In this document: positions 1 to 64,000 of the stretch, piece after piece
How the letters are laid out: each line of letters begins with the position of its first letter
Numbering within the stretch: the stretch's first letter is position 1
Sequence record: PV611058.1
Direction: 5' to 3' (one strand)
Length of the DNA: 64,000 nt
Made by a program: the position numbers and the translations under genes
Notes under the pieces: generated by a model
Databases searched by the model: none
The model's input: only the letters and a program-made list of their open reading frames with translations
Told to the model about the DNA's origin: nothing

Positions 1-300
1 GCTTCTACTGCTGCTGTAGGTGGCACTTGGACACCAGATGGTACTACTAACGTATATCGCTTAACTCTTGACCAAAGTGTTACAATGGATTCCATCGCGG
101 GTCTAATTGGTAGTGGTCAAGCATGTTCAGTGTATATCTATGTAACTCCATCTGTTGCTGATACTACTTTCACCTTCGGTGGTGCATACTCTGTAGTTTC
201 TGGTACAGTAAGTGCTGTAGTTGGTCAAACAAGTATTATCCAAGTAATCTATGATGGTTTCAGTACTGTGTTTGATACCTTCGTTGCACAACGTGTATAA
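1..300 (+). CDS. 3' end of a fibre-like virion protein (5' part outside the window), paralog of the C-terminal domain of 450..6170
   Basis: Frame 1 is open from base 1 (ASTAAVGGTWTPDGTTNVYRLTLDQ...IIQVIYDGFSTVFDTFVAQRV). It aligns by eye with the last ~100 aa of 450..6170 (GTWTPDGTSNVYFITLDQ...IYQVIYDGVSPVTDLFIAQRTA). Confidence 0.8.
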   Translation, partial: ASTAAVGGTWTPDGTTNVYRLTLDQSVTMDSIAGLIGSGQACSVYIYVTPSVADTTFTFGGAYSVVSGTVSAVVGQTSIIQVIYDGFSTVFDTFVAQRV

Positions 301-318
301 CATTTTAAATTAATAATT

Positions 319-348
319 AAAGCCAACTATTTTAGTTGGCTTTTTCTT
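319..348 (+). terminator. Rho-independent terminator
   Basis: AAGCCAACTA-TTT-TAGTTGGCTT stem followed by a T-run. Confidence 0.8.
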
Positions 349-449
349 TTGTATTAGATAATAGTGTTTTTGTGAATTAAACTAAATATAAGTATATTAA
401 CAAAAGATGGGTTATGAATATATAGTTCATCGTTATAGGAGGGGACTCT

Positions 450-3400
450 ATGTACTCGATTAAAACGGATCTTGATGTATCTGGTAATTCCACGGTAGGT
501 AAGGATCTTTTGGTCAAAGGTAATGCAGTATTCAGTAATGACCTAACGGTTAATGGGGAAGTGTCTTTTGCTAACGCAGTATTCACTGCAATTACCGCTG
601 GTTCTGTGAATGTCACAGGTGCATTGGATGTTGCTGGTAAGGCAACCTTATCCGGTGGTGCTGATGTTTCAGGTGCTGCGACATTTGCAGGAAACATTAC
701 TGCTGCTGACGGCACAACTGCAAAATTTGATAACTTAGAAGCTAATTCAGGATCATTTAATTCTGTTGAATCAACTGATATTACTTCAACTGGCACAGCA
801 ACTTTTAAAGATGTAAACATTTCTGGTACACTTGGTGGTACTTTTAATCTTTCTGATATTAATGCTACAACACTTAATGTGTCTGGTGCTTCAGCACTAA
901 CTGGTTCAGTCACATTGGGTGCAAATATCACTGGTCTTGCAAGTACTGCAAACTTCCGTGATATTCGTATCGGGCCTAATGAAGCAGGTCAAGCATATAG
1001 ACTAAACTTTGGTTACACCGTTCCAGGACAACGACCAACCGTTCTTCTACAGAACGAAGTTCAATCCGAACTAATGTCACCAGCTAAGTTGAATGTTCTA
1101 CAAACTGCAACATTTGGTGATTCTTCACTTTCAACTTACGGTATTACAGGTAATGGTTTAAACAAATTAGATTATGTAACTATTTCTGGTAACGCAATTC
1201 AATCACCAACCACTCCTTTACTTGAAGTAACTAAAGGTAAAACTAAAGTTGTTGATTTAGAAGTAACTGGTATAGCAACTATTCCTAATATCGAAAGTTC
1301 TGGTACTGCAAACTTTAACAACATCAACGTATCTGGAACTATTGGTGGTAGTTTTGATTTAGATGATATACAAGCAACAACATTATCAGTATCCGGTGCT
1401 TCAGCACTAACTGGTGCAGTTACATTGGGTGCAAACATCACTGGTCTAGCAAGTACTGCAACATTCAAAGCAATCAATTTGGGTCAAAATACCGCTGATG
1501 CTAACGTTAAGCTAGGTTTTGCATATACTGCACCTAGTGCACGTCCAACAGTCTTGTTAGCAAACGAAGTTCAATCTGAACTAATGTCTCCTGCTAAGTT
1601 GAACGTTCTACAAACTGCAACCTTCGGTTCTGCTGCACTATCTACCTATGGTATTACTGGTAATGGTCTAAACAAATTAGATTATCTAACAATCACTGGT
1701 AACGCAACACAAAACCCTGCAACTCCACAACTTCAAGTTGGTGGTAAAGCAATTCTTAATGATGTTGAATTTACAGGTACTGTAACTGGCCTAACTGTTG
1801 ATGTGAGTGGACAAGATCTAACTCCTAAATCAGTAGTTGCTGCTGAAGCAATGAAAGGTCAAACTCTTGAATCAGTTGGTCAAACAACTGTAGGTTCATC
1901 TCTACAAGTTGGTGGTACTGCAACTGTTACTGGTGCATTATCTGCTGCCTCTGGTACTTTCAGTGGTGATGTTAGTGGTTCTAAAGGTATCTTCAGTGGT
2001 AGCGTATCCGGTACAAGTGCAACCTTTACTGGGGATGTTAGCGGTGATAACGCAACCTTTAGTGGCGATTTATCTGCTGTAGCTGGTACTTTCAGTGGTG
2101 ATGTAACCGTAACTGGTCAAACAATCACGGTTAAAGACTTGGTAGTAACTGGAACTTCAACTGGTGTAACTGCAATCGCTGACGTTGACGGTCTTGATAT
2201 TGCTCCAAACAAAGTTGATGTTACAACAACTCTATCTGTTGCTGGTGAATCAACTCTTGCTGGTGTTACAGCAACTTCAATCAATAGTACTGGTGCAATT
2301 GCAGGTACTGCAATTTCTGGCTCTACTATTACAGCAACTGGTGAAATTTCTGGTGCATCATCTGTAGTAACTGGTCTTTCTAAATCTGGTAGCGTTGAAA
2401 CTGGTGCTCTAAAGGCATCTTCTGTTGAAACTGCAATCATTAGTAACACTGCTGGTGTGTCAATAACAAACAACACTTCAATTGCAGGTAATCTATCTGT
2501 GACTGGGACTGTTACCCCTGGTGCAATTGACCTAAGTACTACTGATATTGATGCTAAGTCTCTAACAACTACTGAAGGTGCTAACATTGGTGGTGACCTA
2601 GTTGTTGCAGGTACAGTTGATCTAAGTGCTGCTGACGTTGCTGTTAAATCTCTAACCAGTTCTGGTGCAGTTATTAGTTCTGAAGGTACTGTAAGTAGTG
2701 TTCTACCTAAACTTTCCAGTACTGAAGCTAATATTACCACAGTAACTGCAACCACTGCAAATGCTACCACACTAAATGTAACTGGTACATCAACTCTAGC
2801 TGGTGTTAACGCTTCTGGTGCTATTACTTCTGCAACTAACATTACCGCTACTGGTGTATTAAAAGGTGCATCTGTTGAAACTGCGTCAATCAGCAATGCT
2901 GATGGTGTAGCAATTAACAATAACACTACAATCACTGGTAATTTGGACGTATCTGGGACATTGACCCCTGGTGCAATTGACCTAAGCACCACTGATATTA
3001 GTTCTAAGTCTCTAACCACAACTGAAGGTGCTACAATTGGTGGCGATCTTGTGGTAGCAGGTACTGTTGACCTAAGTGCTGCTGATGTGTCTGTGAAATC
3101 TCTTGCAAGTGCAGAGACAATTACAAGTGCTGGTGTTATTACAGTTTCGGATACAGTGAATTCTAGCACTCTACCAAAACTAATTACTACTGATGCAACT
3201 ATTGGTGCTGTCCATGCAGCTACTATTGAAACAACTGGTTCAAGCACACTAAAACAAGTATCTGCTACTGAAGTAACAGCTACAAGTATTGTACTAAATT
3301 CAGTTGGTGAAGGTTTACGTGTTGACAATGATGCAAACATTAATGGTATATTAAGTGTTAATAATATTACTTCTACCAATGATACTATTGCAATTGCGAA

Positions 3401-6170
3401 AAGTGCAGCTATTACTGGTGATCTGACCGTATCTGGTACTGTTACTCCTGGTGCAATTGACCTAAGTACTACCGATATTAGTTCTAAATCCCTAAGTACT
3501 ACTGAAGGTGCTACAATTGGTGGTGACCTAGTTGTTAATGGTTCAATTGATTTAAGTTCTTCCAATGTTTCAGCAATTACCCTTGCTAGTTCTGGTAATA
3601 CTACCGTTGGTGGTAACCTAGTACTAACAACTGGTGTTGTAACTGGCAGCCCATCTGTATCTGGTAACCTTTCAGTTGCAGGTACTGCGGCAGTAACTGG
3701 TGCAACTACCCTAACTGATATCGTAAATATCGGTAAGAAAGTAACTGTAAGCACTGGTGGTATTCAAGTAGTTGCAGGTGGTATTAATACCGACGCTATA
3801 TTAGTATCCGGTGATACAACTTTAAACAACACTACTGTAAACACTACCTTAAATGTAACTGGTCAAAGTACAGTTGCTGCACTAAGTGCTGCATCTTTGA
3901 ATGTATCTGGTGATAGTACTGTTCAAAAACTAACAGTTGAAGGTGAATTGGTTCCACAAGGTGGTATCGACCTAACTGGTGCAGATATTTCTGCTAATAG
4001 TCTTGCAACTGCTTCAACAATCACTGCAACTGGACTAAGCACACTAAGTGGTGGTGTAAGTACTACTAATGTTACTGCATCTGGTACAGTGAATGCTGGT
4101 AGTTTGGATGTTACTAACAACGCAACCGTTGGTGGTACATTAGGTGTAACTGGTGCATTAACTTCTGGTCCATTGAGTGTAACAGGTATTGCGAATATTA
4201 CTGGTGTAACAACTGTTGGTTCATTGGTTTCCGGTGCTGTATCTGGTAGTACTGGTACATTTAGTTCAACATTAGGTGTAACTGGTGCAGCTACATTTGA
4301 CAATGACGTAACTGTTGAAGGTGTATTCACCCCAGCAGGTGGTTTAGACCTAACAACTTCTGATATTACAGCTAAGAGTTTGTCAGTATCTGAAACTATT
4401 CACTCTGATGGTGCAGCTTCCTTTGGTGGTAACACAACAGTAGGTGGTACATTGGGTGTAACTGGTGCAGTAACTGCTCCATCGGCAACCCTAAGCGGTA
4501 CTGGTACTGCACTAGCAGTAACTAATAATGCAACTATTGGTGGTACATTGGGTGTAACTGGTCAAGCATCACTTGGTTCTATAGTAACTTCTGGTGTATC
4601 TGCAACAAGTGGCTCTTTCAGCACTACTCTTGGCGTTACTGGTGCTGCGACATTTGGAAACGATGTAACTGTAGTTGGAACACTAACTCCTGGTAGCTTA
4701 GATCTAACTGGTGCAGATATCTCTGCTAAAACACTAACTCTATCTGAAACATTAAATGCGACAGGTAATACTACCCTTGGTGGAACATTAGGTGTAACTG
4801 GTTTAGCAACAATTGGTGGAACACTAACGTCTGGTGCAGTAACTGCTCCATCTGCAACCTTGAATGGTTCAGGAACTGGTCTAGCAGTAACTAACAACGC
4901 AACCGTTGGTGGTACATTAGGTGTAGTTGGTCAAACAACACTAGGTTCTGTTAAAACTGGTGCAACTCTAACAGTTGGTACACCATTAGGTGAGCAGCCT
5001 GAAACTGTACAGATTATGCCAGACACTTATATTGCTGGTAAACTACGTGTTGAGGGTGGTATTAACGCAGATATCGATGTTGGTGGACAAACACTAGAAC
5101 CGTTTGCAGTAATAGCATCTGATTCTTTATCTTCTGCTGGTAATATTACTGCTGGTGCAGCAATTATTTCAAGTTCTGCAACAATTGGTGAAGTCGGTTC
5201 ACAAAACAACAACCTAATCGTTAATGGTAACGTTGTAAACAACGGTAACTTCACTGTTACTGGCGTACTAAATGCACAATTGAACCAAGCAGATTCCGAT
5301 GTAGCTGTTAAGTCTTTGACTGCAACTAACAACGTTGCGGCTGGAACCACATTAAGTGCAGGTACTGCAATTACTGCTGGTACTTCCATCACTGCAACTG
5401 GATTACTTAAAGGTAATACTTTAGAAGTTACTACTACTGGTTCATTTGGTGGTGCAGTAACTATGTCAAGTGGTGCAAACATCACTGGTACAGTGGGTAT
5501 TACTGCTGGTGACCTAACAGTAGGTGGTAATATCTCTGCAACTGGGACTGCTGGATTCGGTGCAACAACCGTTTCTACAATTACAACATCAGGTTTGGCT
5601 ACACTTGCAAGTACATCCGTTACTGGTAACGCAACAGTAGGTGGAACACTAGCAGTAACAGGATCACTAACTGCGAATGGTAACGTAACATTAGGTGACG
5701 CAGCGGCTGACGTTCTAACCGTTAATGCAACTTCATCATTTAAAGAAAATGCTGTGTTTGATAAGGCAGTAACAGTAACTGGTGAACTAACCACTACTAA
5801 TGCTAACTTAACTACTACAACAGTAACTACCAAAAAGTATGATGTAATCCCAACTCAAGTTACATCATCAGTAATTGCTCCAACCGGAACATGGACTCCA
5901 GATGGTACAAGTAACGTGTACTTCATCACTCTAGACCAAGATACCACGTTGGCTCCAATTACTGGCCTAATTGGTGGTGGTAAAGCTGCATCAGTATACA
6001 TCTATGTTAAACAAGATACAACTGGTAACAGAAACTTTACAACTGATGGTACTTATGCTGTTGTTGATGGTGAACTAAACAAAACTGCTGGTAGCGTAAC
6101 CATTTACCAAGTAATTTATGATGGTGTAAGTCCAGTTACTGATTTGTTCATTGCACAACGTACTGCTTAA
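450..6170 (+). CDS. Giant (1906 aa) T/G/S/V/A-rich repetitive virion fibre protein, probably beta-rich
   Basis: Long ORF with strong AGGAGG RBS and TAAATA at 383-388. Low-complexity beta-strand repeats (GGTLGVTG, TPGAIDLSTTDI, KSL) and a conserved C-terminal domain shared with the upstream gene. Confidence 0.75.
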   Translation: MYSIKTDLDVSGNSTVGKDLLVKGNAVFSNDLTVNGEVSFANAVFTAITAGSVNVTGALDVAGKATLSGGADVSGAATFAGNITAADGTTAKFDNLEANSGSFNSVESTDITSTGTATFKDVNISGTLGGTFNLSDINATTLNVSGASALTGSVTLGANITGLASTANFRDIRIGPNEAGQAYRLNFGYTVPGQRPTVLLQNEVQSELMSPAKLNVLQTATFGDSSLSTYGITGNGLNKLDYVTISGNAIQSPTTPLLEVTKGKTKVVDLEVTGIATIPNIESSGTANFNNINVSGTIGGSFDLDDIQATTLSVSGASALTGAVTLGANITGLASTATFKAINLGQNTADANVKLGFAYTAPSARPTVLLANEVQSELMSPAKLNVLQTATFGSAALSTYGITGNGLNKLDYLTITGNATQNPATPQLQVGGKAILNDVEFTGTVTGLTVDVSGQDLTPKSVVAAEAMKGQTLESVGQTTVGSSLQVGGTATVTGALSAASGTFSGDVSGSKGIFSGSVSGTSATFTGDVSGDNATFSGDLSAVAGTFSGDVTVTGQTITVKDLVVTGTSTGVTAIADVDGLDIAPNKVDVTTTLSVAGESTLAGVTATSINSTGAIAGTAISGSTITATGEISGASSVVTGLSKSGSVETGALKASSVETAIISNTAGVSITNNTSIAGNLSVTGTVTPGAIDLSTTDIDAKSLTTTEGANIGGDLVVAGTVDLSAADVAVKSLTSSGAVISSEGTVSSVLPKLSSTEANITTVTATTANATTLNVTGTSTLAGVNASGAITSATNITATGVLKGASVETASISNADGVAINNNTTITGNLDVSGTLTPGAIDLSTTDISSKSLTTTEGATIGGDLVVAGTVDLSAADVSVKSLASAETITSAGVITVSDTVNSSTLPKLITTDATIGAVHAATIETTGSSTLKQVSATEVTATSIVLNSVGEGLRVDNDANINGILSVNNITSTNDTIAIAKSAAITGDLTVSGTVTPGAIDLSTTDISSKSLSTTEGATIGGDLVVNGSIDLSSSNVSAITLASSGNTTVGGNLVLTTGVVTGSPSVSGNLSVAGTAAVTGATTLTDIVNIGKKVTVSTGGIQVVAGGINTDAILVSGDTTLNNTTVNTTLNVTGQSTVAALSAASLNVSGDSTVQKLTVEGELVPQGGIDLTGADISANSLATASTITATGLSTLSGGVSTTNVTASGTVNAGSLDVTNNATVGGTLGVTGALTSGPLSVTGIANITGVTTVGSLVSGAVSGSTGTFSSTLGVTGAATFDNDVTVEGVFTPAGGLDLTTSDITAKSLSVSETIHSDGAASFGGNTTVGGTLGVTGAVTAPSATLSGTGTALAVTNNATIGGTLGVTGQASLGSIVTSGVSATSGSFSTTLGVTGAATFGNDVTVVGTLTPGSLDLTGADISAKTLTLSETLNATGNTTLGGTLGVTGLATIGGTLTSGAVTAPSATLNGSGTGLAVTNNATVGGTLGVVGQTTLGSVKTGATLTVGTPLGEQPETVQIMPDTYIAGKLRVEGGINADIDVGGQTLEPFAVIASDSLSSAGNITAGAAIISSSATIGEVGSQNNNLIVNGNVVNNGNFTVTGVLNAQLNQADSDVAVKSLTATNNVAAGTTLSAGTAITAGTSITATGLLKGNTLEVTTTGSFGGAVTMSSGANITGTVGITAGDLTVGGNISATGTAGFGATTVSTITTSGLATLASTSVTGNATVGGTLAVTGSLTANGNVTLGDAAADVLTVNATSSFKENAVFDKAVTVTGELTTTNANLTTTTVTTKKYDVIPTQVTSSVIAPTGTWTPDGTSNVYFITLDQDTTLAPITGLIGGGKAASVYIYVKQDTTGNRNFTTDGTYAVVDGELNKTAGSVTIYQVIYDGVSPVTDLFIAQRTA
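760..1780 (+). repeat. Tandem ~510-nt (170-aa) duplication inside the giant fibre gene
   Basis: GGTGCTTCAGCACTAACTGGT... and AACGAAGTTCAATC.GAACTAATGTC.CC.GCTAAGTTGAA... each recur at an offset of 510 nt; boundaries approximate. Confidence 0.85.
2500..3540 (+). repeat. Three copies of the TPGAIDLSTTDI..KSL.TTEGA.IGGDLVV module
   Basis: CCTGGTGCAATTGACCTAAG at about 2517, 2967 and 3447. Confidence 0.85.
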
Positions 6171-6180
6171 TAATTATAAT

Positions 6181-6213
6181 AAAAAAAACGGTGTCATCAA
6201 TTATGGTGACACC
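6181..6213. terminator. Hairpin/terminator
   Basis: A-run then GGTGTCATCA-ATTAT-GGTGACACC. Confidence 0.5.
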
Positions 6214-6236
6214 ATCTTAACAAGTGAGGTAGTTAT

Positions 6237-7016
6237 ATGTTTACATATGTAAAAGGTAGTTCTAAAGAAAATTATGAATTGGGTAACATCATCTCCAACC
6301 CAGTTGGTGTTAAGGGTTTAAAAGAACGCCCTGGGGCAACTCCAGATGATGAACAAACATATCGTTATTTGTACAGTGATATTCGTGCACTTTATGGTAT
6401 TTCAAGTAAAGATGGTTCTGAAATTGAACCTAATAACGCTGTTCGCAAAGAAGAGGGTTTCTGGTGGTTGGAATATAAGAATGTTGGTAATGTGAACGCA
6501 ATTAATGAGAATTTGGAATATATTAAACTACAAGATAGTAATCAACCAGTCATCACATTCTTAGAAGAAGCAGAAGGTGAATATAAAGAGTTAACAGTAC
6601 TGAAAACTTATAATTATGTTGATATGGATATTGCAGCAGTTAAATCTGATCTGAAAGCACGCACAGTATCATCTCGTAGTGATCGTATTAATGCTGGTTA
6701 TATGTTTAACGGTCATCGTTATAGTACTGATCTAGCTGGTCGTCAAATGCTTCTTAATTATTATACACAAGTAACTTCCGGTTCAGATAGCGTTTCGATT
6801 TTCCTTGATGACGCAATTGTAAAACTATCTGCTGCTGAAATGACTCAACTATACACTGAAGCATTTGCTATGGTTGAATCCCTATTTGCAGAGTGTAATA
6901 AGCAATGTGCTGACATTGATGCAGTTCCTGATGCTGATGAAGATGCAATTTATAAAGCACAACAGGCGGCTGTATGGGTATATGAAGGTATTGATATTCC
7001 TGAGCGTACTCGTTAA
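6237..7016 (+). CDS. DUF4376-like protein, putative fibre assembly protein/chaperone
   Basis: C-terminal half (SRSDRINAGYMFNGHRYSTDLAGRQML...LSAAEMTQL...) resembles DUF4376; lies directly after a fibre gene. Confidence 0.55.
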   Translation: MFTYVKGSSKENYELGNIISNPVGVKGLKERPGATPDDEQTYRYLYSDIRALYGISSKDGSEIEPNNAVRKEEGFWWLEYKNVGNVNAINENLEYIKLQDSNQPVITFLEEAEGEYKELTVLKTYNYVDMDIAAVKSDLKARTVSSRSDRINAGYMFNGHRYSTDLAGRQMLLNYYTQVTSGSDSVSIFLDDAIVKLSAAEMTQLYTEAFAMVESLFAECNKQCADIDAVPDADEDAIYKAQQAAVWVYEGIDIPERTR

Positions 7017-7030
7017 TTTATATTTTTTTA

Positions 7031-7058
7031 AAGGTCAACTATGGTTGGCCTTTTCTTT
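7031..7058 (+). terminator. Rho-independent terminator
   Basis: AAGGTCAAC-TATG-GTTGGCCTT followed by a T-rich tail. Confidence 0.7.
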
Positions 7059-7107
7059 TATCTAAAATAAATACTTAATATATAATCTATTCTGAGGAAA
7101 TATTTAA

Positions 7108-9072
7108 ATGAGTATAAATCGAATTAGAGGTGATGGTGGTGTAATTATAGATAGTCAGGCATTTCTAGAATTACCTAAAGCACCGACTAAAGAAACCGCT
7201 GATGTGGTTAGATCAGGGATGATTAGATACAATAAAGGATGGAAAGCATTTGAAGGTGTACTAGACTTTGAAGATGGTTCAATGGCATATCGACGTTTTG
7301 CAAACCTAGATGCAAACGGTAAACTTCTTACTTCCCAATTACCAGATTCAGTAACTAGTGGTTTACAATTTGTTGGTACATATAATCCCATCCCAGATGA
7401 TATCGATCCACCTTTAGCACAAACTCCACTACCAGCACCATCACCATCGCTTAATGGTGATTATTATGTCGTTCGTGGTATAATGGATGCCGCACAAGCA
7501 CATTATGAAGCAAATAATCCACAAACAAGTCCTGTTACATTTACACCTACAAATCCAACTGGACAAGGTAATTGGATTGAAATTTTATATTATGTTGACT
7601 CTAATCCAAATATATCTGGTGCTAAACTAGTAACATACGCTTTTGCTAGAATTATTACTGCATCTATTCCCAGTACTGGACATGATGGCCTTGAAAATTT
7701 AGCAACAGATACTGACTTGACCAAACCATTTGCATCTGGTGTTCCAATGAACCAAACTGCACTTTCAGATGGTGATTGGATTATTATAACTGAAGATAAG
7801 AATATACGTCTTCGTCAGTCAAGAACAAGCATTTCCGCTGCTTCAGTATTATATGACAATACTGTAATGATTGCAAATCATCGCCAATTTAGAACAAACG
7901 CAGGGACCGTTCAAACATCCATAGATAACGTTGTGATTGAGTGTTTACGTAGAACTGGCGATTCCATGTATAATGATGGAACAGACGGCTCTGGGCGTTT
8001 TGGGGTGGTGTATGGCAGTGCAGCAGCACCAGCATTGACATTTAATAATAATCCGTTTGACCCAACGAACAACCCAGGTAATGACCCAACTAAGTGGTCC
8101 GATGCTAATACTGGTATATTCCATCCAGCAGATGATGCAATTGGTTTTACAACAGCCGGAACTGAGCGTGTTAGAATTAATAATGGAACATTAACATTAT
8201 TCCAAACTACCGCTACACCAGCAGCTACACCAGTAATACGTTTTGATAATGCATCAAACACAAACGTAGGGATAAGTGCAAGTAGTAATATTATTTCTTT
8301 AAGTTCAATGAATAAAGTTCAAGTTGAATTTAAAAATGGTGAATCACATTTTCATGGAAATATTATTGTAGATGGATCAACATCACTAACTGGTGATTTA
8401 AACGCAGGTAACATCACTGCCAGCGGGAATTTAGTTGTTAAAGGTAATACAACACTAGGAGACACTACTGGTGACACTATTACAGTTAATGGTGTTAGTA
8501 CTTATAATGCAAATACTAATTTCAATGGAACTAATAACAAATTCAAAAACATAAACTTACTAGAGAATGGTGTATTCACATTAGAAAGTACTACAAACCA
8601 AAGTGATATAAAACTACTTGGTGCAGACTTACGTTTCACTATGGGAAGTTATGCTGATGTAAGTATATATGATAACGGTGTTATTCGTACTCGTTTCAAC
8701 CGATATGGTATTCAATTACCAGTACTGGCTACAATTGATAACTCAGTTGGTGTTGATGGTATGATTGCATACTCAAATACCGAACGTACATCGATGCAGA
8801 AGGTCCAAGGACAATGGGTTCCAATTGGTTCTGGTTCTGTACGTACTGACCCGTTTACTGCGTCAGCGTGGGTTTTAAACGGCTCATATTACACATTAAC
8901 AGTAACTGCTAGTAACATAGTAACTGCTGAAATTCAAGAACTCGTAAGTACTGGTGTTTACACTCGTGTTGAAGTTGATAGTGTTACATTCAATGGAACA
9001 AGCGTAGTGTTCAGTATTCCTGCAACTCCTGATGTGAGATTTGCCGGACGTACACTGGTTACATTAAGATAA
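7108..9072 (+). CDS. Virion structural / fibre-associated protein (654 aa)
   Basis: GMIRYN and GMIAYS motifs typical of myophage fibre/baseplate proteins, beta-repeat segment (GDLNAGNITASGNLVVKGN), TAAATA at 7068-7073. Confidence 0.55.
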   Translation: MSINRIRGDGGVIIDSQAFLELPKAPTKETADVVRSGMIRYNKGWKAFEGVLDFEDGSMAYRRFANLDANGKLLTSQLPDSVTSGLQFVGTYNPIPDDIDPPLAQTPLPAPSPSLNGDYYVVRGIMDAAQAHYEANNPQTSPVTFTPTNPTGQGNWIEILYYVDSNPNISGAKLVTYAFARIITASIPSTGHDGLENLATDTDLTKPFASGVPMNQTALSDGDWIIITEDKNIRLRQSRTSISAASVLYDNTVMIANHRQFRTNAGTVQTSIDNVVIECLRRTGDSMYNDGTDGSGRFGVVYGSAAAPALTFNNNPFDPTNNPGNDPTKWSDANTGIFHPADDAIGFTTAGTERVRINNGTLTLFQTTATPAATPVIRFDNASNTNVGISASSNIISLSSMNKVQVEFKNGESHFHGNIIVDGSTSLTGDLNAGNITASGNLVVKGNTTLGDTTGDTITVNGVSTYNANTNFNGTNNKFKNINLLENGVFTLESTTNQSDIKLLGADLRFTMGSYADVSIYDNGVIRTRFNRYGIQLPVLATIDNSVGVDGMIAYSNTERTSMQKVQGQWVPIGSGSVRTDPFTASAWVLNGSYYTLTVTASNIVTAEIQELVSTGVYTRVEVDSVTFNGTSVVFSIPATPDVRFAGRTLVTLR

Positions 9073-9074
9073 TA

Positions 9075-9106
9075 AAAAAGGGAGACATAAGTCTCCCTTT
9101 TCTTTT
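9075..9106. terminator. Bidirectional terminator between convergent genes
   Basis: AAAAAAGGGAGAC-ATAA-GTCTCCCTTTT with A and T runs on both sides. Confidence 0.85.
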
Positions 9107-10034
9107 ATACAGCCATTGGTGCTTTGATTGTTGGCATTGGATTGTAATTAACTAATTTGAAAGAATCCATAGTGAAATCTTCAATATCAGTAATAGTAGG
9201 ATCTAGCCATAATTCTGGTAATGTACGTGGTTCACGTTGGAGTTGCTCTTTTACTTGTTCAATATGGTTTTGGTAGATATGGCAGTCGCCACCATTCCAA
9301 ATAAATTCACCAACATCTAACCCTGTAATTTGTGCAATCATATGAGTTAGTAGTGAGTAACTACTAATATTAAATGGCACACCAAGGAATAGATCAGCAC
9401 TACGTTGATGAAGAATACAACTTAGTTTACCCTGTACAACACAAAACTGCACAAAGCTATGACAGGGTGGCAAAGTCATAGCATCAAGCTCACCAACGTT
9501 CCATGCACTTAGAATGTGACGACGACCGTATGGATCAGTATTGATACCTTCAATAACTTGTTTTAGCTGGTCAGTTACACGACGCATAATAACACCATGT
9601 GAACCAGTATAATCAATAACTTTATACCCTTTATCTTTTAGTTCTTGAATTTCTTCAGTACTGGAACTGAATTTATAATCTTCCCATTCACGCCATTGTT
9701 TACCATAAACTGGGCCAAGCTCACCATCAGAATACCCAAGGCTTACACCTTGATTAAGGTAGTTGTCTGTCCAAATTGTTTTCTTTTCTACATCACGTGT
9801 CCCGTGTAAAATTTCACACAGACGACGCTCATCGTGAGAACCTTCAATAAACCATAACAATTCTGAAGTCATTGCTTTCCAAGCCAAACGTTTAGTAGTT
9901 ACTGCTGGGAAACCTTCTTTTAGGTCAAAACGCATTTGTTGTCCGATTAGCTTGATAGTGCCAACACCAGTACGATCAACGCTTTCGACACCTTGATCCA
10001 GAATTCTTTGATATAGTTCTTGTAGTTGTTTCAT
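9105..10034 (-). CDS. thyA: Thymidylate synthase (uninterrupted, no intron)
   Basis: DRTGVGT, ELLWFIEG, LGPVYGKQWR, LPPCH, QRSADLFLGVPFN, GDCHIY motifs. Confidence 0.98.
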   Translation of the reverse strand: MKQLQELYQRILDQGVESVDRTGVGTIKLIGQQMRFDLKEGFPAVTTKRLAWKAMTSELLWFIEGSHDERRLCEILHGTRDVEKKTIWTDNYLNQGVSLGYSDGELGPVYGKQWREWEDYKFSSSTEEIQELKDKGYKVIDYTGSHGVIMRRVTDQLKQVIEGINTDPYGRRHILSAWNVGELDAMTLPPCHSFVQFCVVQGKLSCILHQRSADLFLGVPFNISSYSLLTHMIAQITGLDVGEFIWNGGDCHIYQNHIEQVKEQLQREPRTLPELWLDPTITDIEDFTMDSFKLVNYNPMPTIKAPMAV

Positions 10035-10627
10035 TTTACGTCCTTGAAAAATGTAATAAAGTGTTCCATGTGTTTTTGTGTAGCATTACGTGAACCAATC
10101 CCAGTCCAATTACCGTGTGGTGCTGGTATTGAGAATGTTTCAGTAAACTCTTTCAGTACTGTATCATAATAAAATACAGAGCGAGTGTTCATATCATAAC
10201 AATATATTTCTGGATTGTCAACTGAATCCATATACATCTGTACGGCCCATGCAGTTCCACCTGAAACTTGCGTAGGTGATGTAATATTTGCAATACAATA
10301 TACTCTTTTTGTATTAAGTATCTGGTAACTATTCCTTGCAAGTAAGTTATATACATACGAACCAGGCTTAGGAACTTTACGGCGTAAAGAGTAACATGCA
10401 ATGTTTAATTGTTTTAATATTGAACTATCACAAAGGATATTGGGTGGAATTTCTAATATAGTATTTTCATCTACGCTGCTTTGGTGACCCTTGAATGAAA
10501 AATTTATTACTTCAAATCCATTGTCTTTTGCATAGATAGAAAAAAGGCGGTCAGCACCTGCTGCCCCGCCACTGAAACATACATTAGATAAACCATTGAT
10601 TGCTTCATCTAATTCTATTTTATTCAT
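10031..10627 (-). CDS. SLOG/DprA-like Rossmann-fold protein
   Basis: SGGAAGAD glycine loop, SGGTAWA and GIGSR motifs. Confidence 0.55.
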   Translation of the reverse strand: MNKIELDEAINGLSNVCFSGGAAGADRLFSIYAKDNGFEVINFSFKGHQSSVDENTILEIPPNILCDSSILKQLNIACYSLRRKVPKPGSYVYNLLARNSYQILNTKRVYCIANITSPTQVSGGTAWAVQMYMDSVDNPEIYCYDMNTRSVFYYDTVLKEFTETFSIPAPHGNWTGIGSRNATQKHMEHFITFFKDVK

Positions 10628-10632
10628 TTATA

Positions 10633-11286
10633 TTATTTTGCTTTACGTTCTGCAAATGCCTGTTTAACTTTCTCAATTGCTTTGGTTTGTGAAATTCCTT
10701 CTGGGATTTCAATATAGAAAGTTTTGCTATCAGGTGCTACAGGTGTTGCTTGAACTTGTGGACGTAGAGATGGTTCTAAGTTGTAAGCACGTTCAAAGTG
10801 CTCTTTAGCCAACTGCTCATAACGTTGTGCATCTTTAAGTAGTTGCTCAACAATGGTAGCTTCTTCAACAGAAGTATCAACTTCTTGTGGCTTGAATGGG
10901 TTGTATTCTTTAACTTTACCATCTTCATGTTTTTTAGCATCATTATCATTGATTGCGTTGTTTAGAACATCAAGAGAAATCTTACTGTTTCCACCAACAT
11001 GCATATCAATATCACAAGTACGTGCACGACGCAAATGTTGTAGATTATGAAGAACATCTAGCATTTTGCGACCGTCTAGATGACCAATCTTATGCATAAC
11101 TTCCCACAAATCTACATTCGATTGACCTTGATTCATTACTAAATCTGCAACAGATTGAGCATATGCTTCAGGAAGTGAATCGCGATAAACAATGAGACAA
11201 TGTTCTGGATCATCAGGGAGTGAACGCCATACCACAAATACTCGTGAACCCGTATTACGTACTACACCAACGTGACGAATAGCCAT
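10633..11286 (-). CDS. Conserved hypothetical phage protein (217 aa)
   Basis: ORF with GGAG RBS, coding-like composition, compact packing. Confidence 0.7.
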   Translation of the reverse strand: MAIRHVGVVRNTGSRVFVVWRSLPDDPEHCLIVYRDSLPEAYAQSVADLVMNQGQSNVDLWEVMHKIGHLDGRKMLDVLHNLQHLRRARTCDIDMHVGGNSKISLDVLNNAINDNDAKKHEDGKVKEYNPFKPQEVDTSVEEATIVEQLLKDAQRYEQLAKEHFERAYNLEPSLRPQVQATPVAPDSKTFYIEIPEGISQTKAIEKVKQAFAERKAK

Positions 11287-11288
11287 TA

Positions 11289-11519
11289 TTATTCTCCTTT
11301 ATTTTGTTCAGCAGCAGCTTGTGCAGCATCAGCTTCTTCTTGTGCTTTGATATCTTCGAGTGCAGAGTTGGCAAACTCAACAAACTTAGATACGACTGGA
11401 GCAACATCAACAAGTTCTTCGACTTTAAATGAATTACGAGCCACAGCAGCTTCCATGATTTTAGCAGCGTTGATTAGGTCGATTAGTGTTAGTTGAATTT
11501 TTTCTGGTTCTTGTTCCAT
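11289..11519 (-). CDS. Small acidic hypothetical protein (76 aa, MEQEPEK...)
   Basis: Start reassigned from 11618 to the ATG at 11519, which has a GGAGAG RBS. Confidence 0.65.
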   Translation of the reverse strand: MEQEPEKIQLTLIDLINAAKIMEAAVARNSFKVEELVDVAPVVSKFVEFANSALEDIKAQEEADAAQAAAEQNKGE

Positions 11520-11585
11520 TTTAATACTCTCCATGTATGTTGTTACAAATATAATTATATCACCTTTTTCCAAGCTGTCCCGCTG

Positions 11586-11616
11586 AAAAAAGTAGAGAAC
11601 GGAATTTTCCGTTCTC
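11586..11616 (-). terminator. Rho-independent terminator
   Basis: GAGAACGGA-ATTT-TCCGTTCTC with a T-run on the - strand. Confidence 0.7.
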
Positions 11617-11628
11617 ATTATTTAGTAC

Positions 11629-13038
11629 TTAGCTACGTTGACGCTTTTTGTCAGCTTCATATTCGTAGTGTACAGTTTCGCCAAATGGTGCTTGTTTGTT
11701 AGGATTACTGTGGATAACAAACAGTGTCTTACAGTAATCAGGATCACCCCATGACTGCCACGGCTCACCATCGGTAAACATAATAAGCTGTTTAGGCTTA
11801 TAGTTGTCATGCTTCATATGAACCCATACTGCTTCAAAGTCAGTACCACCACCACCTTTCACTGGATATTCGAGAATCTTACTCTCTTCACCAGTTTTGT
11901 AATCTTTCACAGTATAAACTTCAGTATCGAACGTCATGATACGGATTTTAAATTGTTTAAACTGCTTAGTGATACCCAGTACTTCACTGATGAAATCACG
12001 GAGCATATCTTCAGAGATAGAACCGGATGCATCTAGTGCAATTGCAATATCAATATCATCATCTGGTTTCATACCAGGGAAGATTGGATTCCCGTAGAAT
12101 GAACCAGAACTACCAAAACCAGCACCCCATGAACGACGATTAGGATTTTGATAAGTTGCATCAGACTTCAACCAGCTACGTAGTGTGCGGTGAAGTTTAG
12201 AACGCCAGTCAATCTTAGGTTCTTTGAAGTTGTTAATCATACGTGCGATTTCAGCAGGAGTACCACCTGCACGAGCAGCATTCATCATTGCTGTTTTGAA
12301 ATCATCCATATAATCACGTTTTTGTTTATCACTTGAACCACCTTCTTGACCTTCTTGTGGAACGTCATGTTGGTCGATTGTTGTACCTTTGCCTTTACCA
12401 TCTTTGATATCACCAAAAGTACCGCGTGATTTACCTTCACCCTCACCACTACCAGCCTGTGGATTTCCTTCACCTTCTCCGTCTTGGTCCTGCTTATCTT
12501 CTTCTTCGAGAATGTTATAAATCTCTTCAGCAGTCATACCATCGTACTTTTTATCGTACAGCCATTGGCTTTGAATTTTACCAATTTTATCACGAACAAG
12601 AATCTGGTTAATTGCATAGTCAGCAGCACGGTTATAACGCTGCGGGTCACGCATACCACGACGCAAGAAGTGGTCATATGCACAGTGAAGAATTTCATGA
12701 CAAATAACTGCAATCAGGTTTTCATCAGTCAAACCTTCTGTCATTTCTTTAAGTTGTTCTTCAGTTACTTCAGGATGTTTCTCACGAATTGCTTCTTCGT
12801 ATGCTGACTTTTTGGATTGGTCCTGAATACCCATGATGAATTCTACGTTGTAGAATAAATGCTTACCATCTACAGCCAAAGTACGACACCATGTGTTGTT
12901 TGCAACTGGACGCAGACGAGAAGCCAGTACACCAAAGAATGGGAATGTTAGCATTAAAGATGTGCGAGCTAAGATCAGACGATCTTGACATTCTTTCTGG
13001 AGAGCCGGAGTAACATCACTGAAACGTTTATCTGACAT
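11629..13038 (-). CDS. Zincin-like metallopeptidase fused to vWA domain (DUF2201-type), MoxR partner
   Basis: HEILH (HExxH) in the N-terminal domain; MIDAS DASGS, GGGTDF and MFTDG in the C-terminal domain. Confidence 0.88.
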   Translation of the reverse strand: MSDKRFSDVTPALQKECQDRLILARTSLMLTFPFFGVLASRLRPVANNTWCRTLAVDGKHLFYNVEFIMGIQDQSKKSAYEEAIREKHPEVTEEQLKEMTEGLTDENLIAVICHEILHCAYDHFLRRGMRDPQRYNRAADYAINQILVRDKIGKIQSQWLYDKKYDGMTAEEIYNILEEEDKQDQDGEGEGNPQAGSGEGEGKSRGTFGDIKDGKGKGTTIDQHDVPQEGQEGGSSDKQKRDYMDDFKTAMMNAARAGGTPAEIARMINNFKEPKIDWRSKLHRTLRSWLKSDATYQNPNRRSWGAGFGSSGSFYGNPIFPGMKPDDDIDIAIALDASGSISEDMLRDFISEVLGITKQFKQFKIRIMTFDTEVYTVKDYKTGEESKILEYPVKGGGGTDFEAVWVHMKHDNYKPKQLIMFTDGEPWQSWGDPDYCKTLFVIHSNPNKQAPFGETVHYEYEADKKRQRS

Positions 13039-13063
13039 TTGTATTTCCTCGTTTAGTTAAGAT

Positions 13064-13090
13064 AAAAGAAGGATACCATGTGGTATCCTC
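13064..13090 (-). terminator. Hairpin terminator
   Basis: AAGGATACCA-TG-TGGTATCCT inverted repeat with A-run. Confidence 0.55.
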
Positions 13091-13113
13091 CTTGTCAACA
13101 CTCTTTTTAATTA

Positions 13114-14442
13114 TTAACCAAGAGAGCGTGCTTTACGTACTAGGTCAGAGTACTTCATAACGAAGTCTTTAAACGCTGGTACATCTTTAATCGTAATCGC
13201 TACTTTATGAAGCGTGATGGTACGAATCGCCAGTACTGCCAGTTCTGCTTGAGTTGCAGAGAAGTTATGGTCTAGGAAGGTGATGAAGTTGTTGCACAGC
13301 TTACCCCAATCTTCCACTGGTAGACGTTGTTCTTGCTTCTCATTGTAGAGGTCGATAATTTTGTAAACCAGATTCAGAGTGATGAAGTAGTTCGCGGAAA
13401 TATCAAGCGAAGCATCAATCTCTTTAATCTCACCCTGTAGGATGGACATGGTATCTGGTAGTTTAGCTACGTTATCAACATACTCGATGTATTCAGTTGC
13501 TACGCCTTCACCAACACGACCTGCAATCATCGCACGGAACACTTCTTTATCAATGTTCTTAACTTTCTTCAGATCTTCGTAGCGTGCTACTGCTTCCCAT
13601 GAACGTGGAGAAGTACCACCACAGTGAGAAGGATCTTGTGGGCTAAGGGTGTTGAAGTGTTTAGCACCAGTGTTGTTGATGAACGCTACAGTTGCTGGGT
13701 TCAAACGCTTACCAATCGCATAATCGTTAATCCAATCTTGATGATAAGGAATCATTTCGATGTGGGTCATACGGTCACGCAGTGGTGTAGCTAGAGAGAA
13801 CGTTACACCGCCATCAGTTTCACGGTTACCTGCTGCGAGAATCAGTGCAGTCTTAGGTAGCTTCATCTCACCAACACAACGGTCGAGGATTAGCTGATAA
13901 GACGCTGCCTGTACAATCGGCATTGCAGAGTTGATTTCGTCAAACAGAATAACACCTTTCCAATCTGGAGACAGTTTCAGTACTTTAGGTGCTGCCCACA
14001 CAACTGCTGTTTCAGCGATGTAATCTTGTGCACTAGCCAGTTCAGATTCAATCAGTTGCTTACCATCCATATCAAGGAACACTTTCTCTGGAACTGGGAT
14101 ACCACGAAGGTCACTTGGTTCAATCTGAGACAAACGGAAATCGATAAAGTTAGTGTCTTGGTCGATTAGTTTGGCTTCAAACGCTGCCAGTTCACGGCGA
14201 AGTTGATCAGCATTTTCAGTATCAGCTTCGATTTGTTGTTTCATGAACTCAATTTTTGCCACGTTATCTTTACGCAGTGGGTAGTTCTCATCAGCGTATT
14301 GACGTGCGATAGCAGATTTACCGATACCAGGGCTACCCCAAATCATCAGGCTATCTTGAATCATGTCAGCCAGTGCCATTGCTTCTTTAGCTTTCTTAGG
14401 AGTCAGTTTTACGTTCAGGATATCGTTGTTTTGAGTAGACAT
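13114..14442 (-). CDS. MoxR-family AAA+ ATPase
   Basis: Walker A GSPGIGKS, Walker B ILFDEIN, AAGN, LRDRM arginine finger, SPRSW. Confidence 0.92.
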   Translation of the reverse strand: MSTQNNDILNVKLTPKKAKEAMALADMIQDSLMIWGSPGIGKSAIARQYADENYPLRKDNVAKIEFMKQQIEADTENADQLRRELAAFEAKLIDQDTNFIDFRLSQIEPSDLRGIPVPEKVFLDMDGKQLIESELASAQDYIAETAVVWAAPKVLKLSPDWKGVILFDEINSAMPIVQAASYQLILDRCVGEMKLPKTALILAAGNRETDGGVTFSLATPLRDRMTHIEMIPYHQDWINDYAIGKRLNPATVAFINNTGAKHFNTLSPQDPSHCGGTSPRSWEAVARYEDLKKVKNIDKEVFRAMIAGRVGEGVATEYIEYVDNVAKLPDTMSILQGEIKEIDASLDISANYFITLNLVYKIIDLYNEKQEQRLPVEDWGKLCNNFITFLDHNFSATQAELAVLAIRTITLHKVAITIKDVPAFKDFVMKYSDLVRKARSLG

Positions 14443-14482
14443 GTATATTTTCCTTTTGTTGGATAAAATCGTTTAGGTTTCT

Positions 14483-14511
14483 ATTATAGCCAATCCGTGG
14501 GCAAAAGTAAA
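14483..14511 (-). promoter_or_regulatory. Sigma70-like promoter
   Basis: TTTACT-N17-TATAAT on the - strand upstream of the MoxR gene. Confidence 0.55.
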
Positions 14512-14613
14512 GGAACTGTGTTAAAAGAATTTTTAACTTATCAGTTCCTTTGTTACTTCATGAATCATCCGTGTATTTAAAAAGGCATTTCTCTTTGCCG
14601 TCTTGATGTGGTC

Positions 14614-14641
14614 ATTATATCACATCGTTCAGGCTTGTCAA
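14614..14641 (-). promoter_or_regulatory. Sigma70 consensus promoter (copy 1)
   Basis: TTGACA-N16-TATAAT with TG extended -10. Confidence 0.85.
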
Positions 14642-14705
14642 CAACTTTTTTATTTCTTTTTCAATCTCACATCTTGTGATTTTGAAAACTTGCTTCGTGG
14701 TGGTC

Positions 14706-14733
14706 ATTATAACACATCATTCGGCGTTGTCAA
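14706..14733 (-). promoter_or_regulatory. Sigma70 consensus promoter (copy 2)
   Basis: TTGACA-N16-TATAAT with TG extension, 92 nt from copy 1 and similar in the spacer. Confidence 0.85.
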
Positions 14734-14758
14734 CATCTTTTTTTCTTTATTTTCGAAG

Positions 14759-15136
14759 CTACATGTGCATCGAAAATAACATTCTAAAATCATCACCACA
14801 CAATGTTAACTCTGTAACTATCATTGCGTCCGAGAGGTATATGTACTGCCCTTCTACATAGTAGGGTGAAGTACATATCCTATCAAGCGATGTAAAGATT
14901 ATAGAACTTTTGAACTCTCTTTGCAAGGGGATTTTTGTAAATTCGTAAAGAATGTTTTCTTTACAAATTGTATATCCAAACTTGCTAAGTCTTAAACCAC
15001 CGCCAGTTCTGAAATTTTCAAAAATTGACATCAGAAGCATACGGTCTGTTAATTCAGCGTCTGATCCATGTACTTCTCTAACTTTTAAAAGTACATCGTT
15101 TTGAAATTCAGTACTGTTGTGTGGTTCAGGGATCAT
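14759..15136 (-). CDS. Hypothetical protein (125 aa)
   Basis: ORF track, compact packing. Confidence 0.65.
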   Translation of the reverse strand: MIPEPHNSTEFQNDVLLKVREVHGSDAELTDRMLLMSIFENFRTGGGLRLSKFGYTICKENILYEFTKIPLQREFKSSIIFTSLDRICTSPYYVEGQYIYLSDAMIVTELTLCGDDFRMLFSMHM

Positions 15137-15139
15137 AAA

Positions 15140-15532
15140 TTACATCCCCACGAAACCCTGTCTTGCTGCATATGAAGGAGCATCTTTAACTTTATAGTCT
15201 TGGACACCATCTTTACCAATTTTCGGACCCATATCTTTGGTTCCGAAGCAGCAATCAGTGGATTCATCAACTTCTTCAGTACTTTCATCATTATATCGAA
15301 CATCCGATAAAATGTCACACGCTTTTTGAAGCTTTTCTACGATTTCTTTTTGATCTTCACCTGATTTAACCTTATCCACAATGTGGATAAGGCATTCGGT
15401 GATATCTTTAAGTAAATCGGTGGCAACAGCATCAGAAGGAGTCTCAACTGCAAAACTTTCTTCTTCAGTAGATTCTTCACTAGAAGTGATTTCATCTAAT
15501 GCTTCAACCAATTCACGATAATTATATCCCAT
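15140..15532 (-). CDS. Acidic hypothetical protein, possible head-internal/scaffold protein
   Basis: E/D-rich, LVEA and VDES motifs. Confidence 0.55.
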   Translation of the reverse strand: MGYNYRELVEALDEITSSEESTEEESFAVETPSDAVATDLLKDITECLIHIVDKVKSGEDQKEIVEKLQKACDILSDVRYNDESTEEVDESTDCCFGTKDMGPKIGKDGVQDYKVKDAPSYAARQGFVGM

Positions 15533-15533
15533 C

Positions 15534-16523
15534 TTATTTGTCCCCTAGAAATTGTTGATATTTCTTCTGGAGACTTTCGAAAATGTCTTCGACTTCTTCA
15601 TCGCTTTCATCTTCTAGTTCTTCGTTACCTTCCACTGACTCATCACTCTCATTAACATTGAGTGGGTTGTCACCTAGAGCAGTACCTGGGAACTTAGGTT
15701 CAAATTTGTGAACACGGTTCTCGTTACCGTCATTGTCATAGTACTCTGGTTCAGGACGATTGTCAACATCTTCATCAACGACACGTCTCCAGTAGAACTT
15801 GTTACCCTTGGTAATAACAACAAAGTGGTCACCTTCTACACCATTAGTTTTAGCTTGACCGTCACGAACGGCATCAGCTTCAGTGTTGTAAGGTCCAAAA
15901 TCAGTACTGTCACCTTGTTCTTCATCTTCTGAGATGGTTAGGTCTGGTAGGAAAGTGTTTTCTTCAACTTTAACTTCAGTATCTGGGTTACCTTCTACTG
16001 AATATTCATCTTCTGGTTCGTCTTGAAGACCAGCTAGAGATAGCATACGACTGAAATCGAATTCTTCTTCGATGATTTCTTCTTCTTCCTCTTCTTCAAC
16101 TGATTCTAGTTGAGGTTGACCGGAAAGATCTAAAGAAAACTCTTCTTCATCTGCAACACCAGGCTCTTCGAACTCTGCATCCATACTTACTTCTTCAGAA
16201 TCACCACCAAAATCACCAGCTTCAGCAGATAGTGAGTCAGCAGCTACTTCCAATGGGTCTTCAACTGGTGCATCAATCGCACCATCCATTGTACCACCAA
16301 CTTCTTCTTCAGCACCCGCACCAATGGAATCCATGTCGAGTGGAGCGATTGGTGGTAGAGAAGGGGTCATAGACCCCATAGAAGGAACTGGAGCAGCAAC
16401 AGGAGAAGCTTGACGCTCGGCTTGACCAGCTAGTGCAAGCATACGAGATAGTGTTTCTAGATCTTCAGATTCTAGTCCTGCGATATCGATTTTAACTTGT
16501 GCTTCATTAATTTTTTTAGCCAT
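15534..16523 (-). CDS. Very acidic protein, possible prohead core/scaffold protein
   Basis: E/D-rich low complexity with INEA, QLES, VNES, IFES motifs. Confidence 0.5.
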   Translation of the reverse strand: MAKKINEAQVKIDIAGLESEDLETLSRMLALAGQAERQASPVAAPVPSMGSMTPSLPPIAPLDMDSIGAGAEEEVGGTMDGAIDAPVEDPLEVAADSLSAEAGDFGGDSEEVSMDAEFEEPGVADEEEFSLDLSGQPQLESVEEEEEEEIIEEEFDFSRMLSLAGLQDEPEDEYSVEGNPDTEVKVEENTFLPDLTISEDEEQGDSTDFGPYNTEADAVRDGQAKTNGVEGDHFVVITKGNKFYWRRVVDEDVDNRPEPEYYDNDGNENRVHKFEPKFPGTALGDNPLNVNESDESVEGNEELEDESDEEVEDIFESLQKKYQQFLGDK

Positions 16524-16545
16524 TTTAAATAAATCCTTTTAGTTA

Positions 16546-18057
16546 TCAATCATTCTTATTTAATGATTTTAAAATTTGCACTGTTTCATCCTTTTTACCA
16601 GATAGTAAAATGTCAGCAGCAATTAGAGAAACCTCATCACCACGCGTTAAGAGTACTGTAATTTTCTTAGCGTAAGGTGATTCTTTAATTCGTGAAGCCA
16701 ATGATTGAACTTCATCACCAGGAGCAGGAACTTCAGGTTCTGGCTCTGATACAGGTTCTGGTTCTTTAGTAGGTTCAGCTTTTGGTTCAACTACATCAGT
16801 ACTTGATACTTCAGCATCTACTTTCTCTTCAGGTTCTTCTTCTTTCTTATCAGCACGTTCTGCATCATAACGAGCAAGAATGTTATCAGCAGTTGATTTT
16901 GGAATCAATTTACCATCAGCACTAATAAAGCGGTTACCACCGATATAAGAATACTCTGTGCCTTTCTTAGATTTTACTTTAGTTCCGATTTTCATTGCAC
17001 CAGAACTGTTATGGCGAATTATATCACGTTGAGCAGCACGTTCAACACTTTTTGCAGCACTAACATTTAGTTGTTTTTTAGTTTCTACATCAAACCATGC
17101 ATCTTTTTGTTTAATGTATGTTTTACCTTTATTTGAAGTAATGCGGTAACCATTTGGAACCACAACAGATTCAGTTTCTTCAATCTCTTCATCTGCTTCA
17201 TTAATGGATTCTTTTGTTGCGAATACTGGCTGTTTTACTGGTTGTTTAGGTTGTTCTGGCTTTTCACCTGAACCAAAACGTTGTTCACCTGATTCATGTT
17301 CACCAGTTAGTGAAGGAAAATCACCAGGGTTAGCCTTAACAAATTGCTGATATGCATTAAAGATTACATGTGCATTTTGTTCTGGAATTACAACATTACC
17401 ATCATTATCACAAAATTCTTTACCATTCCATTCGGAACGAGTATTACCTTGTACTAAAGTAGATTTAATTGGAATTAGTTTGTTTTTTGGTGCTAATTGG
17501 CGAGCAATACGCATACCTTCATCGGAAAGTTTACGGGTCATTGCTGGGTCAACTGGACGTCCAGATTTTGCATCAACAAAACGGTGATTTTTAGGGATGA
17601 ATTTAAATCCACTAACTTCCATACCTGCTGGAATAGAAATATCATCAGCATATGGTGGAAGGATATAGAATTTTAGGGAGTTCCATTCTTTTTGTAGAGT
17701 TTCTTTTGAAACATTATATACACGGTGGTCATCTGCCATTAGTTCAGTGATAATTTCACTTTCAGTTAGTAGAATTCCATCTTTAGAATTGAAACGATTT
17801 TCACCAAGAAATGTACACTCTTTACCTTCAAGAATATATTTGTTACCAATTTTATATTCACTAGAAGATAGATTGTGCTCAACAATCTGTTGTCGAGCAC
17901 TTGCGTACATGGATGGGTATTTTTTAGGGTCTACCATTAACATATTATTGTCGTTAAACCAGAAACCTTCTAGAAATACATATTTGCCACCAGTGTGAGA
18001 AGTATATACATATCCATTAGGTACTGTGGTAGTTTCAGTACTGAAAAAATTATCCAT
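16546..18057 (-). CDS. Hypothetical protein with internally repeated ~90-aa domain, probable virion/head protein
   Basis: Start moved to MDNFF (AAGGAG RBS); VPNGY...WF...HN.S...KIG.K...G.NRF.S.DG occurs twice plus one degenerate copy. Confidence 0.65.
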   Translation of the reverse strand: MDNFFSTETTTVPNGYVYTSHTGGKYVFLEGFWFNDNNMLMVDPKKYPSMYASARQQIVEHNLSSSEYKIGNKYILEGKECTFLGENRFNSKDGILLTESEIITELMADDHRVYNVSKETLQKEWNSLKFYILPPYADDISIPAGMEVSGFKFIPKNHRFVDAKSGRPVDPAMTRKLSDEGMRIARQLAPKNKLIPIKSTLVQGNTRSEWNGKEFCDNDGNVVIPEQNAHVIFNAYQQFVKANPGDFPSLTGEHESGEQRFGSGEKPEQPKQPVKQPVFATKESINEADEEIEETESVVVPNGYRITSNKGKTYIKQKDAWFDVETKKQLNVSAAKSVERAAQRDIIRHNSSGAMKIGTKVKSKKGTEYSYIGGNRFISADGKLIPKSTADNILARYDAERADKKEEEPEEKVDAEVSSTDVVEPKAEPTKEPEPVSEPEPEVPAPGDEVQSLASRIKESPYAKKITVLLTRGDEVSLIAADILLSGKKDETVQILKSLNKND

Positions 18058-18070
18058 GTGTTGATTCTCC

Positions 18071-18616
18071 TTAAGAAAGCATACGCAAAAGTTGTTCACG
18101 CTGCTCTGGACTTAATTTTTGTAGAGCATCAGGGATACTAGAACCTTGTGCTTTTGGCTGTTCCTGTGGTGCTGGTTGTGGAGCATTGTCAGGTTGAGCT
18201 TGTGGTGCAGGACGTTGTTGTTCTTCACCTTTATCATCATCACGATAATCATTCATCAAGTCACGTGCTGCTGCCAATAGAGCAGAACCAACATCTTTAG
18301 GAGTAAAAGTACGACGACTGTTATTTCCCAGGTGTTTTATATCAAGGTTATTTCCTTTGAAGAATTGTGCAACATCAGCATATGGTACTGATGGCTGTGC
18401 TTTACCGTATTTGCGACCAACATAGCGTTTAAATTCAGCCCAAAGACGGTTTGCTTCTGCACCAACTTCTTGTGCACCTTGTTCTACTTGACCACTACCG
18501 AAAAAGCCTTTTACTTTTCCTTTTGCACTATCTACTGCACTTTGTGAACGACTATATGGACGAGCTTCATTTAGCTCTTCATCATTATAGTCTAACATTT
18601 CATTAAGTATACTCAT
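18071..18616 (-). CDS. Hypothetical protein, probable head-associated protein
   Basis: N-terminal LNEM/LNEA motifs, P/Q-rich linker. Confidence 0.6.
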   Translation of the reverse strand: MSILNEMLDYNDEELNEARPYSRSQSAVDSAKGKVKGFFGSGQVEQGAQEVGAEANRLWAEFKRYVGRKYGKAQPSVPYADVAQFFKGNNLDIKHLGNNSRRTFTPKDVGSALLAAARDLMNDYRDDDKGEEQQRPAPQAQPDNAPQPAPQEQPKAQGSSIPDALQKLSPEQREQLLRMLS

Positions 18617-18619
18617 GTC

Positions 18620-19153
18620 TCAATCCTTTTTACCAAAACCAGCACTCATATATTGAGAGTATTTATTGTCACTTTTAACTGCTTCAATCGCATCTTTAAC
18701 TGCGGTTACAGCACGTTCTTCACCAGCTAAATCATGGCTGTCTTCTGGTTTACCAAAATCAACACCAATTACTGGTTCGTAATCGTCAAAGTCAATATCA
18801 TCTTCGAGTTCGGTCATTTCTTGTTGACGTGGTTCATCTTTACTACGTACACGGATTAGAGCTTCAGTCATACTTAGTAGGTTACCAATTTCATACATTA
18901 GTACGTTTGATTGAACACCACGGTGGCATTTGAAATCAAACATCCAAATTTCACCACAATCTAATTCATAAAAATCTAGTGGTCTTTCCATGAAAATAGT
19001 TTTCTTTAGTGCACCAATATCAAATGCATCATAACGATCCATTAGGCGTTGTGATACTTTACTTAGTTGCTCATTGGTAGGTTCAACTGCAAACTTGACT
19101 CGGTATTCAAAAACTGGTTTTTTATCCGTTAGGATTTGTTGTAATCTATTCAT
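18620..19153 (-). CDS. Hypothetical protein (177 aa)
   Basis: ORF with GGAG RBS, within the structural cluster. Confidence 0.65.
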   Translation of the reverse strand: MNRLQQILTDKKPVFEYRVKFAVEPTNEQLSKVSQRLMDRYDAFDIGALKKTIFMERPLDFYELDCGEIWMFDFKCHRGVQSNVLMYEIGNLLSMTEALIRVRSKDEPRQQEMTELEDDIDFDDYEPVIGVDFGKPEDSHDLAGEERAVTAVKDAIEAVKSDNKYSQYMSAGFGKKD

Positions 19154-19180
19154 TTTAATAACTCCATAAGGTCGTTTAAG

Positions 19181-20197
<1,017 letters not shown>

Positions 20198-21292
20198 TTA
20201 AAAATCTCCTAATATGTTACCTAATCCGAATTTTGAGCTTGCAGAAGAAACGATGCTTCCTAAACCAATAGCATTTGCACCTCTTGTCACTGCGGAACCT
20301 ATGTTTCGGATGGTATCAGGAGTAATGTCACCACGAAGGATATCACCAGCACTACTGATTATATCACTAACTGATGTTCCTGCTCGGATAATTTTACCAA
20401 CTGTCGAAATTCCTTTAGTTTTGTCATCAAGTTCACCAAAGTACTTAAAGAATCCACTCACACCAAGACCTTCAGTGTCGGTGATGAGTTGTGCAATTTC
20501 CATTGTAGGAACACCAATACTCAAGTACCCTTCAGGACCAAAGTTGTTACACGCTTCATAACGCATAGTCAACGATAATAGTGCTGGGTCACCTTCACTT
20601 TCCATAGATTTAGTTTCTAATTGTATATCTTCGATGAATACATTTATCATGTTATGAACTGTATAGGTTTCATTATCAATTTCATAGATATTAATTGATT
20701 TGAAAAAGTACTGGTTGTCGTAGTTACCATTGTTCATTACAGAACGACCCCAGTTTCCACCTAAACCATTGAAATTTTCTGGTGTACTGAGTACGTCATT
20801 TCGGTAAGATTGTGGGTTCTTGTCAAAGAAGTCACCATAGTAGAACTTACGATATGCGTCCATTAGGAGATATCCAGCACCATCAACAGTATCGTAGAAG
20901 ACAACATTACTTGGTTTATAAACAATATCACCAGTAACTAAACGTTTTTTGTTGTATTGGTTTACGGTTTCAACACTAAAAGAAAAACTAGGAAGTGTTA
21001 CATCTTTTACAAAGCACGATACATTATTAACATCAAAATCAGTATGTGTATCTGGGAGTTGAGTTTTAATAAAATTCTTTGCGAACGGGGTTAGTACGAA
21101 TTCGATAATAAAACTGTTCTTAAATTTTGGTAAATTATAGAATGAAAAACCCATTTCACCTGCTGTACCAAACACACGTTGTGCAGCGTTATAATTCTCA
21201 AAAGCTGGTTCTCTAATGATGTTGATATTATCAATAACACCATTAACTATACTAGTCCCAGTACTGACAAATGAATCAAAAAAATCACTCAT
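20198..21292 (-). CDS. Tail-tube-fold protein (tube initiator/baseplate gp48/gp54-like) with C-terminal extension
   Basis: VKDVTLPSFSF...VNQYNKKR...YKP..VVFYD tube-type pattern; adjacent to tube genes. Confidence 0.6.
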   Translation of the reverse strand: MSDFFDSFVSTGTSIVNGVIDNINIIREPAFENYNAAQRVFGTAGEMGFSFYNLPKFKNSFIIEFVLTPFAKNFIKTQLPDTHTDFDVNNVSCFVKDVTLPSFSFSVETVNQYNKKRLVTGDIVYKPSNVVFYDTVDGAGYLLMDAYRKFYYGDFFDKNPQSYRNDVLSTPENFNGLGGNWGRSVMNNGNYDNQYFFKSINIYEIDNETYTVHNMINVFIEDIQLETKSMESEGDPALLSLTMRYEACNNFGPEGYLSIGVPTMEIAQLITDTEGLGVSGFFKYFGELDDKTKGISTVGKIIRAGTSVSDIISSAGDILRGDITPDTIRNIGSAVTRGANAIGLGSIVSSASSKFGLGNILGDF

Positions 21293-21303
21293 GGGTTATC
21301 TCC

Positions 21304-22080
21304 TTATAATCCAATGCTACCGAAAACACGGTCAATGATATCTAATCCTTGGTTTACGTTTTCAGGTAAAAGTGAATTTATTCTAGTACTGTACATTTCT
21401 TCGATATTATCGAATTGGATACAATTATCAGGTTTTATTGTAATAACCATTTCAACAGGAGAACTTGAACTATAGTCAAGTGAATCATATGATATATTTT
21501 GTATAACACATCCTGTTAGTACAAAGTACTCCATAACGCCAGCACTATTGTATGATGAACCACCAATGAACTGATCAACAGCGTTGACTAATCCAGTATT
21601 GTTGGTAGCGGCAGTTGTTGCATTAACTAATGTGTTTCTTCCCAAGTCTTCTAGTGTATCATCAGAGTTGCGACCATTCAACATCTGAATGACAATTCCG
21701 AACTTATATGAACCATAATCATGGTCAGTTCTGGAAGTAATTCTTCGTTGAAAATCTAATTGTTTCTGTAATTGTCTTGACAAGGCTTTTGCTGATGCAT
21801 TACCAACTGAATCACGGATAGTTAAAGTAATTGGGTCCCAATCGTGACTACCAATGTAAGATGTATTTGTTGTAAATTGATATAGTTTATGAGTACTGAA
21901 AGTAACAGTAGGTCTATCAACTTTATCAACATCTAATGCAATGTGATCACGCTCATCTATATCAGTACCGAAATTATATACAATAACACGAAATTTGTAT
22001 TTTGCTTTCGGTTGTAACATTGAACGGTTACGTCCTGATGGTAGAGGAACGCCATATTTATTAATCATGTTATTTGCCAT
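21304..22080 (-). CDS. Tail tube protein paralog
   Basis: YGVPL, QPKAKYKFRV and RDSVGNASAKAL shared with 22170..22856; WDPITLTIRD tube motif. Confidence 0.75.
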   Translation of the reverse strand: MANNMINKYGVPLPSGRNRSMLQPKAKYKFRVIVYNFGTDIDERDHIALDVDKVDRPTVTFSTHKLYQFTTNTSYIGSHDWDPITLTIRDSVGNASAKALSRQLQKQLDFQRRITSRTDHDYGSYKFGIVIQMLNGRNSDDTLEDLGRNTLVNATTAATNNTGLVNAVDQFIGGSSYNSAGVMEYFVLTGCVIQNISYDSLDYSSSSPVEMVITIKPDNCIQFDNIEEMYSTRINSLLPENVNQGLDIIDRVFGSIGL

Positions 22081-22124
22081 AGCAACCTCTTTTATTTTAT
22101 AAGGTATTATACTTTATTTAGCAT

Positions 22125-22153
22125 AAAAAAAGCCCCGAACTAGTTCGAGGCTT
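22125..22153 (-). terminator. Rho-independent terminator
   Basis: AAGCCCCGAAC-TA-GTTCGAGGCTT with A-run. Confidence 0.7.
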
Positions 22154-22169
22154 ACGTTTAAAAGAAAAA

Positions 22170-22856
22170 TTAATTTTCGTAGAAGTTACTATCTGGTAGA
22201 GTAGTACTACTAATGTTGGTTTGTGCACCACTAATAGAGGTAGCAGTGGATGGGTTACCGAAACCAGTAATTTCATCACCGAACGCTTCACCATTAGGAC
22301 CGAGTTTTGCACAGCCGTCTGGTTGAATTGTCATAGAAATAACTTGTGCTTCACTTGAGGAATAATCCCAGTCACCAAAGTTACTAGATTCGATAAAGCA
22401 GCCTTGACATACCCAAGTACTCAAAGTACCTTCAAAAAGGTTAGAAGTGTTTTCACTATTGGAGCCATCTAGCTCTTGAATCCACATTTCAAATTTGAAC
22501 TGGGAATCAGTCATACGAGATTCTTGACTGTAATAGTTAAATTCTTTACGCATTTGGTTATAAAGAGCTTTAGCAGAAGCATTACCAACTGAATCACGGA
22601 AAGCCACATCAATAGTATCCCAAGTATACTTACCTTTATAGTGAGCAGAACTGTTATAACTATGCACAGTGACGTTTTCATGTGATACAGATACAGCACC
22701 AACGGTGTTGGTATCTAGGGTAATCATATTGCCATCGTCGTTAGCACCGAAGCCAAAGAAAACAACACGGAATTTATATTTTGCTTTAGGTTGTTTCATA
22801 GAGATACGACCACCGCCAGCGAGCGGAACGCCATATCGATCAAGCATTGTAGCCAT
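22170..22856 (-). CDS. Tail tube protein
   Basis: Follows the sheath gene; WDTIDVAFRD and GDWDYSSSE..ISMTIQPD tube motifs; TAAATA upstream. Confidence 0.8.
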   Translation of the reverse strand: MATMLDRYGVPLAGGGRISMKQPKAKYKFRVVFFGFGANDDGNMITLDTNTVGAVSVSHENVTVHSYNSSAHYKGKYTWDTIDVAFRDSVGNASAKALYNQMRKEFNYYSQESRMTDSQFKFEMWIQELDGSNSENTSNLFEGTLSTWVCQGCFIESSNFGDWDYSSSEAQVISMTIQPDGCAKLGPNGEAFGDEITGFGNPSTATSISGAQTNISSTTLPDSNFYEN

Positions 22857-22913
22857 TTATATTCTCCTGTTATGGAATGACATCTTTATATTATTTATCT
22901 ATTACTTACACTT

Positions 22914-23160
22914 TTATTGAAGTATCTCATCAACAGGAAACCAATCTATATTCACACAATACAAGTACTTTTTTTCTTGTTTATGATCTGTATAGTTTAC
23001 ACCAACCGACCATTTACCATTTGTGTAAACATTGTATTCTCGAATTATACCGACAATGTTCCAAATTTTGTATAAAAGCTTTAAGGATTTTTACGGCATC
23101 GTCCTGTGTTGCTACAGTTTTACTTACATCTTGTAATGTTTTTTTAAGTATTTCTTCCAT
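22914..23160 (-). CDS. Small hypothetical protein (~81 aa) split by an apparent +1 frameshift; not in the ORF track
   Basis: AGGA RBS + ATG at 23160; frame 0 stops after 48 codons, while the +1 frame stays open to TAA at 22914 (GIIREYNVYTNGKWSVGV...WFPVDEILQ). Confidence 0.5.
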
Positions 23161-23211
23161 ATTATTCCTGATCGTTGAATTAATAACATAACGTATTTAA
23201 TTTTAAACAAT

Positions 23212-23237
23212 AAAAAAGGGAACCAAAAGGTTCCCTT
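23212..23237 (-). terminator. Rho-independent terminator after the sheath gene
   Basis: AAGGGAACC-AAAA-GGTTCCCTT with A-run. Confidence 0.8.
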
Positions 23238-23243
23238 AGTGTT

Positions 23244-25907
23244 TTATTGAGTCTTTTCAATACGAATAGGTACGTAAATGAAGTTGATAGACTTAGTAGG
23301 TTGGATTGCAATATCCATCCAAAGTTCGTTACGGTCAATACGTTCAGAAGTGTTGTTACTTTCGTCACAAACTACTGCGAAGTTATATAGACCTTGTTGT
23401 TGAACGATTTCAGCTAGGAAGCTATTCACTACACCACTGAATTCCTGACGAGTACTTGGAGTATTCAAACGGAATAGGAATGGTTCAGAGATGATTTCTA
23501 GTTGACGACGAATGTAAACAACCAAACGAGCAACGTTAACACGGCTTAGTGCAGAGGTTTGGTTAGCAGATAGTGTTTTATCACCATATACTAGCAAGCC
23601 ACGGTTAGGACGCATTGCAATTGGGTTAATGTTGTTGGTATACATCACGTCACGTTGACCTTGGTTGTATACTACTGGTTGATATTCACCTTCACTGTTA
23701 ATGAAACCAGTACTTGCAGCGTTGGTTACAACACCACGAGTAGTACCAGCAGGTGGATACCATACAAAACTAACACTATCACTGTACGCATAGGTACGCA
23801 TTGCAACAGTACTGCCTGGAACCGCTACTTCTTCACCATCAACGTTAGTACTTAGACACCAGCCCATGTACTGAGCAGCATAATCATATGCAGAAGTACG
23901 GCCTACTGAACCATTACTTGGTGCGTTATTCGCGTTAGTAGCCCATTCTTGAACTGCACTACCGTTTCCGGTTGGGTTCAAACGAGCAGGTACATCAGTT
24001 ACAATGAACGCTGTTTCTTTACGATCAGTGTTTAGGGTAATACATTCATCTAGAGTTTCTACATAACCAGGAACACAGATTAGGTTGAAGTCGATGAATT
24101 CAGAACGGATATCATCATTACCGACGATTACAGAAGCTAGTGCTTCAACGATTAGTTTGCGTTGTGCTGCACGACCGAATAGACCTGCACCATCAAGACT
24201 AACACCACTAACAACTTGCCATTGACCATTAACCATTTTCTTAACAACACCTTCGGTATTACCGAGGTCAATTGCAAGCATACCATTCTGATAAAGAGCA
24301 GCAGAAGCAACTTGTTCAGGGAAGTTAAAGTCAGCGAAAATCATACCGTTTAGAGTACTTTGGTCAGTATTGTCTAGTTTAACCCACTCACCATCAACGT
24401 TACGATAGAAATCATAACCATCAATACCTTGAGATAGAGGGCGTACCCAAATTAGGCGGTCAGCCGCTGGCTCATCAACTTGAACGTATTTGTTATCTTC
24501 TTGTACTAGATCCCATTCGTCATTTGCAACATCTGCAATGTACATGGTAACAGTTAGGTTATCTGAATTACCGAAATCATACCAAATAGTACCGTCTTTA
24601 GCAATACTACGTGGAACAGAAGAGCTAACACGCAAGTTATTAACGTTAACTAGAGAATAGTTGTTACTATCTACAGTTAGTTTAGCCAGTTCATTCGCTG
24701 CAAAAATATCATCCCCACTTTGGGTAACTTTGAAGCTATAACCTTTGGTGTTTGTAACTACCAAACCACCATTAGATTCACGCTTGAATTTGAATCCATC
24801 ATTGATAAGGTCAGCACTAACATTTAGATTATCGATGATAGTTTGAGTATTAATTACGCCACCTTGTGGTACTGCAAGTACTTTAACAGATTTGTTTAGG
24901 TAAGCGAAAGTCAAATAACTATTTTCACCAGCTTGCTCAATAACAGTTTCACCTAGTGGTACTGCTGGAGCACTAATTGCTGATAGTTTTGCACTTTGAA
25001 TATAGAAAGAGAAACTCTTACTATCATCATCAAAACGGCAAGCAATATAACTGTTGTTTAGTACACCACTCTTAGCTTCAACTTCTTGGAAAGAATTACC
25101 AGTATATGCTGGAACGATATTCCAAACTTGAGTTAGAGATGCATAACGTTTTAGAACAAAACGAGTACCAAAATAGTTTGAACCATTTTGAGTATAACCA
25201 TCACGAATCCATACGTTACCTTGTTCAACAGTTGAACCAACTGGAACTTTGTTGATTGGTGATAGATAAGTTTCAACCTGTACTAGACCAGATGCTGCAC
25301 GTTTGTACATAAGCATTTGACCATTACTTGGTTTGTAACGTAGAACGAGATCATCAACGTTTAGACCAACTAGGCTTACATCGTCAACTTCTTCAGAACT
25401 TACGATTGTAACAGGCTTTAATTGCCAGTCATAGAAACTGCTTGGGCTGTCTTTCTTAGCAACATAAGCTTCAATTTGTGATTGAGCAGCATCAAACCAT
25501 AGAGTACCATTTGGTACTGGACCAGTTGGTGCAGTTGCACTTGGTGATAGTTGAGCTAAATCGATATCAGCACGAATAACATATGCACGGTTGGTGATGC
25601 CTAGATAAGAATATACAGCATGTAGACCATATTCGTTTAGTTCGTCACCTTGAACAACTGAACCATTGTTCATTTGGAAAATTGGTGAGCCAAATGTATC
25701 TAGTGAGCTTTTCTGTGATGTTAGTAGCTGTAGTTTACCAGCGTTTGCTTTAGTGGTTCCAGCAGCGATTGCACTGCTACCAGGAACAAGTTTGTCTTCA
25801 GCAGTAGCGATTACAAATAGTGGTACTGTGCCAGGAGCAGCAGCAGTACTCATACTTTCATCAGTTACTGAAATGGAAACGCCAGGTGAGAGTAGATCTC
25901 CTGCCAT
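23244..25907 (-). CDS. Tail sheath protein (887 aa)
   Basis: N-terminal LLSPGVSISVTDES; C-terminal WYPPAGTTRG, NINPI, VYGDKT, SRVNVARL, FIYVPIR. Confidence 0.93.
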   Translation of the reverse strand: MAGDLLSPGVSISVTDESMSTAAAPGTVPLFVIATAEDKLVPGSSAIAAGTTKANAGKLQLLTSQKSSLDTFGSPIFQMNNGSVVQGDELNEYGLHAVYSYLGITNRAYVIRADIDLAQLSPSATAPTGPVPNGTLWFDAAQSQIEAYVAKKDSPSSFYDWQLKPVTIVSSEEVDDVSLVGLNVDDLVLRYKPSNGQMLMYKRAASGLVQVETYLSPINKVPVGSTVEQGNVWIRDGYTQNGSNYFGTRFVLKRYASLTQVWNIVPAYTGNSFQEVEAKSGVLNNSYIACRFDDDSKSFSFYIQSAKLSAISAPAVPLGETVIEQAGENSYLTFAYLNKSVKVLAVPQGGVINTQTIIDNLNVSADLINDGFKFKRESNGGLVVTNTKGYSFKVTQSGDDIFAANELAKLTVDSNNYSLVNVNNLRVSSSVPRSIAKDGTIWYDFGNSDNLTVTMYIADVANDEWDLVQEDNKYVQVDEPAADRLIWVRPLSQGIDGYDFYRNVDGEWVKLDNTDQSTLNGMIFADFNFPEQVASAALYQNGMLAIDLGNTEGVVKKMVNGQWQVVSGVSLDGAGLFGRAAQRKLIVEALASVIVGNDDIRSEFIDFNLICVPGYVETLDECITLNTDRKETAFIVTDVPARLNPTGNGSAVQEWATNANNAPSNGSVGRTSAYDYAAQYMGWCLSTNVDGEEVAVPGSTVAMRTYAYSDSVSFVWYPPAGTTRGVVTNAASTGFINSEGEYQPVVYNQGQRDVMYTNNINPIAMRPNRGLLVYGDKTLSANQTSALSRVNVARLVVYIRRQLEIISEPFLFRLNTPSTRQEFSGVVNSFLAEIVQQQGLYNFAVVCDESNNTSERIDRNELWMDIAIQPTKSINFIYVPIRIEKTQ

Positions 25908-26001
25908 ATTAAATCCTCCAAAAATAATTGGTTATTCGAATTATATTCGTATAGTCTTATTTATTGAAGGATTTGAATGTCAAGTCCTAATTGTTTTAAT
26001 T

Positions 26002-26628
26002 TCACTTATTGGCATAAATAACGCTCAATGCTTGTTGGTGCAACGCTTCAATTGTGCTATTATTTTGTACAATGATATCAGGATTATTGATACCAATCCA
26101 TGCCCATTCAGATTCATGAACTGATTCTAACTCAATTGGTTTCATGCTAATATCACCTTTATTAAAAGATGCTGCTAAACCATACCAGTGTGGGAGGGTA
26201 CGCTGAACTTCAATCACAATACCATTTAATGAACGAATCATTTTTAGTTCATTTGGAAATCGGCAGTCAGTAATGATAATATTCCCTTCAACCGATTGCA
26301 TTGACTTCTCTAAACTATGGACCCAAATATCATTATGAAAGTACTTACGCAAAATATTAGTACCGTAATTCTGTAATACCCAACGAGGGGAAACATCATC
26401 ACGCCCCAACTTCTCACACCAGTACTGGTCTGGCTCTTCACGGAGTTTACGACTTTCCTTAGTCGAACCCTCAAGCATTTCACGATCCCATCCAAAGATA
26501 GCAGCAACTGAATCTTTAAGATTAGTTGCAAATGACATTCTTGTGTAACCATTATTGATAAAAGTTTCACCAAAAGTATCTTTGCCACTACCGATAGTAC
26601 CGTTAATTGCAATTATTTGTCTTTCCAT
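26002..26628 (-). CDS. Deoxynucleoside monophosphate kinase (T4 gp1-like)
   Basis: GTIGSGKDT P-loop, SFA..LK, PRWVLQNYGT, ITDCRFPNE. Confidence 0.92.
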   Translation of the reverse strand: MERQIIAINGTIGSGKDTFGETFINNGYTRMSFATNLKDSVAAIFGWDREMLEGSTKESRKLREEPDQYWCEKLGRDDVSPRWVLQNYGTNILRKYFHNDIWVHSLEKSMQSVEGNIIITDCRFPNELKMIRSLNGIVIEVQRTLPHWYGLAASFNKGDISMKPIELESVHESEWAWIGINNPDIIVQNNSTIEALHQQALSVIYANK

Positions 26629-26646
26629 AATACTTCTCCATGTATA

Positions 26647-26925
26647 TTATATAAGTACTACTAAATCCTTTCCTACTAAACATTCAAGTAATCCAACTAT
26701 AAACTCACTCCCATAATATATAGTAACATAAGTGATGTAGAATGTTTCTCCATTATCATCACGACATATACTCGCCCACGCGTTTATTCGATCTCTACCG
26801 AAAACATCTACGATTGATTCTTTTATAAATTTCCAGTTCTTTTCGGTTGATTCATAATCCAATGTAGGTGCTCCACAAGTATATTTGTTATACATTGCAT
26901 ACATTGCATCTATGTTGTTATTCAT
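26647..26925 (-). CDS. Hypothetical protein (92 aa)
   Basis: ORF with AAGGA RBS and an extended -10 (TGTGATATAAT) upstream. Confidence 0.6.
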   Translation of the reverse strand: MNNNIDAMYAMYNKYTCGAPTLDYESTEKNWKFIKESIVDVFGRDRINAWASICRDDNGETFYITYVTIYYGSEFIVGLLECLVGKDLVVLI

Positions 26926-26969
26926 GTCAGGTTCCTTTAGATTAATATTATCATTATATCACAACATAT

Positions 26970-27002
26970 AAAAAAAGACCCCATATAGGAGTCTTTTTTT
27001 TT
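26970..27002. terminator. Bidirectional terminator
   Basis: AAAAAAGAC-CCCATATAGGA-GTCTTTTTTT. Confidence 0.7.
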
Positions 27003-27005
27003 GTT

Positions 27006-27797
27006 TTATCCGATAATCATTCCAAGTGGATCACCACCATCTTTGTATCTCTTCAACTGTTCTTTAAGCTGTTCTTGAAGTTGTGCACCTTCATTACGTA
27101 ATGTATCACCATCCATAGAGAATGTACCCTGTGGTCCAGGCAATGTAGCAAATTTAGCACGGTTGCGACCCAACATAATCATAGCTTCAGACAATGCCCA
27201 GTCACGTAGCCAAGGATAGCTTTGTTGACGTTGGAATAGCAATGGTTCAGGTATATTATGATATACATGTAATAGCACTTCTTCAGTACCACGAATATCA
27301 CGGTCAATTATTAGTTTTTTGGTCATTGGGTTGAACTGGAAGATGATTTCTCTACCAAACATACGCCCAACTAATTCTTGGAACTGAAAACTAAAATCAT
27401 AAGTAGTTAAGTCATAACCACCAGCGTTACGTGCAGACGTTAAAAGGTAAGTGTTGGTAAATGCGAGTGAAAAAGGGTCTACTGAGTTACCACTACCAGA
27501 ACTTAGATAACCGTTACCATAACGATAAATCTGTTTGACAATTTCAACTTCAGTAGGAAGCATGTATACAGATTGTGAATCATAGAATTTCATGTTCAAG
27601 AATGCTTCTTCTTTTGAAGCAGAACTCCATGCTCGGTAGTTTGATACCGCATTATCAATTGCAATTTCCAATTGACCATCAGTAATTTCAACTTCAACTG
27701 CACCAGCACCTAACATTTGAGTGATAACATCTTTCAGTTTTTCACGATGATCAAAGTTTGGAGCATCTGGGTTCCCACCCATATAATCGTAAGACAT
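27006..27797 (-). CDS. Neck protein (T4 gp13-like)
   Basis: LKDVITQMLGAGAVEVEITDGQLEIAIDNAV N-terminal motif; WLRDWALSEA...LGRNRAKF...LPGPQG; start at MSYDY (GAGGTG RBS). Confidence 0.85.
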   Translation of the reverse strand: MSYDYMGGNPDAPNFDHREKLKDVITQMLGAGAVEVEITDGQLEIAIDNAVSNYRAWSSASKEEAFLNMKFYDSQSVYMLPTEVEIVKQIYRYGNGYLSSGSGNSVDPFSLAFTNTYLLTSARNAGGYDLTTYDFSFQFQELVGRMFGREIIFQFNPMTKKLIIDRDIRGTEEVLLHVYHNIPEPLLFQRQQSYPWLRDWALSEAMIMLGRNRAKFATLPGPQGTFSMDGDTLRNEGAQLQEQLKEQLKRYKDGGDPLGMIIG

Positions 27798-27847
27798 AAA
27801 AAAGCACCTCATTAATGTTTATATACATTATTTAGAGGTGCTAATAG

Positions 27848-28066
27848 TTATTTGGAATTATACAAGCAATACAAGTATACCATAGGAGCAAAATGTTCGG
27901 TATCAACTAAGTATATTAACTGGGTGTCATATATACCGTACAAATCTCGAAATTTATCTCTGTACAGCAACAATGACTTATTGTTGTGTGGGTCAACCCA
28001 GTACTTTAAGTCATTGTAGTGCAACGTGTTATTACGGTAACCTGATAATATTTGTTTTTTAGCCAA
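27848..28066 (-). CDS. Hypothetical protein (TTG start, no clear RBS)
   Basis: ORF track only; could be a +1-frame continuation of 28059..28436. Confidence 0.35.
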   Translation of the reverse strand: MAKKQILSGYRNNTLHYNDLKYWVDPHNNKSLLLYRDKFRDLYGIYDTQLIYLVDTEHFAPMVYLYCLYNSK

Positions 28067-28436
28067 CTTTTTTACAATTACTTAGTAAATGCATGATGGC
28101 ATCAGCGGTAAATGGTCCCAGTACTAAAACTTCTTCTCCATTACCGAAGATACTCAATGGTACAGATTGTTGTCCTGCTAGATATTCGATTTGTTCTAAT
28201 TCGAAAATGTCATCAGCAGCATAAACAACCTGTTCCATTTCATTATCTTTAATCCATGACTGCCAATGTTCTTTAAACTGCTTCGCTTCGTATTCCAGTA
28301 CATAGTTAGGTGATTCTGGATTGTACTGATGTAGCATTGTCATACCAGCCATAACCAGTTCTTTTGGTGATGGAGTAGAATCTTTCAGTACTACGATAGC
28401 TTGGATAGTTTTAACTTTAACGTTTTGAGCAGCCAT
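28059..28436 (-). CDS. Degenerate peptidyl-tRNA hydrolase 2 (Pth2)-like protein
   Basis: QAIVVLKD...WQSW...VVY..DD..EL...A....P...LVLGP pattern follows Pth2, but the AQxxH and DAGxT motifs are missing. Confidence 0.5.
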   Translation of the reverse strand: MAAQNVKVKTIQAIVVLKDSTPSPKELVMAGMTMLHQYNPESPNYVLEYEAKQFKEHWQSWIKDNEMEQVVYAADDIFELEQIEYLAGQQSVPLSIFGNGEEVLVLGPFTADAIMHLLSNCKKVG

Positions 28437-28448
28437 TAGATACCTCTA

Positions 28449-28766
28449 TTATAGGATGATTTTGTTATCAGGAACAATCAGTGCTGGTTTTTCTTCGATA
28501 GCCTTGATTGCTTCAACATAAGCTTCAACTAGTGCAGGGTTTGCATCGCTGATGCTAATGATGTTGGATTTATAAAAAATAACGCCTTTTTCAGAACTAA
28601 TGAATTCTAGGTAATCACGTAGAATGATTTCACCTTGTTCGTCAGTACCTAGCTGTGCTGGGTAGTTAACTACTACTGCTTCTGGTGCATCATTTTGTAG
28701 AATTGCTAGTACTGGGCCAACGCTGTTGATGTTTAGTAGTTTAACGGTCATAGTCATTTTTGTCAA
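28449..28766 (-). CDS. Hypothetical protein (105 aa)
   Basis: ORF with RBS. Confidence 0.65.
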   Translation of the reverse strand: MTKMTMTVKLLNINSVGPVLAILQNDAPEAVVVNYPAQLGTDEQGEIILRDYLEFISSEKGVIFYKSNIISISDANPALVEAYVEAIKAIEEKPALIVPDNKIIL

Positions 28767-28776
28767 GTCCTTTTGT

Positions 28777-29253
28777 TTATTTTAGAATGTATAAGTGTTT
28801 TTCTGCATTAACCAGTCTGTGGTCAATGATTTCTTTGATAACGTTCCAGTTACCACCGCCTAAATCGGCTCCAATTTTCGGGAAGTGTACATGAACAGTG
28901 CGTTCAACGTTACATAAGTAATTGAGTTGTTTGAAAACATCATCGATTGCATCATAACTTACATACTTAGAACCGTCATTACCATAGTACTTTTGGGTAA
29001 TGCAGTTTGCGATAAGCAAATCATCACTTATAGAAGAATATGAAATTTGTCCTGTTCTTAGAAATCCCATTTCCTTTTCATATGCTTTATAATCATCATA
29101 TGCCATCGGATAACGATTTCTTAGTTCTTTTGCAAAACCCGAACCCATCTTACCCTGTGCATTACAACCATGAGCGATTATATGCAACGCGGTTTGATCA
29201 TCAGTAACAGTGTTGAATAATTCAAACAAATTACCTAGGTGTTCATGTATCAT
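28777..29253 (-). CDS. Macro-domain (ADP-ribose binding/processing) protein
   Basis: IAHGCNAQGKMGSGFA, IANCITQ, FPKIGADLGGGNW. Confidence 0.88.
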   Translation of the reverse strand: MIHEHLGNLFELFNTVTDDQTALHIIAHGCNAQGKMGSGFAKELRNRYPMAYDDYKAYEKEMGFLRTGQISYSSISDDLLIANCITQKYYGNDGSKYVSYDAIDDVFKQLNYLCNVERTVHVHFPKIGADLGGGNWNVIKEIIDHRLVNAEKHLYILK

Positions 29254-29270
29254 TATATTCTCCGAAAAGA

Positions 29271-29294
29271 AAGGACTCTGTAATCAGAGTCCTT
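29271..29294 (-). terminator. Rho-independent terminator
   Basis: AAGGACTCTG-TAAT-CAGAGTCCTT. Confidence 0.75.
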
Positions 29295-29304
29295 AATTTA
29301 TATT

Positions 29305-29547
29305 TTATTCTTCTTCACCGAATCGAATTTTTTTCAATTCTTTTCGTTGTTTGCGAGCAATGGTACTTTTGTGAAGTCTATTACCACGTTTTGTGTCTTT
29401 CGTAATGTACCATGAATCTTCTGGTGCATCATAATCACAATAACCATCTTCTGTAATCGTCCCTAAGAAAGCAGACTTTTTAGGAATGGATGTTTGAGCT
29501 TTAGCAGCGAATTGGCCTTTTGCTAATTGTTCACGAAAACTGAGCAT
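29305..29547 (-). CDS. Small basic hypothetical protein
   Basis: GGAG RBS before MLSFRE. Confidence 0.6.
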   Translation of the reverse strand: MLSFREQLAKGQFAAKAQTSIPKKSAFLGTITEDGYCDYDAPEDSWYITKDTKRGNRLHKSTIARKQRKELKKIRFGEEE

Positions 29548-29592
29548 AATAGTATCTCCCAAATTGTTACGAAGAACTTGTGTTCTTCATTA

Positions 29593-29835
29593 TTATTTAG
29601 GGTTGCTCGAAACCTCTACTGAAGCGATGAATGCCAAAATATCATCTTTACTGAAAGCTTCAATAATATAAGCAACCGCTTTATCGTACTGTTCTTTCTT
29701 AGTAGTGTATTCTTTCATTTTGTGAATTTTACGTTGTGCTTTAACTTTTGCAGCTTCCATATCAGGCATTTTAAATTCAACACCCAATGTGTCAGCTAAA
29801 TGTTTTGCACGAGATGATACTTTATCAATATTCAT
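29593..29835 (-). CDS. Hypothetical protein (80 aa)
   Basis: ORF track, translationally coupled to the glutaredoxin gene. Confidence 0.6.
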   Translation of the reverse strand: MNIDKVSSRAKHLADTLGVEFKMPDMEAAKVKAQRKIHKMKEYTTKKEQYDKAVAYIIEAFSKDDILAFIASVEVSSNPK

Positions 29836-30083
29836 TAATTCCAGCGACCTTCTTTAAGACCTTCAACGAAACCAGTACAGCCACCTGGAACGTAAACATC
29901 GTTTACGAAAATTTGTGGAACCTGTCGTACTGGCTCACCACATAGTTCAGATAGTTTAGCACCATCAATACCAGCGGTAACAATATCGATAAACTCCATA
30001 TCAAATTTGTTATTTTCACATACTGCTTTAGCAGTGTCGCAGAATTTACAACCAGTAGTGCGACCATAAATTTTAACTTTCAT
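29835..30083 (-). CDS. Glutaredoxin
   Basis: CKFC active site, RQVPQIFVND..GG. Confidence 0.92.
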   Translation of the reverse strand: MKVKIYGRTTGCKFCDTAKAVCENNKFDMEFIDIVTAGIDGAKLSELCGEPVRQVPQIFVNDVYVPGGCTGFVEGLKEGRWN

Positions 30084-30517
30084 TTCTTTTCCCTTTATTT
30101 CGTTGAAACATCGTAACAGCCTTTATTATACTGTTACACATTCGTTCAGTCAAATACTTTTGACAATCTAGTACATCAATGTACATGAACTTATCCAATT
30201 CTGGGTGACTTCTACCATATCTGTTTGTGTAAGTACTTTTACACACCAACTCTTCTGGTATAGGCTTATCTTTGGCTGTATAGAAAAATAAAACTAAACG
30301 TTTCCCCTTTCTATACGATACATCACCAAGAAACAGAAGATCATCTTCATCGATTTCATATCCTGTCTCTTCGTAGCATTCACGTACAGCAGCCTCTTTA
30401 AATGTTTCTGTACCTTCAGTTTTACCTTTAGGTAAGTCCCAGTGATTCTGTCCGTGTTGTATGCCCGATAAGTATCTGACCATCACGATAAAATATTATA
30501 CCACAGCTATAACGCAT
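30073..30517 (-). CDS. NUDIX hydrolase, with an apparent +1 frameshift near 30454
   Basis: NUDIX box GKTEGTETFKEAAVRECYEETG. The family-like N-terminus MRYSCGIIFYRDGQILIGHTT starts at 30517, one base out of frame. Confidence 0.85.
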
Positions 30518-30592
30518 AATCTTATCTCTTTATCATCAAGTGATGTTCAGATACTAGTAATTATATCAGAAGATGTTAACTTGTCCCAGCTT

Positions 30593-31708
30593 TTAGAACA
30601 TTTGCTTGATTGCTTCAATACGCAATTCAGCAACAAAATCACGAATCTCCGATGTTTGGAGTTCACCATCTTTCACTAACTGCTGAATATCAGGTAATTC
30701 AACATCAGTATAACGATCATAAACTTTAATAATCAAATCTTCAAGTTCAGAATCAATTTCTTTGTTCAAAATGAAGTTTTCCAGTACTTTGTAAAGGAAA
30801 TCTTCACCACCATTGTTTTTGATATTCATATCCAGTAAGATTTGTCCCATTTCAACTGGGGTCTTCTTACGGAAGGTTTTAATATCTTCACGGAAACGCT
30901 TGATGTAATTACTAAACTTCACGTACTTAACTGGAACCTTAATGGAACCGTTAAGTACTGAATCATTATTTACTTCTTCATTTTCAAGAAGTACTGTCCA
31001 TAAGAAATATGGTTTATATTCTTCTGTACAATTTGCAGCGATAGAATCAATTAATTCCAGACGTTTCTTGGTAACTGGAACTGTAGTAAATGCCTTTTCG
31101 TAATAACCAAATTGTACCAGAGTTTTGATAAACTTGGAAGGGTTTTCTTCAGAAAGTGCTTTTTCGAATTCAACAAAAACACGATCTGGAACTAGATGGT
31201 CTAGTTCACCAGTACTAACCATATCTTTACACATTGTCATAGTATCATCATGGATTGTAAAGTCGGAGTAACGCGTAGCGAAACGGGCCAAACGTAGAAC
31301 ACGCAATGGATCTTCTTTAAAGTGTTCTGATACATGACGAAGTACTTTGTTCTTGATATCAGCTTTCCCGCCATAAGGGTCGATGTGAATCTGGAGTACT
31401 GGATCATATGCAATACTATTGATTGTGAGATCACGACGATATAGATCTTGTTCTAGTGTCACACCTTTTGTATTCACTTCGAAACCACCATATCCAGTAC
31501 CAGTTTTACGCTCAGTACGGGCTAATGCGTGTTCATTACCTTCTGGACTTAGATATACAGGGAAATCCTTACCTACTTGCTTGTATCCAATACTTTGCAA
31601 GTATTTAATATCGGATTCGGTAGCACCGACAATAACATAATCTTTGTCTTTTGCACGGATGCCCATTAAACGGTCACGAACGTAGCCACCAACCAAATAC
31701 TTTTTCAT
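30593..31708 (-). CDS. cca: tRNA nucleotidyltransferase (CCA-adding enzyme, class II)
   Basis: YLVGGYVRD, DKDYV, DLYRRDLTINSIA, DPLRVLRLARF. Confidence 0.93.
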   Translation of the reverse strand: MKKYLVGGYVRDRLMGIRAKDKDYVIVGATESDIKYLQSIGYKQVGKDFPVYLSPEGNEHALARTERKTGTGYGGFEVNTKGVTLEQDLYRRDLTINSIAYDPVLQIHIDPYGGKADIKNKVLRHVSEHFKEDPLRVLRLARFATRYSDFTIHDDTMTMCKDMVSTGELDHLVPDRVFVEFEKALSEENPSKFIKTLVQFGYYEKAFTTVPVTKKRLELIDSIAANCTEEYKPYFLWTVLLENEEVNNDSVLNGSIKVPVKYVKFSNYIKRFREDIKTFRKKTPVEMGQILLDMNIKNNGGEDFLYKVLENFILNKEIDSELEDLIIKVYDRYTDVELPDIQQLVKDGELQTSEIRDFVAELRIEAIKQMF

Positions 31709-31709
31709 A

Positions 31710-31832
31710 TCATTCCCCCATCAACCAATCACGTAGACGTTCCCAGAAGCCTTTTGGCTGATATTCTGGATATTCATATTCATCTGTTCCTTGCTCGGAA
31801 ACACCCCAATCTTCTTCTAATACTGTAATCAC
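31710..31832 (-). CDS. Small protein (40 aa, MITVLEEDWG...FWERLRDWLMGE); not in the ORF track
   Basis: GGAGG RBS + GTG; fills the gap exactly. Confidence 0.6.
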   Translation of the reverse strand: MITVLEEDWGVSEQGTDEYEYPEYQPKGFWERLRDWLMGE

Positions 31833-31843
31833 AATGCCTCCAA

Positions 31844-32266
31844 TTAAATTAATCTATCACGTAGACGGTCGTAATATTTTGCATGTATATCTAGTATACA
31901 CTGAAATGACGGATAGTCAATACTAAATGTATCATCAATGAACATGTACTGATCAAGTGTTTCAGGACCATTATCAACAACTGGCAATGAACCTTCTTTT
32001 TTTAACAGTGTGTTCCACATCAAATCACATGTAGTATCGAAAATTGCGTATGCTAATTCTATCTTACTTTTTCTAAGTGTAATTAATAATTCATCATTCT
32101 CTACTAACGCGTTTCGTATTTTTACACGTACTGTACCCTGAAATTTATTAGTGGTTAGTACTCTATATTGATTATACGAAATCATGCCTCGTATTTCAGT
32201 ACTGATTTCTTGTTCAGAAAAGTACCTTAATGTACTGTGGAAATTTGGTATTTTACGAATGTCCAT
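31844..32266 (-). CDS. Hypothetical protein, paralog of 32253..32666
   Basis: Shared C-terminal QY.FIDDTF motif. Confidence 0.65.
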   Translation of the reverse strand: MDIRKIPNFHSTLRYFSEQEISTEIRGMISYNQYRVLTTNKFQGTVRVKIRNALVENDELLITLRKSKIELAYAIFDTTCDLMWNTLLKKEGSLPVVDNGPETLDQYMFIDDTFSIDYPSFQCILDIHAKYYDRLRDRLI

Positions 32267-32666
32267 TCAAATTCCTTTCGTATATATGGTATACGTTCAT
32301 TATACTATTATATAGTTCAAAGTCAAATCCAAATGTGTCATCAATGAACTGATATTGTAGATACTCTTCATATGAAGCATCAATTGGTAATGAGCCAGAA
32401 CGAATATCATCTGATTTAAAATCGTCAATATATCTTAATGTTATTTCTTCATCAACAGTGATATCTATCATCAACGTATCGTCACTGTACCAAAGGTTAT
32501 GTATACGGATGTAAAGTTTCTTAGCACGATTAAAACTAGATACATTGGTATTGCGATGGAGTTTATCTAAGTTGAAGTAAAAACCAGGCTCGTTTTTACT
32601 TATGTTTTTCATATGTTCTGCAATCGAATCAATTATATAATCAATGTTGAATGTTCTCATAAACAA
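32253..32666 (-). CDS. Hypothetical protein, paralog of 31844..32266
   Basis: C-terminal YEEYLQYQFIDDTFGFD. Confidence 0.65.
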   Translation of the reverse strand: MFMRTFNIDYIIDSIAEHMKNISKNEPGFYFNLDKLHRNTNVSSFNRAKKLYIRIHNLWYSDDTLMIDITVDEEITLRYIDDFKSDDIRSGSLPIDASYEEYLQYQFIDDTFGFDFELYNSIMNVYHIYERNLNGHS

Positions 32667-32848
32667 ATCTCATAGCGGTTTGTGTTTGGATTGTAGCAAT
32701 AGGTATCATTAATTTTAACACCAGGTTTAAGTGTTATTGTTGTTCCTACTTCAGTACTTGGTTCAGGATCTAAAATTACGAATAGACCAAAAGCACCAAA
32801 TACCACACACATTAAAAATATCAGTACTGCATTCATAATGTACTCCAA
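32657..32848 (-). CDS. Small membrane protein
   Basis: N-terminal hydrophobic segment. Confidence 0.55.
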   Translation of the reverse strand: MEYIMNAVLIFLMCVVFGAFGLFVILDPEPSTEVGTTITLKPGVKINDTYCYNPNTNRYEICL

Positions 32849-32854
32849 AAAGAA

Positions 32855-32880
32855 AAGGGACAGAATAATCTCTGTCCCTT
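32855..32880 (-). terminator. Rho-independent terminator
   Basis: AAGGGACAGA-ATAATC-TCTGTCCCTT. Confidence 0.75.
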
Positions 32881-32889
32881 TATTATATC

Positions 32890-33222
32890 TTACTCTTCGT
32901 CTTCAGTCAAGTCTTCTTGAACTGGATGTTCGGGGTGGTTACGGCGATGCAATTTGATGCTTTTGTCTTTACCTAAGACAGTTTCCATTTTTTCAAATGA
33001 ATCACCAATTGCTTTGTATAAATCTGCATCATCGGCGGTGACAATCTTACCACCTGATGTTAAAGTTACGGAATATTGATTCTTATGCTCTTTCTTCACA
33101 TGAACACCGATATAAAGTACTGAAGAATCACTAAATTTCGTTAGTACATTTGCTTCTGCATGAATCGCGTCATTGATTGCTGGAGTAATATCAACATTAC
33201 CTTGGATAACTAAATCTAGCAT
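32890..33222 (-). CDS. Ribosome hibernation factor (HPF/YfiA, S30EA family)-like protein
   Basis: IQGNVDITPAI...DLYKAIGDSFEKME..L.K.K pattern matches HPF/RaiA. Confidence 0.72.
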   Translation of the reverse strand: MLDLVIQGNVDITPAINDAIHAEANVLTKFSDSSVLYIGVHVKKEHKNQYSVTLTSGGKIVTADDADLYKAIGDSFEKMETVLGKDKSIKLHRRNHPEHPVQEDLTEDEE

Positions 33223-33237
33223 AATTTACCTACCTTT

Positions 33238-34164
33238 TTAGAGTGAGCTTAACAGCAAATCCGCTCTGTTTGTAACTTGGCGATACCACAAGGAATTCAT
33301 GATTTCTTTCTTGAACTTCTTAGGGTTATCCATTTTAACACTTTTCCAAAGTTTGTCAAATGTTGCCAACTTATCAACGCCCATTGTGTATGACATTTCA
33401 AACAGGATACGCTGCTGTTCTTTTGTCAGATTAACTGCATCTTTCTTCTGCATCAATAGTGTAAAGTCCTCGTAAGTCCTTTTCATATCTTGCATTAAAA
33501 GTTTGTTGGCCTGTGCTTTGGTAATCCCGTTTCTGTACTTCATTGCATCAGAATCTTTCTTACCCAAATAATGCCCATAACCAATTGTATAATTACCTTT
33601 CATGTCCTTATAGGGATGAAATTTAGAATTGTGGAAAGGAACTCCAACTTTCCCACCAAGTAAACGTCGTTTGTTCTTGGACTGAAATTCAATAGAACCT
33701 TCAGCTTCTTTGATGTGATTGACAATTTCTGGATCTTTATAATCAAACAGTACAGTCACATCTGGTAACAATACGTTCTTCAAATCCTCTTTTGTTGGGA
33801 TAAAGATACCCTGAGAAGTATGAAGAGTTGCATTTAAGTTGATGTTCTTCAACAAAATGACATAATCTTCAATCTGTACATTTTTAGGTTTAAATTTCTG
33901 TGCAATAGAATAATAACTATCACCAGGTTGAACCGTATAATGTTTCTCGCTGCTTGGAACTGCTTTTGGTACTGACACCTGTGGTAGTTCCTGCTTTTGA
34001 ATTTGCGTAACTTGTGGTTTTAAATTATGCACCTGACTTTCGTCTAATGATGATGCACGATCACTTTGAGAAAAACCATAAAATCCAATCGCAGCGAATA
34101 GGGCTGATGAAACTAATACGCCTACGGCAATTTTAGTTTTCAGTGCTTTTTTCGCTTTTTTCAA
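33238..34164 (-). CDS. Membrane-anchored LysM + T4-type (GH24) lysozyme
   Basis: GGAGG + TTG start, N-terminal TM segment, YTVQPGDSYYSIA LysM, AEG...YKDMKGNYTIGYGH, SLWYRQVTNRA. Confidence 0.85.
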   Translation of the reverse strand: MKKAKKALKTKIAVGVLVSSALFAAIGFYGFSQSDRASSLDESQVHNLKPQVTQIQKQELPQVSVPKAVPSSEKHYTVQPGDSYYSIAQKFKPKNVQIEDYVILLKNINLNATLHTSQGIFIPTKEDLKNVLLPDVTVLFDYKDPEIVNHIKEAEGSIEFQSKNKRRLLGGKVGVPFHNSKFHPYKDMKGNYTIGYGHYLGKKDSDAMKYRNGITKAQANKLLMQDMKRTYEDFTLLMQKKDAVNLTKEQQRILFEMSYTMGVDKLATFDKLWKSVKMDNPKKFKKEIMNSLWYRQVTNRADLLLSSL

Positions 34165-34331
34165 AACGCCTCCTTTGTTGGTTGTTAACAATGAGCAATC
34201 ACAAAGAGGGCAAAGAGGCCATTTGCAAAAGCCTCATTGGACTTTCTACAGTACTCAGTTGTTCTTTGGAACATTTAAGTAGTATAGCATACTTTTTAGT
34301 TATATCAAGACCTATTTACCAAATAACCACA

Positions 34332-34742
34332 TTAATCGTAGTATGTTCTACCAATGGTGATGTGATATTTGAAATATTTAGATGCTAAACCAAGTTCATC
34401 ACGAATTTGTGCAATGAAATCATCTTCAAACTCTATGATAAAGAATGACCCAGGTTTCTTATTGTCTTTTACTTCTTCGATGAAAGGTTCGAACTTAATC
34501 TTAACTTTCATACCATCGTACTTTTTCCAGTACTCTGGATTTGGTGGCACTTCGCCACGAACGATACTGACATGTGCTCCCCATTGTGGGTCTTTAATAT
34601 CAATATGTAAGTCAGTTCTGATGAAGTACTGGTAGTATCGAACCAACTGTAATGGAAGTTGCAGTACTAACCAGAAGTCCTTCTTCTTTTTCATAGTGCC
34701 ACGATCTGGATCATACACCAGAGTTCCTTCCATTTCAATCAT
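34332..34742 (-). CDS. 2H phosphoesterase family protein
   Basis: Two Hx(S/T) motifs: AHVSIV and YHITIG. Confidence 0.75.
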   Translation of the reverse strand: MIEMEGTLVYDPDRGTMKKKKDFWLVLQLPLQLVRYYQYFIRTDLHIDIKDPQWGAHVSIVRGEVPPNPEYWKKYDGMKVKIKFEPFIEEVKDNKKPGSFFIIEFEDDFIAQIRDELGLASKYFKYHITIGRTYYD

Positions 34743-34749
34743 ATTTTAC

Positions 34750-34953
34750 CTATAAATTTACATATATGTTTTTATTTTCAATACGAACATAAGTTTCTAA
34801 AACATCTTTCGGAATTTTATTACTTGTTTTGTACCATGTAGTATTATCTACTAAAACAAAAGTTTCACCTTCAGTTTCACCAAATGTACTTAGTGCATAA
34901 ATGAAGTAGTTTGGTGATGCACTACAATAAACATCAGCATTAATTTCAATCAT
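34750..34953 (-). CDS. Hypothetical protein (67 aa)
   Basis: ORF track. Confidence 0.55.
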   Translation of the reverse strand: MIEINADVYCSASPNYFIYALSTFGETEGETFVLVDNTTWYKTSNKIPKDVLETYVRIENKNIYVNL

Positions 34954-35099
34954 ATTTTACACCACAATAAAGCTTAATACAACGAGTGTAATAAACACAC
35001 CCACGATGGCAGTCATTTCTGGATTTGCATCATATGTGTATCGGATGCACTTTAGAAAATCTTTACCAAACTTTTTTAGTCCATTCATATATTTTCCTT

Positions 35100-35456
35100 T
35101 CATTTCTTGTGTAAAGGGTCGGTACTTTCATAATAGATTGTATCATTATTTCGTTCAATAGTAAAACTCTTTTGACACAACTCTTCAGCTAAACCCTTAG
35201 CATAGTTTAATACATCTCGGTTGAGATATATTTCTTCTTTTGGGAAGCGTGGGTACTGAATAATACGAGCACACATTCCACTTTCAAGACCACCCGTGTA
35301 GATGTATTCACACGGAATCAATTGTACACAAAATCCAAGCTTGAATGCAAACTTTCGTGTGTACTCTCTTGCTGTTTGGATATCACCAGCAATATGAATA
35401 TTCCAGTACTGTGTTTCAACTGTACCTTTGTCGATGTATTGCATACTCATCTCCAA
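35100..35456 (-). CDS. Conserved hypothetical protein
   Basis: YIYTGG.E.G...IIQYPRFP motif. Confidence 0.65.
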   Translation of the reverse strand: MEMSMQYIDKGTVETQYWNIHIAGDIQTAREYTRKFAFKLGFCVQLIPCEYIYTGGLESGMCARIIQYPRFPKEEIYLNRDVLNYAKGLAEELCQKSFTIERNNDTIYYESTDPLHKK

Positions 35457-35473
35457 TTATAGCATAAAAAATC

Positions 35474-35869
35474 CTACTTGCCCAAATCTTCTATAATTCT
35501 TTTTATGGTATCATTGTTTTCCAGACATAAAGTACTGAAATTTCTACCTGTTTTTTCATTGAGTTCATTAATCTCAAGCATAAGATAACCATAAGTGATA
35601 TCTTGGACCCTACTTCGTTTTACCCTTGAGTACAGTCTGATGGGTACAGATACACGAGTATTCAAAAAGAATTCTGATAAATCATAACGATATACCAGGT
35701 ATTCATTCTTGTAACGTTTACGACTGTACGATTCTAAACACTGTGGGAAACGTCTATCAAACATACTACTTCTTAGTTGAAGTGTGATTGGATCTAACTT
35801 ATGCGAGAAATACTTTTTGATTATTTTATTAAATCTTGTTACATGTCGTTTACGCCATCTCATAATCAA
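35474..35869 (-). CDS. Basic hypothetical protein
   Basis: ORF track, coupled to neighbour. Confidence 0.55.
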   Translation of the reverse strand: MIMRWRKRHVTRFNKIIKKYFSHKLDPITLQLRSSMFDRRFPQCLESYSRKRYKNEYLVYRYDLSEFFLNTRVSVPIRLYSRVKRSRVQDITYGYLMLEINELNEKTGRNFSTLCLENNDTIKRIIEDLGK

Positions 35870-36309
35870 ACCTTAAAAAATATAATAGGAAAGTATTTTG
35901 TTTCCGAATCTGAAATACTGTTACAGTAATCTTTCAATTCATCATGGATAACATTCAAATGAATAGTAGGATAGATCATAGGTTTCTGTACTGGGCCAGT
36001 GGCATATACGCAATCTGTTCTATCCCAACTTACATATTGGGTTGGGTAATTATCTTTAGTACGTTCTTCAATAATAATATTATATTCTGGTGTATTGAAT
36101 ATATACATATCACATTGTGAAATGTACTGAACATTAAAATCACCATCAGTGAGATGGATCATGTTCCCATCGCAATATAAGCATGATGGTTCAGTGTATC
36201 CTAAAATTGAAGATAAAGTTCTGAAGTTTGCTCCTGGACCCAAATATACCAAATTCGTGTGTAAACAAATATCAATGAAACGTTTGAAGACTTCAGTTTC
36301 GTTATGCAT
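35866..36309 (-). CDS. Hypothetical protein (147 aa)
   Basis: ORF track. Confidence 0.6.
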   Translation of the reverse strand: MHNETEVFKRFIDICLHTNLVYLGPGANFRTLSSILGYTEPSCLYCDGNMIHLTDGDFNVQYISQCDMYIFNTPEYNIIIEERTKDNYPTQYVSWDRTDCVYATGPVQKPMIYPTIHLNVIHDELKDYCNSISDSETKYFPIIFFKV

Positions 36310-36352
36310 ATAGATACCTTAAAAAGACCCCACATAGTGAGGTCAAACACTT

Positions 36353-36577
36353 TTAAACGTTATCATCATCCAAAGCTTCACGGTACACATAATAAACATG
36401 CGTACCTAGAAGAACAATGAGTACAATGAATACTAACCAGAATGGTACAAAATGCAGTACAAGTGCAAATGCCATTACGGTAATAACCATCACTACTGAA
36501 CTAAAAATAAGACTAGTAGCTTTTTTAAATCCAGATAGTACATCATTCAAAACTCGTTTCATAAATGAATCAACCAT
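36353..36577 (-). CDS. Small two-TM membrane protein
   Basis: Two hydrophobic segments. Confidence 0.6.
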   Translation of the reverse strand: MVDSFMKRVLNDVLSGFKKATSLIFSSVVMVITVMAFALVLHFVPFWLVFIVLIVLLGTHVYYVYREALDDDNV

Positions 36578-37154
36578 TTTTATTCCTCATATAATCCATA
36601 TAGCAAGTTCTGCATAGACTCTTGTATGATTCATCACCACCAATAAAGACTTTATCAGTACTTTCAACTATACGGGCATTCATAGTGGCTTCTTTGCCAC
36701 ACTTCTGATTCTCACACACGTTCTTAAGTTCATGTATGTCATCAGCTATTTCGAACAGTCTTTGTGAACCTTCAAAAAGATTGGATTCAAAATCTGTTCG
36801 GATTCCATAACAGGAAACATCAACACCATAATTATCTGCTATATCAGCTAAATGGTCAATTTGTTCTCTGTTTAAAAATTGACATTCATCAACATAGATA
36901 CTGTTAATGTCAACGTCATTTTTGAGTGTTTCTTTAACTTTAAGAAGAACACTAATGTCATTTTTTGGAATTACTTCAGCCACAGCTTCGATGCCAATTC
37001 TTGAAGTAATCTTTCCTGTTCCATAACGATCATCAAGTGCACTGGTTAAGTAAATTACCTTCATTCCATTTTTCTTATGGTTATATGCTTTTTGTAAAAG
37101 ATGAGTACTTTTACCACTAGACATACTACCATAGTAATATACTAATTTACCCAT
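36570..37154 (-). CDS. tdk: Thymidine kinase
   Basis: YGSMSSGKST, SRIG, VDECQFL, YGIRTDF..NLFEGS, C..C Zn motifs. Confidence 0.97.
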   Translation of the reverse strand: MGKLVYYYGSMSSGKSTHLLQKAYNHKKNGMKVIYLTSALDDRYGTGKITSRIGIEAVAEVIPKNDISVLLKVKETLKNDVDINSIYVDECQFLNREQIDHLADIADNYGVDVSCYGIRTDFESNLFEGSQRLFEIADDIHELKNVCENQKCGKEATMNARIVESTDKVFIGGDESYKSLCRTCYMDYMRNKNG

Positions 37155-37485
37155 TTTTAATCCTTAAGTACGTGTGCTTACATTTTAATCTATTACCATA
37201 GGATGAAATTGGGATATTGAACATTTCTATTTTACCCTCTTTTAAAAGACGTAAAATATCTGGATCGTTTTTGGTTTGTACACAATGAAGACCATTGACT
37301 TGAATTTCTAAACCATTCTTCAGAAATTCATAAATCTTCTGTCTACGCTTCCCACCGAAACTTTCATTTCGGATAACATCTCTTAGGTCTTTATATTCTT
37401 GTTTTAATTTCCTGTCAAAAAGTGTTCCATCTTTCTTTCTGATTTCTTCAATACACTTATATTGAGTTTGTCCTCTAAGAGCCAT
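37147..37485 (-). CDS. Hypothetical protein (112 aa)
   Basis: ORF track, overlaps with neighbours. Confidence 0.6.
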   Translation of the reverse strand: MALRGQTQYKCIEEIRKKDGTLFDRKLKQEYKDLRDVIRNESFGGKRRQKIYEFLKNGLEIQVNGLHCVQTKNDPDILRLLKEGKIEMFNIPISSYGNRLKCKHTYLRIKNG

Positions 37486-37954
37486 ATTTGACCTCGTTGG
37501 GATATTTCTTCATTAACTCATGTAAACGTTGAATTTCCTGATTTTTCTTATGTTCTTCATCATACTTCTTAGAAAGATTCTTTCTTGTATTTGTTTCTAA
37601 TAATCTAAAATTAGTACAGAATCTATCATTTTTAGCAACGTTCTTACGTAACGCATCAAAAACAGTACTGAAATAGTTATCCAATGGAAAAGAAGTATCA
37701 GTGTAATTATAAAAATCCATTACATTTGTCATGTTCACATGTTCAATTACCGCACCATTGTGCGTTACAATAAACATTATATCACCATAATTACAATTTG
37801 CATCAGTACGGTACAGATATAAATGATCACGTAAATAATCTTTTAATTTATGTTCAATACCACTTTGTTCAGTACTTTGAAATACCAAAACTTCACCATA
37901 GATTGTATTACCTTCATAATCATTTGGTTCGCGGATAATTGTAAGGTTATACAT
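37475..37954 (-). CDS. Hypothetical protein (159 aa)
   Basis: ORF with GGAG RBS. Confidence 0.6.
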   Translation of the reverse strand: MYNLTIIREPNDYEGNTIYGEVLVFQSTEQSGIEHKLKDYLRDHLYLYRTDANCNYGDIMFIVTHNGAVIEHVNMTNVMDFYNYTDTSFPLDNYFSTVFDALRKNVAKNDRFCTNFRLLETNTRKNLSKKYDEEHKKNQEIQRLHELMKKYPNEVKYGS

Positions 37955-37962
37955 ATAACTCC

Positions 37963-38253
37963 TTATACCGGAGATACGGTACTCAGCATTAGTAGAGCAG
38001 TGTTTTCATCAATTTCATGTTGATTGTCGCACACTAGATTTTCCAATAGGTCTGGATTGTAATAATAATGTTCATAATCTGTATCATTTGGAATATGGTG
38101 ATAGGTGAATACAATGTCAAATACATCATCATCATTTTCACTTTTGAAACGCTTTAATTCTTCTACACTTTCAACAAAACCATACTCTTCAAAAGCAGTA
38201 GTACCATCAGTAAGTTTCATCCATGCACTTGCGACAATTTTCATAAATTTCAA
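37963..38253 (-). CDS. Hypothetical protein (96 aa)
   Basis: ORF track. Confidence 0.6.
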   Translation of the reverse strand: MKFMKIVASAWMKLTDGTTAFEEYGFVESVEELKRFKSENDDDVFDIVFTYHHIPNDTDYEHYYYNPDLLENLVCDNQHEIDENTALLMLSTVSPV

Positions 38254-38257
38254 ATCC

Positions 38258-38845
38258 TTATTCTTTTGTAATGTTTAGTTTAGAAACGAAATGGTTTTTT
38301 GCTTCTTCAAATGTCATTGAAGTATATACTGGGTTCCAATTATCGTCAAGATCTGTAAGTACTTTAACTTCCATTACATCTTCAGGTGTGTAGAATTGCC
38401 ATGTGTTATGATCTGGTTCATAATTAGGGTCTAGTGTGAAAACTGTTCCATTCTGACCATAAACTTGTCCATCCTCTAATAGCTCACGAAATAAGTCTTC
38501 CCCAGTTGTTGGGTCTTCGTATGCATTATAAAAAGGAAAAACAACATTCTCAACATCAGTTCGGGTAGTACCATCGTCTTCATCATATTCAACCAAACGG
38601 TCCTGATGAAATACTAGGTCAATAGCACCAATGCGAGGTTTATTATGTGGAGTTTTGATTTCTTGCTGGGAATTGTAATCCATACGTTCAGTACTGATGA
38701 ATACACCACTTGGTGTGATTTCAATACCAGATACATTTTCTGGTGAATAATAAGAGTCACACATATCATCAATATGCATGTGCTCATGATACACTTCCAT
38801 TTCAGGGTTCTGCATCAACAGTGCTGCTAGGTCTTTTGCTTTCAA
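38258..38845 (-). CDS. Acidic hypothetical protein (195 aa)
   Basis: MKAKDLAALL..NPEMEV N-terminus typical of small phage proteins. Confidence 0.6.
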   Translation of the reverse strand: MKAKDLAALLMQNPEMEVYHEHMHIDDMCDSYYSPENVSGIEITPSGVFISTERMDYNSQQEIKTPHNKPRIGAIDLVFHQDRLVEYDEDDGTTRTDVENVVFPFYNAYEDPTTGEDLFRELLEDGQVYGQNGTVFTLDPNYEPDHNTWQFYTPEDVMEVKVLTDLDDNWNPVYTSMTFEEAKNHFVSKLNITKE

Positions 38846-39234
38846 TCTTCAATCTCCATAGAGTCATCACTTTCGTAATCATCACTAGTGTACTTAGTTT
38901 TTACCTCAATACCATTCTCATGAAGGTATGTGATAAAGCCATTACCATGAACGAATTGATTATAATATGTATTTTCTTCTACATGTGAGTCATAATCATC
39001 TTCGTAATATGTGGGCATTGTAACATCATGACCAGCACTTTGCAAGTACTGGAACAATTCTTTCAGAACTACTTCGATATCACCTTCTTCTGTGCCATAA
39101 CAATATGCAGGTTCACCGTGAGTGAATTTGAATCCTTTACAGGAAACTGTATAAATGTCACTCATGTTCATACCACAATCATCACATTCATGTATAGAAC
39201 AATGCTGGTGGAATTTAATCTTTTTGATTTGCAT
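38842..39234 (-). CDS. Hypothetical protein with CxxC (ECDDCG)
   Basis: ORF track; HECDDCG and CYG motifs. Confidence 0.6.
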   Translation of the reverse strand: MQIKKIKFHQHCSIHECDDCGMNMSDIYTVSCKGFKFTHGEPAYCYGTEEGDIEVVLKELFQYLQSAGHDVTMPTYYEDDYDSHVEENTYYNQFVHGNGFITYLHENGIEVKTKYTSDDYESDDSMEIED

Positions 39235-39568
39235 TTAGAAAATCCTGTAAAGATGTAGTAGACATTGGACTATCAGCACCATCATACCACAGTGATGTAT
39301 ATGGCTGAACTGAACTAATATCAATACAGAATCCTTCACGCTCACATTTTCGAGCGAATTCTTCAGTAGTTAGTTTGTTACCAAAAGAAATCTCAAATTC
39401 ATAACTAGACATATCAATATCAGTACTGTAAATCAATGCACCATCATATGTAATATGGAGTTTAGAATCTGCGTCAAAAAGACGATCTGAAATAGCTTCA
39501 TAATCATCTTCTGGAACTGCTTCAATAAGACGGGCCATTAGTCCAGATGTTACGCGGTAATCACTCAT
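39215..39568 (-). CDS. Hypothetical protein
   Basis: GGAG RBS before MSDYRV. Confidence 0.6.
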   Translation of the reverse strand: MSDYRVTSGLMARLIEAVPEDDYEAISDRLFDADSKLHITYDGALIYSTDIDMSSYEFEISFGNKLTTEEFARKCEREGFCIDISSVQPYTSLWYDGADSPMSTTSLQDFLNANQKD

Positions 39569-39588
39569 ATATATTCTCCAAAAGAAAA

Positions 39589-39609
39589 GGAGAGTCACAA
39601 TGACTCTCC
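39589..39609 (-). terminator. Rho-independent terminator
   Basis: GGAGAGTCA-CAA-TGACTCTCC. Confidence 0.7.
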
Positions 39610-39616
39610 ATATATT

Positions 39617-40057
39617 TTATTGTAAAACTTTGAGTTTGTAAAGCATTCCTTCACAAAAACTCATAATGTCTTCTAGTGTGTTAGTACTGCCATAGTCTTC
39701 AGCCTCTTCAAGCATAGCATGAATGGCTTTACATTGACTAACATATTCTTCAAGAATTGGTACACAATCCTCGATAGGGGTAAAACGATAACTGTTACCA
39801 GTACCTACCTGCAATGCACCGCGAGTGTTCATAATACCCTCTACAAATGCATCAACGTACTCAGGTAACTCTTTGTATAGTTCATCCAATTGTAGGTGCT
39901 TAGTGTAGAAATGGCTCTGTAAATGCCAGTTGTGAGCAGCAGCACTTAAAAATAAACTATTCTCAATAAATGTAAGTAGTACTTCATCATAAGAACTATC
40001 TTCTTCAGTATCTCCAATAAAGTCCATTACATGTCGCAAATCATTAATATTTTCCAT
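39617..40057 (-). CDS. Ferritin/Dps-like four-helix protein (DUF5856-type)
   Basis: AHNWHLQS..YTKHLQLDELYKEL..YVDAFVE; TAAATA upstream. Confidence 0.78.
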   Translation of the reverse strand: MENINDLRHVMDFIGDTEEDSSYDEVLLTFIENSLFLSAAAHNWHLQSHFYTKHLQLDELYKELPEYVDAFVEGIMNTRGALQVGTGNSYRFTPIEDCVPILEEYVSQCKAIHAMLEEAEDYGSTNTLEDIMSFCEGMLYKLKVLQ

Positions 40058-40087
40058 AAATCTCTCCTTAGAGTTATTCTATGGTAT

Positions 40088-40516
40088 TTAGTTAATAATA
40101 AAGGTAACTTCAGGATTCATTTCTGAAACTGCATTTCTCTTACTTCTATTCCATAGTACTCTATTGTTATATAATGAAGAATCACAAATTATAAGTAAGC
40201 AATTCCTTAATCTACTTACAGTACTTTGATTACTTAAATCAGTTTCTGTAACAAAAAATACATTATCAGGAACTTCTACAGGAATTGATTTATCAAAGAA
40301 GAAAACTACAATAGGTCTGTTTGTATGAACTAAATTAATAAAGTCTAAAATACTGTTATAAAATTCAGTTCCTTTGTTTAAACTTAATGGATCTTTGATT
40401 CTCTTCAAATAGGTCTGAACCAAATTATGATCGCTTTTGATTTGATACTCAAAATATTCTTTGAATAACATTTGTGTTAATTCAGATGTATTGGATATTT
40501 TCGTTGTGTTACTCAT
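40088..40516 (-). CDS. Hypothetical protein (142 aa)
   Basis: ORF track. Confidence 0.55.
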   Translation of the reverse strand: MSNTTKISNTSELTQMLFKEYFEYQIKSDHNLVQTYLKRIKDPLSLNKGTEFYNSILDFINLVHTNRPIVVFFFDKSIPVEVPDNVFFVTETDLSNQSTVSRLRNCLLIICDSSLYNNRVLWNRSKRNAVSEMNPEVTFIIN

Positions 40517-40519
40517 TCA

Positions 40520-41170
40520 CTTCGTTCTCTCGTAACTCAAGAAGTCACTACGTTTACTTCGTAAACTAGTTCCTTCTGAAAATGATAATGTACTTTAAAA
40601 GCTTGACGGGATTTGTTGAGGACTATTTCATCCCCCCGCAGGGGAATGAAGGTAATAAAAAAGAGACAATTAAGTCTCTCTTGACGATGATGGCATCGGA
40701 TATTATCGAATTGCGAATTTCTCAAATTTTGGACGGATCTTTCCTGTACCAAAATTTAGAGAGCGAAAGCGGGTTGCTCGGTTTCTCTCTATCGCAGTCA
40801 TATGCAACGGTCGCTGGTCTTTTCATCAACAGCACTCAGTACTAAACTCTATTCGATCAAAGTAGTACCTGTTCTCAAATTTTGGACGCAACTTTCTTGT
40901 AAAATCGCGTCCACCATCCTTGAACTCCCTTAGCAAATTCGTAAGGTGCGAACCTTATACATCTATCTAGGAACTCTCTGTGTGCTTATTGGAGTTCTTT
41001 ATACAGCCGTGTCGCCGTGATTCGTGGTCTTATCTCGTGTTTGTTTGATTGCCAGTACTCTAACAGGTTTCTTTTGCTGTTCGCTACAACGGTAAAGCTC
41101 ATCTATCCTTTACATTTTCAAGAGAAGTAGGTTCTCATTATCCATTTTTCAATGTCCGTTGTCATTTTAC
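40520..41170 (-). ncRNA. Candidate structured non-coding RNA or structured DNA element
   Basis: No credible long ORF; many stems, including ones needing G-U pairs only on the - strand; 17-nt exact direct repeat (40719-40735, 40872-40888); extended -10 promoter upstream and terminator at 40656-40683. Confidence 0.45.
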
Positions 41171-41177
41171 AATATAC

Positions 41178-41206
41178 ATTATATCACTAGGATGTGTTAT
41201 GTCCCG
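41178..41206 (-). promoter_or_regulatory. Extended -10 promoter
   Basis: TGATATAAT on the - strand (TATAAT at 41178-41183); GGGACA 16 nt upstream. Confidence 0.55.
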
Positions 41207-41620
41207 TTACATGTATACCTTTTTCAAATCCTTGGAACAACGATCAAAAATTGTGTTGATGAATTCGACATCCTCTTTGATATTGGAGTCTATAGCATCA
41301 TTCTCGTTTCTTGTCGTGTTCCTGTATTTGTGATCAGGGTGATTGTATACCACCTTGACTACATTATTTAGGTCTACAAAAAATGACGATTTTTGCGTAT
41401 AGGAAGCCTGAAGCTTAATGAGTTTACCATCGTTTTGTAGATTAGTCTTGTGAATTAGTTCTTCAATACCATCTAAATGGCTATAGCTATCCTGTTCTTT
41501 TACGAATGTAACAGTTACCAGTACTGACTTCTCATCTCCAAAGTCAGAGATATTTTTAACAGCACTGATGATTTCTAAGTTTGAAAAATCTAATTCTTTT
41601 AGCATTACAAATATTTCCAC
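41207..41620 (-). CDS. Hypothetical protein
   Basis: ORF track. Confidence 0.55.
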   Translation of the reverse strand: MEIFVMLKELDFSNLEIISAVKNISDFGDEKSVLVTVTFVKEQDSYSHLDGIEELIHKTNLQNDGKLIKLQASYTQKSSFFVDLNNVVKVVYNHPDHKYRNTTRNENDAIDSNIKEDVEFINTIFDRCSKDLKKVYM

Positions 41621-41961
41621 AAAGTTCGATAAGTGATAATTTCTTCTCTGGTAACAGAAACTTCATAGCACTTAACACCATCAGTTTCATTTCTGAATGG
41701 TTCTGCTGGTCTATCTTCTGTTAAACCTCGTTCATACGTACAATGATAATATTTGTTCGTGTTCATGTCAAGAAAAACTAGATCAAATTCTTCTGTCCAT
41801 CGTCTATGCCCTTTACTTTCATTACTAATGATTTTGTACTTAACATCGGGATTGAATGATTCAGTACTGTCATCCCATGTACCATAGTCAGTATATTCAT
41901 CATCTTCATCTAACTCTGCCAGATGCCACATTAACTGTGGTAAAAAGATTTTAGATTTCAT
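41605..41961 (-). CDS. Conserved hypothetical protein
   Basis: KGHRRW...YYHCTYERGLTE motif. Confidence 0.65.
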   Translation of the reverse strand: MKSKIFLPQLMWHLAELDEDDEYTDYGTWDDSTESFNPDVKYKIISNESKGHRRWTEEFDLVFLDMNTNKYYHCTYERGLTEDRPAEPFRNETDGVKCYEVSVTREEIITYRTLWKYL

Positions 41962-41972
41962 TTATTTTCTCC

Positions 41973-42007
41973 AAAAAAAATAGGGACTCGATTTCTCAAG
42001 TCCCTAT
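41973..42007 (-). terminator. Rho-independent terminator
   Basis: ATAGGGACT...AGTCCCTAT with A8 run. Confidence 0.7.
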
Positions 42008-42016
42008 CATAACATA

Positions 42017-42628
42017 TTAATTGTGATTATTCAATTTCTTTTGTTCTTTTTTTAGAGCTTTCATATGTCGTCCAAAATCACGAACATGCCATATATGGTC
42101 GGTTTCCCATAGTTCTGTACGTAAACGGCGTTCTTCCAATTCTTCTGGAGTAGGAATTTTAGATTTCTTCTTATCTTTATTGAAAAAATCATTCATATGC
42201 TCTTCCAGTAGATTTCTACCCTTAACTTTTTCCAGGAATTCATCTACTGATTCAGTTTTATTAGAACGAAGACTGTTACAACGTGAACACATGGTGTTGT
42301 AATTTGACTCTAAATCAGGTCCACCCTTAGATGCTAGTTGGTTATGATCTACTGTCATCAGTACTTCATATAGACCACAAACTGCATAGACATTTAAGTG
42401 AGGTTTACCATATACCGGATCAGTGCTATGTGAACGCTCAATGCGAACTTCAGTGGCTTCAATACCACACGCAACGCATTTACGATTCTTAACGAATGTA
42501 AGTACTTTTTGTGGGAAGTATCGGAAAGTAACACCGTTATATGTATAGCGTTTCATCTGAGTACTTCTTTGATTTAACTCATCAAGAAGTGATAGTTTGG
42601 CAACATAGTAGACCTGATATTTTGACAT
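42017..42628 (-). CDS. HNH endonuclease family protein
   Basis: CVACG, TVDH...KGG, MCSRCNSLRSN. Confidence 0.85.
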   Translation of the reverse strand: MSKYQVYYVAKLSLLDELNQRSTQMKRYTYNGVTFRYFPQKVLTFVKNRKCVACGIEATEVRIERSHSTDPVYGKPHLNVYAVCGLYEVLMTVDHNQLASKGGPDLESNYNTMCSRCNSLRSNKTESVDEFLEKVKGRNLLEEHMNDFFNKDKKKSKIPTPEELEERRLRTELWETDHIWHVRDFGRHMKALKKEQKKLNNHN

Positions 42629-42630
42629 TT

Positions 42631-42945
42631 TTAATCCTCGGATTTAATTTTAACCTTAACATCTTGATTTTGTAAATCACGAATAGTTTTAATTAATGCA
42701 TCATGTTTTAGTGCACAGTCATTGTACATTGCATCCCATTTTGCAAGTACTGCAAGAATTTCAGCACCATCATATCCTCTGAACCCGTTTTTATCGACCA
42801 TGATTTTACTTGGTAGTGGTGTATTTTCGTCACAACGTTCAAGTAAGATTTCTTGTTCTACAATTGGCTTAGGTTGATACTTAATTTCTTCAGCACAACC
42901 ACTAATTAATAGAAAAGAAATTGCAAATACTAAAGCGTATTTCAT
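42631..42945 (-). CDS. Outer-membrane spanin (Rz1/o-spanin-like lipoprotein)
   Basis: Signal peptide with LISGC lipobox, C-terminal YNDCALKHDAL; overlaps the i-spanin stop. Confidence 0.8.
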   Translation of the reverse strand: MKYALVFAISFLLISGCAEEIKYQPKPIVEQEILLERCDENTPLPSKIMVDKNGFRGYDGAEILAVLAKWDAMYNDCALKHDALIKTIRDLQNQDVKVKIKSED

Positions 42946-43316
42946 TTGAATTTATTCCTCGCTGCAAGGGAATTCTGTTTAAGTTCATTCAGAAGTTTAA
43001 CGCCATCTTCATCTAGACATACGTTTTTGTAAACTTCTCTTTCTACTATAATAGGCACTTGTGTCTCGATAACTTTAGCATTATCTTGCATTATCTTTTT
43101 GGTTTCTATATAGTTTTTTGCATTTTCTTGCTGCATCTTAGCGAGTGCAGAATCAACTTTCTTTTCTATTTTTTGGTCAATACTTTCTTTATAACCAGTA
43201 TAATAAGTATTTGCTGACCATCCACCGTAAACACAACCTGCCATTACTCCTACTACCAAAATTGGTTTCCAATATGGTATTAAAACTTTTGAAACAATAA
43301 TTTCTAGTACACTCAT
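42942..43316 (-). CDS. Inner-membrane spanin (Rz/i-spanin-like)
   Basis: N-terminal TM segment, coiled coil, YKNVCLDEDG; TAAATA upstream. Confidence 0.8.
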   Translation of the reverse strand: MSVLEIIVSKVLIPYWKPILVVGVMAGCVYGGWSANTYYTGYKESIDQKIEKKVDSALAKMQQENAKNYIETKKIMQDNAKVIETQVPIIVEREVYKNVCLDEDGVKLLNELKQNSLAARNKFK

Positions 43317-43369
43317 AATAACATCTCCTATAGTTGGTAATATTATTTAGAGTGTACTATATTATATGT

Positions 43370-43786
43370 TTACAACATTTTTTGAATATGATCTACGAGT
43401 TTATACAGTTTAGTGTTTTCATTCTCGTATTCCAAATCAACTTCAACTTTGAATTCTTCTTCAAGTTCCATGATCATTTCAATCCAGTCAAGCCAATCGA
43501 ATTTAAATTTTTCCACGACTTCACATTTAGTAAGATGGAAGTTCATTGATACATCTTTTTCGGATGCATTTTTGTCGCGACTTGTAATGAATTTGACAAT
43601 TGCTTTTTCAACGTCAGTTAGTTCACGTGTGCGATATTCTGGTTCAAGATACCATTCGCCATTATTGATAGCTTCCAACGAAAGTCTAAGTTCATGCATT
43701 AGTTTATAACGATCAGTACTTTTATGGATGCGGTTAACTTCGCGATTCAGTACACGTAGTGCGTCTTTGATTTGTTCGTTTAGCAT
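43370..43786 (-). CDS. Protein with C-terminal acyl-carrier-protein-like domain lacking the conserved Ser
   Basis: FDWLDWIEMIMELEEEFKVEV versus ACP [22 protein letters not shown]; start moved to MLNEQ (GAGG RBS). Confidence 0.7.
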   Translation of the reverse strand: MLNEQIKDALRVLNREVNRIHKSTDRYKLMHELRLSLEAINNGEWYLEPEYRTRELTDVEKAIVKFITSRDKNASEKDVSMNFHLTKCEVVEKFKFDWLDWIEMIMELEEEFKVEVDLEYENENTKLYKLVDHIQKML

Positions 43787-43796
43787 AACAATCCTC

Positions 43797-45035
43797 TTAT
43801 TTTTTACTGTACCATTGCATTTCACGGATATCTAATAGTACCTTCGTAGCCAACTTTATGTTTGGTCGCTTCGGTAGATGGGTCTTATGATACGCCACAT
43901 TTCGGATGTAGTCAACCTTTTCGTTGAAATAATCCATAACTTCTTGATACAACCACTTCCCGTTACGAATGTCCATCAACATAGCAGCATCCGGTCGGTG
44001 AACTTGGATGATACCAGTTTCAAGTGCTTCCTGTGCTGTATTCAGCAGCCTGACTGTATGCATTGCGTGTTTACAATCATAACCGTGGTGTGATTCAAGA
44101 ATAGCACGTTTGGCATTACGATTCTGCTTCCATTTGTGATAACTCTTACGGTTCTCACTATTTTCTTTGTATTCCTTTTCATTGAATTTTACAATGAGTT
44201 CAGGACGAACTTTCAATTCTTCTGAAGTACGTTCTTTGTTGAAATAACGTAGTGAACCATCAGCATTCACTGTACTTTCATTCGGGTTGATAATTACCCC
44301 AAAGATGTTTTCACCGTAATGGATTAGTTCATATCCAGAATTATAATTCAATAAATTGAAATCACGATCTAATACTTTATCAGTACTATAATTATGTACT
44401 AAACGTACAAAATGATATTGTTTCAATGCTTGTGTTGAAACTAATTGTAATGAAGTATCACGCATGTATTTTTCAAAATCAATTTTTGTAGCATTGAATG
44501 GGTGAAGATTGGATTTATTCAAACGGTCAACCAAATACTGCGGGAATGTATCATACATCCATGAAAGTACTTCGTCAACTGGATGTTCTTCTAAAATTTC
44601 ATTTAGTTTACGTTCAGCAATTCGTTCCTTATCGAGCCAGCCGTGGTGATTAGACATACGCTTAACCTGATTGTATGCATATCCACTGTATGAGTGTGCA
44701 ATCTTTGAACTCAATAATTGCTGATTGAATGAGCGTAGATAGTCATAGATTTCAGAACTTTCTACGATGTGTTCCGGTTTAACCCATAGTGATTCAAGAA
44801 TGTTTGGGTTAGCTTCAGTATACAGACTTAAGTACTGATTGATTTCATAAAATTTAGTATCTTCTTCAGAAGTATCTGAAACTTCCTTAACATTAAAAAA
44901 AGGAGTTAGGATATATTCTTTGTTTGCAAGGAAGATACCACGATAATCTGTATCACTTTCTGGTGTGCTTGTGCCATACGCCTGTGAACCTGCTAAGTGT
45001 TTCACAATAGTTTGTTCTAGAAAATTGTTTTTCAT
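43797..45035 (-). CDS. Pol-beta-superfamily nucleotidyltransferase (RlaP/YcgL-like)
   Basis: GSQAYGTSTPESDTDYRG, ANPNILE.LW, DCKHAMHTVRLL. Confidence 0.88.
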   Translation of the reverse strand: MKNNFLEQTIVKHLAGSQAYGTSTPESDTDYRGIFLANKEYILTPFFNVKEVSDTSEEDTKFYEINQYLSLYTEANPNILESLWVKPEHIVESSEIYDYLRSFNQQLLSSKIAHSYSGYAYNQVKRMSNHHGWLDKERIAERKLNEILEEHPVDEVLSWMYDTFPQYLVDRLNKSNLHPFNATKIDFEKYMRDTSLQLVSTQALKQYHFVRLVHNYSTDKVLDRDFNLLNYNSGYELIHYGENIFGVIINPNESTVNADGSLRYFNKERTSEELKVRPELIVKFNEKEYKENSENRKSYHKWKQNRNAKRAILESHHGYDCKHAMHTVRLLNTAQEALETGIIQVHRPDAAMLMDIRNGKWLYQEVMDYFNEKVDYIRNVAYHKTHLPKRPNIKLATKVLLDIREMQWYSKK

Positions 45036-45433
45036 AAGTAAATCGTTAACTCCTTTAGAAAACCATTATAGTATCGTTTAAAATCATGATCCAGTACTTG
45101 ATAGTCATTGTAACTAAATCCAAGATTTATGATAGTATCTTCTTGGAAGAATTTCTCTTCATTCATTACTTCGATTGGTTCATATTCTTTCCCACCTTTA
45201 TATACTTTAGTAAAGAACATACCATCATTGTTAATTTCAACGTACATGAAATTATTTTCTGGATCTCGTGGGCACACAATGTTTAGTGAACTTGTCCCGT
45301 TGTTATTATATTCGTATGAAATAATATCAAAAGAATCGATGCCATAACATTTGGACTTTTCTTTGTCACCAAAGACTTTTCTATCTGTACTCATATTGCG
45401 TATAGTACTGTAGATATCATCGATTGTAGTCAT
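45032..45433 (-). CDS. Hypothetical protein
   Basis: C-terminal EEKFFQEDTIINLGFSY motif. Confidence 0.6.
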   Translation of the reverse strand: MTTIDDIYSTIRNMSTDRKVFGDKEKSKCYGIDSFDIISYEYNNNGTSSLNIVCPRDPENNFMYVEINNDGMFFTKVYKGGKEYEPIEVMNEEKFFQEDTIINLGFSYNDYQVLDHDFKRYYNGFLKELTIYL

Positions 45434-45435
45434 AA

Positions 45436-45945
45436 TTAACCACCGTACTTTGACTTATATGTTTCTAAAGATAAAGAAATGCGATTTTGCTTTTTAATTC
45501 TTTCATCAATATCCTTTGAATTCTTAACACTTCTGTATACATCAGCTAATAAATTATAATCTTCTTTATTTGAGCTATGTAATGCCCAACCTATATCTGT
45601 TTTGATTCGAACATATGCTTTATTTGATGTGAAATAAAAATTGAATCCGTTAGACCCATCAAAAATATCATAAGTATTTACCCAATCTCCATAAGGAAAA
45701 CTCATTGGTACTGACTCATAATCAATGGTGATATCCGATAAATTTTTAGAACAGTACTTTACGAAGTGGTAAACAATCGGATCACATTTTGATAATTCGT
45801 ATTTGTATTCAATGATAGTTTTTCTATTAGTATCATTGATGGCATATTCTTTCATCAATGGACTTTTTTTGATGATAAGAGTCCATAGAAACGATTCTAA
45901 TCCAGTTTCATCAACTTTTTCTTTCTTTTTGAAAAATGAAATCAT
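45436..45945 (-). CDS. Hypothetical protein, paralog family copy 1
   Basis: KSPLMK...DTNRKTIIEYKYELSK. Confidence 0.65.
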   Translation of the reverse strand: MISFFKKKEKVDETGLESFLWTLIIKKSPLMKEYAINDTNRKTIIEYKYELSKCDPIVYHFVKYCSKNLSDITIDYESVPMSFPYGDWVNTYDIFDGSNGFNFYFTSNKAYVRIKTDIGWALHSSNKEDYNLLADVYRSVKNSKDIDERIKKQNRISLSLETYKSKYGG

Positions 45946-46463
45946 TTATATAAACCCTTAATTTTCTGTCTATTATGTATATCATTTTGCTGAATTTTCA
46001 AATTAGTAAGATTGTGTCTTACACCTTCAACGCCACGCATTATTTGTAACATAATTAGTGATTCGTCATATGTTAGAACATTGCTATTATTATCGATATA
46101 TACTTTCACTCCACTTTCAAGATAATCATTTTCTTTGGAGTTAAAGTTTCTAATAGCAAACTTAACGCCATTTGTTGCATCACTGAATACATATCGTTCC
46201 GCACCGTAGAATGTTTTTCCACGAAATAAACCGCCTTCTTCAAACTTCCAACGACTGGATTCATAATCATTAACGTAATCAATGATTAATGGTAGCAAAG
46301 GGTGTTTGCTCAATTTATATTTTGCTTCTAACAGAACACGACGATCTTGATCTGTATTGATGATATCTTTAAGTGTGAAACTTTTTGATATAATTTTAAA
46401 GATAATTTCATGCCAAATTAAAGTACTGTTTTGTTTTCCAACTGGGCCAAAAAACATATTCAT
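45942..46463 (-). CDS. Hypothetical protein, paralog family copy 2
   Basis: KSFTLK...TDQDRRVLLEAKYKLSK. Confidence 0.65.
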   Translation of the reverse strand: MNMFFGPVGKQNSTLIWHEIIFKIISKSFTLKDIINTDQDRRVLLEAKYKLSKHPLLPLIIDYVNDYESSRWKFEEGGLFRGKTFYGAERYVFSDATNGVKFAIRNFNSKENDYLESGVKVYIDNNSNVLTYDESLIMLQIMRGVEGVRHNLTNLKIQQNDIHNRQKIKGLYK

Positions 46464-46469
46464 TCCTCA

Positions 46470-47036
46470 TTAGTATAAATCAGTAATGTCTTTGTATGCA
46501 TTAATCTGTTTTTGTTGTAATGAAAGTTCATTGAGTTTAGTTACCATTTTATCTACGCCAACACGTATATAGAAAATAATAAATGAATCTAACTTGCCTA
46601 GAGTAATTCTTGAACTGAAAGTTGAAAGTTTTCTTGCATAAACATAAATTTCTTCTTCACTTGGTAAACGTTTCTCAATCAGCAAGTTTTCCACACCATT
46701 CGGCTCATAATCAATCTCGAACTCTACGCCTATCACAGTATCTTGAATGATATCAGTATATGAACCACCGAAAAAAAACTCTCTTGGTTTGGTTCTCCAA
46801 CGAGGACTAAATGGGTCAGATGCGTATTCTTTTACAAATTTGTAAAAGGACATTTTACTGAGCATATACTTCATCTCAATTAGTGCTTTGCGGTCATCAT
46901 CAGTTTTAAACTCTGCTTTGAGCGATGGACTTTTACACAGTAACTTAACTAAATTGTTGTACATCTTTAATGTACGTTGGTCTTTCATTTCTTGGATTTT
47001 GTGACGCTTTGGTGGTGGTAGTAAAGATTTGACCAT
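46470..47036 (-). CDS. Hypothetical protein, paralog family copy 3
   Basis: KSPSLK...TDDDRKALIEMKYMLSK. Confidence 0.65.
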   Translation of the reverse strand: MVKSLLPPPKRHKIQEMKDQRTLKMYNNLVKLLCKSPSLKAEFKTDDDRKALIEMKYMLSKMSFYKFVKEYASDPFSPRWRTKPREFFFGGSYTDIIQDTVIGVEFEIDYEPNGVENLLIEKRLPSEEEIYVYARKLSTFSSRITLGKLDSFIIFYIRVGVDKMVTKLNELSLQQKQINAYKDITDLY

Positions 47037-47059
47037 AATTTCCTCCTGTATTTTCTAGC

Positions 47060-47088
47060 ATTATACACATAAAAGAAAAGCCCGTCAA
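47060..47088 (-). promoter_or_regulatory. Sigma70-like promoter overlapping a terminator hairpin
   Basis: TTGACG-N17-TATAAT; the -35 box lies inside the stem AAGCCCGTC-AATA-GACGAGCTT. Confidence 0.75.
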
Positions 47089-47106
47089 TAGACGAGCTTA
47101 AAATTT

Positions 47107-49836
47107 TTAATGCCAACGTGTACCAGAGCTTGAAGGAACACCAGAACTTGCAGGGATAGCAGAACCACGCTTAGTTGTACTAGGTCTGTATGTCAAGAAT
47201 CGTGTTACCTTTTCAGTATCAATTGACGTAATACTCGTACTTCCAGTAACAATATCACCAACATATACGTTTGTCAATGTCTCATCAAGAAGAGTTGTAC
47301 TGATAACGTATGCCGCTTTTCTTGTGTTACGGTTCATTTGAATGTAAAGATAAAAAGTACTGTTAGCTGGGTTAGTTTTAATAGTACTTAATTCTATGGT
47401 TTGAATCGCTAATCTATCAAACATACCACCAAGGAATACCGGAACTTCACGGGTGAAGTACACAGTGAAACCTTCAGCAACATCTTGTGAAACTACTACG
47501 ATTTTATCTTGTACTGTTCCTGAACCATCAATCAACCCATCCATCTGTGCTGATGTTGTCCCAAAGAGACTAAACACTGCTTTAGTTTGATAGTCTGAAT
47601 CTTGAAGATGATAGTATCCAAATCCAACACCTGGTATAACTCCGTGCTGGAATGCATTGCCATTATCTATGTAGCTGGATGACATAAATCGGTTAGATGT
47701 AATCAAACCATTCACTGTTTTAGCAATCATCAATTTGAATTGAGCATTACCAGGTTGTGAAAACTGATGAACTGCATCAACACCAATATAACCAAAACCA
47801 GAATACTTAGCAACAGTTAGACCAGTACAGCGTTTCATATAGGCTTCGGTTACAATACCTGTTACAGAATTAAGTGTTTCGTATCTAGAACTCACCATAG
47901 ACGCAGAACTAATATTGGTTCCTGAAACCGTGACATCAACTTCAGAATATATTGCATAACCTTGGTTATTTCCTAAGTTATATGCAGAAACCACCGCAAT
48001 AGATTTTGAGAAAGAACTATCTGGTACATAATATAAAGCAATTTTACCAGAAAATGCTCCTACTATTCCAATATTAGCAAGTATTTCTTGTTTTAATGTT
48101 TCCAGAACATTATCACCAATTGTATAAGAACCATCAAATTCTAAAGTATCTGGGTTAAACAAACCACCACTTGTTTTGTATACACCTTCAATGAATGATG
48201 TCCCATAACATTTAACTGAACCGTCAGTATCAATTAGTGAAATCATACCTGTATATTTGAAATCATCACCAAGACGAGTTCGGTTAGCTTGTGGTGCAAA
48301 ACCATTAAGTGTTGTATTGTTTTGTACTGAATTGAACTGGAAGGTTGGATCAGTACCAATTTCAGAAAATACTGTATTGTTATAACCATATGACTCATCT
48401 TCATATGTTCCAGAACATGCTAACAGTACTTTACGTTTATCAATAAAACGTGTTCCTAAAAGGTTTTCGCCTACTGCACTACCATATGTTGGTGCAACGT
48501 TTACAAATTTGGAATTGTTCGCTTTACGAGTACTGGCAACCCAACTATCATATGGTGTTCCTGTTACGTTATAAACCTGAATACCATAGGTTTCAGATGA
48601 ACTCCAACGAGCACGTGTGCTGAATACTAAACCGTCATAGGTTTGGCATATAGAACCAACGTTACCTAATTGTGGAACACCTAACTGTGTACCCATGAAG
48701 TTATTCATCTCAATGGCAAATGGGTTTGTTAATGTGAAACCATCAACATCATTATATTCCGCTGCTATTGGTGCTCTACTACTTCCATCAATTGATAATG
48801 ATTTAGAGTTGATAGTATAAACAAAACTAAAACCACTAGCATAAACAGTACTAATATATAGATTTGATACTAAACGGTTAGTTGGGAATAATGTAATTCT
48901 AATCTTTGATAAATCTGGACTTACGTTTGCTTGTATATTATAATCTGTATAATCTGAATATTCAACTCGTGTAACTGGTGAAGTGCATTCAAATAATGAA
49001 TCACTACTAGCTCCAACTGAATATAATCTTTCATAAATTTTCAAATTATTAGCACTTGTGTAGTTAACACTTCTTAAGGTTTGACCAGAAAAACCAGTAA
49101 CCTTAGCAAAAGTACTCATAGTACCATCTTTAATACTACTTGTATTAACAGTATATAATGTTAAAGCCAAACCATAGTTTGCTATAGTAGTGTCTTTGCA
49201 CCACACAAATACTTTATCATTAACGATATGTGCATACAATGGTTTATCTGTACCAAATGATGTAGCAGCGATAGAAGCGTGAATATGTGCAACTTCGTTA
49301 AATGTACCATTTGTTAAAGTGAAAATATAATTACTTGCACTAGATAGGCTAACTAGTAATTCATAACCATTCGTTCCGATGAACTGTTTAACATTTTCAG
49401 TACTTGGAAGAATTCTAGGATGATATTTTGATGTAGTACTGATAACACTACTTTGTGTTAGTGCATCAATATTACGCAAATCACGAATGAATGCATAGTA
49501 ATATCCTTCAGTACTACCATTTGTACCAGCACGTAATACCACACCAGTACCATCATCTTCGACTATTGTTGGTTGCATACGGTATACATCTGAAAGCGAC
49601 GTTGCCCCTTCGTATGAACCATTAACGTTTAATGGTAGATAATCCATTTCCCCTATACGGGAGATTGGTAACATATCAAGTATTTTTTGAACTTCTGATC
49701 TTTTATAAATTGGATAGTCAACAATACCTGTATTTGCGTCTGGTGCTGTACCATTAAAAGTACGCATAGCGTACTTTCCACCAATTGCCAAATTTCCAAG
49801 TATAGCAGCACTACCAATGATGCGTTTGGATGACAT
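47107..49836 (-). CDS. Large virion fibre-like protein (909 aa), paralog family
   Basis: Shares N-terminal LPIS..G...YLP and C-terminal VVSQDVAEGF.VYF...GS..P.S.G.P...W modules with 50453..53149. Confidence 0.65.
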   Translation of the reverse strand: MSSKRIIGSAAILGNLAIGGKYAMRTFNGTAPDANTGIVDYPIYKRSEVQKILDMLPISRIGEMDYLPLNVNGSYEGATSLSDVYRMQPTIVEDDGTGVVLRAGTNGSTEGYYYAFIRDLRNIDALTQSSVISTTSKYHPRILPSTENVKQFIGTNGYELLVSLSSASNYIFTLTNGTFNEVAHIHASIAATSFGTDKPLYAHIVNDKVFVWCKDTTIANYGLALTLYTVNTSSIKDGTMSTFAKVTGFSGQTLRSVNYTSANNLKIYERLYSVGASSDSLFECTSPVTRVEYSDYTDYNIQANVSPDLSKIRITLFPTNRLVSNLYISTVYASGFSFVYTINSKSLSIDGSSRAPIAAEYNDVDGFTLTNPFAIEMNNFMGTQLGVPQLGNVGSICQTYDGLVFSTRARWSSSETYGIQVYNVTGTPYDSWVASTRKANNSKFVNVAPTYGSAVGENLLGTRFIDKRKVLLACSGTYEDESYGYNNTVFSEIGTDPTFQFNSVQNNTTLNGFAPQANRTRLGDDFKYTGMISLIDTDGSVKCYGTSFIEGVYKTSGGLFNPDTLEFDGSYTIGDNVLETLKQEILANIGIVGAFSGKIALYYVPDSSFSKSIAVVSAYNLGNNQGYAIYSEVDVTVSGTNISSASMVSSRYETLNSVTGIVTEAYMKRCTGLTVAKYSGFGYIGVDAVHQFSQPGNAQFKLMIAKTVNGLITSNRFMSSSYIDNGNAFQHGVIPGVGFGYYHLQDSDYQTKAVFSLFGTTSAQMDGLIDGSGTVQDKIVVVSQDVAEGFTVYFTREVPVFLGGMFDRLAIQTIELSTIKTNPANSTFYLYIQMNRNTRKAAYVISTTLLDETLTNVYVGDIVTGSTSITSIDTEKVTRFLTYRPSTTKRGSAIPASSGVPSSSGTRWH

Positions 49837-49852
49837 ATTCTTTTTCCTTTAA

Positions 49853-50440
49853 TTACCAGCCTAATGTACCAGTTTGTGTTGGATTTCCAGTACTGACTGG
49901 GAAAGATGAACCTTTTTGTGTTGTACTTGGTCTGTATGTATTGAATCGTGATACGCGTTCAATGTTGATAGCAGTAATACCAGAAGTTCCAACGGTAATA
50001 GTCCCGATGAACATTATAATCTGTGATTCTTGTAATTGTGAAGTTGAGATTCTATAAATTGGCTCACCCAGTACTAAAGTAGCGTATACATATTGTGTTT
50101 GTGTGCCTGATGCCACTGTTGGTGCTGTCACTGCAACAACAGGGTAATTATAAAGATAGCCACCGATGAATGCAGGTATCTCTCGGTTAAAACGTAATGA
50201 ATAACCGCTTGATGTAATTGACAAACTAGATACATCATAAAGTTCACCATATTGTGATAATGGTAAACCGTTAACAATAGAATCAACTTCATCTTTTGTT
50301 AAGAGGGGGAATGTACATTCCCCATTTGCGTCTGTTCGATACGATACGTCATTAATATCACTAATAGATAGTCCAGTGTTTTTATTCTGGACTACGATTT
50401 GTGACATAGCTTCGATATCGGATCTTATAATATATGCCAT
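49853..50440 (-). CDS. Short paralog (195 aa) of the flanking fibre-like proteins
   Basis: LPLSQYG and FNREIPAFIGG...GSSFPVSTGNPTQTGTLGW modules without the central region. Confidence 0.65.
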   Translation of the reverse strand: MAYIIRSDIEAMSQIVVQNKNTGLSISDINDVSYRTDANGECTFPLLTKDEVDSIVNGLPLSQYGELYDVSSLSITSSGYSLRFNREIPAFIGGYLYNYPVVAVTAPTVASGTQTQYVYATLVLGEPIYRISTSQLQESQIIMFIGTITVGTSGITAINIERVSRFNTYRPSTTQKGSSFPVSTGNPTQTGTLGW

Positions 50441-50452
50441 AAGATTAATCCT

Positions 50453-53149
50453 TTACCAATTGATTGTTCCTGTTTGTGACGGTAGGCCATAACTAACTGG
50501 GAATGAAGAACCAGCAGCTTCAAGAGACGCACCGAAAATATCCAATCTTGAACGTTTTTGTATGTTAACATTTGATATTTGTAGTGAGTTTGTTTGTATA
50601 GTACCTATCCAGAAAATATTATATGCTGTAGTACCAGTTTCTGAAATAACATCAGTTGTTATTACATATTTTGCATTACCTTGTTCCATTTTAACATATA
50701 CATGAAATAATGTGTTTGCTGGATTAGCCTTAACTGTAGTTAAGTTTATACTAGTAATCGGTAATGTAAATGCTTTACCAGAAAGAATTACTGGAGTTTC
50801 TTCTGTGAAGTACACAATAAAACCTTGAGCAACGTCTTGTGAAACTACGTTAATCGGTGCACCTTGAGCAGTCCAGTTATTATAATCAGCAATTGTAGTA
50901 CCACATTTTTGGAAAGTCATTTTGTTTACATAGTCTATTGCTTGGAAATAACCAAAACCAATACCAGGTAAAGCTGCTGGTTGAATACCTTGCTCATAAC
51001 TTGCATGTGAACCACTGATAATAAAACTATCAAATTGTGCAGTTGCTTTTGTTACATATGCTCTGAATTGGTGTGTGTTTGTATTACCAATAGTTGGGTG
51101 AGATAATGGGTCAGAACCACCTATGAAGTAGAAAGAACCACCATCATATATTGTTAAACCAACAGAAGACGATGCAAAACTACCATTACCATTTGGTGTA
51201 AAGTTACTTCCGTAAACGTTTTCTAGTACTAAACGCTTGAAGGTAATTGTAGTGATATTACCTGAACGTGTATTCACATTCACTTCAGCAATTCTAATAT
51301 AGTTCTGATATGTATTTGTAACTGTACTTAGCATTACGAATGCAGGTATATCAGTTTGTTGTGGAACAAACAATGTCATATCTTTATAAGCAGCAGAAGA
51401 TAAGTTCCAGTCGCTTAGTACTTTAGCGTATTCAGCATTTCTGAAATTATCAAGTACAGATTGAGTAACACTAATGATACCAGTTCCGTTCATATTTTTA
51501 TCATATGATAGTGATTGGGAATATCTCTGACCTACCATGAATATCCCACCATTTGTAGTAACATTATTACCACTAATGGAACTAATAAAAACTCTGTTGT
51601 TCGTGTTGTCTGTCACATTAGCACGTTCTGTTGTTGGCTCATAACCTTGTATGGTTCCACGTGATAAAGAATTAAACGTAAAGTTAGGAGTACTTTTATG
51701 AACTGCATAAGATGGACGGAATGCACCAGAACCAGTTGAACGAGAATACTGTTTAGTACTGTTCCCTGGAAGCAATTCTACGCCGTTAATAAAAGAACCA
51801 ACTGCTGAACCAAATGAAGGACGAACTATGCCATTTCTGAAATCAGTTGAAATGTTCGCACGTACATTAATCATGCTATATATTGATTGTGCAGTAAATT
51901 TAGCTTTCTGCATAAGCAATGGTTCTGCTAAGTTTGGACATGCAGTACAGAATACTTCACCTGTATTCAGATAATAATATGAACTGTAAATGTTTCTTGC
52001 ACCGCTATGGTCATATAAAGGATCTTTATTGAGAACGTTACCAGTAGCAACCAATGCCGAACCTGTGTTTGTAACAACAAATGGTGCAGCAAATGTACCA
52101 ATATCGTTCCCATTATCCAAGTTACATTGTTTAGTACTCATGTTAAAATTGAAACTATAACTATGCTGTGGTCGGGTATTGTAGTTTGCCATAGTGAACC
52201 ATGCGTCACCATTCATTCTGAATCGGAAGTTCTGCGTTCCTGGCTCCTGAGCAACATATAAATCGATAGATGTCATATAAATCCCCATACCAGCCAAATT
52301 TTGTGGTACATAGACATATGGCTTATCAGCAATATTAGTTGAGTTAACATGGTCAGTAATGATTATATTATTCTGAGCAGTATATGTAGTATTGTAAAAA
52401 GTTTTTGTTGTCCATCCCGTGATTCGGGTAGCAGTATAAGTACCGTTTGCAATATTCAATACAACACGAACAACAACAATCTGTAGTTTGTTATTTTCAT
52501 TAAGGACGTTGAATACATAAACTGAACCGTCTTCTGCCATCATAGCATACTCAATCCCACCTTCAGGTGAAATATCAGCTTGGTTCACAAAAAGACCACT
52601 ATGTTGTGTATCATCCAATGTACCATTCGTTACTGATATAAACAACCCATTAGTACTGGTAGATGTGTCATTGTAACGACCTAACAGTATTTTTGAATCG
52701 GTATTGTATAAACCAATAGCAACACGGTTTGCCCCAAAATAGCCAGGCTTATACTGACGGCTGGTATTAACAGTACGGCTCATATCGGTAACGGATAATG
52801 CGTTCGCTAGGTAAGAATAAAATAAACCTTCAACACTACCGTTTGTACCACTACGTAATAGTACTAATGTGCCATCGTTTTCTAAAAGTATTTTGTTTCT
52901 ACGTTGGGATTGGTTTTCTGATGCACCATTAAAATCACCAGATACCCCAGCAGGTAGATAGTTATGTGTACCATAATGCGAGATTGGAAGTAAACTAATT
53001 ACATCAAGTAATTCTTCTTTGGAATATGTATCAATTTCCATATTACCATTAGCATCAAATACTTGATCATTGATGCCCTGTACTGTTCTTTTCCCTTTAA
53101 CTGTCACATTATGAGTGACGTCTAAGCCACCATATATTTTCTTTGACAT
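50453..53149 (-). CDS. Large virion fibre-like protein (898 aa), paralog family
   Basis: Paralogous to 47107..49836; TAAATA upstream at 53183-53188. Confidence 0.65.
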   Translation of the reverse strand: MSKKIYGGLDVTHNVTVKGKRTVQGINDQVFDANGNMEIDTYSKEELLDVISLLPISHYGTHNYLPAGVSGDFNGASENQSQRRNKILLENDGTLVLLRSGTNGSVEGLFYSYLANALSVTDMSRTVNTSRQYKPGYFGANRVAIGLYNTDSKILLGRYNDTSTSTNGLFISVTNGTLDDTQHSGLFVNQADISPEGGIEYAMMAEDGSVYVFNVLNENNKLQIVVVRVVLNIANGTYTATRITGWTTKTFYNTTYTAQNNIIITDHVNSTNIADKPYVYVPQNLAGMGIYMTSIDLYVAQEPGTQNFRFRMNGDAWFTMANYNTRPQHSYSFNFNMSTKQCNLDNGNDIGTFAAPFVVTNTGSALVATGNVLNKDPLYDHSGARNIYSSYYYLNTGEVFCTACPNLAEPLLMQKAKFTAQSIYSMINVRANISTDFRNGIVRPSFGSAVGSFINGVELLPGNSTKQYSRSTGSGAFRPSYAVHKSTPNFTFNSLSRGTIQGYEPTTERANVTDNTNNRVFISSISGNNVTTNGGIFMVGQRYSQSLSYDKNMNGTGIISVTQSVLDNFRNAEYAKVLSDWNLSSAAYKDMTLFVPQQTDIPAFVMLSTVTNTYQNYIRIAEVNVNTRSGNITTITFKRLVLENVYGSNFTPNGNGSFASSSVGLTIYDGGSFYFIGGSDPLSHPTIGNTNTHQFRAYVTKATAQFDSFIISGSHASYEQGIQPAALPGIGFGYFQAIDYVNKMTFQKCGTTIADYNNWTAQGAPINVVSQDVAQGFIVYFTEETPVILSGKAFTLPITSINLTTVKANPANTLFHVYVKMEQGNAKYVITTDVISETGTTAYNIFWIGTIQTNSLQISNVNIQKRSRLDIFGASLEAAGSSFPVSYGLPSQTGTINW

Positions 53150-53196
53150 ACATATCCCTTGTAATTTAGATATTAGTTACTGTATTTATGAATGTA

Positions 53197-53221
53197 ATAA
53201 AAAAGCACCCATTGGGTGCTT
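53197..53221 (-). terminator. Rho-independent terminator
   Basis: AAGCACCC-ATT-GGGTGCTT with A-run. Confidence 0.75.
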
Positions 53222-53225
53222 GTGT

Positions 53226-53696
53226 TTAAAAGTCTTTATTTTTATATAAAATTCGTTGGTTATTTGAACCACGAAATGGTAATGTTAAATTCTTTTCTTC
53301 TGAAACAAATTTACCATCAACTAATACATCTAAGCACTGAAGAATGTCTTTAGCATGATTATTCATAATCTCTTCTAAAGTATATCCACTCCAGCACCAA
53401 ATAGTTTTATTGGGATAAGTCTCTTTTACAATCTTACATAGTTCTAAAATTGTTTCTATGTTCTTTTTCATTAGAGGATCTCCACCAAGGAGGGATAATC
53501 CACTAACGTAAGGCTTACTGAGTTCAGCTAAAATTATATCAATTGTATCAGTACTGAACTCTTGCCCACTTCTATAATCCCATGCTTCTTCGTTGAAGCA
53601 TCCGACACACCCATGACTGCATCCACTAACAAAAAGGGAGCATCTTACTCCCTCCCCATTAATAAGGTCGTCTTTAATTATCGTCTGGTAATTCAT
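53226..53696 (-). CDS. nrdG: Anaerobic ribonucleotide reductase activating protein (radical SAM)
   Basis: NGEGVRCSLFVSGCSHGCVGCFN, GLSLLGGDPL, FRGSNNQR. Confidence 0.96.
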   Translation of the reverse strand: MNYQTIIKDDLINGEGVRCSLFVSGCSHGCVGCFNEEAWDYRSGQEFSTDTIDIILAELSKPYVSGLSLLGGDPLMKKNIETILELCKIVKETYPNKTIWCWSGYTLEEIMNNHAKDILQCLDVLVDGKFVSEEKNLTLPFRGSNNQRILYKNKDF

Positions 53697-54000
53697 CTAA
53701 TATTGCACTCACTATCTCAACGAGAACATCACCATGACATGATTTCGGTTTACAGAAACAACCAAGACGTTTCCCTGCTAACTCAAGTAAATCATCAATC
53801 TGAACTTCACCGTTAGAAATACGCTCAATAATGTATTCTCTGAACTTTTCGATTGATTCTTCCCTTGTAGCAACAATGAACTCGGCTTTGGTCTGTTTAT
53901 CACTGATATGGGTAAATGGGTTGCCCCATTTAGACCCACGACCGATATACACATCATACGGTTCTTTATATTTGTTAACCACAATTGGCTTTAAATCCAT
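53674..54000 (-). CDS. DUF4326 family protein
   Basis: YDVYIGRGSKWGNPF, LGCFCKPKSCHGDVL. Confidence 0.85.
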   Translation of the reverse strand: MDLKPIVVNKYKEPYDVYIGRGSKWGNPFTHISDKQTKAEFIVATREESIEKFREYIIERISNGEVQIDDLLELAGKRLGCFCKPKSCHGDVLVEIVSAILDELPDDN

Positions 54001-54008
54001 AATGTACC

Positions 54009-55814
54009 TTATTTGTGTTGTATACGCTCACAACATTCTTGTTGTTTGCCTTTGTTGAATCCACGAGACGATGGGTTCCCCAAATATCCAGAAACACGAC
54101 GAATCACTGAGATTGTCTTCTCATTGCGATTATCACATACTGGACAATGAAAACCGTGTTTATCTACACTGAACTCACCTTTATACCCACACTCGTAACA
54201 CTGGTCAATTGGCTGGTTGATGCCAAAATATGGAATCTTTGTGTAAGCGTAATTGACTAAAGTCTCAAGTGCTTGAATATTGTTACTTAGGTTGGGTGAT
54301 TCAACATAACTGATGTTTCCACCATTACTGAGGTAAGCAAAGCCCTCTTCGTAACTCCACTTATCAAATGGTGAACTTTCTACCCATACTGGTTGATGGA
54401 AGGAATTTGTGATGTAATCACGTTTTAGTACTGAAGGGTATTTAGATTCGATGCAACGTGCAAATTTGTAGCAAAGGGACTCTGCTGGGGTTCCATATAG
54501 ACTAAAAGCTATATTACTCTCTTTTTTGAACTCATCGCATTTTACTTTCATATAATTCAGTACTGACATACAGAACTCCTTACTAATAGAACCAGTCAGA
54601 ATTTCTGAACATTCAACTAAACCAACGTAACCAATACTAATACTAGCATATCCGTTATAAAATAGCTTGTCAATCGTTTCTTCTGCCCCTAAACGTGAAA
54701 GTGCACCTTCCATGAACAAAATCGGATTCTGCTTCGCTTTTGTGCCTTTTAAACGCTCTACGCGGTTCATCTGAGCACGATATGCAATATTCATATGCTC
54801 GTCTATTTTATCAAAAAACTCTCCATCTGAGGCACTTTCAAGAGCAATTAGAGGTAAATTGATAGAAACTACGCCTAAGTTGAAACGACCGTTATATTGC
54901 TCATTTCCATTGGAATCTTCCCATTTTCCTAAAAATGAACGACAGCCCATCGGAGTTACTGCTGTATTGCTACTTCCTGTAACTTTGTGATTTAACGGAA
55001 CAGAAACGAAGTCTGGGTAGATTCTCTTCGATGCACAACGCATTGCCAACTGTTTCATGTCATAGTTGCAATCATCGCTATTCATGTTGATTCCGTCCTG
55101 TAAAAAGAAAATTACTTTAGGAAACACAGGAGTAATCTTATCTTTACCTAAACCATTCTCATGTACTTTTAAGTACTGTTCAGTGATTAATTTGCCAAAT
55201 TTTGAAGTATTCAGTCCTAAACTAAGAGAAATGAATGCTGCTTGTCCGTTTGTACTAATCATTGAATTTGTCTGGTAAAGTAAGGTTTGACACCCATCAT
55301 AGACTTCTTTTCGTAATTCTTCCTCAATGTATTCAGTACTGAGATTATATGCCTTTTGCTTCGCTAATAGCTTATCCCACGACTTTTGGACGTAAGGTTC
55401 AAGACCAACGTCGATATGAGCCAACGATTGACCACCGTACTGGGAACTAGCAACAGCTTGTACAATTTGTGTCAGTACTGTACATGCTACACTAAAACTC
55501 TTTGGTTCTTCAATTTTGGCACAACCAATGGTAAATCCATTTTTTAGCATATCTGGGTAGTTAACCAAGCAACAGTTAGTTAATGGGCTGATATAGTAGT
55601 CTAAATCATGAATATGACCATAACCATCATTATGCCACTGCATTAGCTCCTTTGGAATAACATCTTGTGAATAATGCTTAGATAGGATACCAGCAAGTAA
55701 ATCCCTGTGTGTATTGACGCATTTCGCATCTTTGTTTGCATTTTCATTTGTAAGATCAGTATTGCTCTGATTTAGGAAATTTGTTACGTCAGTATATAAT
55801 TTATCTAATTGCAT
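54009..55814 (-). CDS. nrdD: Anaerobic (class III) ribonucleoside-triphosphate reductase
   Basis: HIHDLDY, NCCLV, QYGGQS, MGCRSFL, GRFNLGVVSINL, YGTPAESLC, RRVSGYLG glycyl-radical motif; no intron seen. Confidence 0.97.
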   Translation of the reverse strand: MQLDKLYTDVTNFLNQSNTDLTNENANKDAKCVNTHRDLLAGILSKHYSQDVIPKELMQWHNDGYGHIHDLDYYISPLTNCCLVNYPDMLKNGFTIGCAKIEEPKSFSVACTVLTQIVQAVASSQYGGQSLAHIDVGLEPYVQKSWDKLLAKQKAYNLSTEYIEEELRKEVYDGCQTLLYQTNSMISTNGQAAFISLSLGLNTSKFGKLITEQYLKVHENGLGKDKITPVFPKVIFFLQDGINMNSDDCNYDMKQLAMRCASKRIYPDFVSVPLNHKVTGSSNTAVTPMGCRSFLGKWEDSNGNEQYNGRFNLGVVSINLPLIALESASDGEFFDKIDEHMNIAYRAQMNRVERLKGTKAKQNPILFMEGALSRLGAEETIDKLFYNGYASISIGYVGLVECSEILTGSISKEFCMSVLNYMKVKCDEFKKESNIAFSLYGTPAESLCYKFARCIESKYPSVLKRDYITNSFHQPVWVESSPFDKWSYEEGFAYLSNGGNISYVESPNLSNNIQALETLVNYAYTKIPYFGINQPIDQCYECGYKGEFSVDKHGFHCPVCDNRNEKTISVIRRVSGYLGNPSSRGFNKGKQQECCERIQHK

Positions 55815-55952
55815 TTTACTTTCCTTGTATTTTGAAATCATCTGGGGGTGAAGTTATTTAACATCACCAGACACCATTATAGCGTCAGAACAGGGTATTT
55901 CTCTTGACCTATATCAAGGAAAGGTCACATTGCTTTATATTTGTACAAATAG

Positions 55953-55975
55953 AAAAAGCACCACTAGGGTGCTTT
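55953..55975 (-). terminator. Rho-independent terminator
   Basis: AAAGCACC-ACTAG-GGTGCTTT. Confidence 0.7.
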
Positions 55976-56090
55976 AAAGTACTGCTAATATAAAAACTGC
56001 CCAAATTAGCAGTACTACATTGGTTGGAGCGGCAAAAAACATATATGCAGCAATTGCACTGCATCCGATTACAAGTTTAGCTAGTCTCAT
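55974..56090 (-). CDS. Small membrane peptide (38 aa, MRLAKLVIGC...); not in the ORF track
   Basis: ATG overlaps the previous ORF end; two hydrophobic stretches; ends at the terminator. Confidence 0.5.
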   Translation of the reverse strand: MRLAKLVIGCSAIAAYMFFAAPTNVVLLIWAVFILAVL

Positions 56091-56262
56091 CTGGACTCCA
56101 TGTAATAGTCACAGTAAATGTGCCTTCTTGGAAACCAAACTCATCTTGTGGGATTTGTCCAGCTAATGGGTTAAATCTTGAATCGAATGCTTCATGTACG
56201 TCTCGCTGAATATCATAGAGACTTTCACCATCGTATTCTTTTTTAAAGATTTCATTCTGCAT
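56077..56262 (-). CDS. Hypothetical protein (61 aa)
   Basis: ORF track. Confidence 0.6.
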   Translation of the reverse strand: MQNEIFKKEYDGESLYDIQRDVHEAFDSRFNPLAGQIPQDEFGFQEGTFTVTITWSPDETS

Positions 56263-56662
56263 TTATACGTAACGACCCTCGTATTCTGTCTGGATATCCA
56301 TCAAATAGATCAATGAATTGGTTTAACGCATAAGTACTGATGAATGGATTATTCTTGGCAAGTTCTATGCGTTTTTCAAAATCCATTAATATAATCTCTG
56401 GCCTACTGAAATTTCCTTTACGTCTATATGTTAGTAAACGCTCGGTATGACCACTGAACTGAAATTCAAAATATGTTGATGCTGCATAATCACTTCCATC
56501 AGGAACCGGAATTGAAAAATCAACATTGAACTTATTACCAAATGCGAAAAAATATCCACCATCTTCATGTGGTATAGTTTTATCATTTAGATGGAAATCT
56601 ATTTCATCACCTAATATATCAAATATCTTGATACTTAGAGACATAAAATCATCGGCTAACAT
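56252..56662 (-). CDS. Hypothetical protein (136 aa)
   Basis: ORF track. Confidence 0.6.
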   Translation of the reverse strand: MLADDFMSLSIKIFDILGDEIDFHLNDKTIPHEDGGYFFAFGNKFNVDFSIPVPDGSDYAASTYFEFQFSGHTERLLTYRRKGNFSRPEIILMDFEKRIELAKNNPFISTYALNQFIDLFDGYPDRIRGSLRINAE

Positions 56663-56673
56663 TTCTTTTTACC

Positions 56674-56892
56674 TTATTTTATAACTCTACAATAGAAATG
56701 AATAATATACGGAAATATAGGATTATCGACGTATGTTGCAAAATTAGCTATGGTAATTTTTTTATAGTACGAGTTATGTATGGATATAATGGTTTGTGGG
56801 TCGATTGCTTCTCTATTTGATAGTTCAACAAAACGACCACACTTCATATAAGCCTTACCATAATAATCGTAAGTTATCTCATATTGTTCCAT
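56674..56892 (-). CDS. Hypothetical protein (72 aa)
   Basis: ORF track. Confidence 0.55.
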   Translation of the reverse strand: MEQYEITYDYYGKAYMKCGRFVELSNREAIDPQTIISIHNSYYKKITIANFATYVDNPIFPYIIHFYCRVIK

Positions 56893-57252
56893 TTATTCTG
56901 GATCTTTGTTTTTATCCACTGTATTGTTTTTGTTTAGATCAATACCGAGTGCCACTGCTGCTGCCAGGTTTTCAATACCATCACCATTCAAACGAAAACC
57001 TTGCTTGAGTAGGTTTTGTGTGTAGTATTTGTTGTAGAAAAATGCCCATACAAACATGGCGATGAAACCTAATGTACCAAAACTAATAACGTTCAGGATT
57101 ACAAAGATGACAAACGCACCGATGAATGTTAGAAAATCAGAACGGAATAGTGCAGGGATTGGACCAAAAAAGAATGTAGTCCATGAAAAACCATAGAAAC
57201 CGTCTTTCTTGATTCCAGTACTTTCATTTTTTAAAGAAATAGTTTTAGCCAT
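56893..57252 (-). CDS. DUF2628-like membrane protein
   Basis: GFSWTTFFFGPIPALFRSDF...YNKYY...LLKQGF; start at MAKTIS (AAGGAG RBS). Confidence 0.6.
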   Translation of the reverse strand: MAKTISLKNESTGIKKDGFYGFSWTTFFFGPIPALFRSDFLTFIGAFVIFVILNVISFGTLGFIAMFVWAFFYNKYYTQNLLKQGFRLNGDGIENLAAAVALGIDLNKNNTVDKNKDPE

Positions 57253-57262
57253 TGTTGACTCC

Positions 57263-57484
57263 TTACATGTTATGATTTGGTATACAGTACACAAATACTA
57301 AATTGGAAAAGTGTTCAGTACTGGAATATTTTGCTAAATCTGTTATATGGAAGTAGACATCTTTGAAATTATCATTCTCAAATGTCGTTATTTGTAAACA
57401 GTGTGTGGGTCTGAAAATATAATAATAAAATATATCATCTTCAGCCACAACTGTATGGTTTTTGTAGCGTTCAATTTTTTTCAT
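57263..57484 (-). CDS. Hypothetical protein
   Basis: Start at MKKIER, coupled to the deaminase stop. Confidence 0.5.
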   Translation of the reverse strand: MKKIERYKNHTVVAEDDIFYYYIFRPTHCLQITTFENDNFKDVYFHITDLAKYSSTEHFSNLVFVYCIPNHNM

Positions 57485-57849
57485 GTGTGAATAATTTCTT
57501 TTACCCCATATTCCATAATTGCCAACGTACAAATCTCACAAGGCTTGGCAGGGACTGGAATACCATCTTTACTTACCCGTGCAATCAACAAAGTATGAAC
57601 TTCAGCACGAGAAGCCAGCAAACATGAGATTTCAGCATGAAGAAATTCACCTTGTGGACGACCAGCACGGATTGCAAAACCTTTCTGTACTGGGTGAGTA
57701 TGTGTGTAAGAATTAGTACGTGTTGCCAATACACGACCTTTCTTATCTAGTGCACGAGCAATCACACGATAACGTTTGTAGCTCCCCACTTGCTCGATTG
57801 GTGGCATCCGTCGCAATTCTTCAATTAGTTTCTCAAGTTTACGATTCAT
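57481..57849 (-). CDS. Zinc-dependent cytidine/nucleotide deaminase-like protein
   Basis: LHAE and KPCEIC motifs. Confidence 0.8.
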   Translation of the reverse strand: MNRKLEKLIEELRRMPPIEQVGSYKRYRVIARALDKKGRVLATRTNSYTHTHPVQKGFAIRAGRPQGEFLHAEISCLLASRAEVHTLLIARVSKDGIPVPAKPCEICTLAIMEYGVKEIIHT

Positions 57850-58460
57850 AAGTCTAAGTCTATACCCTTTTCAAATGATTTCTCTAGAACCCAAAGTTTA
57901 CATTCTTCACTCTCCAAATGCATCTTTGCCTCTTTCTGTTGTTCTATTGTACAAGACTTTATAAATTCACGCAAGGCTTCTATTGTACTTTTTATATTTT
58001 TTATGTCTTCCAGCATTGTTTCTTTGGCTTCAGCATCAATTACAGATGAACTCCACCCGTGACGTTCTTCCCAAATTGTTTTTGTTGAATTGTAAATTGA
58101 TGATGTAGAAATGACTGCATGGACCTTATTAAACGTATCGTCTGCTTCTTGTTGGGTGTAATCACCATAAGTGTTTAGCACATTTTTGTATAGTTCATCA
58201 ATTGCCTCATCATAAGTATCACCACCGCAATCTAACTCATAATCATGTGCTTGTACCCATTCATCATCTTGCTCAACGTACATAGGTGAGATGAATTCTA
58301 CCCAAAATTGTGTCTTTGTATTCAGAGCTTTAAATGATTCAATGCGGTTTGTGATTGGACACACATCATGTGGTTCGATATCAATCCTTGGGGGAACCAT
58401 ATCTCCGTTGATGAATTTAGGATGGCCCATAATCCACCAGTACTTTTCAGATGTAGTCAT
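57846..58460 (-). CDS. Hypothetical protein
   Basis: GGAG RBS; ELDCGGDTYDEAIDEL motif. Confidence 0.6.
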   Translation of the reverse strand: MTTSEKYWWIMGHPKFINGDMVPPRIDIEPHDVCPITNRIESFKALNTKTQFWVEFISPMYVEQDDEWVQAHDYELDCGGDTYDEAIDELYKNVLNTYGDYTQQEADDTFNKVHAVISTSSIYNSTKTIWEERHGWSSSVIDAEAKETMLEDIKNIKSTIEALREFIKSCTIEQQKEAKMHLESEECKLWVLEKSFEKGIDLDL

Positions 58461-58505
58461 TGTAATCTCCAATTAAAAAGTACTGCCACTATAACAGTAC
58501 TGATA

Positions 58506-58865
58506 TTAAATGTAACGTTTCTTTTTATAATCATACCCTACTTCTTTGTAAAAGTCAAACAAAGAAGCATGGGTAAACGTAGGTAACAGATCATATGGGT
58601 GCTGATAGTTCGCAATACCAACAACTGCCAGCATTGATTCAGCCGTTCTGGAATTTTCACTATCCCATTCATCTAAACGCCACAGTGAACAAAGAACTTC
58701 ACGTTCGTGTTGCTTACCAAGAAAGAATTCAGCTTCACGGTCACGAAATGCACCTACGCTGATAGTACTTTTGTACCAGTCTTTCTCACCATAAGCTGGC
58801 ATACGGATAATGTGTTTTTCTTGAGCTTCACCAAAGCGATGAAGAAATGCCACATAATCACTCAT
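58506..58865 (-). CDS. Hypothetical protein (119 aa)
   Basis: ORF track. Confidence 0.6.
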   Translation of the reverse strand: MSDYVAFLHRFGEAQEKHIIRMPAYGEKDWYKSTISVGAFRDREAEFFLGKQHEREVLCSLWRLDEWDSENSRTAESMLAVVGIANYQHPYDLLPTFTHASLFDFYKEVGYDYKKKRYI

Positions 58866-59032
58866 AACTTATAACCCATTACTGGTTTTGAATAATCAGG
58901 TTCATAAAACTTTTCAGTACTGAACCCTCTGAAATTACCACGACCTGGCTTCGGACAAGCCATCCCTTCTACACCGTGCTTACCCTGAACCTTTCCGCAG
59001 TTTTTGCATTTGTATCCAATAACTTCTTTCAT
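58862..59032 (-). CDS. Small Cys/His protein (56 aa, MKEVIGYKCKNCGK..GKH....ACP); not in the ORF track
   Basis: ATGA-type overlaps at both ends; CxxC/H/C possible Zn site. Confidence 0.55.
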   Translation of the reverse strand: MKEVIGYKCKNCGKVQGKHGVEGMACPKPGRGNFRGFSTEKFYEPDYSKPVMGYKL

Positions 59033-59262
59033 TGTGCATCCTTTGGAATAGTGTTAAGGCGTGTACGGTTTACAATCTTCCTGCACATGAGATTAAGATC
59101 TTGCCCATGACGCATCTCATGGCAAGCATACAATGTGCCATCATAGTTAAGTTTAGTCAAATTCTGGCGAATGAACTCTGCATCAGCCTCCTGAACTTTA
59201 GGTGCACAGCCTGTTACTAACATCATGAGTGCTGAAACAATTGCAATAGAAATAAATTTCAT
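59029..59262 (-). CDS. Predicted lipoprotein
   Basis: Signal peptide with LVTGC lipobox. Confidence 0.6.
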   Translation of the reverse strand: MKFISIAIVSALMMLVTGCAPKVQEADAEFIRQNLTKLNYDGTLYACHEMRHGQDLNLMCRKIVNRTRLNTIPKDAQ

Positions 59263-59265
59263 AAT

Positions 59266-59445
59266 TTAATCACCTATACATAAGTACTCGATTGATGGTT
59301 TACCATTAACTAACACAATACCAGTGTGAGTTAATACACAGTTCGTTGGTGCTTCTTCAAATACTGATACGTAAATGTATGAACCATTACTAACTGAACA
59401 AGATAATACCATAAGAACGGCGATTAGTACAAGTAAAATTTTCAT
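59266..59445 (-). CDS. Small secreted protein/lipoprotein (59 aa, MKILLVLIAVLMVLSC...); not in the ORF track
   Basis: Hydrophobic leader and LSC lipobox-like motif; fills the gap. Confidence 0.5.
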   Translation of the reverse strand: MKILLVLIAVLMVLSCSVSNGSYIYVSVFEEAPTNCVLTHTGIVLVNGKPSIEYLCIGD

Positions 59446-59451
59446 ATGAAC

Positions 59452-60099
59452 CTACTTTTTTGATTTATGTAATGCAATTTGTACTCGCGTAATGAACTCA
59501 CGCTCTACTTCATCTGAATTAACACCATCATATTGTGTTTTGAATAGTTCCATAGCTTTGATAGCCATCTGAACTGAAAGATCAGCAATACTTTCAGTAC
59601 TGGTACTTTCAAATACATTTTTGAGGCTTAGTTCACCATCATCAATACATTCTTTTGGTTTGTTGATTTCTGGTACTTGAATGTATCGCAATGCTTTGTA
59701 TTCTGCTTTGGTCAGATTCCCAGTCCATCTTGGTTCATTGAACAAGTCATGCATTGTAATGCCAGCTTCACCCATTAGGTGTACTAACTCTTCATTTCGG
59801 CGAATATGCTTTTCTTCATCTTTGAAATTTTTGTAAGTGTAAGCACAACGCATGATAGCCAAACGTACTTCACCACTTTTAGTAATTGTATACGTATGAA
59901 TTGCATTATCGTAGTCACTTTCCCATTGTTGACCCGCATATTCGTACCAAAGGTCATTTGTCTCCCAACGGAGCATTTTACCTTCTAGTAGCTCGTCAAT
60001 CATTTTAGCCATGTTACCATGATATTCACAACTGGTAATATTAAATCCACCATTGTACTTTGCAAGGTACAGAATCTTTTCTTGTGATACATTTTTCAT
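59452..60099 (-). CDS. Hypothetical protein (215 aa)
   Basis: ORF track. Confidence 0.6.
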   Translation of the reverse strand: MKNVSQEKILYLAKYNGGFNITSCEYHGNMAKMIDELLEGKMLRWETNDLWYEYAGQQWESDYDNAIHTYTITKSGEVRLAIMRCAYTYKNFKDEEKHIRRNEELVHLMGEAGITMHDLFNEPRWTGNLTKAEYKALRYIQVPEINKPKECIDDGELSLKNVFESTSTESIADLSVQMAIKAMELFKTQYDGVNSDEVEREFITRVQIALHKSKK

Positions 60100-60437
60100 T
60101 ACATGTAATCCTTGATGTATTTTAGCAGTTTAGATTTCTCTTCGGTACTTAATGATTTCTTGTTCATCAAGTGTTTCATTTCTTGACGTTCAATTTCTTC
60201 ACATCTTTTAGATTCAGCTTCAATTCGTGTATGGTATTCTTCGTCAGTTTCTTCTCTGGTCCAAATTACATTGTATCCATCAAAACCACCGTAACCACCG
60301 TCTGGTGAAAGACTAATGTATCCCTTGTACTCTGAACGGTACTTATTAAGAGTGTCAATAAAGGTATCAATGCCACACTGTTCAATTTCAATATAACCAA
60401 TCACGACAGCAACTTCAATTTTGTTCATAAAGTTCAC
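60099..60437 (-). CDS. Hypothetical protein (112 aa)
   Basis: ORF track; REETDEEY..R motif. Confidence 0.6.
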   Translation of the reverse strand: MNFMNKIEVAVVIGYIEIEQCGIDTFIDTLNKYRSEYKGYISLSPDGGYGGFDGYNVIWTREETDEEYHTRIEAESKRCEEIERQEMKHLMNKKSLSTEEKSKLLKYIKDYM

Positions 60438-60455
60438 CTATAAAAATAGGGAGCA

Positions 60456-61013
60456 TTAGCTCCCTTTGTATTGATGTTTACGTTTAGTACTGTATTTCCA
60501 GCCAGTACTGTGTCTTGTTCTGATATCATCCCAATACGATGGCAATGAACGCATCTTACGTCTTCCACGTATTTCAGGTTCCCCCTCATCCTTCAGTACT
60601 GCACAAGCCATACGACGCTCTTGTTGGGTCTTAGGACGTTTGTATCGGGAGTGGTTATGTTTGTACATATACGAACGCTTGTGTCGCCATTCAGTGTCAC
60701 GAGCATTTCGTTTATGATCCCAGTACTCATTATAGAGTATCATGTATTCACCCATAAGTAAATCAGGAGATACAAGTAATCCTTTTTCAGTACAAAGATA
60801 ATAACCTACGAACTTTTCTGGATACATTTCGTAATAGAAACGGTTCTTCCAAAATGTTTCACGATTCTTTTTGTTGAATTCAGCTAAATCGAATTTCATC
60901 TTACTGTGGAAACGGTCTATACCGTCATGTTCCGCAATGTACTCTAACAGATTATCAATAATCTCAACTTTACCTGAATCATGGTACAACGTAAATGTTT
61001 GGTCAAAAAACAT
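60456..61013 (-). CDS. Conserved hypothetical basic protein
   Basis: AAGGAG RBS; RPKTQQERR...RGRR...LPSYWDD motif. Confidence 0.65.
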   Translation of the reverse strand: MFFDQTFTLYHDSGKVEIIDNLLEYIAEHDGIDRFHSKMKFDLAEFNKKNRETFWKNRFYYEMYPEKFVGYYLCTEKGLLVSPDLLMGEYMILYNEYWDHKRNARDTEWRHKRSYMYKHNHSRYKRPKTQQERRMACAVLKDEGEPEIRGRRKMRSLPSYWDDIRTRHSTGWKYSTKRKHQYKGS

Positions 61014-61229
61014 ATATTTCTCCTTTAAGTTAAACTAACCTAATGGAATGTCATTCTTCCTTTACTACATGTTCTCATGGTTTAATCCTTTTGTCAATAT
61101 CTAGAAAGAAAAAATCCCTGCCAAAAGACAGGGATGAAAAACTGAAATAACACATGGAGTTCTTTTTAAATTAATAAAAAGTATTATTATTCTTATGAAA
61201 GTATTTATCATGAACTCCAGTTTATTGCT

Positions 61230-61427
61230 TCAAATGCCCCAATAACCTTTTTGTGCTACTATCTCACGGTATTGAGCACGAGTTAGAACACCTTGTTTAC
61301 GTAGAGCTTGAAGACCTGATAGGGTTTCTGCTTTACGTAGTTCGTAATTGCGTTGTTCTTTAGATTGAATAACTTTAACTTTCTTAACTTTTGCTACTGG
61401 TTCTTTTTTCTTAGGTTGCTTTGCCAT
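61230..61427 (-). CDS. Small lysine-rich protein
   Basis: AAGGAG RBS, extended -10 promoter upstream. Confidence 0.6.
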   Translation of the reverse strand: MAKQPKKKEPVAKVKKVKVIQSKEQRNYELRKAETLSGLQALRKQGVLTRAQYREIVAQKGYWGI

Positions 61428-61457
61428 GAGTATTTCTCCTTTGTTGTTAACAATATT

Positions 61458-61491
61458 ATTATATCATGTATGGGACGAATGTCCCATACAT
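61458..61491 (-). promoter_or_regulatory. Terminator hairpin overlapping an extended -10 promoter
   Basis: ATGTATGGGAC-GAAT-GTCCCATACAT stem (61466-61491); TGATATAAT with TATAAT at 61458-61463. Confidence 0.6.
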
Positions 61492-61493
61492 TA

Positions 61494-62933
61494 TTACATA
61501 TTTTCTTCAGCAAATTCTGCCAGTGGTGAACGAACGACACCTTCTAGTTCGATTACACGACAACCGTCCCAGTTCTTGAACTTCTCGGTAACATAAGTTA
61601 GACCGCTGTTAACTGGACTAATGAATTTAGAGTCAATCTGGCTCAAGTTGCCCATAATAACCACTTTACAGTTCATTCCTGCACGAGTCAGGATTGTTTT
61701 AGCCTGAGCAGGAGTAATGTTCTGGAATTCATCCACTACTAGGATAGTGTTTGTGAAAGAACGCCCACGAACGAAGTTTAGTGCTTTGAACTGGATAACA
61801 TTACGTTTCATGATTTCTTCGATACTGCCTTGTGGGTTAGCATCATCTTTGTGTAGAAATTCCAACGCATCAATGGCAGCTCCACAGAATGGAATCACCT
61901 TCTCTGCCTCAGAACCTGGCAAGAAACCAATGTCTTCGAATTGGGAATCTTGTGTTTTGGAGAAGATGATACGGTCGTATTTTTTCTTCTCTAGTACTAG
62001 CTCCAGTGCAGTAGCAATGGTGATCAATGTTTTACCAGTACCTGCGGAACCCAACAGTACTGTTAGATGAACATCAGGATCTAGGATACTGTTGATTGCT
62101 AGTGCTTGTTGAATATTCTTAGCCTTAATATCCCACACTTTAGCACGTAGAGCAACAGATTGTCCAATATCTTGGAATACAAGAATATCTTCTGGTGTTA
62201 AAGTACCATCATCTTCTTCAATTGCAGATTGGCCTTCGTACACAAATAGAACATCAGCATTATCATATAGGTAATCACCGATGCAAATATTTTGTGGCAT
62301 GATATGTTCAATCAAGCTTTTTGGAATGTAGTGGTACAAACGACGACCAACTTGTTCAGACTGAATAGATACATCAGTCAGATTACTATACACATCCCAG
62401 AAATGTAGGTCAAGGTGATGTTGACCAATGTGAATCAAATCACTATCACCAATCACGATATCATGACGGTAATCTTGAACTTCCACCCCGTAGCTTAGAG
62501 CCTTGATACGCATATTGATATCACGGGTAACCAGTACTGAATCAGTTGCTAATGCTACTAAAATGATTTTATCATCTGGTACTGTGCTTTTTAGAAGAGT
62601 TTGAACTTTCTCTTCGTTACCAGCAGTACGAATTAGTGCTTCAGCTTCTTCGCTTGTAATAACAAACAATTTGCTTTCAGGACTCATATTAGTATGAACA
62701 TCAGCAATATTAACACCAGTACTACTAATTTCTTCATGTGATGCATCAGAAAGGATAGCTTCAATGTTACGGATTGCAACACGAGCATCACGGGAAACAT
62801 CCACATTACGACTTTTGATTGAATCCAATTCTTCAAGTACTGTGAACGGTAGAATGATAGCTGCTCCATCAAAAGCAATGGTAGCATTTGGATCAGATAG
62901 TAGTACGTTTGTGTCAATTGTATATTTTTTCAT
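61494..62933 (-). CDS. phoH: PIN-domain + PhoH ATPase (PhoH2/PhoL-type)
   Basis: IDTNVLL..., VLEELD, TRDINMR (PIN); GSAGTGKT, GFLPG, RGRSF, VDEFQN (PhoH). Confidence 0.92.
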   Translation of the reverse strand: MKKYTIDTNVLLSDPNATIAFDGAAIILPFTVLEELDSIKSRNVDVSRDARVAIRNIEAILSDASHEEISSTGVNIADVHTNMSPESKLFVITSEEAEALIRTAGNEEKVQTLLKSTVPDDKIILVALATDSVLVTRDINMRIKALSYGVEVQDYRHDIVIGDSDLIHIGQHHLDLHFWDVYSNLTDVSIQSEQVGRRLYHYIPKSLIEHIMPQNICIGDYLYDNADVLFVYEGQSAIEEDDGTLTPEDILVFQDIGQSVALRAKVWDIKAKNIQQALAINSILDPDVHLTVLLGSAGTGKTLITIATALELVLEKKKYDRIIFSKTQDSQFEDIGFLPGSEAEKVIPFCGAAIDALEFLHKDDANPQGSIEEIMKRNVIQFKALNFVRGRSFTNTILVVDEFQNITPAQAKTILTRAGMNCKVVIMGNLSQIDSKFISPVNSGLTYVTEKFKNWDGCRVIELEGVVRSPLAEFAEENM

Positions 62934-62994
62934 AAAACATCCTTGAGTTATGAGTACATCCTTGTACTCGACTAATGGTTAGTGACTCGGAATA

Positions 62995-63297
62995 TTACAT
63001 GCTCGGTTCGTATTCAACATAACATCTTGAACCACGAGCCTTTTCCTCCCAGCATTCCTGGTAAACTAGTTGACCAATTGATACTGGATCTCTTGATAAC
63101 CCATTACGAATTTCACCAGTACTGGTTTTATAAGTAAATGAGCATTTATTTTCATTACATTGACCTAATCCTATTACAGTCGCTGTATTGTAATGAATAT
63201 TGTAACGTTTAGTGTTCTCATGATATGAACTGAACCACAGAACACCTATACCTAATAGCGTTGTACAAATAAGACTCTTGATATGTGTTGAAATCAT
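62995..63297 (-). CDS. Membrane-anchored hypothetical protein
   Basis: N-terminal TM segment, paired cysteines. Confidence 0.55.
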   Translation of the reverse strand: MISTHIKSLICTTLLGIGVLWFSSYHENTKRYNIHYNTATVIGLGQCNENKCSFTYKTSTGEIRNGLSRDPVSIGQLVYQECWEEKARGSRCYVEYEPSM

Positions 63298-63614
63298 AGT
63301 GCATTAAATCCATTAGTTAAGTAAGTTTCAATATTAACTTTCCCTACTGGATTACTACTATGTACATAGTATTTAAATGGTTCTTTAATATTATGCTCAA
63401 ACATATAATCAATTAGAAATTTGGCAAAAGTGTATCCCGTTTTCTCATCTGTACTCAAGTCACCCAAGTCATGGTCAAATGAGACAAATGATGGAATTCC
63501 ATTTTTGATTACGTATTCACATGCACTTTCATAGTCACGACACAATACCATCTCTTGGTCAGGATAATATTTTTGATAATCACGAATATCATCCAAGAAC
63601 ATTGAGTACGACAT
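63294..63614 (-). CDS. Cyclic-phosphate-processing receiver-domain-like protein
   Basis: FLDDIR, SFDHDLG, TGYTFAKFL, HSSNPVG..NI. Confidence 0.75.
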   Translation of the reverse strand: MSYSMFLDDIRDYQKYYPDQEMVLCRDYESACEYVIKNGIPSFVSFDHDLGDLSTDEKTGYTFAKFLIDYMFEHNIKEPFKYYVHSSNPVGKVNIETYLTNGFNAL

Positions 63615-63623
63615 TTTAAACTC

Positions 63624-63938
63624 CTATAGATAGCTGATTAGTAAGTTTTCTTTTTGTACAAGATACTCTAATTCTTGTTTCGCAGTTCCGATGAAGTTCT
63701 GTGTCATAAGATTATTATATCCTGCTTCTCGATTTTGTCCCTTAGAATAACGTGAGATGTGACATAAATTTACACCAGCCACCTCTGCACTAGCATGTTT
63801 GCCATATGCATAATTATCACGAAGTTTTTTAAGTTCAGCATAAGTCATTTCATAACTATAGCTATGTGAGTGTCCCTCTGGAAACAATTCAAGTGATTTT
63901 AATGGAGACAGGCGACTTTTGTCAATGATATAGTTCAT
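63624..63938 (-). CDS. Hypothetical protein (104 aa)
   Basis: ORF track. Confidence 0.55.
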   Translation of the reverse strand: MNYIIDKSRLSPLKSLELFPEGHSHSYSYEMTYAELKKLRDNYAYGKHASAEVAGVNLCHISRYSKGQNREAGYNNLMTQNFIGTAKQELEYLVQKENLLISYL

Positions 63939-64000
63939 TTCTTCTTGAACTTCACGCTGTAACGCATCTTCTAATGACTTATCAGTACTTTCAACTGTTC

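Follow-up and report, generated by a model that had tools for sequence, protein, structure and literature searches.

HIP1 (GCGATCGC), a palindrome of cyanobacteria, is conserved between related genomes beyond background, which points to selection rather than biased repair (PMC5861425), and the methylases DmtA and DmtC recognise sub-sequences of it (PMC4390886, PMC13756078). Other short words that recur along chromosomes include Chi (GCTGGTGG) and KOPS, the DNA uptake words DUS and USS, and the binding sites of the nucleoid-occlusion proteins SlmA and Noc. The SlmA-binding sequence (SBS) is GT-R-AG-Y/R-CT-Y-AC, in which G1, T2, A4 and G5 are required. AGTACT itself is methylated by mollivirus; that is, viral AGTACT-specific methyltransferases exist.

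We analysed a window of 64,000 bases (GC 36.5%), positions 230,001-294,000 of Escherichia phage WPEC3, a giant (jumbo) E. coli phage with a 384-kb genome. An initial annotation of this window had described AGTACT as a highly iterated palindrome and had likened it to HIP1. The analogy is apt, as the palindrome is over-represented, occurs in all frames and between genes, and is conserved above background.

Enrichment and placement of AGTACT

AGTACT occurred 152 times in the window, compared with 21.1 ± 4.3 (maximum 32) in dinucleotide-preserving shuffles, and was the top-ranked hexamer by count, indicating that its over-representation had been understated by the initial annotation. The by-eye estimate of about 30 copies in 35.4-46.5 kb was exact (30, against ~3.6 expected), and all seven coordinates given as examples are true sites, including those chosen to represent the three codon phases (AGT ACT, Ser-Thr, at 45404; GTA CT, Val-Leu, at 42746; CAG TAC T, Gln-Tyr, at 44831). 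The features of the window, none of which is assigned to a strand, are as follows.

1-64000: array of 152 scattered AGTACT sites at 2.4 per kb; 145 inside ORFs, 7 non-coding or partly coding
AGTACT starts, 1-20 kb: 262, 942, 1452, 2286, 2535, 2718, 3465, 3495, 3620, 3915, 4059, 4248, 6596, 6723, 7672, 8497, 8587, 8721, 8947, 9657, 10155, 11624, 11978, 13149, 13232, 13979, 15110, 15278, 15740, 15903, 16652, 16798, 18037, 19902, 19960
AGTACT starts, 20-35 kb: 20440, 20707, 21260, 21385, 21525, 21892, 22203, 22416, 22964, 23451, 23709, 23808, 23847, 24354, 24877, 25845, 26340, 26421, 26654, 28000, 28120, 28387, 28708, 28986, 30232, 30783, 30954, 30990, 31211, 31341, 31395, 32157, 32198, 32753, 32823, 33116, 34250, 34529, 34625, 34663
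AGTACT starts, 35-50 kb: 35405, 35531, 36657, 37104, 37664, 37871, 38358, 38690, 39045, 39422, 39683, 39978, 40155, 40220, 40838, 41054, 41520, 41863, 42360, 42501, 42560, 42746, 43715, 44382, 44566, 44831, 45093, 45404, 45753, 46422, 47356, 47383, 48425, 48529, 48847, 49111, 49399, 49435, 49510, 49889
AGTACT starts, 50-64 kb: 50070, 51225, 51417, 51689, 51755, 52133, 52652, 52860, 53550, 54427, 54559, 55172, 55335, 55474, 55978, 56011, 56333, 57217, 57317, 58439, 58479, 58496, 58764, 58916, 59283, 59596, 60486, 60504, 60595, 60722, 61993, 62056, 62533, 62718, 62836, 63118, 63984
Within 261-63124: 37 CAGTACTG octamers, each from start to start + 7
CAGTACTG starts: 261, 2717, 6595, 7671, 8720, 9656, 10154, 13231, 15109, 15902, 18036, 19959, 21259, 23807, 26420, 32197, 32822, 35404, 37663, 38689, 39421, 41519, 41862, 49888, 53549, 54558, 55334, 55473, 57316, 58495, 58915, 59595, 60503, 60594, 62055, 62532, 63117
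58479-58501: two AGTACT, 17 bases apart; they lie in a 33-base intergenic gap, upstream of ORF 57846-58472 (minus strand), and the second is a full CAGTACTG at 58495-58502
11624-11629: AGTACT where ORF 11629-13038 (minus strand) has its stop codon, adjoining a terminator-like hairpin
34250-34255: intergenic AGTACT
41054-41059: intergenic AGTACT
57317-57322: intergenic AGTACT, within a full CAGTACTG at 57316-57323
4254-6595: longest run without AGTACT in the window (2.3 kb), located distally in a 1,906-aa tail-fibre gene

The avoidance of 6-bp palindromes that the initial annotation ascribed to phages is strong here: 26 of the 64 hexamer palindromes had zero copies in the window, GCGC was found 0 times against 44 expected, and GC-rich 6-base palindromes are nearly all purged from WPEC3. 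Enrichment was graded, from about 1.9 fold for GTAC through 7.3 fold for AGTACT to 34 fold for CAGTACTG (37 copies against 1.08 expected), the top-ranked octamer of the window, which makes the octamer the best-defined unit and the one under selection. In the whole WPEC3 genome, AGTACT (1,156 against 118; 9.8 fold) and CAGTACTG (266 against 5.6; 47 fold) were the commonest 6-mer and 8-mer, respectively. The other GTAC-core hexamers did not share this enrichment equally, with 0-45 copies each in the window (GGTACC 0, CGTACG 0, TGTACA 28). AGT and ACT without a spacer numbered 152, compared with 10-37 for spacers N1 to N8, and the reversed half-site order ACTAGT had 12 copies. None of the one-off neighbours of AGTACT was specifically depleted and some were mildly raised; AGTATT/AATACT, the deamination neighbour, was neither depleted nor inflated (O/E 1.17).

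Coding sequences held 145 copies of AGTACT, compared with 39.5 ± 5.6 (maximum 55; z ~19) when synonymous codons were shuffled with all protein sequences kept and 29.3 when codon order was shuffled; CAGTACTG occurred 35 times against 3.06 ± 1.63 in the synonymous shuffle. The sites fell in codon phases 0, 1 and 2 in the proportions 79/21/45, and their density in the window was 2.4/kb in coding and 2.2/kb in non-coding DNA, uniform from gene to gene and within genes. Together with the shuffles, this upholds the earlier statement that protein composition is insufficient to explain the word. Indeed, the protein sequence bends to the word: there were 149 Ser-Thr dipeptides against 110 expected (Thr-Ser, 108), and AGTACT spells 79 of the 149, against 22.9 expected. 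Spacing between sites was near random (CV 0.93, KS p 0.52), and the periodicity that the initial annotation raised was not found in local spacing over the 64-kb window. The largest gap, 2,348, matched the random expectation (mean 2,335) and is not significant alone.

Conservation, clade distribution and exceptional segments

Phage 121Q, which is 83% identical to the window, shares 84 of 140 AGTACT sites against 57.2 expected (p = 4e-6). Core conservation depended on the C/G flanks (Fisher p = 5e-4): it reached 85% with both flanks (29 of 34 CAGTACTG cores kept), 55% with one and 46% with none, over a baseline of 41%. Purifying selection on the sites is graded by site quality and is strongest on the CAGTACTG octamer form. 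The shuffles, this conservation and the flank grading thus bear out the earlier proposal of selection at the DNA level: the enrichment reflects positive or purifying selection there and is no by-product of protein composition. Selection on DNA itself keeps AGTACT at ~3/kb along the whole chromosome, irrespective of codon phase and outside coding sequence as well; the price is synonymous and even conservative amino-acid change. Between species, the changes that gained or lost sites took many routes: position 3 accounted for 15 (T/A transversion), position 2 for 11 (G/A) and position 1 for 8 (A/T), and the most frequent one-step partner was AGTTCT/AGAACT, a Ser/Thr-type change. In three genera, C precedes 42-49% of sites and G only 4-8%. 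The outer-flank preference varies by lineage, as phage Munch has 13 copies of AAGTACTT and 2 of CAGTACTG.

The enrichment is a clade synapomorphy with a sharp edge and marks exactly the RaK2-like clade: O/E was 5.2-8.3 in 16 of 16 metagenomic IMG/VR loci with sheath identity of at least 68%, and 0-3.4 in 40 of 40 loci with sheath identity of at most 52%. The word is carried by the RaK2-like jumbo myoviruses Asteriusvirus, Mimasvirus, Alcyoneusvirus and their relatives. Enrichment was likewise seen in all the cultured members compared, whose hosts span seven genera (Escherichia, Salmonella, Klebsiella, Cronobacter, Pectobacterium, Erwinia and Xanthomonas), including Xanthomonas phage XaC1 (159 against 15), and the trait is independent of host. 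Outside the clade, AGTACT occurred 0 times in XacN1 (~19 expected), 0 in PHB05 (9) and 4 in T4 (5.8). It is under-represented in E. coli K-12 (5 in 150 kb, 13.3 expected), and the contrast between ~3 sites per kb in the phage and ~0.03 in E. coli, about 90 times, makes self-marking plausible.

AGTACT density is doubled in the terminal repeats of both Asteriusvirus and Mimasvirus, and non-coding density reaches 12.4/kb in the terminal-repeat early region of WPEC3. Of the 33 early promoters of WPEC3, which lie outside the window, 18 have the start of the word 27 bases before TATAAT and 12 have it 7 bases before. This placement was absent from 18 published RpoD-like promoters of CBB, indicating that an early-promoter role is not clade-wide. 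The sites in the window have no fixed promoter placement; 145 of 152 are intragenic and evenly spread. The terminal repeat also holds 10 copies of true E. coli Chi in a single orientation.

At least one genome segment excludes AGTACT, and selection there acts in the opposite direction. An 8.4-kb zone of WPEC3, outside the window and adjoining the right terminal repeat, contains 0 AGTACT and 47 one-strand TGTACT: the sense strand carries AGTACA 47 times and the other strand none, AGTAC is absent from one strand, and A precedes 0 of 84 GTAC on the top strand. fEgEco12 keeps 42 of the 47 positions and 121Q has the same zone, which is absent from CBB. A mutation bias cannot produce zero AGTACT beside 47 TGTACT conserved in relatives, and the one-strand form implies that a direction-sensitive process is involved, at least in the zone. 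TGTACT and AGTACA are indistinguishable to a purely symmetric duplex reader; therefore, the functional word could be one-strand (C)AGTAC, and the palindrome could be an economical way to place it on both strands.

Candidate reader and alternative explanations

We give a probability of about one half to the reading in which AGTACT/CAGTACTG acts in cis as a phage "HIP", a word under selection that is specific to the clade and is recognised by a factor that the phage itself encodes, most simply a symmetric DNA-binding protein. The 8-bp palindrome CAGTACTG is its best form, and A/T-flanked forms are weaker. Both the protein reader itself and what we say of its symmetry and of the process it serves are inferred. 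A clade-encoded factor, most simply a homodimer that binds duplex DNA symmetrically, would recognise the word, and the selected quantity would be site density. The excess of sites on the phage over the host chromosome would confine the reader-coupled process to phage DNA; candidates are compaction or organisation, protection, and phage-specific transcription, replication or packaging. Early sigma70-type promoters of Asteriusvirus-like phages would also have taken up the word, directly beside their -35 and -10 hexamers, and occupancy of these sites may gate early transcription. Pfam scans of the window ORFs and of candidates elsewhere returned no reader protein; CBB has a single small regulator annotated as HTH, and WPEC3 lacks a homologue of it. 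It is possible, but rather doubtful, that CAGTACTG is a viral "self" code by which a clade-specific protein tells phage from host DNA and so confines a genome-wide process (immunity to a phage nuclease, phage-specific transcription, replication licensing or packaging), with the TGTACT zone as built-in polarity or an escape region. If true, a highly iterated palindrome would for the first time have a tractable reader and a tractable phenotype.

A word read by an enzyme on one strand or with polarity, such as a site where the phage primase starts, a site of nicking, or a signal like Chi or KOPS for a phage helicase-nuclease or translocase, seems unlikely to us. The palindrome would then be the cheapest two-strand placement of (C)AGTAC. 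The zone kept in fEgEco12 and 121Q, whose polarity needs a direction-sensitive process, and the doubled terminal-repeat density favour it, and a hexamer-long enzyme site would need enrichment to recur every few hundred bases. However, the 85% conservation of two-flank octamers against 55% with one flank suggests that the two halves act together, spaced or order-reversed half-sites show no enrichment, the polar zone does not extend to CBB, and no precedent was found in the literature searched. The Chi-like role suggested by the initial annotation is unlikely in particular: a Chi-like hotspot requires an asymmetric oriented word, AGTACT is palindromic with polarity only in the 8.4-kb zone, and the genuine oriented Chi of the terminal repeat already covers a RecBCD-type role. 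We consider it improbable that the word is an epigenetic mark, i.e., that a phage methyltransferase or other base-modifying enzyme targets AGTACT and that the sites are kept because, once modified, they act in a methyl-dependent function or label self DNA. Such a mark would parallel the link of HIP1 to the orphan methylases, and mollivirus sets a precedent. AGTACT is rare in E. coli and absent from the other large phages sampled, and 1,156 sites would profit from specific protection. The clade encodes two DNA methyltransferases, a DNMT3-like C5 enzyme with a short target-recognition domain and a Dam-family (PF05869) enzyme. RaK2 bisulfite data show CpG methylation, and AGTACT has no CpG; moreover, a 50%-identical homologue of the C5 enzyme occurs in PHB05, which is free of AGTACT. 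The methyltransferase signal proposed earlier is therefore unsupported. The PF05869 enzyme is shared among clade members, including XaC1 (50% identity), and a comparison with small methyltransferase ORFs of similar size in XacN1 and PHB05 gave no counterpart. Characterised PF05869 members are GATC enzymes, but GATC is under-represented in the window (O/E 0.60), contrary to the prediction for a protective GATC methylase. Protection would account for tolerance (O/E ~1), not for 10-50 fold enrichment, and the deamination neighbour of AGTACT is unchanged. Graded flanks and conservation that depends on them are not typical of an enzyme with a strict hexamer site and contradict a restriction-modification target with an ungraded recognition sequence. 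No AGTACT-specific methyltransferase or endonuclease was identified.

The remaining explanations fare worse. Neutral drive, in which biased mismatch repair (very-short-patch-like) or context-dependent mutation creates AGTACT without function, is very improbable. Graded enrichment and mildly raised neighbours fit it, and for HIP1 the literature has considered biased repair as a neutral route to its abundance (PMC5861425). It is largely refuted by the lack of a specifically depleted neighbour, the many gain and loss routes, the dependence of conservation on flanks outside the hexamer, and the zero-site zone with its 47 one-step precursors in three independently sequenced phages. We attach still less weight to a word that recruits or titrates a host protein such as SlmA, whose 12-bp site (GTGAGTACTCAC) is centred on AGTACT: SlmA requires G1, T2 and, at position 3, a purine, whereas at the matching position the phage word prefers C, with G at 4-8%; no SBS match (GTRAGYRCTYAC) was found in the window or the 27-kb early region, and the trait is present in a Xanthomonas-infecting member. 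That the word simply follows from codon usage, dipeptide content or recurrent protein motifs has next to no probability. AGT, ACT and GTA are frequent codons and WPEC3 encodes tRNA-Ser and tRNA-Thr genes, but both shuffles fell far below the counts observed for AGTACT and CAGTACTG, all three phases and non-coding DNA are affected, and density is uniform across and within genes.

Comparison with known systems

The targets of ScaI-type enzymes and of mollivirus methylation are the same hexamer; however, restriction and orphan-methylase targets are normally avoided or neutral in phages, whereas this word is enriched 10 fold. Nucleoid-occlusion sites (SlmA SBS; Noc NBS) are likewise palindromic with an AGTACT core, dispersed over the chromosome and bound by a protein that reads them as a dimer, but they belong to a host system with tens of sites, not a thousand, and the phage word does not satisfy the SlmA flank requirements. 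DUS and USS (Neisseria, Haemophilus) resemble it in density (~1 copy per kb or more), lineage specificity and location in coding sequence, and they mark self DNA for a protein reader; they are non-palindromic 9-12-mers read by competence proteins, and nothing ties the phage word to DNA uptake. Chi and KOPS, too, are short, dense, kept by DNA-processing selection rather than coding, and able to mark self. They are asymmetric and strand-skewed, while the phage word is palindromic over most of the genome, and the phage uses real Chi separately.

HIP1, whose function was long unknown, is the nearest likeness: both are 8-bp palindromes among the commonest genomic words, tens-of-fold over-represented, and found in all reading frames and between genes. 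HIP1 occurs in cells, whereas the phage word is viral, AT-rich and different in sequence, and no cognate methylases recognising its sub-sequences were found. A periodicity of 10-90 kb has been reported for HIP1; the 384-kb phage genome is too short for that scale. Finally, unlike HIP1, the phage word combines extreme avoidance of other palindromes with an exclusion zone in the same genome that carries a one-strand variant.

Enrichment of AGTACT and its flanks in the window

We counted 152 copies of AGTACT in the window, more than of any other hexamer; dinucleotide shuffles gave 21.1 ± 4.3, with a maximum of 32. The initial annotation had estimated about 30 copies by eye between 35.4 and 46.5 kb, and the exact count was 30; its three codon-phase examples were also exact, and the sites use all three phases (79/21/45). 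Within-gene shuffling of synonymous codons, which leaves the proteins unchanged, gave 39.5 ± 5.6 copies in coding sequence compared with 145 observed, a codon-order shuffle gave 29.3, and the density was the same in non-coding as in coding DNA, upholding the claim that protein composition is insufficient to explain the word. No other NGTACN hexamer was enriched in the window, and GGTACC and CGTACG had no copies. Because the synonymous shuffle falls short and the other NGTACN hexamers are unenriched, we found neither of the outcomes named beforehand as contrary to selection on DNA, namely an observed/expected ratio (O/E) near 1 after codon-preserving shuffling and equal enrichment of all GTAC-core hexamers. 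The protein sequence, too, is bent by AGTACT: Ser-Thr dipeptides are in excess (149 vs 110 expected; Thr-Ser, 108), and 79 of the 149 are spelled AGTACT, against 23 expected. The suggested check for periodicity gave none in the window, spacing being approximately random (CV 0.93) with exponential gaps and mild under-dispersion at 2 kb only. The sites also showed no relation to place within a gene or to gene ends, gene class, gene length or gene conservation there.

The real unit exceeds the hexamer. The flanks are symmetric, with C before and G after in 48% of sites (background 18%) and G before in only 7–8%. The C/G-flanked form CAGTACTG is the commonest octamer in the window (37 vs 1.08 expected), and 35 copies lie in coding sequence compared with 3.06 ± 1.63 after the synonymous shuffle. 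Neither spaced half-sites (AGT-N1-8-ACT, 10–37 copies each) nor half-sites in reverse order (ACTAGT, 12 copies) were enriched in the window.

Large virulent phages are expected only to lose palindromes, and AGTACT overturns this expectation. In the window, 26 of the 64 hexamer palindromes are missing altogether, with expectations that add up to about 120, and all 26 are among the 32 with at least four G/C. GCGC is absent against 44 expected; AGTACT is the sole strongly enriched palindrome. GATC, CATG, CCGG and GGCC have O/E of 0.4–0.6, and the avoidance pattern is common to XacN1, GAP32, CBB and PHB05. The runner-up, GATATC (33 vs 14.8), is raised approximately 4-fold in XacN1 and approximately 3-fold in two of three E. 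coli samples and is therefore a general feature with no relation to AGTACT; a search of XacN1, a sister lineage, for an iterated palindrome of its own yielded none. CTGGTG, ACTGGT, TACTGG and CTGGTA are 4–7-fold over-represented in tail-fibre genes (window 450-9072, plus strand). Because 43 of the 55 CTGGTG copies lie in two tail-fibre genes, these words represent repeated Gly/Thr-rich peptide motifs, not Chi, and the repeats account for part of the GGTACT neighbour excess.

Distribution across the genome, the clade and the host

The window is identical to positions 230,001–294,000 of Escherichia phage WPEC3 (PV611058.1), a jumbo myovirus of 384 kb with terminal repeats of approximately 22 kb. 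Its relatives at 98–99.6% identity include fEgEco12, EC.P1 and CMSTMSU, and the Asteriusvirus type phages 121Q, PBECO4 and phAPEC6 show 76–85% identity. The window is 95% coding, nearly throughout on the minus strand, and carries genes for tail-fibre, tail-tube and sheath proteins, thymidylate synthase, NrdD/G and a PhoH-PIN protein, together with numerous small unknown ORFs. Just beyond it, at 295,157-295,832 (locus L001 38051-38803), five G or C runs of 70–78 and one of 11 fall in the Sir2 region, whose annotation breaks up into tiny ORFs. These runs of the "partial genome" record are probably an assembly or sequencing artefact, and they raise GGGGGGGG to third place among the octamers of that record.

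Genome-wide, WPEC3 has 1,156 AGTACT (118 expected) and 266 CAGTACTG (5.6 expected), and the density of AGTACT is 6.3–6.5 per kb in the two copies of the terminal repeat, compared with 1.4–3.7 per kb elsewhere. E. coli K-12 has 5 copies in 150 kb, approximately 90 times sparser than the phage. All relatives sampled from the RaK2-like clade of jumbo myoviruses were enriched 5–10-fold.

AGTACT counts in relatives of WPEC3
121Q: 48 and 105, at two loci
Munch: 84 in 45 kb
Hallingskeid: 104 in 41 kb
GAP32: 84 in 40 kb
RaK2: 95 in 40 kb
CBB: 51, 6.4 expected
XaC1 (Xanthomonas host): 159, 15 expected

The sister jumbo phage XacN1 had no copy against approximately 19 expected, the rV5-like PHB05 had none against 9, and in Atu_ph07 and T4 the word was absent or at chance level. 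A tail-sheath profile run against IMG/VR picked out 56 loci. The AGTACT O/E was 5.2–8.3 in all 16 loci whose sheath identity was 68% or higher and 0–3.4 in all 40 at 52% or lower, indicating that AGTACT richness is a sharp synapomorphy of one clade. Contigs from metagenomes can be placed in this clade by a simple sequence signature, the word itself (O/E of at least 5 in 16/16 vs 0/40 loci). Its retention on seven host genera points to a phage-encoded cause.

The nearest outgroup loci (L036, L037, L072, L073 and L075 of IMG/VR; sheath identity 47–48%) show a mild GTAC excess (O/E 1.4–1.7) without AGTACT enrichment, which may represent an early step towards the trait. Within the clade, the outer-flank preference depends on lineage while the hexamer is constant: Munch (L010) has 13 AAGTACTT and 2 CAGTACTG, Hallingskeid and RaK2 have 34 and 26 CAGTACTG, respectively, and GAP32 and CBB use both forms. 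These differences may reflect co-evolution of the specificity of a reader, that is, of a putative factor recognising AGTACT.

Selection on AGTACT and the zones that lack it

We compared the sites with those of 121Q (83% identity in the alignment), using phase-matched hexamers as the conservation baseline. Eighty-four of 140 alignable sites were kept compared with 57.2 expected (p = 4e-6). As 121Q itself has 130 sites, the density is at equilibrium with approximately 40% turnover. Conservation of the core rose with the C/G flanks, from 46% with none (baseline 41%) to 55% with one and 85% with both (Fisher p = 5e-4). Single changes of many kinds separated lineage-specific sites from their partners, most often a T/A transversion to AGTTCT or AGAACT, and we found no depletion of one-off neighbours (AGTATT/AATACT O/E 1.17). 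Because of these varied routes between species and the undepleted neighbours, a drive by very-short-patch-type repair does not fit and was rejected. AGTACT is kept by selection rather than by history or mutation.

Two AGTACT-free stretches lie shortly to the left of the right terminal repeat of WPEC3, in a genome whose mean spacing is 332 bases.

AGTACT-free zones of WPEC3 and homologues
344,988-353,380 (L008 4988-13380): zone 1, 8.4 kb, small minus-strand genes
355,782-361,759 (L008 15782-21759): zone 2, 6.0 kb
L083 9001-17317 and L084 about 9000-16500: homologues of zone 1

On the top strand of the 8.4-kb zone, AGTACT, AGTAC and AGTACA have no copies and TGTACT, with 47, is the commonest hexamer; a T stands before 73 of the 84 GTAC and an A before none. 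The sense strand therefore reads (C)AGTACA, in all three codon phases and 48 times, compared with 18.7 ± 3.6 in the synonymous shuffle. The zone recurs in fEgEco12, a phage sequenced independently, where 42 of the 47 TGTACT positions are identical, and in 121Q (82% identity), where its edges are sharp; because both phages share it, an assembly artefact was rejected. CBB has no TGTACT zone of this kind. The 6.0-kb stretch consists of approximately 25 tandem ORFs of about 70–85 aa directly abutting the right terminal repeat, and shows no GTAC excess (14 vs 14 expected), as in 121Q.

Selection within WPEC3 thus favours the palindrome mostly and disfavours it in one segment, where the one-strand TGTACT variant is held at the same density as the palindrome elsewhere. 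Opposite signs of selection within one genome rule out a genome-wide mutational cause, and the one-strand variant indicates that a direction-sensitive process is involved, at least there. The zone is a natural internal control in which the word is forbidden and a one-strand variant is used instead.

Possible roles, candidate readers and the HIP1 precedent

In the WPEC3 terminal repeat, a sigma70-like promoter precedes nearly every small early gene, and the intergenic density of AGTACT in this early region is 12.4 per kb. The word takes up two fixed positions: it overlaps the upstream edge of the -35 in 18 of 33 early promoters (AGTACTTGCA) and abuts the -10 in 12 of 33 (AGTACTGTATAAT). The published RpoD-like promoters of CBB are without AGTACT; promoter use is therefore lineage-specific, and a clade-wide promoter role was rejected. 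At the repeat boundary, a non-coding stretch of approximately 2 kb (20,821-22,805; L012) has 22 AGTACT and longer palindromes that recur, of the TTCAGTACTGAA(T) form and the TTCAGTACTGAAT type, as well as direct repeats and iterons of the TAGCCGT/CCATCCAG type. This stretch could act as an origin, in packaging or in halting injection. Within WPEC3 1-22,000 (L012/L002), E. coli Chi, CCACCAGC, has 10 copies on the top strand and 2 in the opposite orientation, with 0.11 expected each; oriented in this way, Chi would halt RecBCD that enters from the left end of the genome. The presence of genuine, oriented Chi argues against the Chi-like, RecBCD-type role that the initial annotation had considered for AGTACT.

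The methyltransferase link proposed there fares no better through the C5 enzyme (286 aa, PF00145), which is closest to DNMT3 catalytic domains: it is CpG-type, the RaK2 paper reports CpG methylation by bisulfite (PMC3622015), and it has a 50% homologue in PHB05, which has no AGTACT. We therefore rejected it as the reader. Modification of AGTACT is a possible rival reading. A second methyltransferase, a PF05869 Dam-family enzyme, is shared with XaC1, and the small methyltransferase ORFs of similar size that were compared in XacN1 and PHB05 are not related to it. fEgEco12 DNA was cut as predicted by ten enzymes, ScaI not being among them (PMC13070987). Hijacking of SlmA was rejected, as the SlmA site has an AGTACT core but needs flanks absent from the phage word, with 0 SBS matches in the window or the 27-kb early region, and the HTH_37 regulator of CBB has no homologue in WPEC3. 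None of the 20 proteins scanned against Pfam, drawn from the window and from the candidates, showed a sequence-specific DNA-binding domain. The window ORF 39617-40057 (minus strand), whose counterparts in relatives carry the annotation starvation-inducible DNA-binding protein, matches only DUF5856 and is a possible Dps-like DNA binder. In the library of papers searched, none was found that connects AGTACT with these phages.

AGTACT is a word of the highly-iterated-palindrome kind that is specific to one clade and selected at the level of DNA, and we put the probability that it is a selected functional word at about 0.9. We propose that a putative symmetric duplex reader encoded by the clade recognises the word and that the quantity under selection would be site density, self-marking being the most economical purpose. 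Such a reader is favoured by the word being a palindrome, by its 8-bp footprint and strict half-site geometry, and by the two flanks having a super-additive effect. A polar enzyme word, read on a single strand, is a serious rival, kept in play by the one-strand TGTACT zone, and we give the protein-reader and site-density model as stated roughly even odds. If the palindrome is a true self mark, it would represent a new route of self/non-self discrimination for viruses without wholesale DNA modification.

Cyanobacteria have been known for thirty years to carry highly iterated palindromes, whose function is unsettled. The analogy with HIP1 drawn at the outset held: it is the closest precedent, sharing over-representation, frame independence and conservation with the phage word, whereas its host and sequence are different and it has known methylase partners. 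With a virus easily grown on E. coli, a small genome and a sharp clade boundary, the phage word offers a tractable model of the HIP type.

Follow-up and report, generated by a model that had tools for sequence, protein, structure and literature searches.

The window analysed here, a stretch of 64,000 nt from sequence record PV611058.1, belongs to Escherichia phage WPEC3, a RaK2/121Q-like jumbo myovirus, and contains a 690-base gap (40517-41206) between two hypothetical genes read from the minus strand. The upstream neighbour (41207-41620) is a 137-aa ORF for which the WPEC3 record annotates a shorter CDS ending at window position 41605, and the downstream one (40088-40516) encodes 142 aa. No ORF longer than 87 aa was found in the gap, and the four tiny CDSs annotated there in the WPEC3 record are not conserved. 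Across 28 homologues the longest stop-free stretch changes strand and frame and substitutions show no 3-base periodicity, so that a protein-coding gene or pseudogene was rejected. A preliminary description of the sequence had proposed a promoter-to-terminator non-coding element with a duplicated module and alternative pairings, being either a structured RNA (switch, decoy or antitoxin-like) or a replication origin. All the sequence features on which it relied were confirmed at their positions. Its interpretation was only partly borne out: the structured minus-strand RNA with its own promoter and membership of a previously undescribed family are supported, but the limits of the unit, the alternative pairings and the antitoxin-like reading are not supported as proposed. 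Neither the multi-copy family nor the copies in bacterial islands could be seen from the single sequence.

On the minus strand the element starts with a sigma-70-type extended -10 promoter (41205-41178) consisting of a -35-like GGGACA (41205-41200), a 16-nt spacer ending in TG (41186-41185) and the -10 hexamer TATAAT (41183-41178), with 10 of 12 consensus matches. All 26 of the 28 aligned copies that reach this far carry a -10-type hexamer here, 24 of them with the full TG-n-TATAAT, one lacking the TG and one having a C in the hexamer; promoter activity was not measured and the start site, near 41171, is inferred. The alignment of these copies and its RNAalifold consensus define a predicted 5' domain (40921-41134) comprising a hairpin at 41130-41120/41110-41103, a helix at 41098-41094/41087-41083, a helix at 41080-41076/41007-41003 enclosing another at 41066-41060/41019-41015, two further hairpins at 40997-40991/40977-40971 and 40957-40953/40946-40942, and an invariant UAAGGGAG around 40931-40924; helices 1, 3, 4, 8 and 10 of the consensus show changes on both sides. 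It is followed by a first variable insert (40872-40921), which forms a local hairpin (GGACGCGAUUUU/AAAGUUGCGUCC), lies inside a covarying helix (40925-40922/40875-40872) and is present, absent or different among relatives. This insert contains one copy of the duplicated module (40872-40901), which is 90% identical over 30 nt to the second copy (40719-40748; E = 2e-5 within the window). The latter belongs to a second variable insert (40719-40758), a long hairpin CUCUAAAUUUUGG/CCAAAAUUUGAGA that is likewise optional among relatives. The duplicated module is an optional peripheral hairpin, many relatives carrying only one module or none. The alternative pairings proposed beforehand exist in this copy but are peculiar to it and do not covary: GAUGGUGG, which would close the domain with CCAUCAUC, lies in an insert unique to this copy, and neither the second GAGUUC partner nor the either/or pairing of CUCUAAAUUUUGG is conserved in the family.

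The 3' core domain (40679-40865) is built from a long-range helix at 40857-40851/40711-40705, a helix at 40796-40792/40716-40712, a nearly invariant GAGAG/CUUUC hairpin at 40789-40785/40769-40765 with an invariant loop, and a helix at 40763-40759/40723-40719. The first direct repeat (AUCAUCGUCAA in this copy, 40681-40691) precedes a U-tract hairpin (40656-40679; stem AGAGAC/GUCUCU at 40679-40674/40667-40662, U run at 40661-40656), taken in the preliminary description as the terminator of the unit. This hairpin is present here and in most phage copies and its stem covaries, but it is absent from copies C and D of WPEC3 (the four copies of the genome being designated A to D) and from some chromosomal-island copies, the island copies that have it lack the U run, and a terminator scan did not list it, observations that leave its identity as an intrinsic terminator undecided. 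Furthermore, conserved sequence continues past it, and the proposed unit is too short: the GC hairpin UUCAUUCCCC-UGCG-GGGGGAUGAA (40650-40627) is present in every copy, occurs in the genome only in the element copies and contains U-G pairs that fit the minus strand, and the conserved 3' tail (40603-40615), which like the GC hairpin belongs to the element in every copy, holds the second direct repeat (AUCCCGUCAA, 40612-40603), whose exact motif occurs only in the four element copies of the genome. Two small hairpins (GUUUAC-GAA-GUAAAC and GUGACU..AGUUAC, 40530-40566) just upstream of the next start codon are a diverged counterpart of a 3' hairpin domain that most other copies have (alignment columns 725-830), whose hairpin at columns 797-828 covaries in those copies. 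RNAalifold also predicted closing helices between the 3' tail and the invariant UGA, GGGA and UUUG segments; these are invariant or nearly so in the 28-copy set, and divergent members change the tail while GGGA stays the same, so we do not adopt them.

Conservation in relatives had been named in advance as a condition that the proposal had to satisfy, and it does. The core is 96-97% identical in PBECO4-like phages, whose surrounding 10 kb, like the flanking genes, is about 85% identical, and 65-71% identical in other genera, mostly in unannotated DNA; 122 columns are invariant among the 28 copies. A covariance model of the 3' core (R1) scores the window copy at 149 bits (E = 1.5e-28) and returns exactly four matches in the whole WPEC3 record, the four loci lying at record positions of about 72.7, 187.3, 270.9 and 322.2 kb. 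These paralogues are old (about 72% identical), co-oriented and located at orthologous sites across genera. The element is present in all the relatives of the phage, which have two to five copies by blastn. Searches that included two short degenerate patterns derived from conserved alignment columns identified 23 IMG/VR loci, 69 metagenome loci and 8 bacterial-assembly loci, one metagenome locus (L104) being a chance pattern match in coding DNA; 87 matches to R1 scored 73-166 bits. The bacterial homologues lie beside integrases and CI-like repressors in small islands of Serratia, Enterobacter, Buttiauxella and E. coli chromosomes. No island protein has a homologue in WPEC3, and the island proteins p286 and the LprI-like protein have no informative family.

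Covariation and folding energy had likewise been set out beforehand as tests of the structured RNA, and both came out in its favour. The 581-nt minus-strand RNA of the window folds at -154.4 kcal/mol against -130.3 +/- 7.1 for dinucleotide shuffles (z = -3.4), none of 100 shuffles being as good. RNAalifold finds 44 of 80 pairs with changes on both sides. On the 28 copies 94.5% of cells pair against 83.1% in shuffles, 55 of 121 pairs change on both sides against 37.7 +/- 2.5, and the covariation score is 0.311 against 0.117 for shuffles and 0.04-0.06 for slid controls. In the 3' core, on 75 distinct sequences, 97.3% of cells pair, 18 of 24 pairs change on both sides and the score is 0.636 against 0.261. 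RaK2 and XaC1, not used to build the model, add compensatory changes in the otherwise invariant GAGAG/CUUUC helix. Strand choice by whole-alignment folding energy (-158.7 against -155.6 kcal/mol) or by pooled counts on shared pairs (G-U 49 against A-C 44) was indecisive; it was settled by the promoter, by the U run after the hairpin and by G-U interchanging with A-U or G-C at several pairs, for example 45 G-U, 28 A-U and 2 G-C at one pair, which would be C-A mismatches on the other strand. A DNA-level repeat without RNA function, such as a mobile element remnant or a protein-binding or packaging site, could be suggested by the dispersed copies and by the integrases beside them in bacteria. However, nested helices with compensatory changes and arms up to 150 nt apart, together with G-U tolerated on one strand only, are RNA signatures, and the old paralogues at orthologous sites are not recent insertions; terminal inverted repeats and target duplications were not looked for, but we regard this reading as very improbable.

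The comparison with known RNA families, also suggested at the outset as a test, gave no match. Rfam 15, including GOLLD, ROOL, OLE, HEARO, raiA, group I/II introns, RNase P, tmRNA and 6S, has no hit in the window at gathering scores, nothing with E below 3 in 40300-41400 and no consistent weak hit in 12 phage loci or 8 bacterial loci, and ARAGORN found no tRNA or tmRNA gene in the window. We found no description of the element in the literature searched, and a catalogue of 10,006 candidate viral RNAs does not mention these phages in its text, its supplementary tables not having been examined (PMC10690425). The GOLLD and ROOL RNAs resemble it in length (about 550-800 nt), in their many helices and highly conserved junction nucleotides, in being carried by phages and integrated elements, and in having no adjacent dedicated protein and no known function; both self-assemble into multimers (bioRxiv 10.1101/2024.12.08.627333). 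However, there is no sequence or structure match to them in Rfam 15, the element described here resides in Enterobacterales and their T4-like jumbo myoviruses with four to five paralogues per genome, and its multimerisation is untested. The four RNA-seq-defined lncRNAs of the related jumbo phage PA5oct (PMC7318152), with annotated lengths of 236-619 nt, also lie in ORF-free stretches and are transcribed, two of them highly throughout infection, and their function is unknown; they were considered as homologues with expression data and rejected, since R1 run without filters gives nothing better than E = 0.27 on the three PA5oct stretches that hold all four loci. ToxI-type RNA antitoxins and their phage mimics share with the decoy idea of the preliminary description a phage-encoded RNA, but here there are no tandem repeats of a short unit and no adjacent toxin gene, the two modules being optional hairpins 153 nt apart and the neighbours unrelated hypothetical genes that differ between copies.

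Our preferred reading, to which we assign a probability of roughly 0.6, is that the gap is an independent gene for a large structured non-coding RNA of about 520-570 nt that acts in trans. We take as demonstrated by the comparative evidence that the gene is read from the minus strand and belongs to a new family, with a host-type promoter, so that it is probably made early by host RNA polymerase, with a 5' domain and a 3' core of local hairpins, long-range helices and many invariant unpaired nucleotides, that the RNA fold rather than a protein or a DNA site is what selection preserves, and that the phage keeps four diverged, co-oriented paralogues at conserved genome positions. Nonetheless, no transcript data exist for any member, and in this sense the promoter, both ends and the existence of the RNA itself are inferred. 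It is also by inference that some transcripts would stop at the U-tract hairpin (about 516 nt) while the functional form reads through to include the GC hairpin and tail (at least 569 nt), and that the RNA would act in trans as a stoichiometric folded particle, such as a scaffold, a decoy or a self-assembling RNA, on a target supplied by the host or by the RNA itself rather than by a neighbouring gene. The reason is that only the RNA is shared between the phage copies and those in bacterial integrase islands; copy B, moreover, lies antisense inside a plus-strand structural block. This trans action is argued only from context and the biochemical activity is not known. The position of the U-tract hairpin between conserved parts fits a plain one-piece RNA poorly, the direct repeats varying in parallel imply a partner that changes between clades, which argues against a purely host-side target, and the common orientation of all copies in every genome seen could reflect a DNA-level constraint.

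This common orientation, maintained even where neighbouring genes run the other way, and the four to five dispersed copies per roughly 350-kb genome would also be compatible with replication origins, an alternative that is not excluded but that we consider unlikely. In this view the promoter-driven structured transcript would form an R-loop or primer, as in ColE1 RNA II or the T4 oriF/oriG principle, and the islands would carry a copy so that the phage replisome amplifies them; islands sharing only this element with the phage would fit the borrowing of a cis-acting site. T4-like replication and recombination genes of gp41, UvsX, UvsW, RNase H and gp49 type are present, and the length of about 550 nt, the G-run/C-run hairpin and an AT-rich spacer after the tail recall primer RNAs, ColE1 RNA II being a structured transcript of similar length with G- and C-rich elements near its 3' part, although the whole genome is about 35% G+C. 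GC skew had been proposed as a test for an origin and lends it no support: GC and AT skew follow gene orientation, with no inflection at copies A, C or D, and the turn near copy B coincides with a change of gene strand. No iterons, no evidence of an RNase H site and no conserved antisense promoter of the RNA I type were seen, plus-strand promoters not having been specifically scanned for, and neither RNA-DNA hybrids nor origin firing were assayed. The ColE1 comparison is further weakened by the multiple copies and their presence in chromosomal islands. T4 oriF/oriG-type origins use a middle-mode promoter followed by a DNA-unwinding element, the promoter here being of the host early type; origin transcripts of this kind are not known to need an elaborate conserved fold, and 122 invariant columns with multi-helix junctions suggest more than an R-loop primer.

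The two 10-nt direct repeats vary in parallel across 64 sequences and are unexplained: in 59 of them the 6-mer is identical in both repeats, counting one clade offset by 2 nt, with five variants in all, and the pyrimidine position agrees in 62 of 64. Two segments competing for one partner would be expected to behave in this way, and the U-tract hairpin lies between them; it could be speculated that the RNA is a cis-acting leader controlling read-through into downstream genes by attenuation or processive antitermination, with this hairpin as the regulated terminator and the two repeats as alternative partners of one strand. In the window, and in GAP32 and CBB, the next gene is indeed co-oriented and starts right after the element, and repeat 1 can pair with an upstream GAUG-type 4-mer. 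However, this 4-bp partner is not maintained in many sequences, no consistent internal complement of the repeats was found, downstream genes differ between copies, copies C and D and some island copies have no U-tract hairpin, and copy B and its orthologues face the end of a convergent gene and have nothing to regulate, all of which makes this reading doubtful. Still less likely is a self-processing RNA, in which the core would be a ribozyme or the substrate of an RNA-processing enzyme and the repeats two equivalent cleavage or ligation sites releasing or circularising the roughly 80-nt hairpin segment between them. The size and the number of invariant unpaired positions are in the range of large ribozymes and the phage encodes RNA ligases and polynucleotide kinase, but this is purely an inference from a pattern, there is no similarity to any ribozyme family in Rfam, and no guide sequence complementary to the repeats was found.

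It is tempting to speculate, although we consider it improbable, on a new class of catalytic or self-assembling RNA that mobile elements trade among themselves, with jumbo phages keeping four to five specialised paralogues, small integrase islands having captured copies, apparently more than once, either to exploit or to interfere with an infecting jumbo phage, and the two repeats changing in lock-step marking equivalent sites where the RNA is cut, joined or bound. Such a finding would be of great interest. New RNAs of this size and structural complexity are rarely found, and earlier examples such as ribozymes, OLE, GOLLD and ROOL each opened a line of work; this one has unusually clean comparative support and sits in cultivable E. 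coli phages, so that its expression and structure are accessible to direct examination. Four conserved paralogues per genome, a host-type early promoter and homologues beside integrases in bacterial chromosomes point to a role in the traffic between phages, satellites or islands and hosts. The analysis also corrects database annotation, since several records call short spurious ORFs across the element.

The window corresponds, at 100% identity, to positions 230001-294000 of the record of Escherichia phage WPEC3 (PV611058.1), a 384-kb RaK2/121Q/PBECO4-like jumbo myovirus, and the element lies between two minus-strand hypothetical genes at 40088-40516 and 41207-41620. The features listed in the preliminary description were all found in the sequence where that description had placed them, so the observation on which it rested is sound. 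A promoter scan of the minus strand identified GGGACA, a 16-nt spacer and TATAAT with an upstream TG at 41205-41178, whereas the hairpin AGAGAC/GUCUCU with its U run, at 40679-40656, was not listed by a simple terminator scan. The 30-nt module occurs twice, at 40719-40748 and 40872-40901, the two copies being 90% identical (E = 2e-5 within the window). A folding energy no better than that of dinucleotide-shuffled controls had been proposed beforehand as evidence against a structured RNA; instead, the 581-nt minus-strand RNA folds 3.4 standard deviations better than such shuffles. Outside the element, an HNH endonuclease gene (42017-42628) is located about 800 nt upstream, here and in phage A4 but not near the other copies of WPEC3, and a perfect 9-bp hairpin with T runs on both strands, i.e. 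a bidirectional terminator-like site, is present at 39589-39609 after the gene at 39617-40057.

Lack of conservation in relatives would likewise have counted against the proposal, but the element is better conserved than its neighbours: in PBECO4-like phages it is 96-97% identical, while the surrounding 10 kb is about 85% identical. A core of roughly 40604-41135 is still 65-71% identical in phages of Cronobacter, Pectobacterium, Serratia, Erwinia, Yersinia, Salmonella, Klebsiella and Xanthomonas, where it is nearly always found in unannotated DNA. The element is also a multi-copy family, with two to five matching places per genome reported by blastn. Examination of the rest of the WPEC3 record revealed four copies, all on the same strand and about 72% identical to each other: A, the window copy; B, at record positions 187020-187637, between a small gene after the baseplate-hub gene and the gp49-type endonuclease gene; C, at 72440-72992, directly after the phage sigma-factor gene; and D, at 321880-322491. 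Each sits at a position that is conserved in other genera. B-type copies occur in Serratia phage BF, Salmonella phage SE_PL and Erwinia phage Hallingskeid, and the C-type copy of Klebsiella phage RaK2 also lies immediately downstream of its sigma-factor gene, so that this adjacency is conserved across genera (stretches L009, 22440-23048, and L038, 880-1640, of the sequences we examined). A covariance model of the 3' core, R1, finds exactly these four copies in the whole record and nothing else, and in every contig where two or more copies were seen all of them point the same way.

Across 28 non-redundant copies the longest stop-free stretch (median 79 codons) changes strand and frame, substitutions show no 3-base periodicity and indels are frequent, showing that the element is not coding. 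The WPEC3 record annotates four hypothetical proteins of 34-62 aa across the RNA gene (40537-41102), but several sister records annotate none or different ones, and these calls are probably spurious. By contrast, there is ample evidence for a structured RNA. Covariation in homologous regions had been named in the preliminary description as a test of its proposal, and it was found. A 28-sequence alignment from the -10 box to the 3' hairpins (A1) has 122 invariant columns, and RNAalifold predicts on it 80 pairs, 44 of them with changes on both sides. For a 121-pair structure 94.5% of cells pair, against 83.1% in shuffles; 55 pairs change on both sides, a count reached by 0 of 500 shuffles, against 37.7 +/- 2.5 in shuffles; and the covariation score is 0.311, against 0.117 for shuffles and 0.04-0.06 when partners are slid by one to three columns. 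Well-supported helices include long-range ones, such as 40857-40851 with 40711-40705 and 40796-40792 with 40716-40712. When 87 matches (75 distinct) were aligned to R1, 97.3% of cells paired, 18 of 24 pairs were compensatory, all seven pairs of the long-range helix covaried and the covariation score was 0.636, against 0.261 for shuffles; this alignment is fitted to the model and leans towards the structure, whereas A1 was made without one. RaK2 and XaC1, which were not used to build R1, score 118 and 97 bits and bring compensatory changes into the GAGAG/CUUUC helix, invariant in the 28-copy set.

Whole-alignment folding energies and pooled counts of G-U against A-C did not separate the strands, but three other lines of evidence do. 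First, a -10-type promoter element is conserved on the minus strand in all 26 copies that reach that far, 24 of them with the full TG-n-TATAAT, with a -35-like element upstream. Second, the U run follows the hairpin on that strand. Third, individual pairs alternate G-U with A-U or G-C, one of them with 45 G-U, 28 A-U and 2 G-C and another with 47 U-G and 26 U-A, while A-C combinations are almost absent; these pairs would be C-A mismatches on the other strand.

The comparative data modify the anatomy initially proposed, in which the element ran from its promoter to the U-tract hairpin taken as terminator. This hairpin is not the end of the element, since the GC hairpin (40650-40627) and the tail (40615-40603) are present in every copy, including those from bacteria, whereas the U-tract hairpin is missing from copies C and D and from some copies in bacterial islands, and has no U run in other island copies. 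In the WPEC3 genome the tail motif occurs exactly only in the four copies, and the GC hairpin motif, with one mismatch allowed, was found in three of them. The duplicated module is an optional hairpin that can sit at two peripheral positions, relatives having none, one or two. Three further proposals, namely the GAUGGUGG/CCAUCAUC closure, the second GAGUUC partner and the either/or pairing of CUCUAAAUUUUGG, concern sequence peculiar to copy A and do not covary. On the other hand, most other copies carry a further 3' hairpin domain with its own compensatory changes, which keeps an A-G mismatch inside an otherwise compensating stem (A1 columns 797-828, as in the aligned loci L002, L004 and L005); the window copy lacks this hairpin, the domain being represented there by the diverged hairpins at 40530-40566.

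Two 10-nt direct repeats flanking the U-tract and GC hairpins, at 40691-40681 and 40612-40603 (AUCAUCGUCAA and AUCCCGUCAA in this copy), show a regularity for which we have no explanation. In a 64-sequence non-redundant alignment they change together: the last six letters are identical in both repeats in 52 sequences, or 59 counting a clade whose alignment is offset by two bases, with five different versions, and a pyrimidine position is U in both repeats 36 times, C in both 26 times and discordant twice. Parallel rather than complementary change means that both repeats answer to one partner. However, a search for an internal complement found none that is consistent, and the 4-bp helix that repeat 1 can form with an upstream segment is not general. 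The RNAalifold suggestion that the tail closes the three domains rests on columns that do not covary in the 28-copy set, and it is contradicted by divergent members of the family.

The family extends beyond jumbo phages. A pattern scan of one genome per bacterial species returned eight loci, all true homologues at about 100 bits: a complete Serratia fonticola chromosome, Serratia sp., Enterobacter chinensis, Silvania, Buttiauxella, two Enterobacteriaceae assemblies and one small contig binned as Clostridium. These are full-length, with promoter, both domains, GC hairpin and tail. In most of them the RNA gene lies just downstream of an integrase, either a tyrosine recombinase or a large serine recombinase, the two types being interchangeable, and it usually converges on a CI/LexA-like S24 repressor gene followed by an unknown 286-aa protein and an LprI-like protein, although one variant has two ParB-like genes instead. 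The order integrase, RNA, repressor, 286-aa protein and LprI-like protein is shared by the islands in loci L040 (896-7992), L047, L042, L054 and L112; in L040 a resolvase and a match to the candidate defence protein PDC-S73 follow. Overall, 18 of 79 bacterial and metagenome loci have this island context. Only 2 of 5,426 complete E. coli genomes have a copy, which lies in a roughly 10-kb island beside ffs and is of the phage-like type, at 147 bits. Among 50,697 phage records only RaK2-like jumbo phages match. A divergent metagenomic clade sits in the same portal/baseplate-hub synteny as copy B, so it also belongs to jumbo-phage relatives. No island protein has a homologue in WPEC3.

The interpretation put forward initially, a structured RNA or else a replication origin, is supported in part: the non-coding RNA half is right, although its boundaries have to be redrawn. 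A match to known families was another check suggested at the outset, and the element matches no Rfam 15 family, is neither a tRNA nor a tmRNA, is not a ToxI-like array and is not related to the four RNA-seq-defined ncRNAs of the related phage PA5oct; nor did literature searches find a description of it. What the analysis demonstrates is an independently promoted, non-coding and strongly structure-constrained RNA gene family with four old paralogues per genome, i.e. a new, well-supported family of large RNAs with no known function, partner or activity. Beyond this we can only infer that host RNA polymerase transcribes the gene early, that the U-tract hairpin stops part of the transcripts, the functional form including the GC hairpin and tail, and that the RNA acts in trans as a folded particle. 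The latter is reasoned from its being the only component common to phage and island copies, from neighbours that differ between copies and from copy B having nothing downstream to regulate. The last of these points bears on a cis-acting read-through control, but neither this alternative, nor a structured-primer replication origin, nor a self-processing RNA is excluded by sequence alone.

Other features of the WPEC3 record emerged from the same examination. The terminase large subunit is annotated as two overlapping ORFs (record 162946-164169; stretch L011, 12946-14169), outside the window, followed by an 880-nt stretch with no annotated gene, in which Rfam finds nothing and model R1 has no match. 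The gene tables at the two ends of the record (stretches L008, 1-22500, and L014, 17700-40131) repeat the same series of small genes, which suggests, although sequence identity was not computed, a terminal repeat of about 22 kb included twice in the deposited sequence. Finally, a run of about 17 paralogous genes annotated as 'regulator of chromosome condensation' (RCC1/ATS1-like) occupies the plus strand of L008 at 27311-47580 and coincides with a strong positive GC skew.
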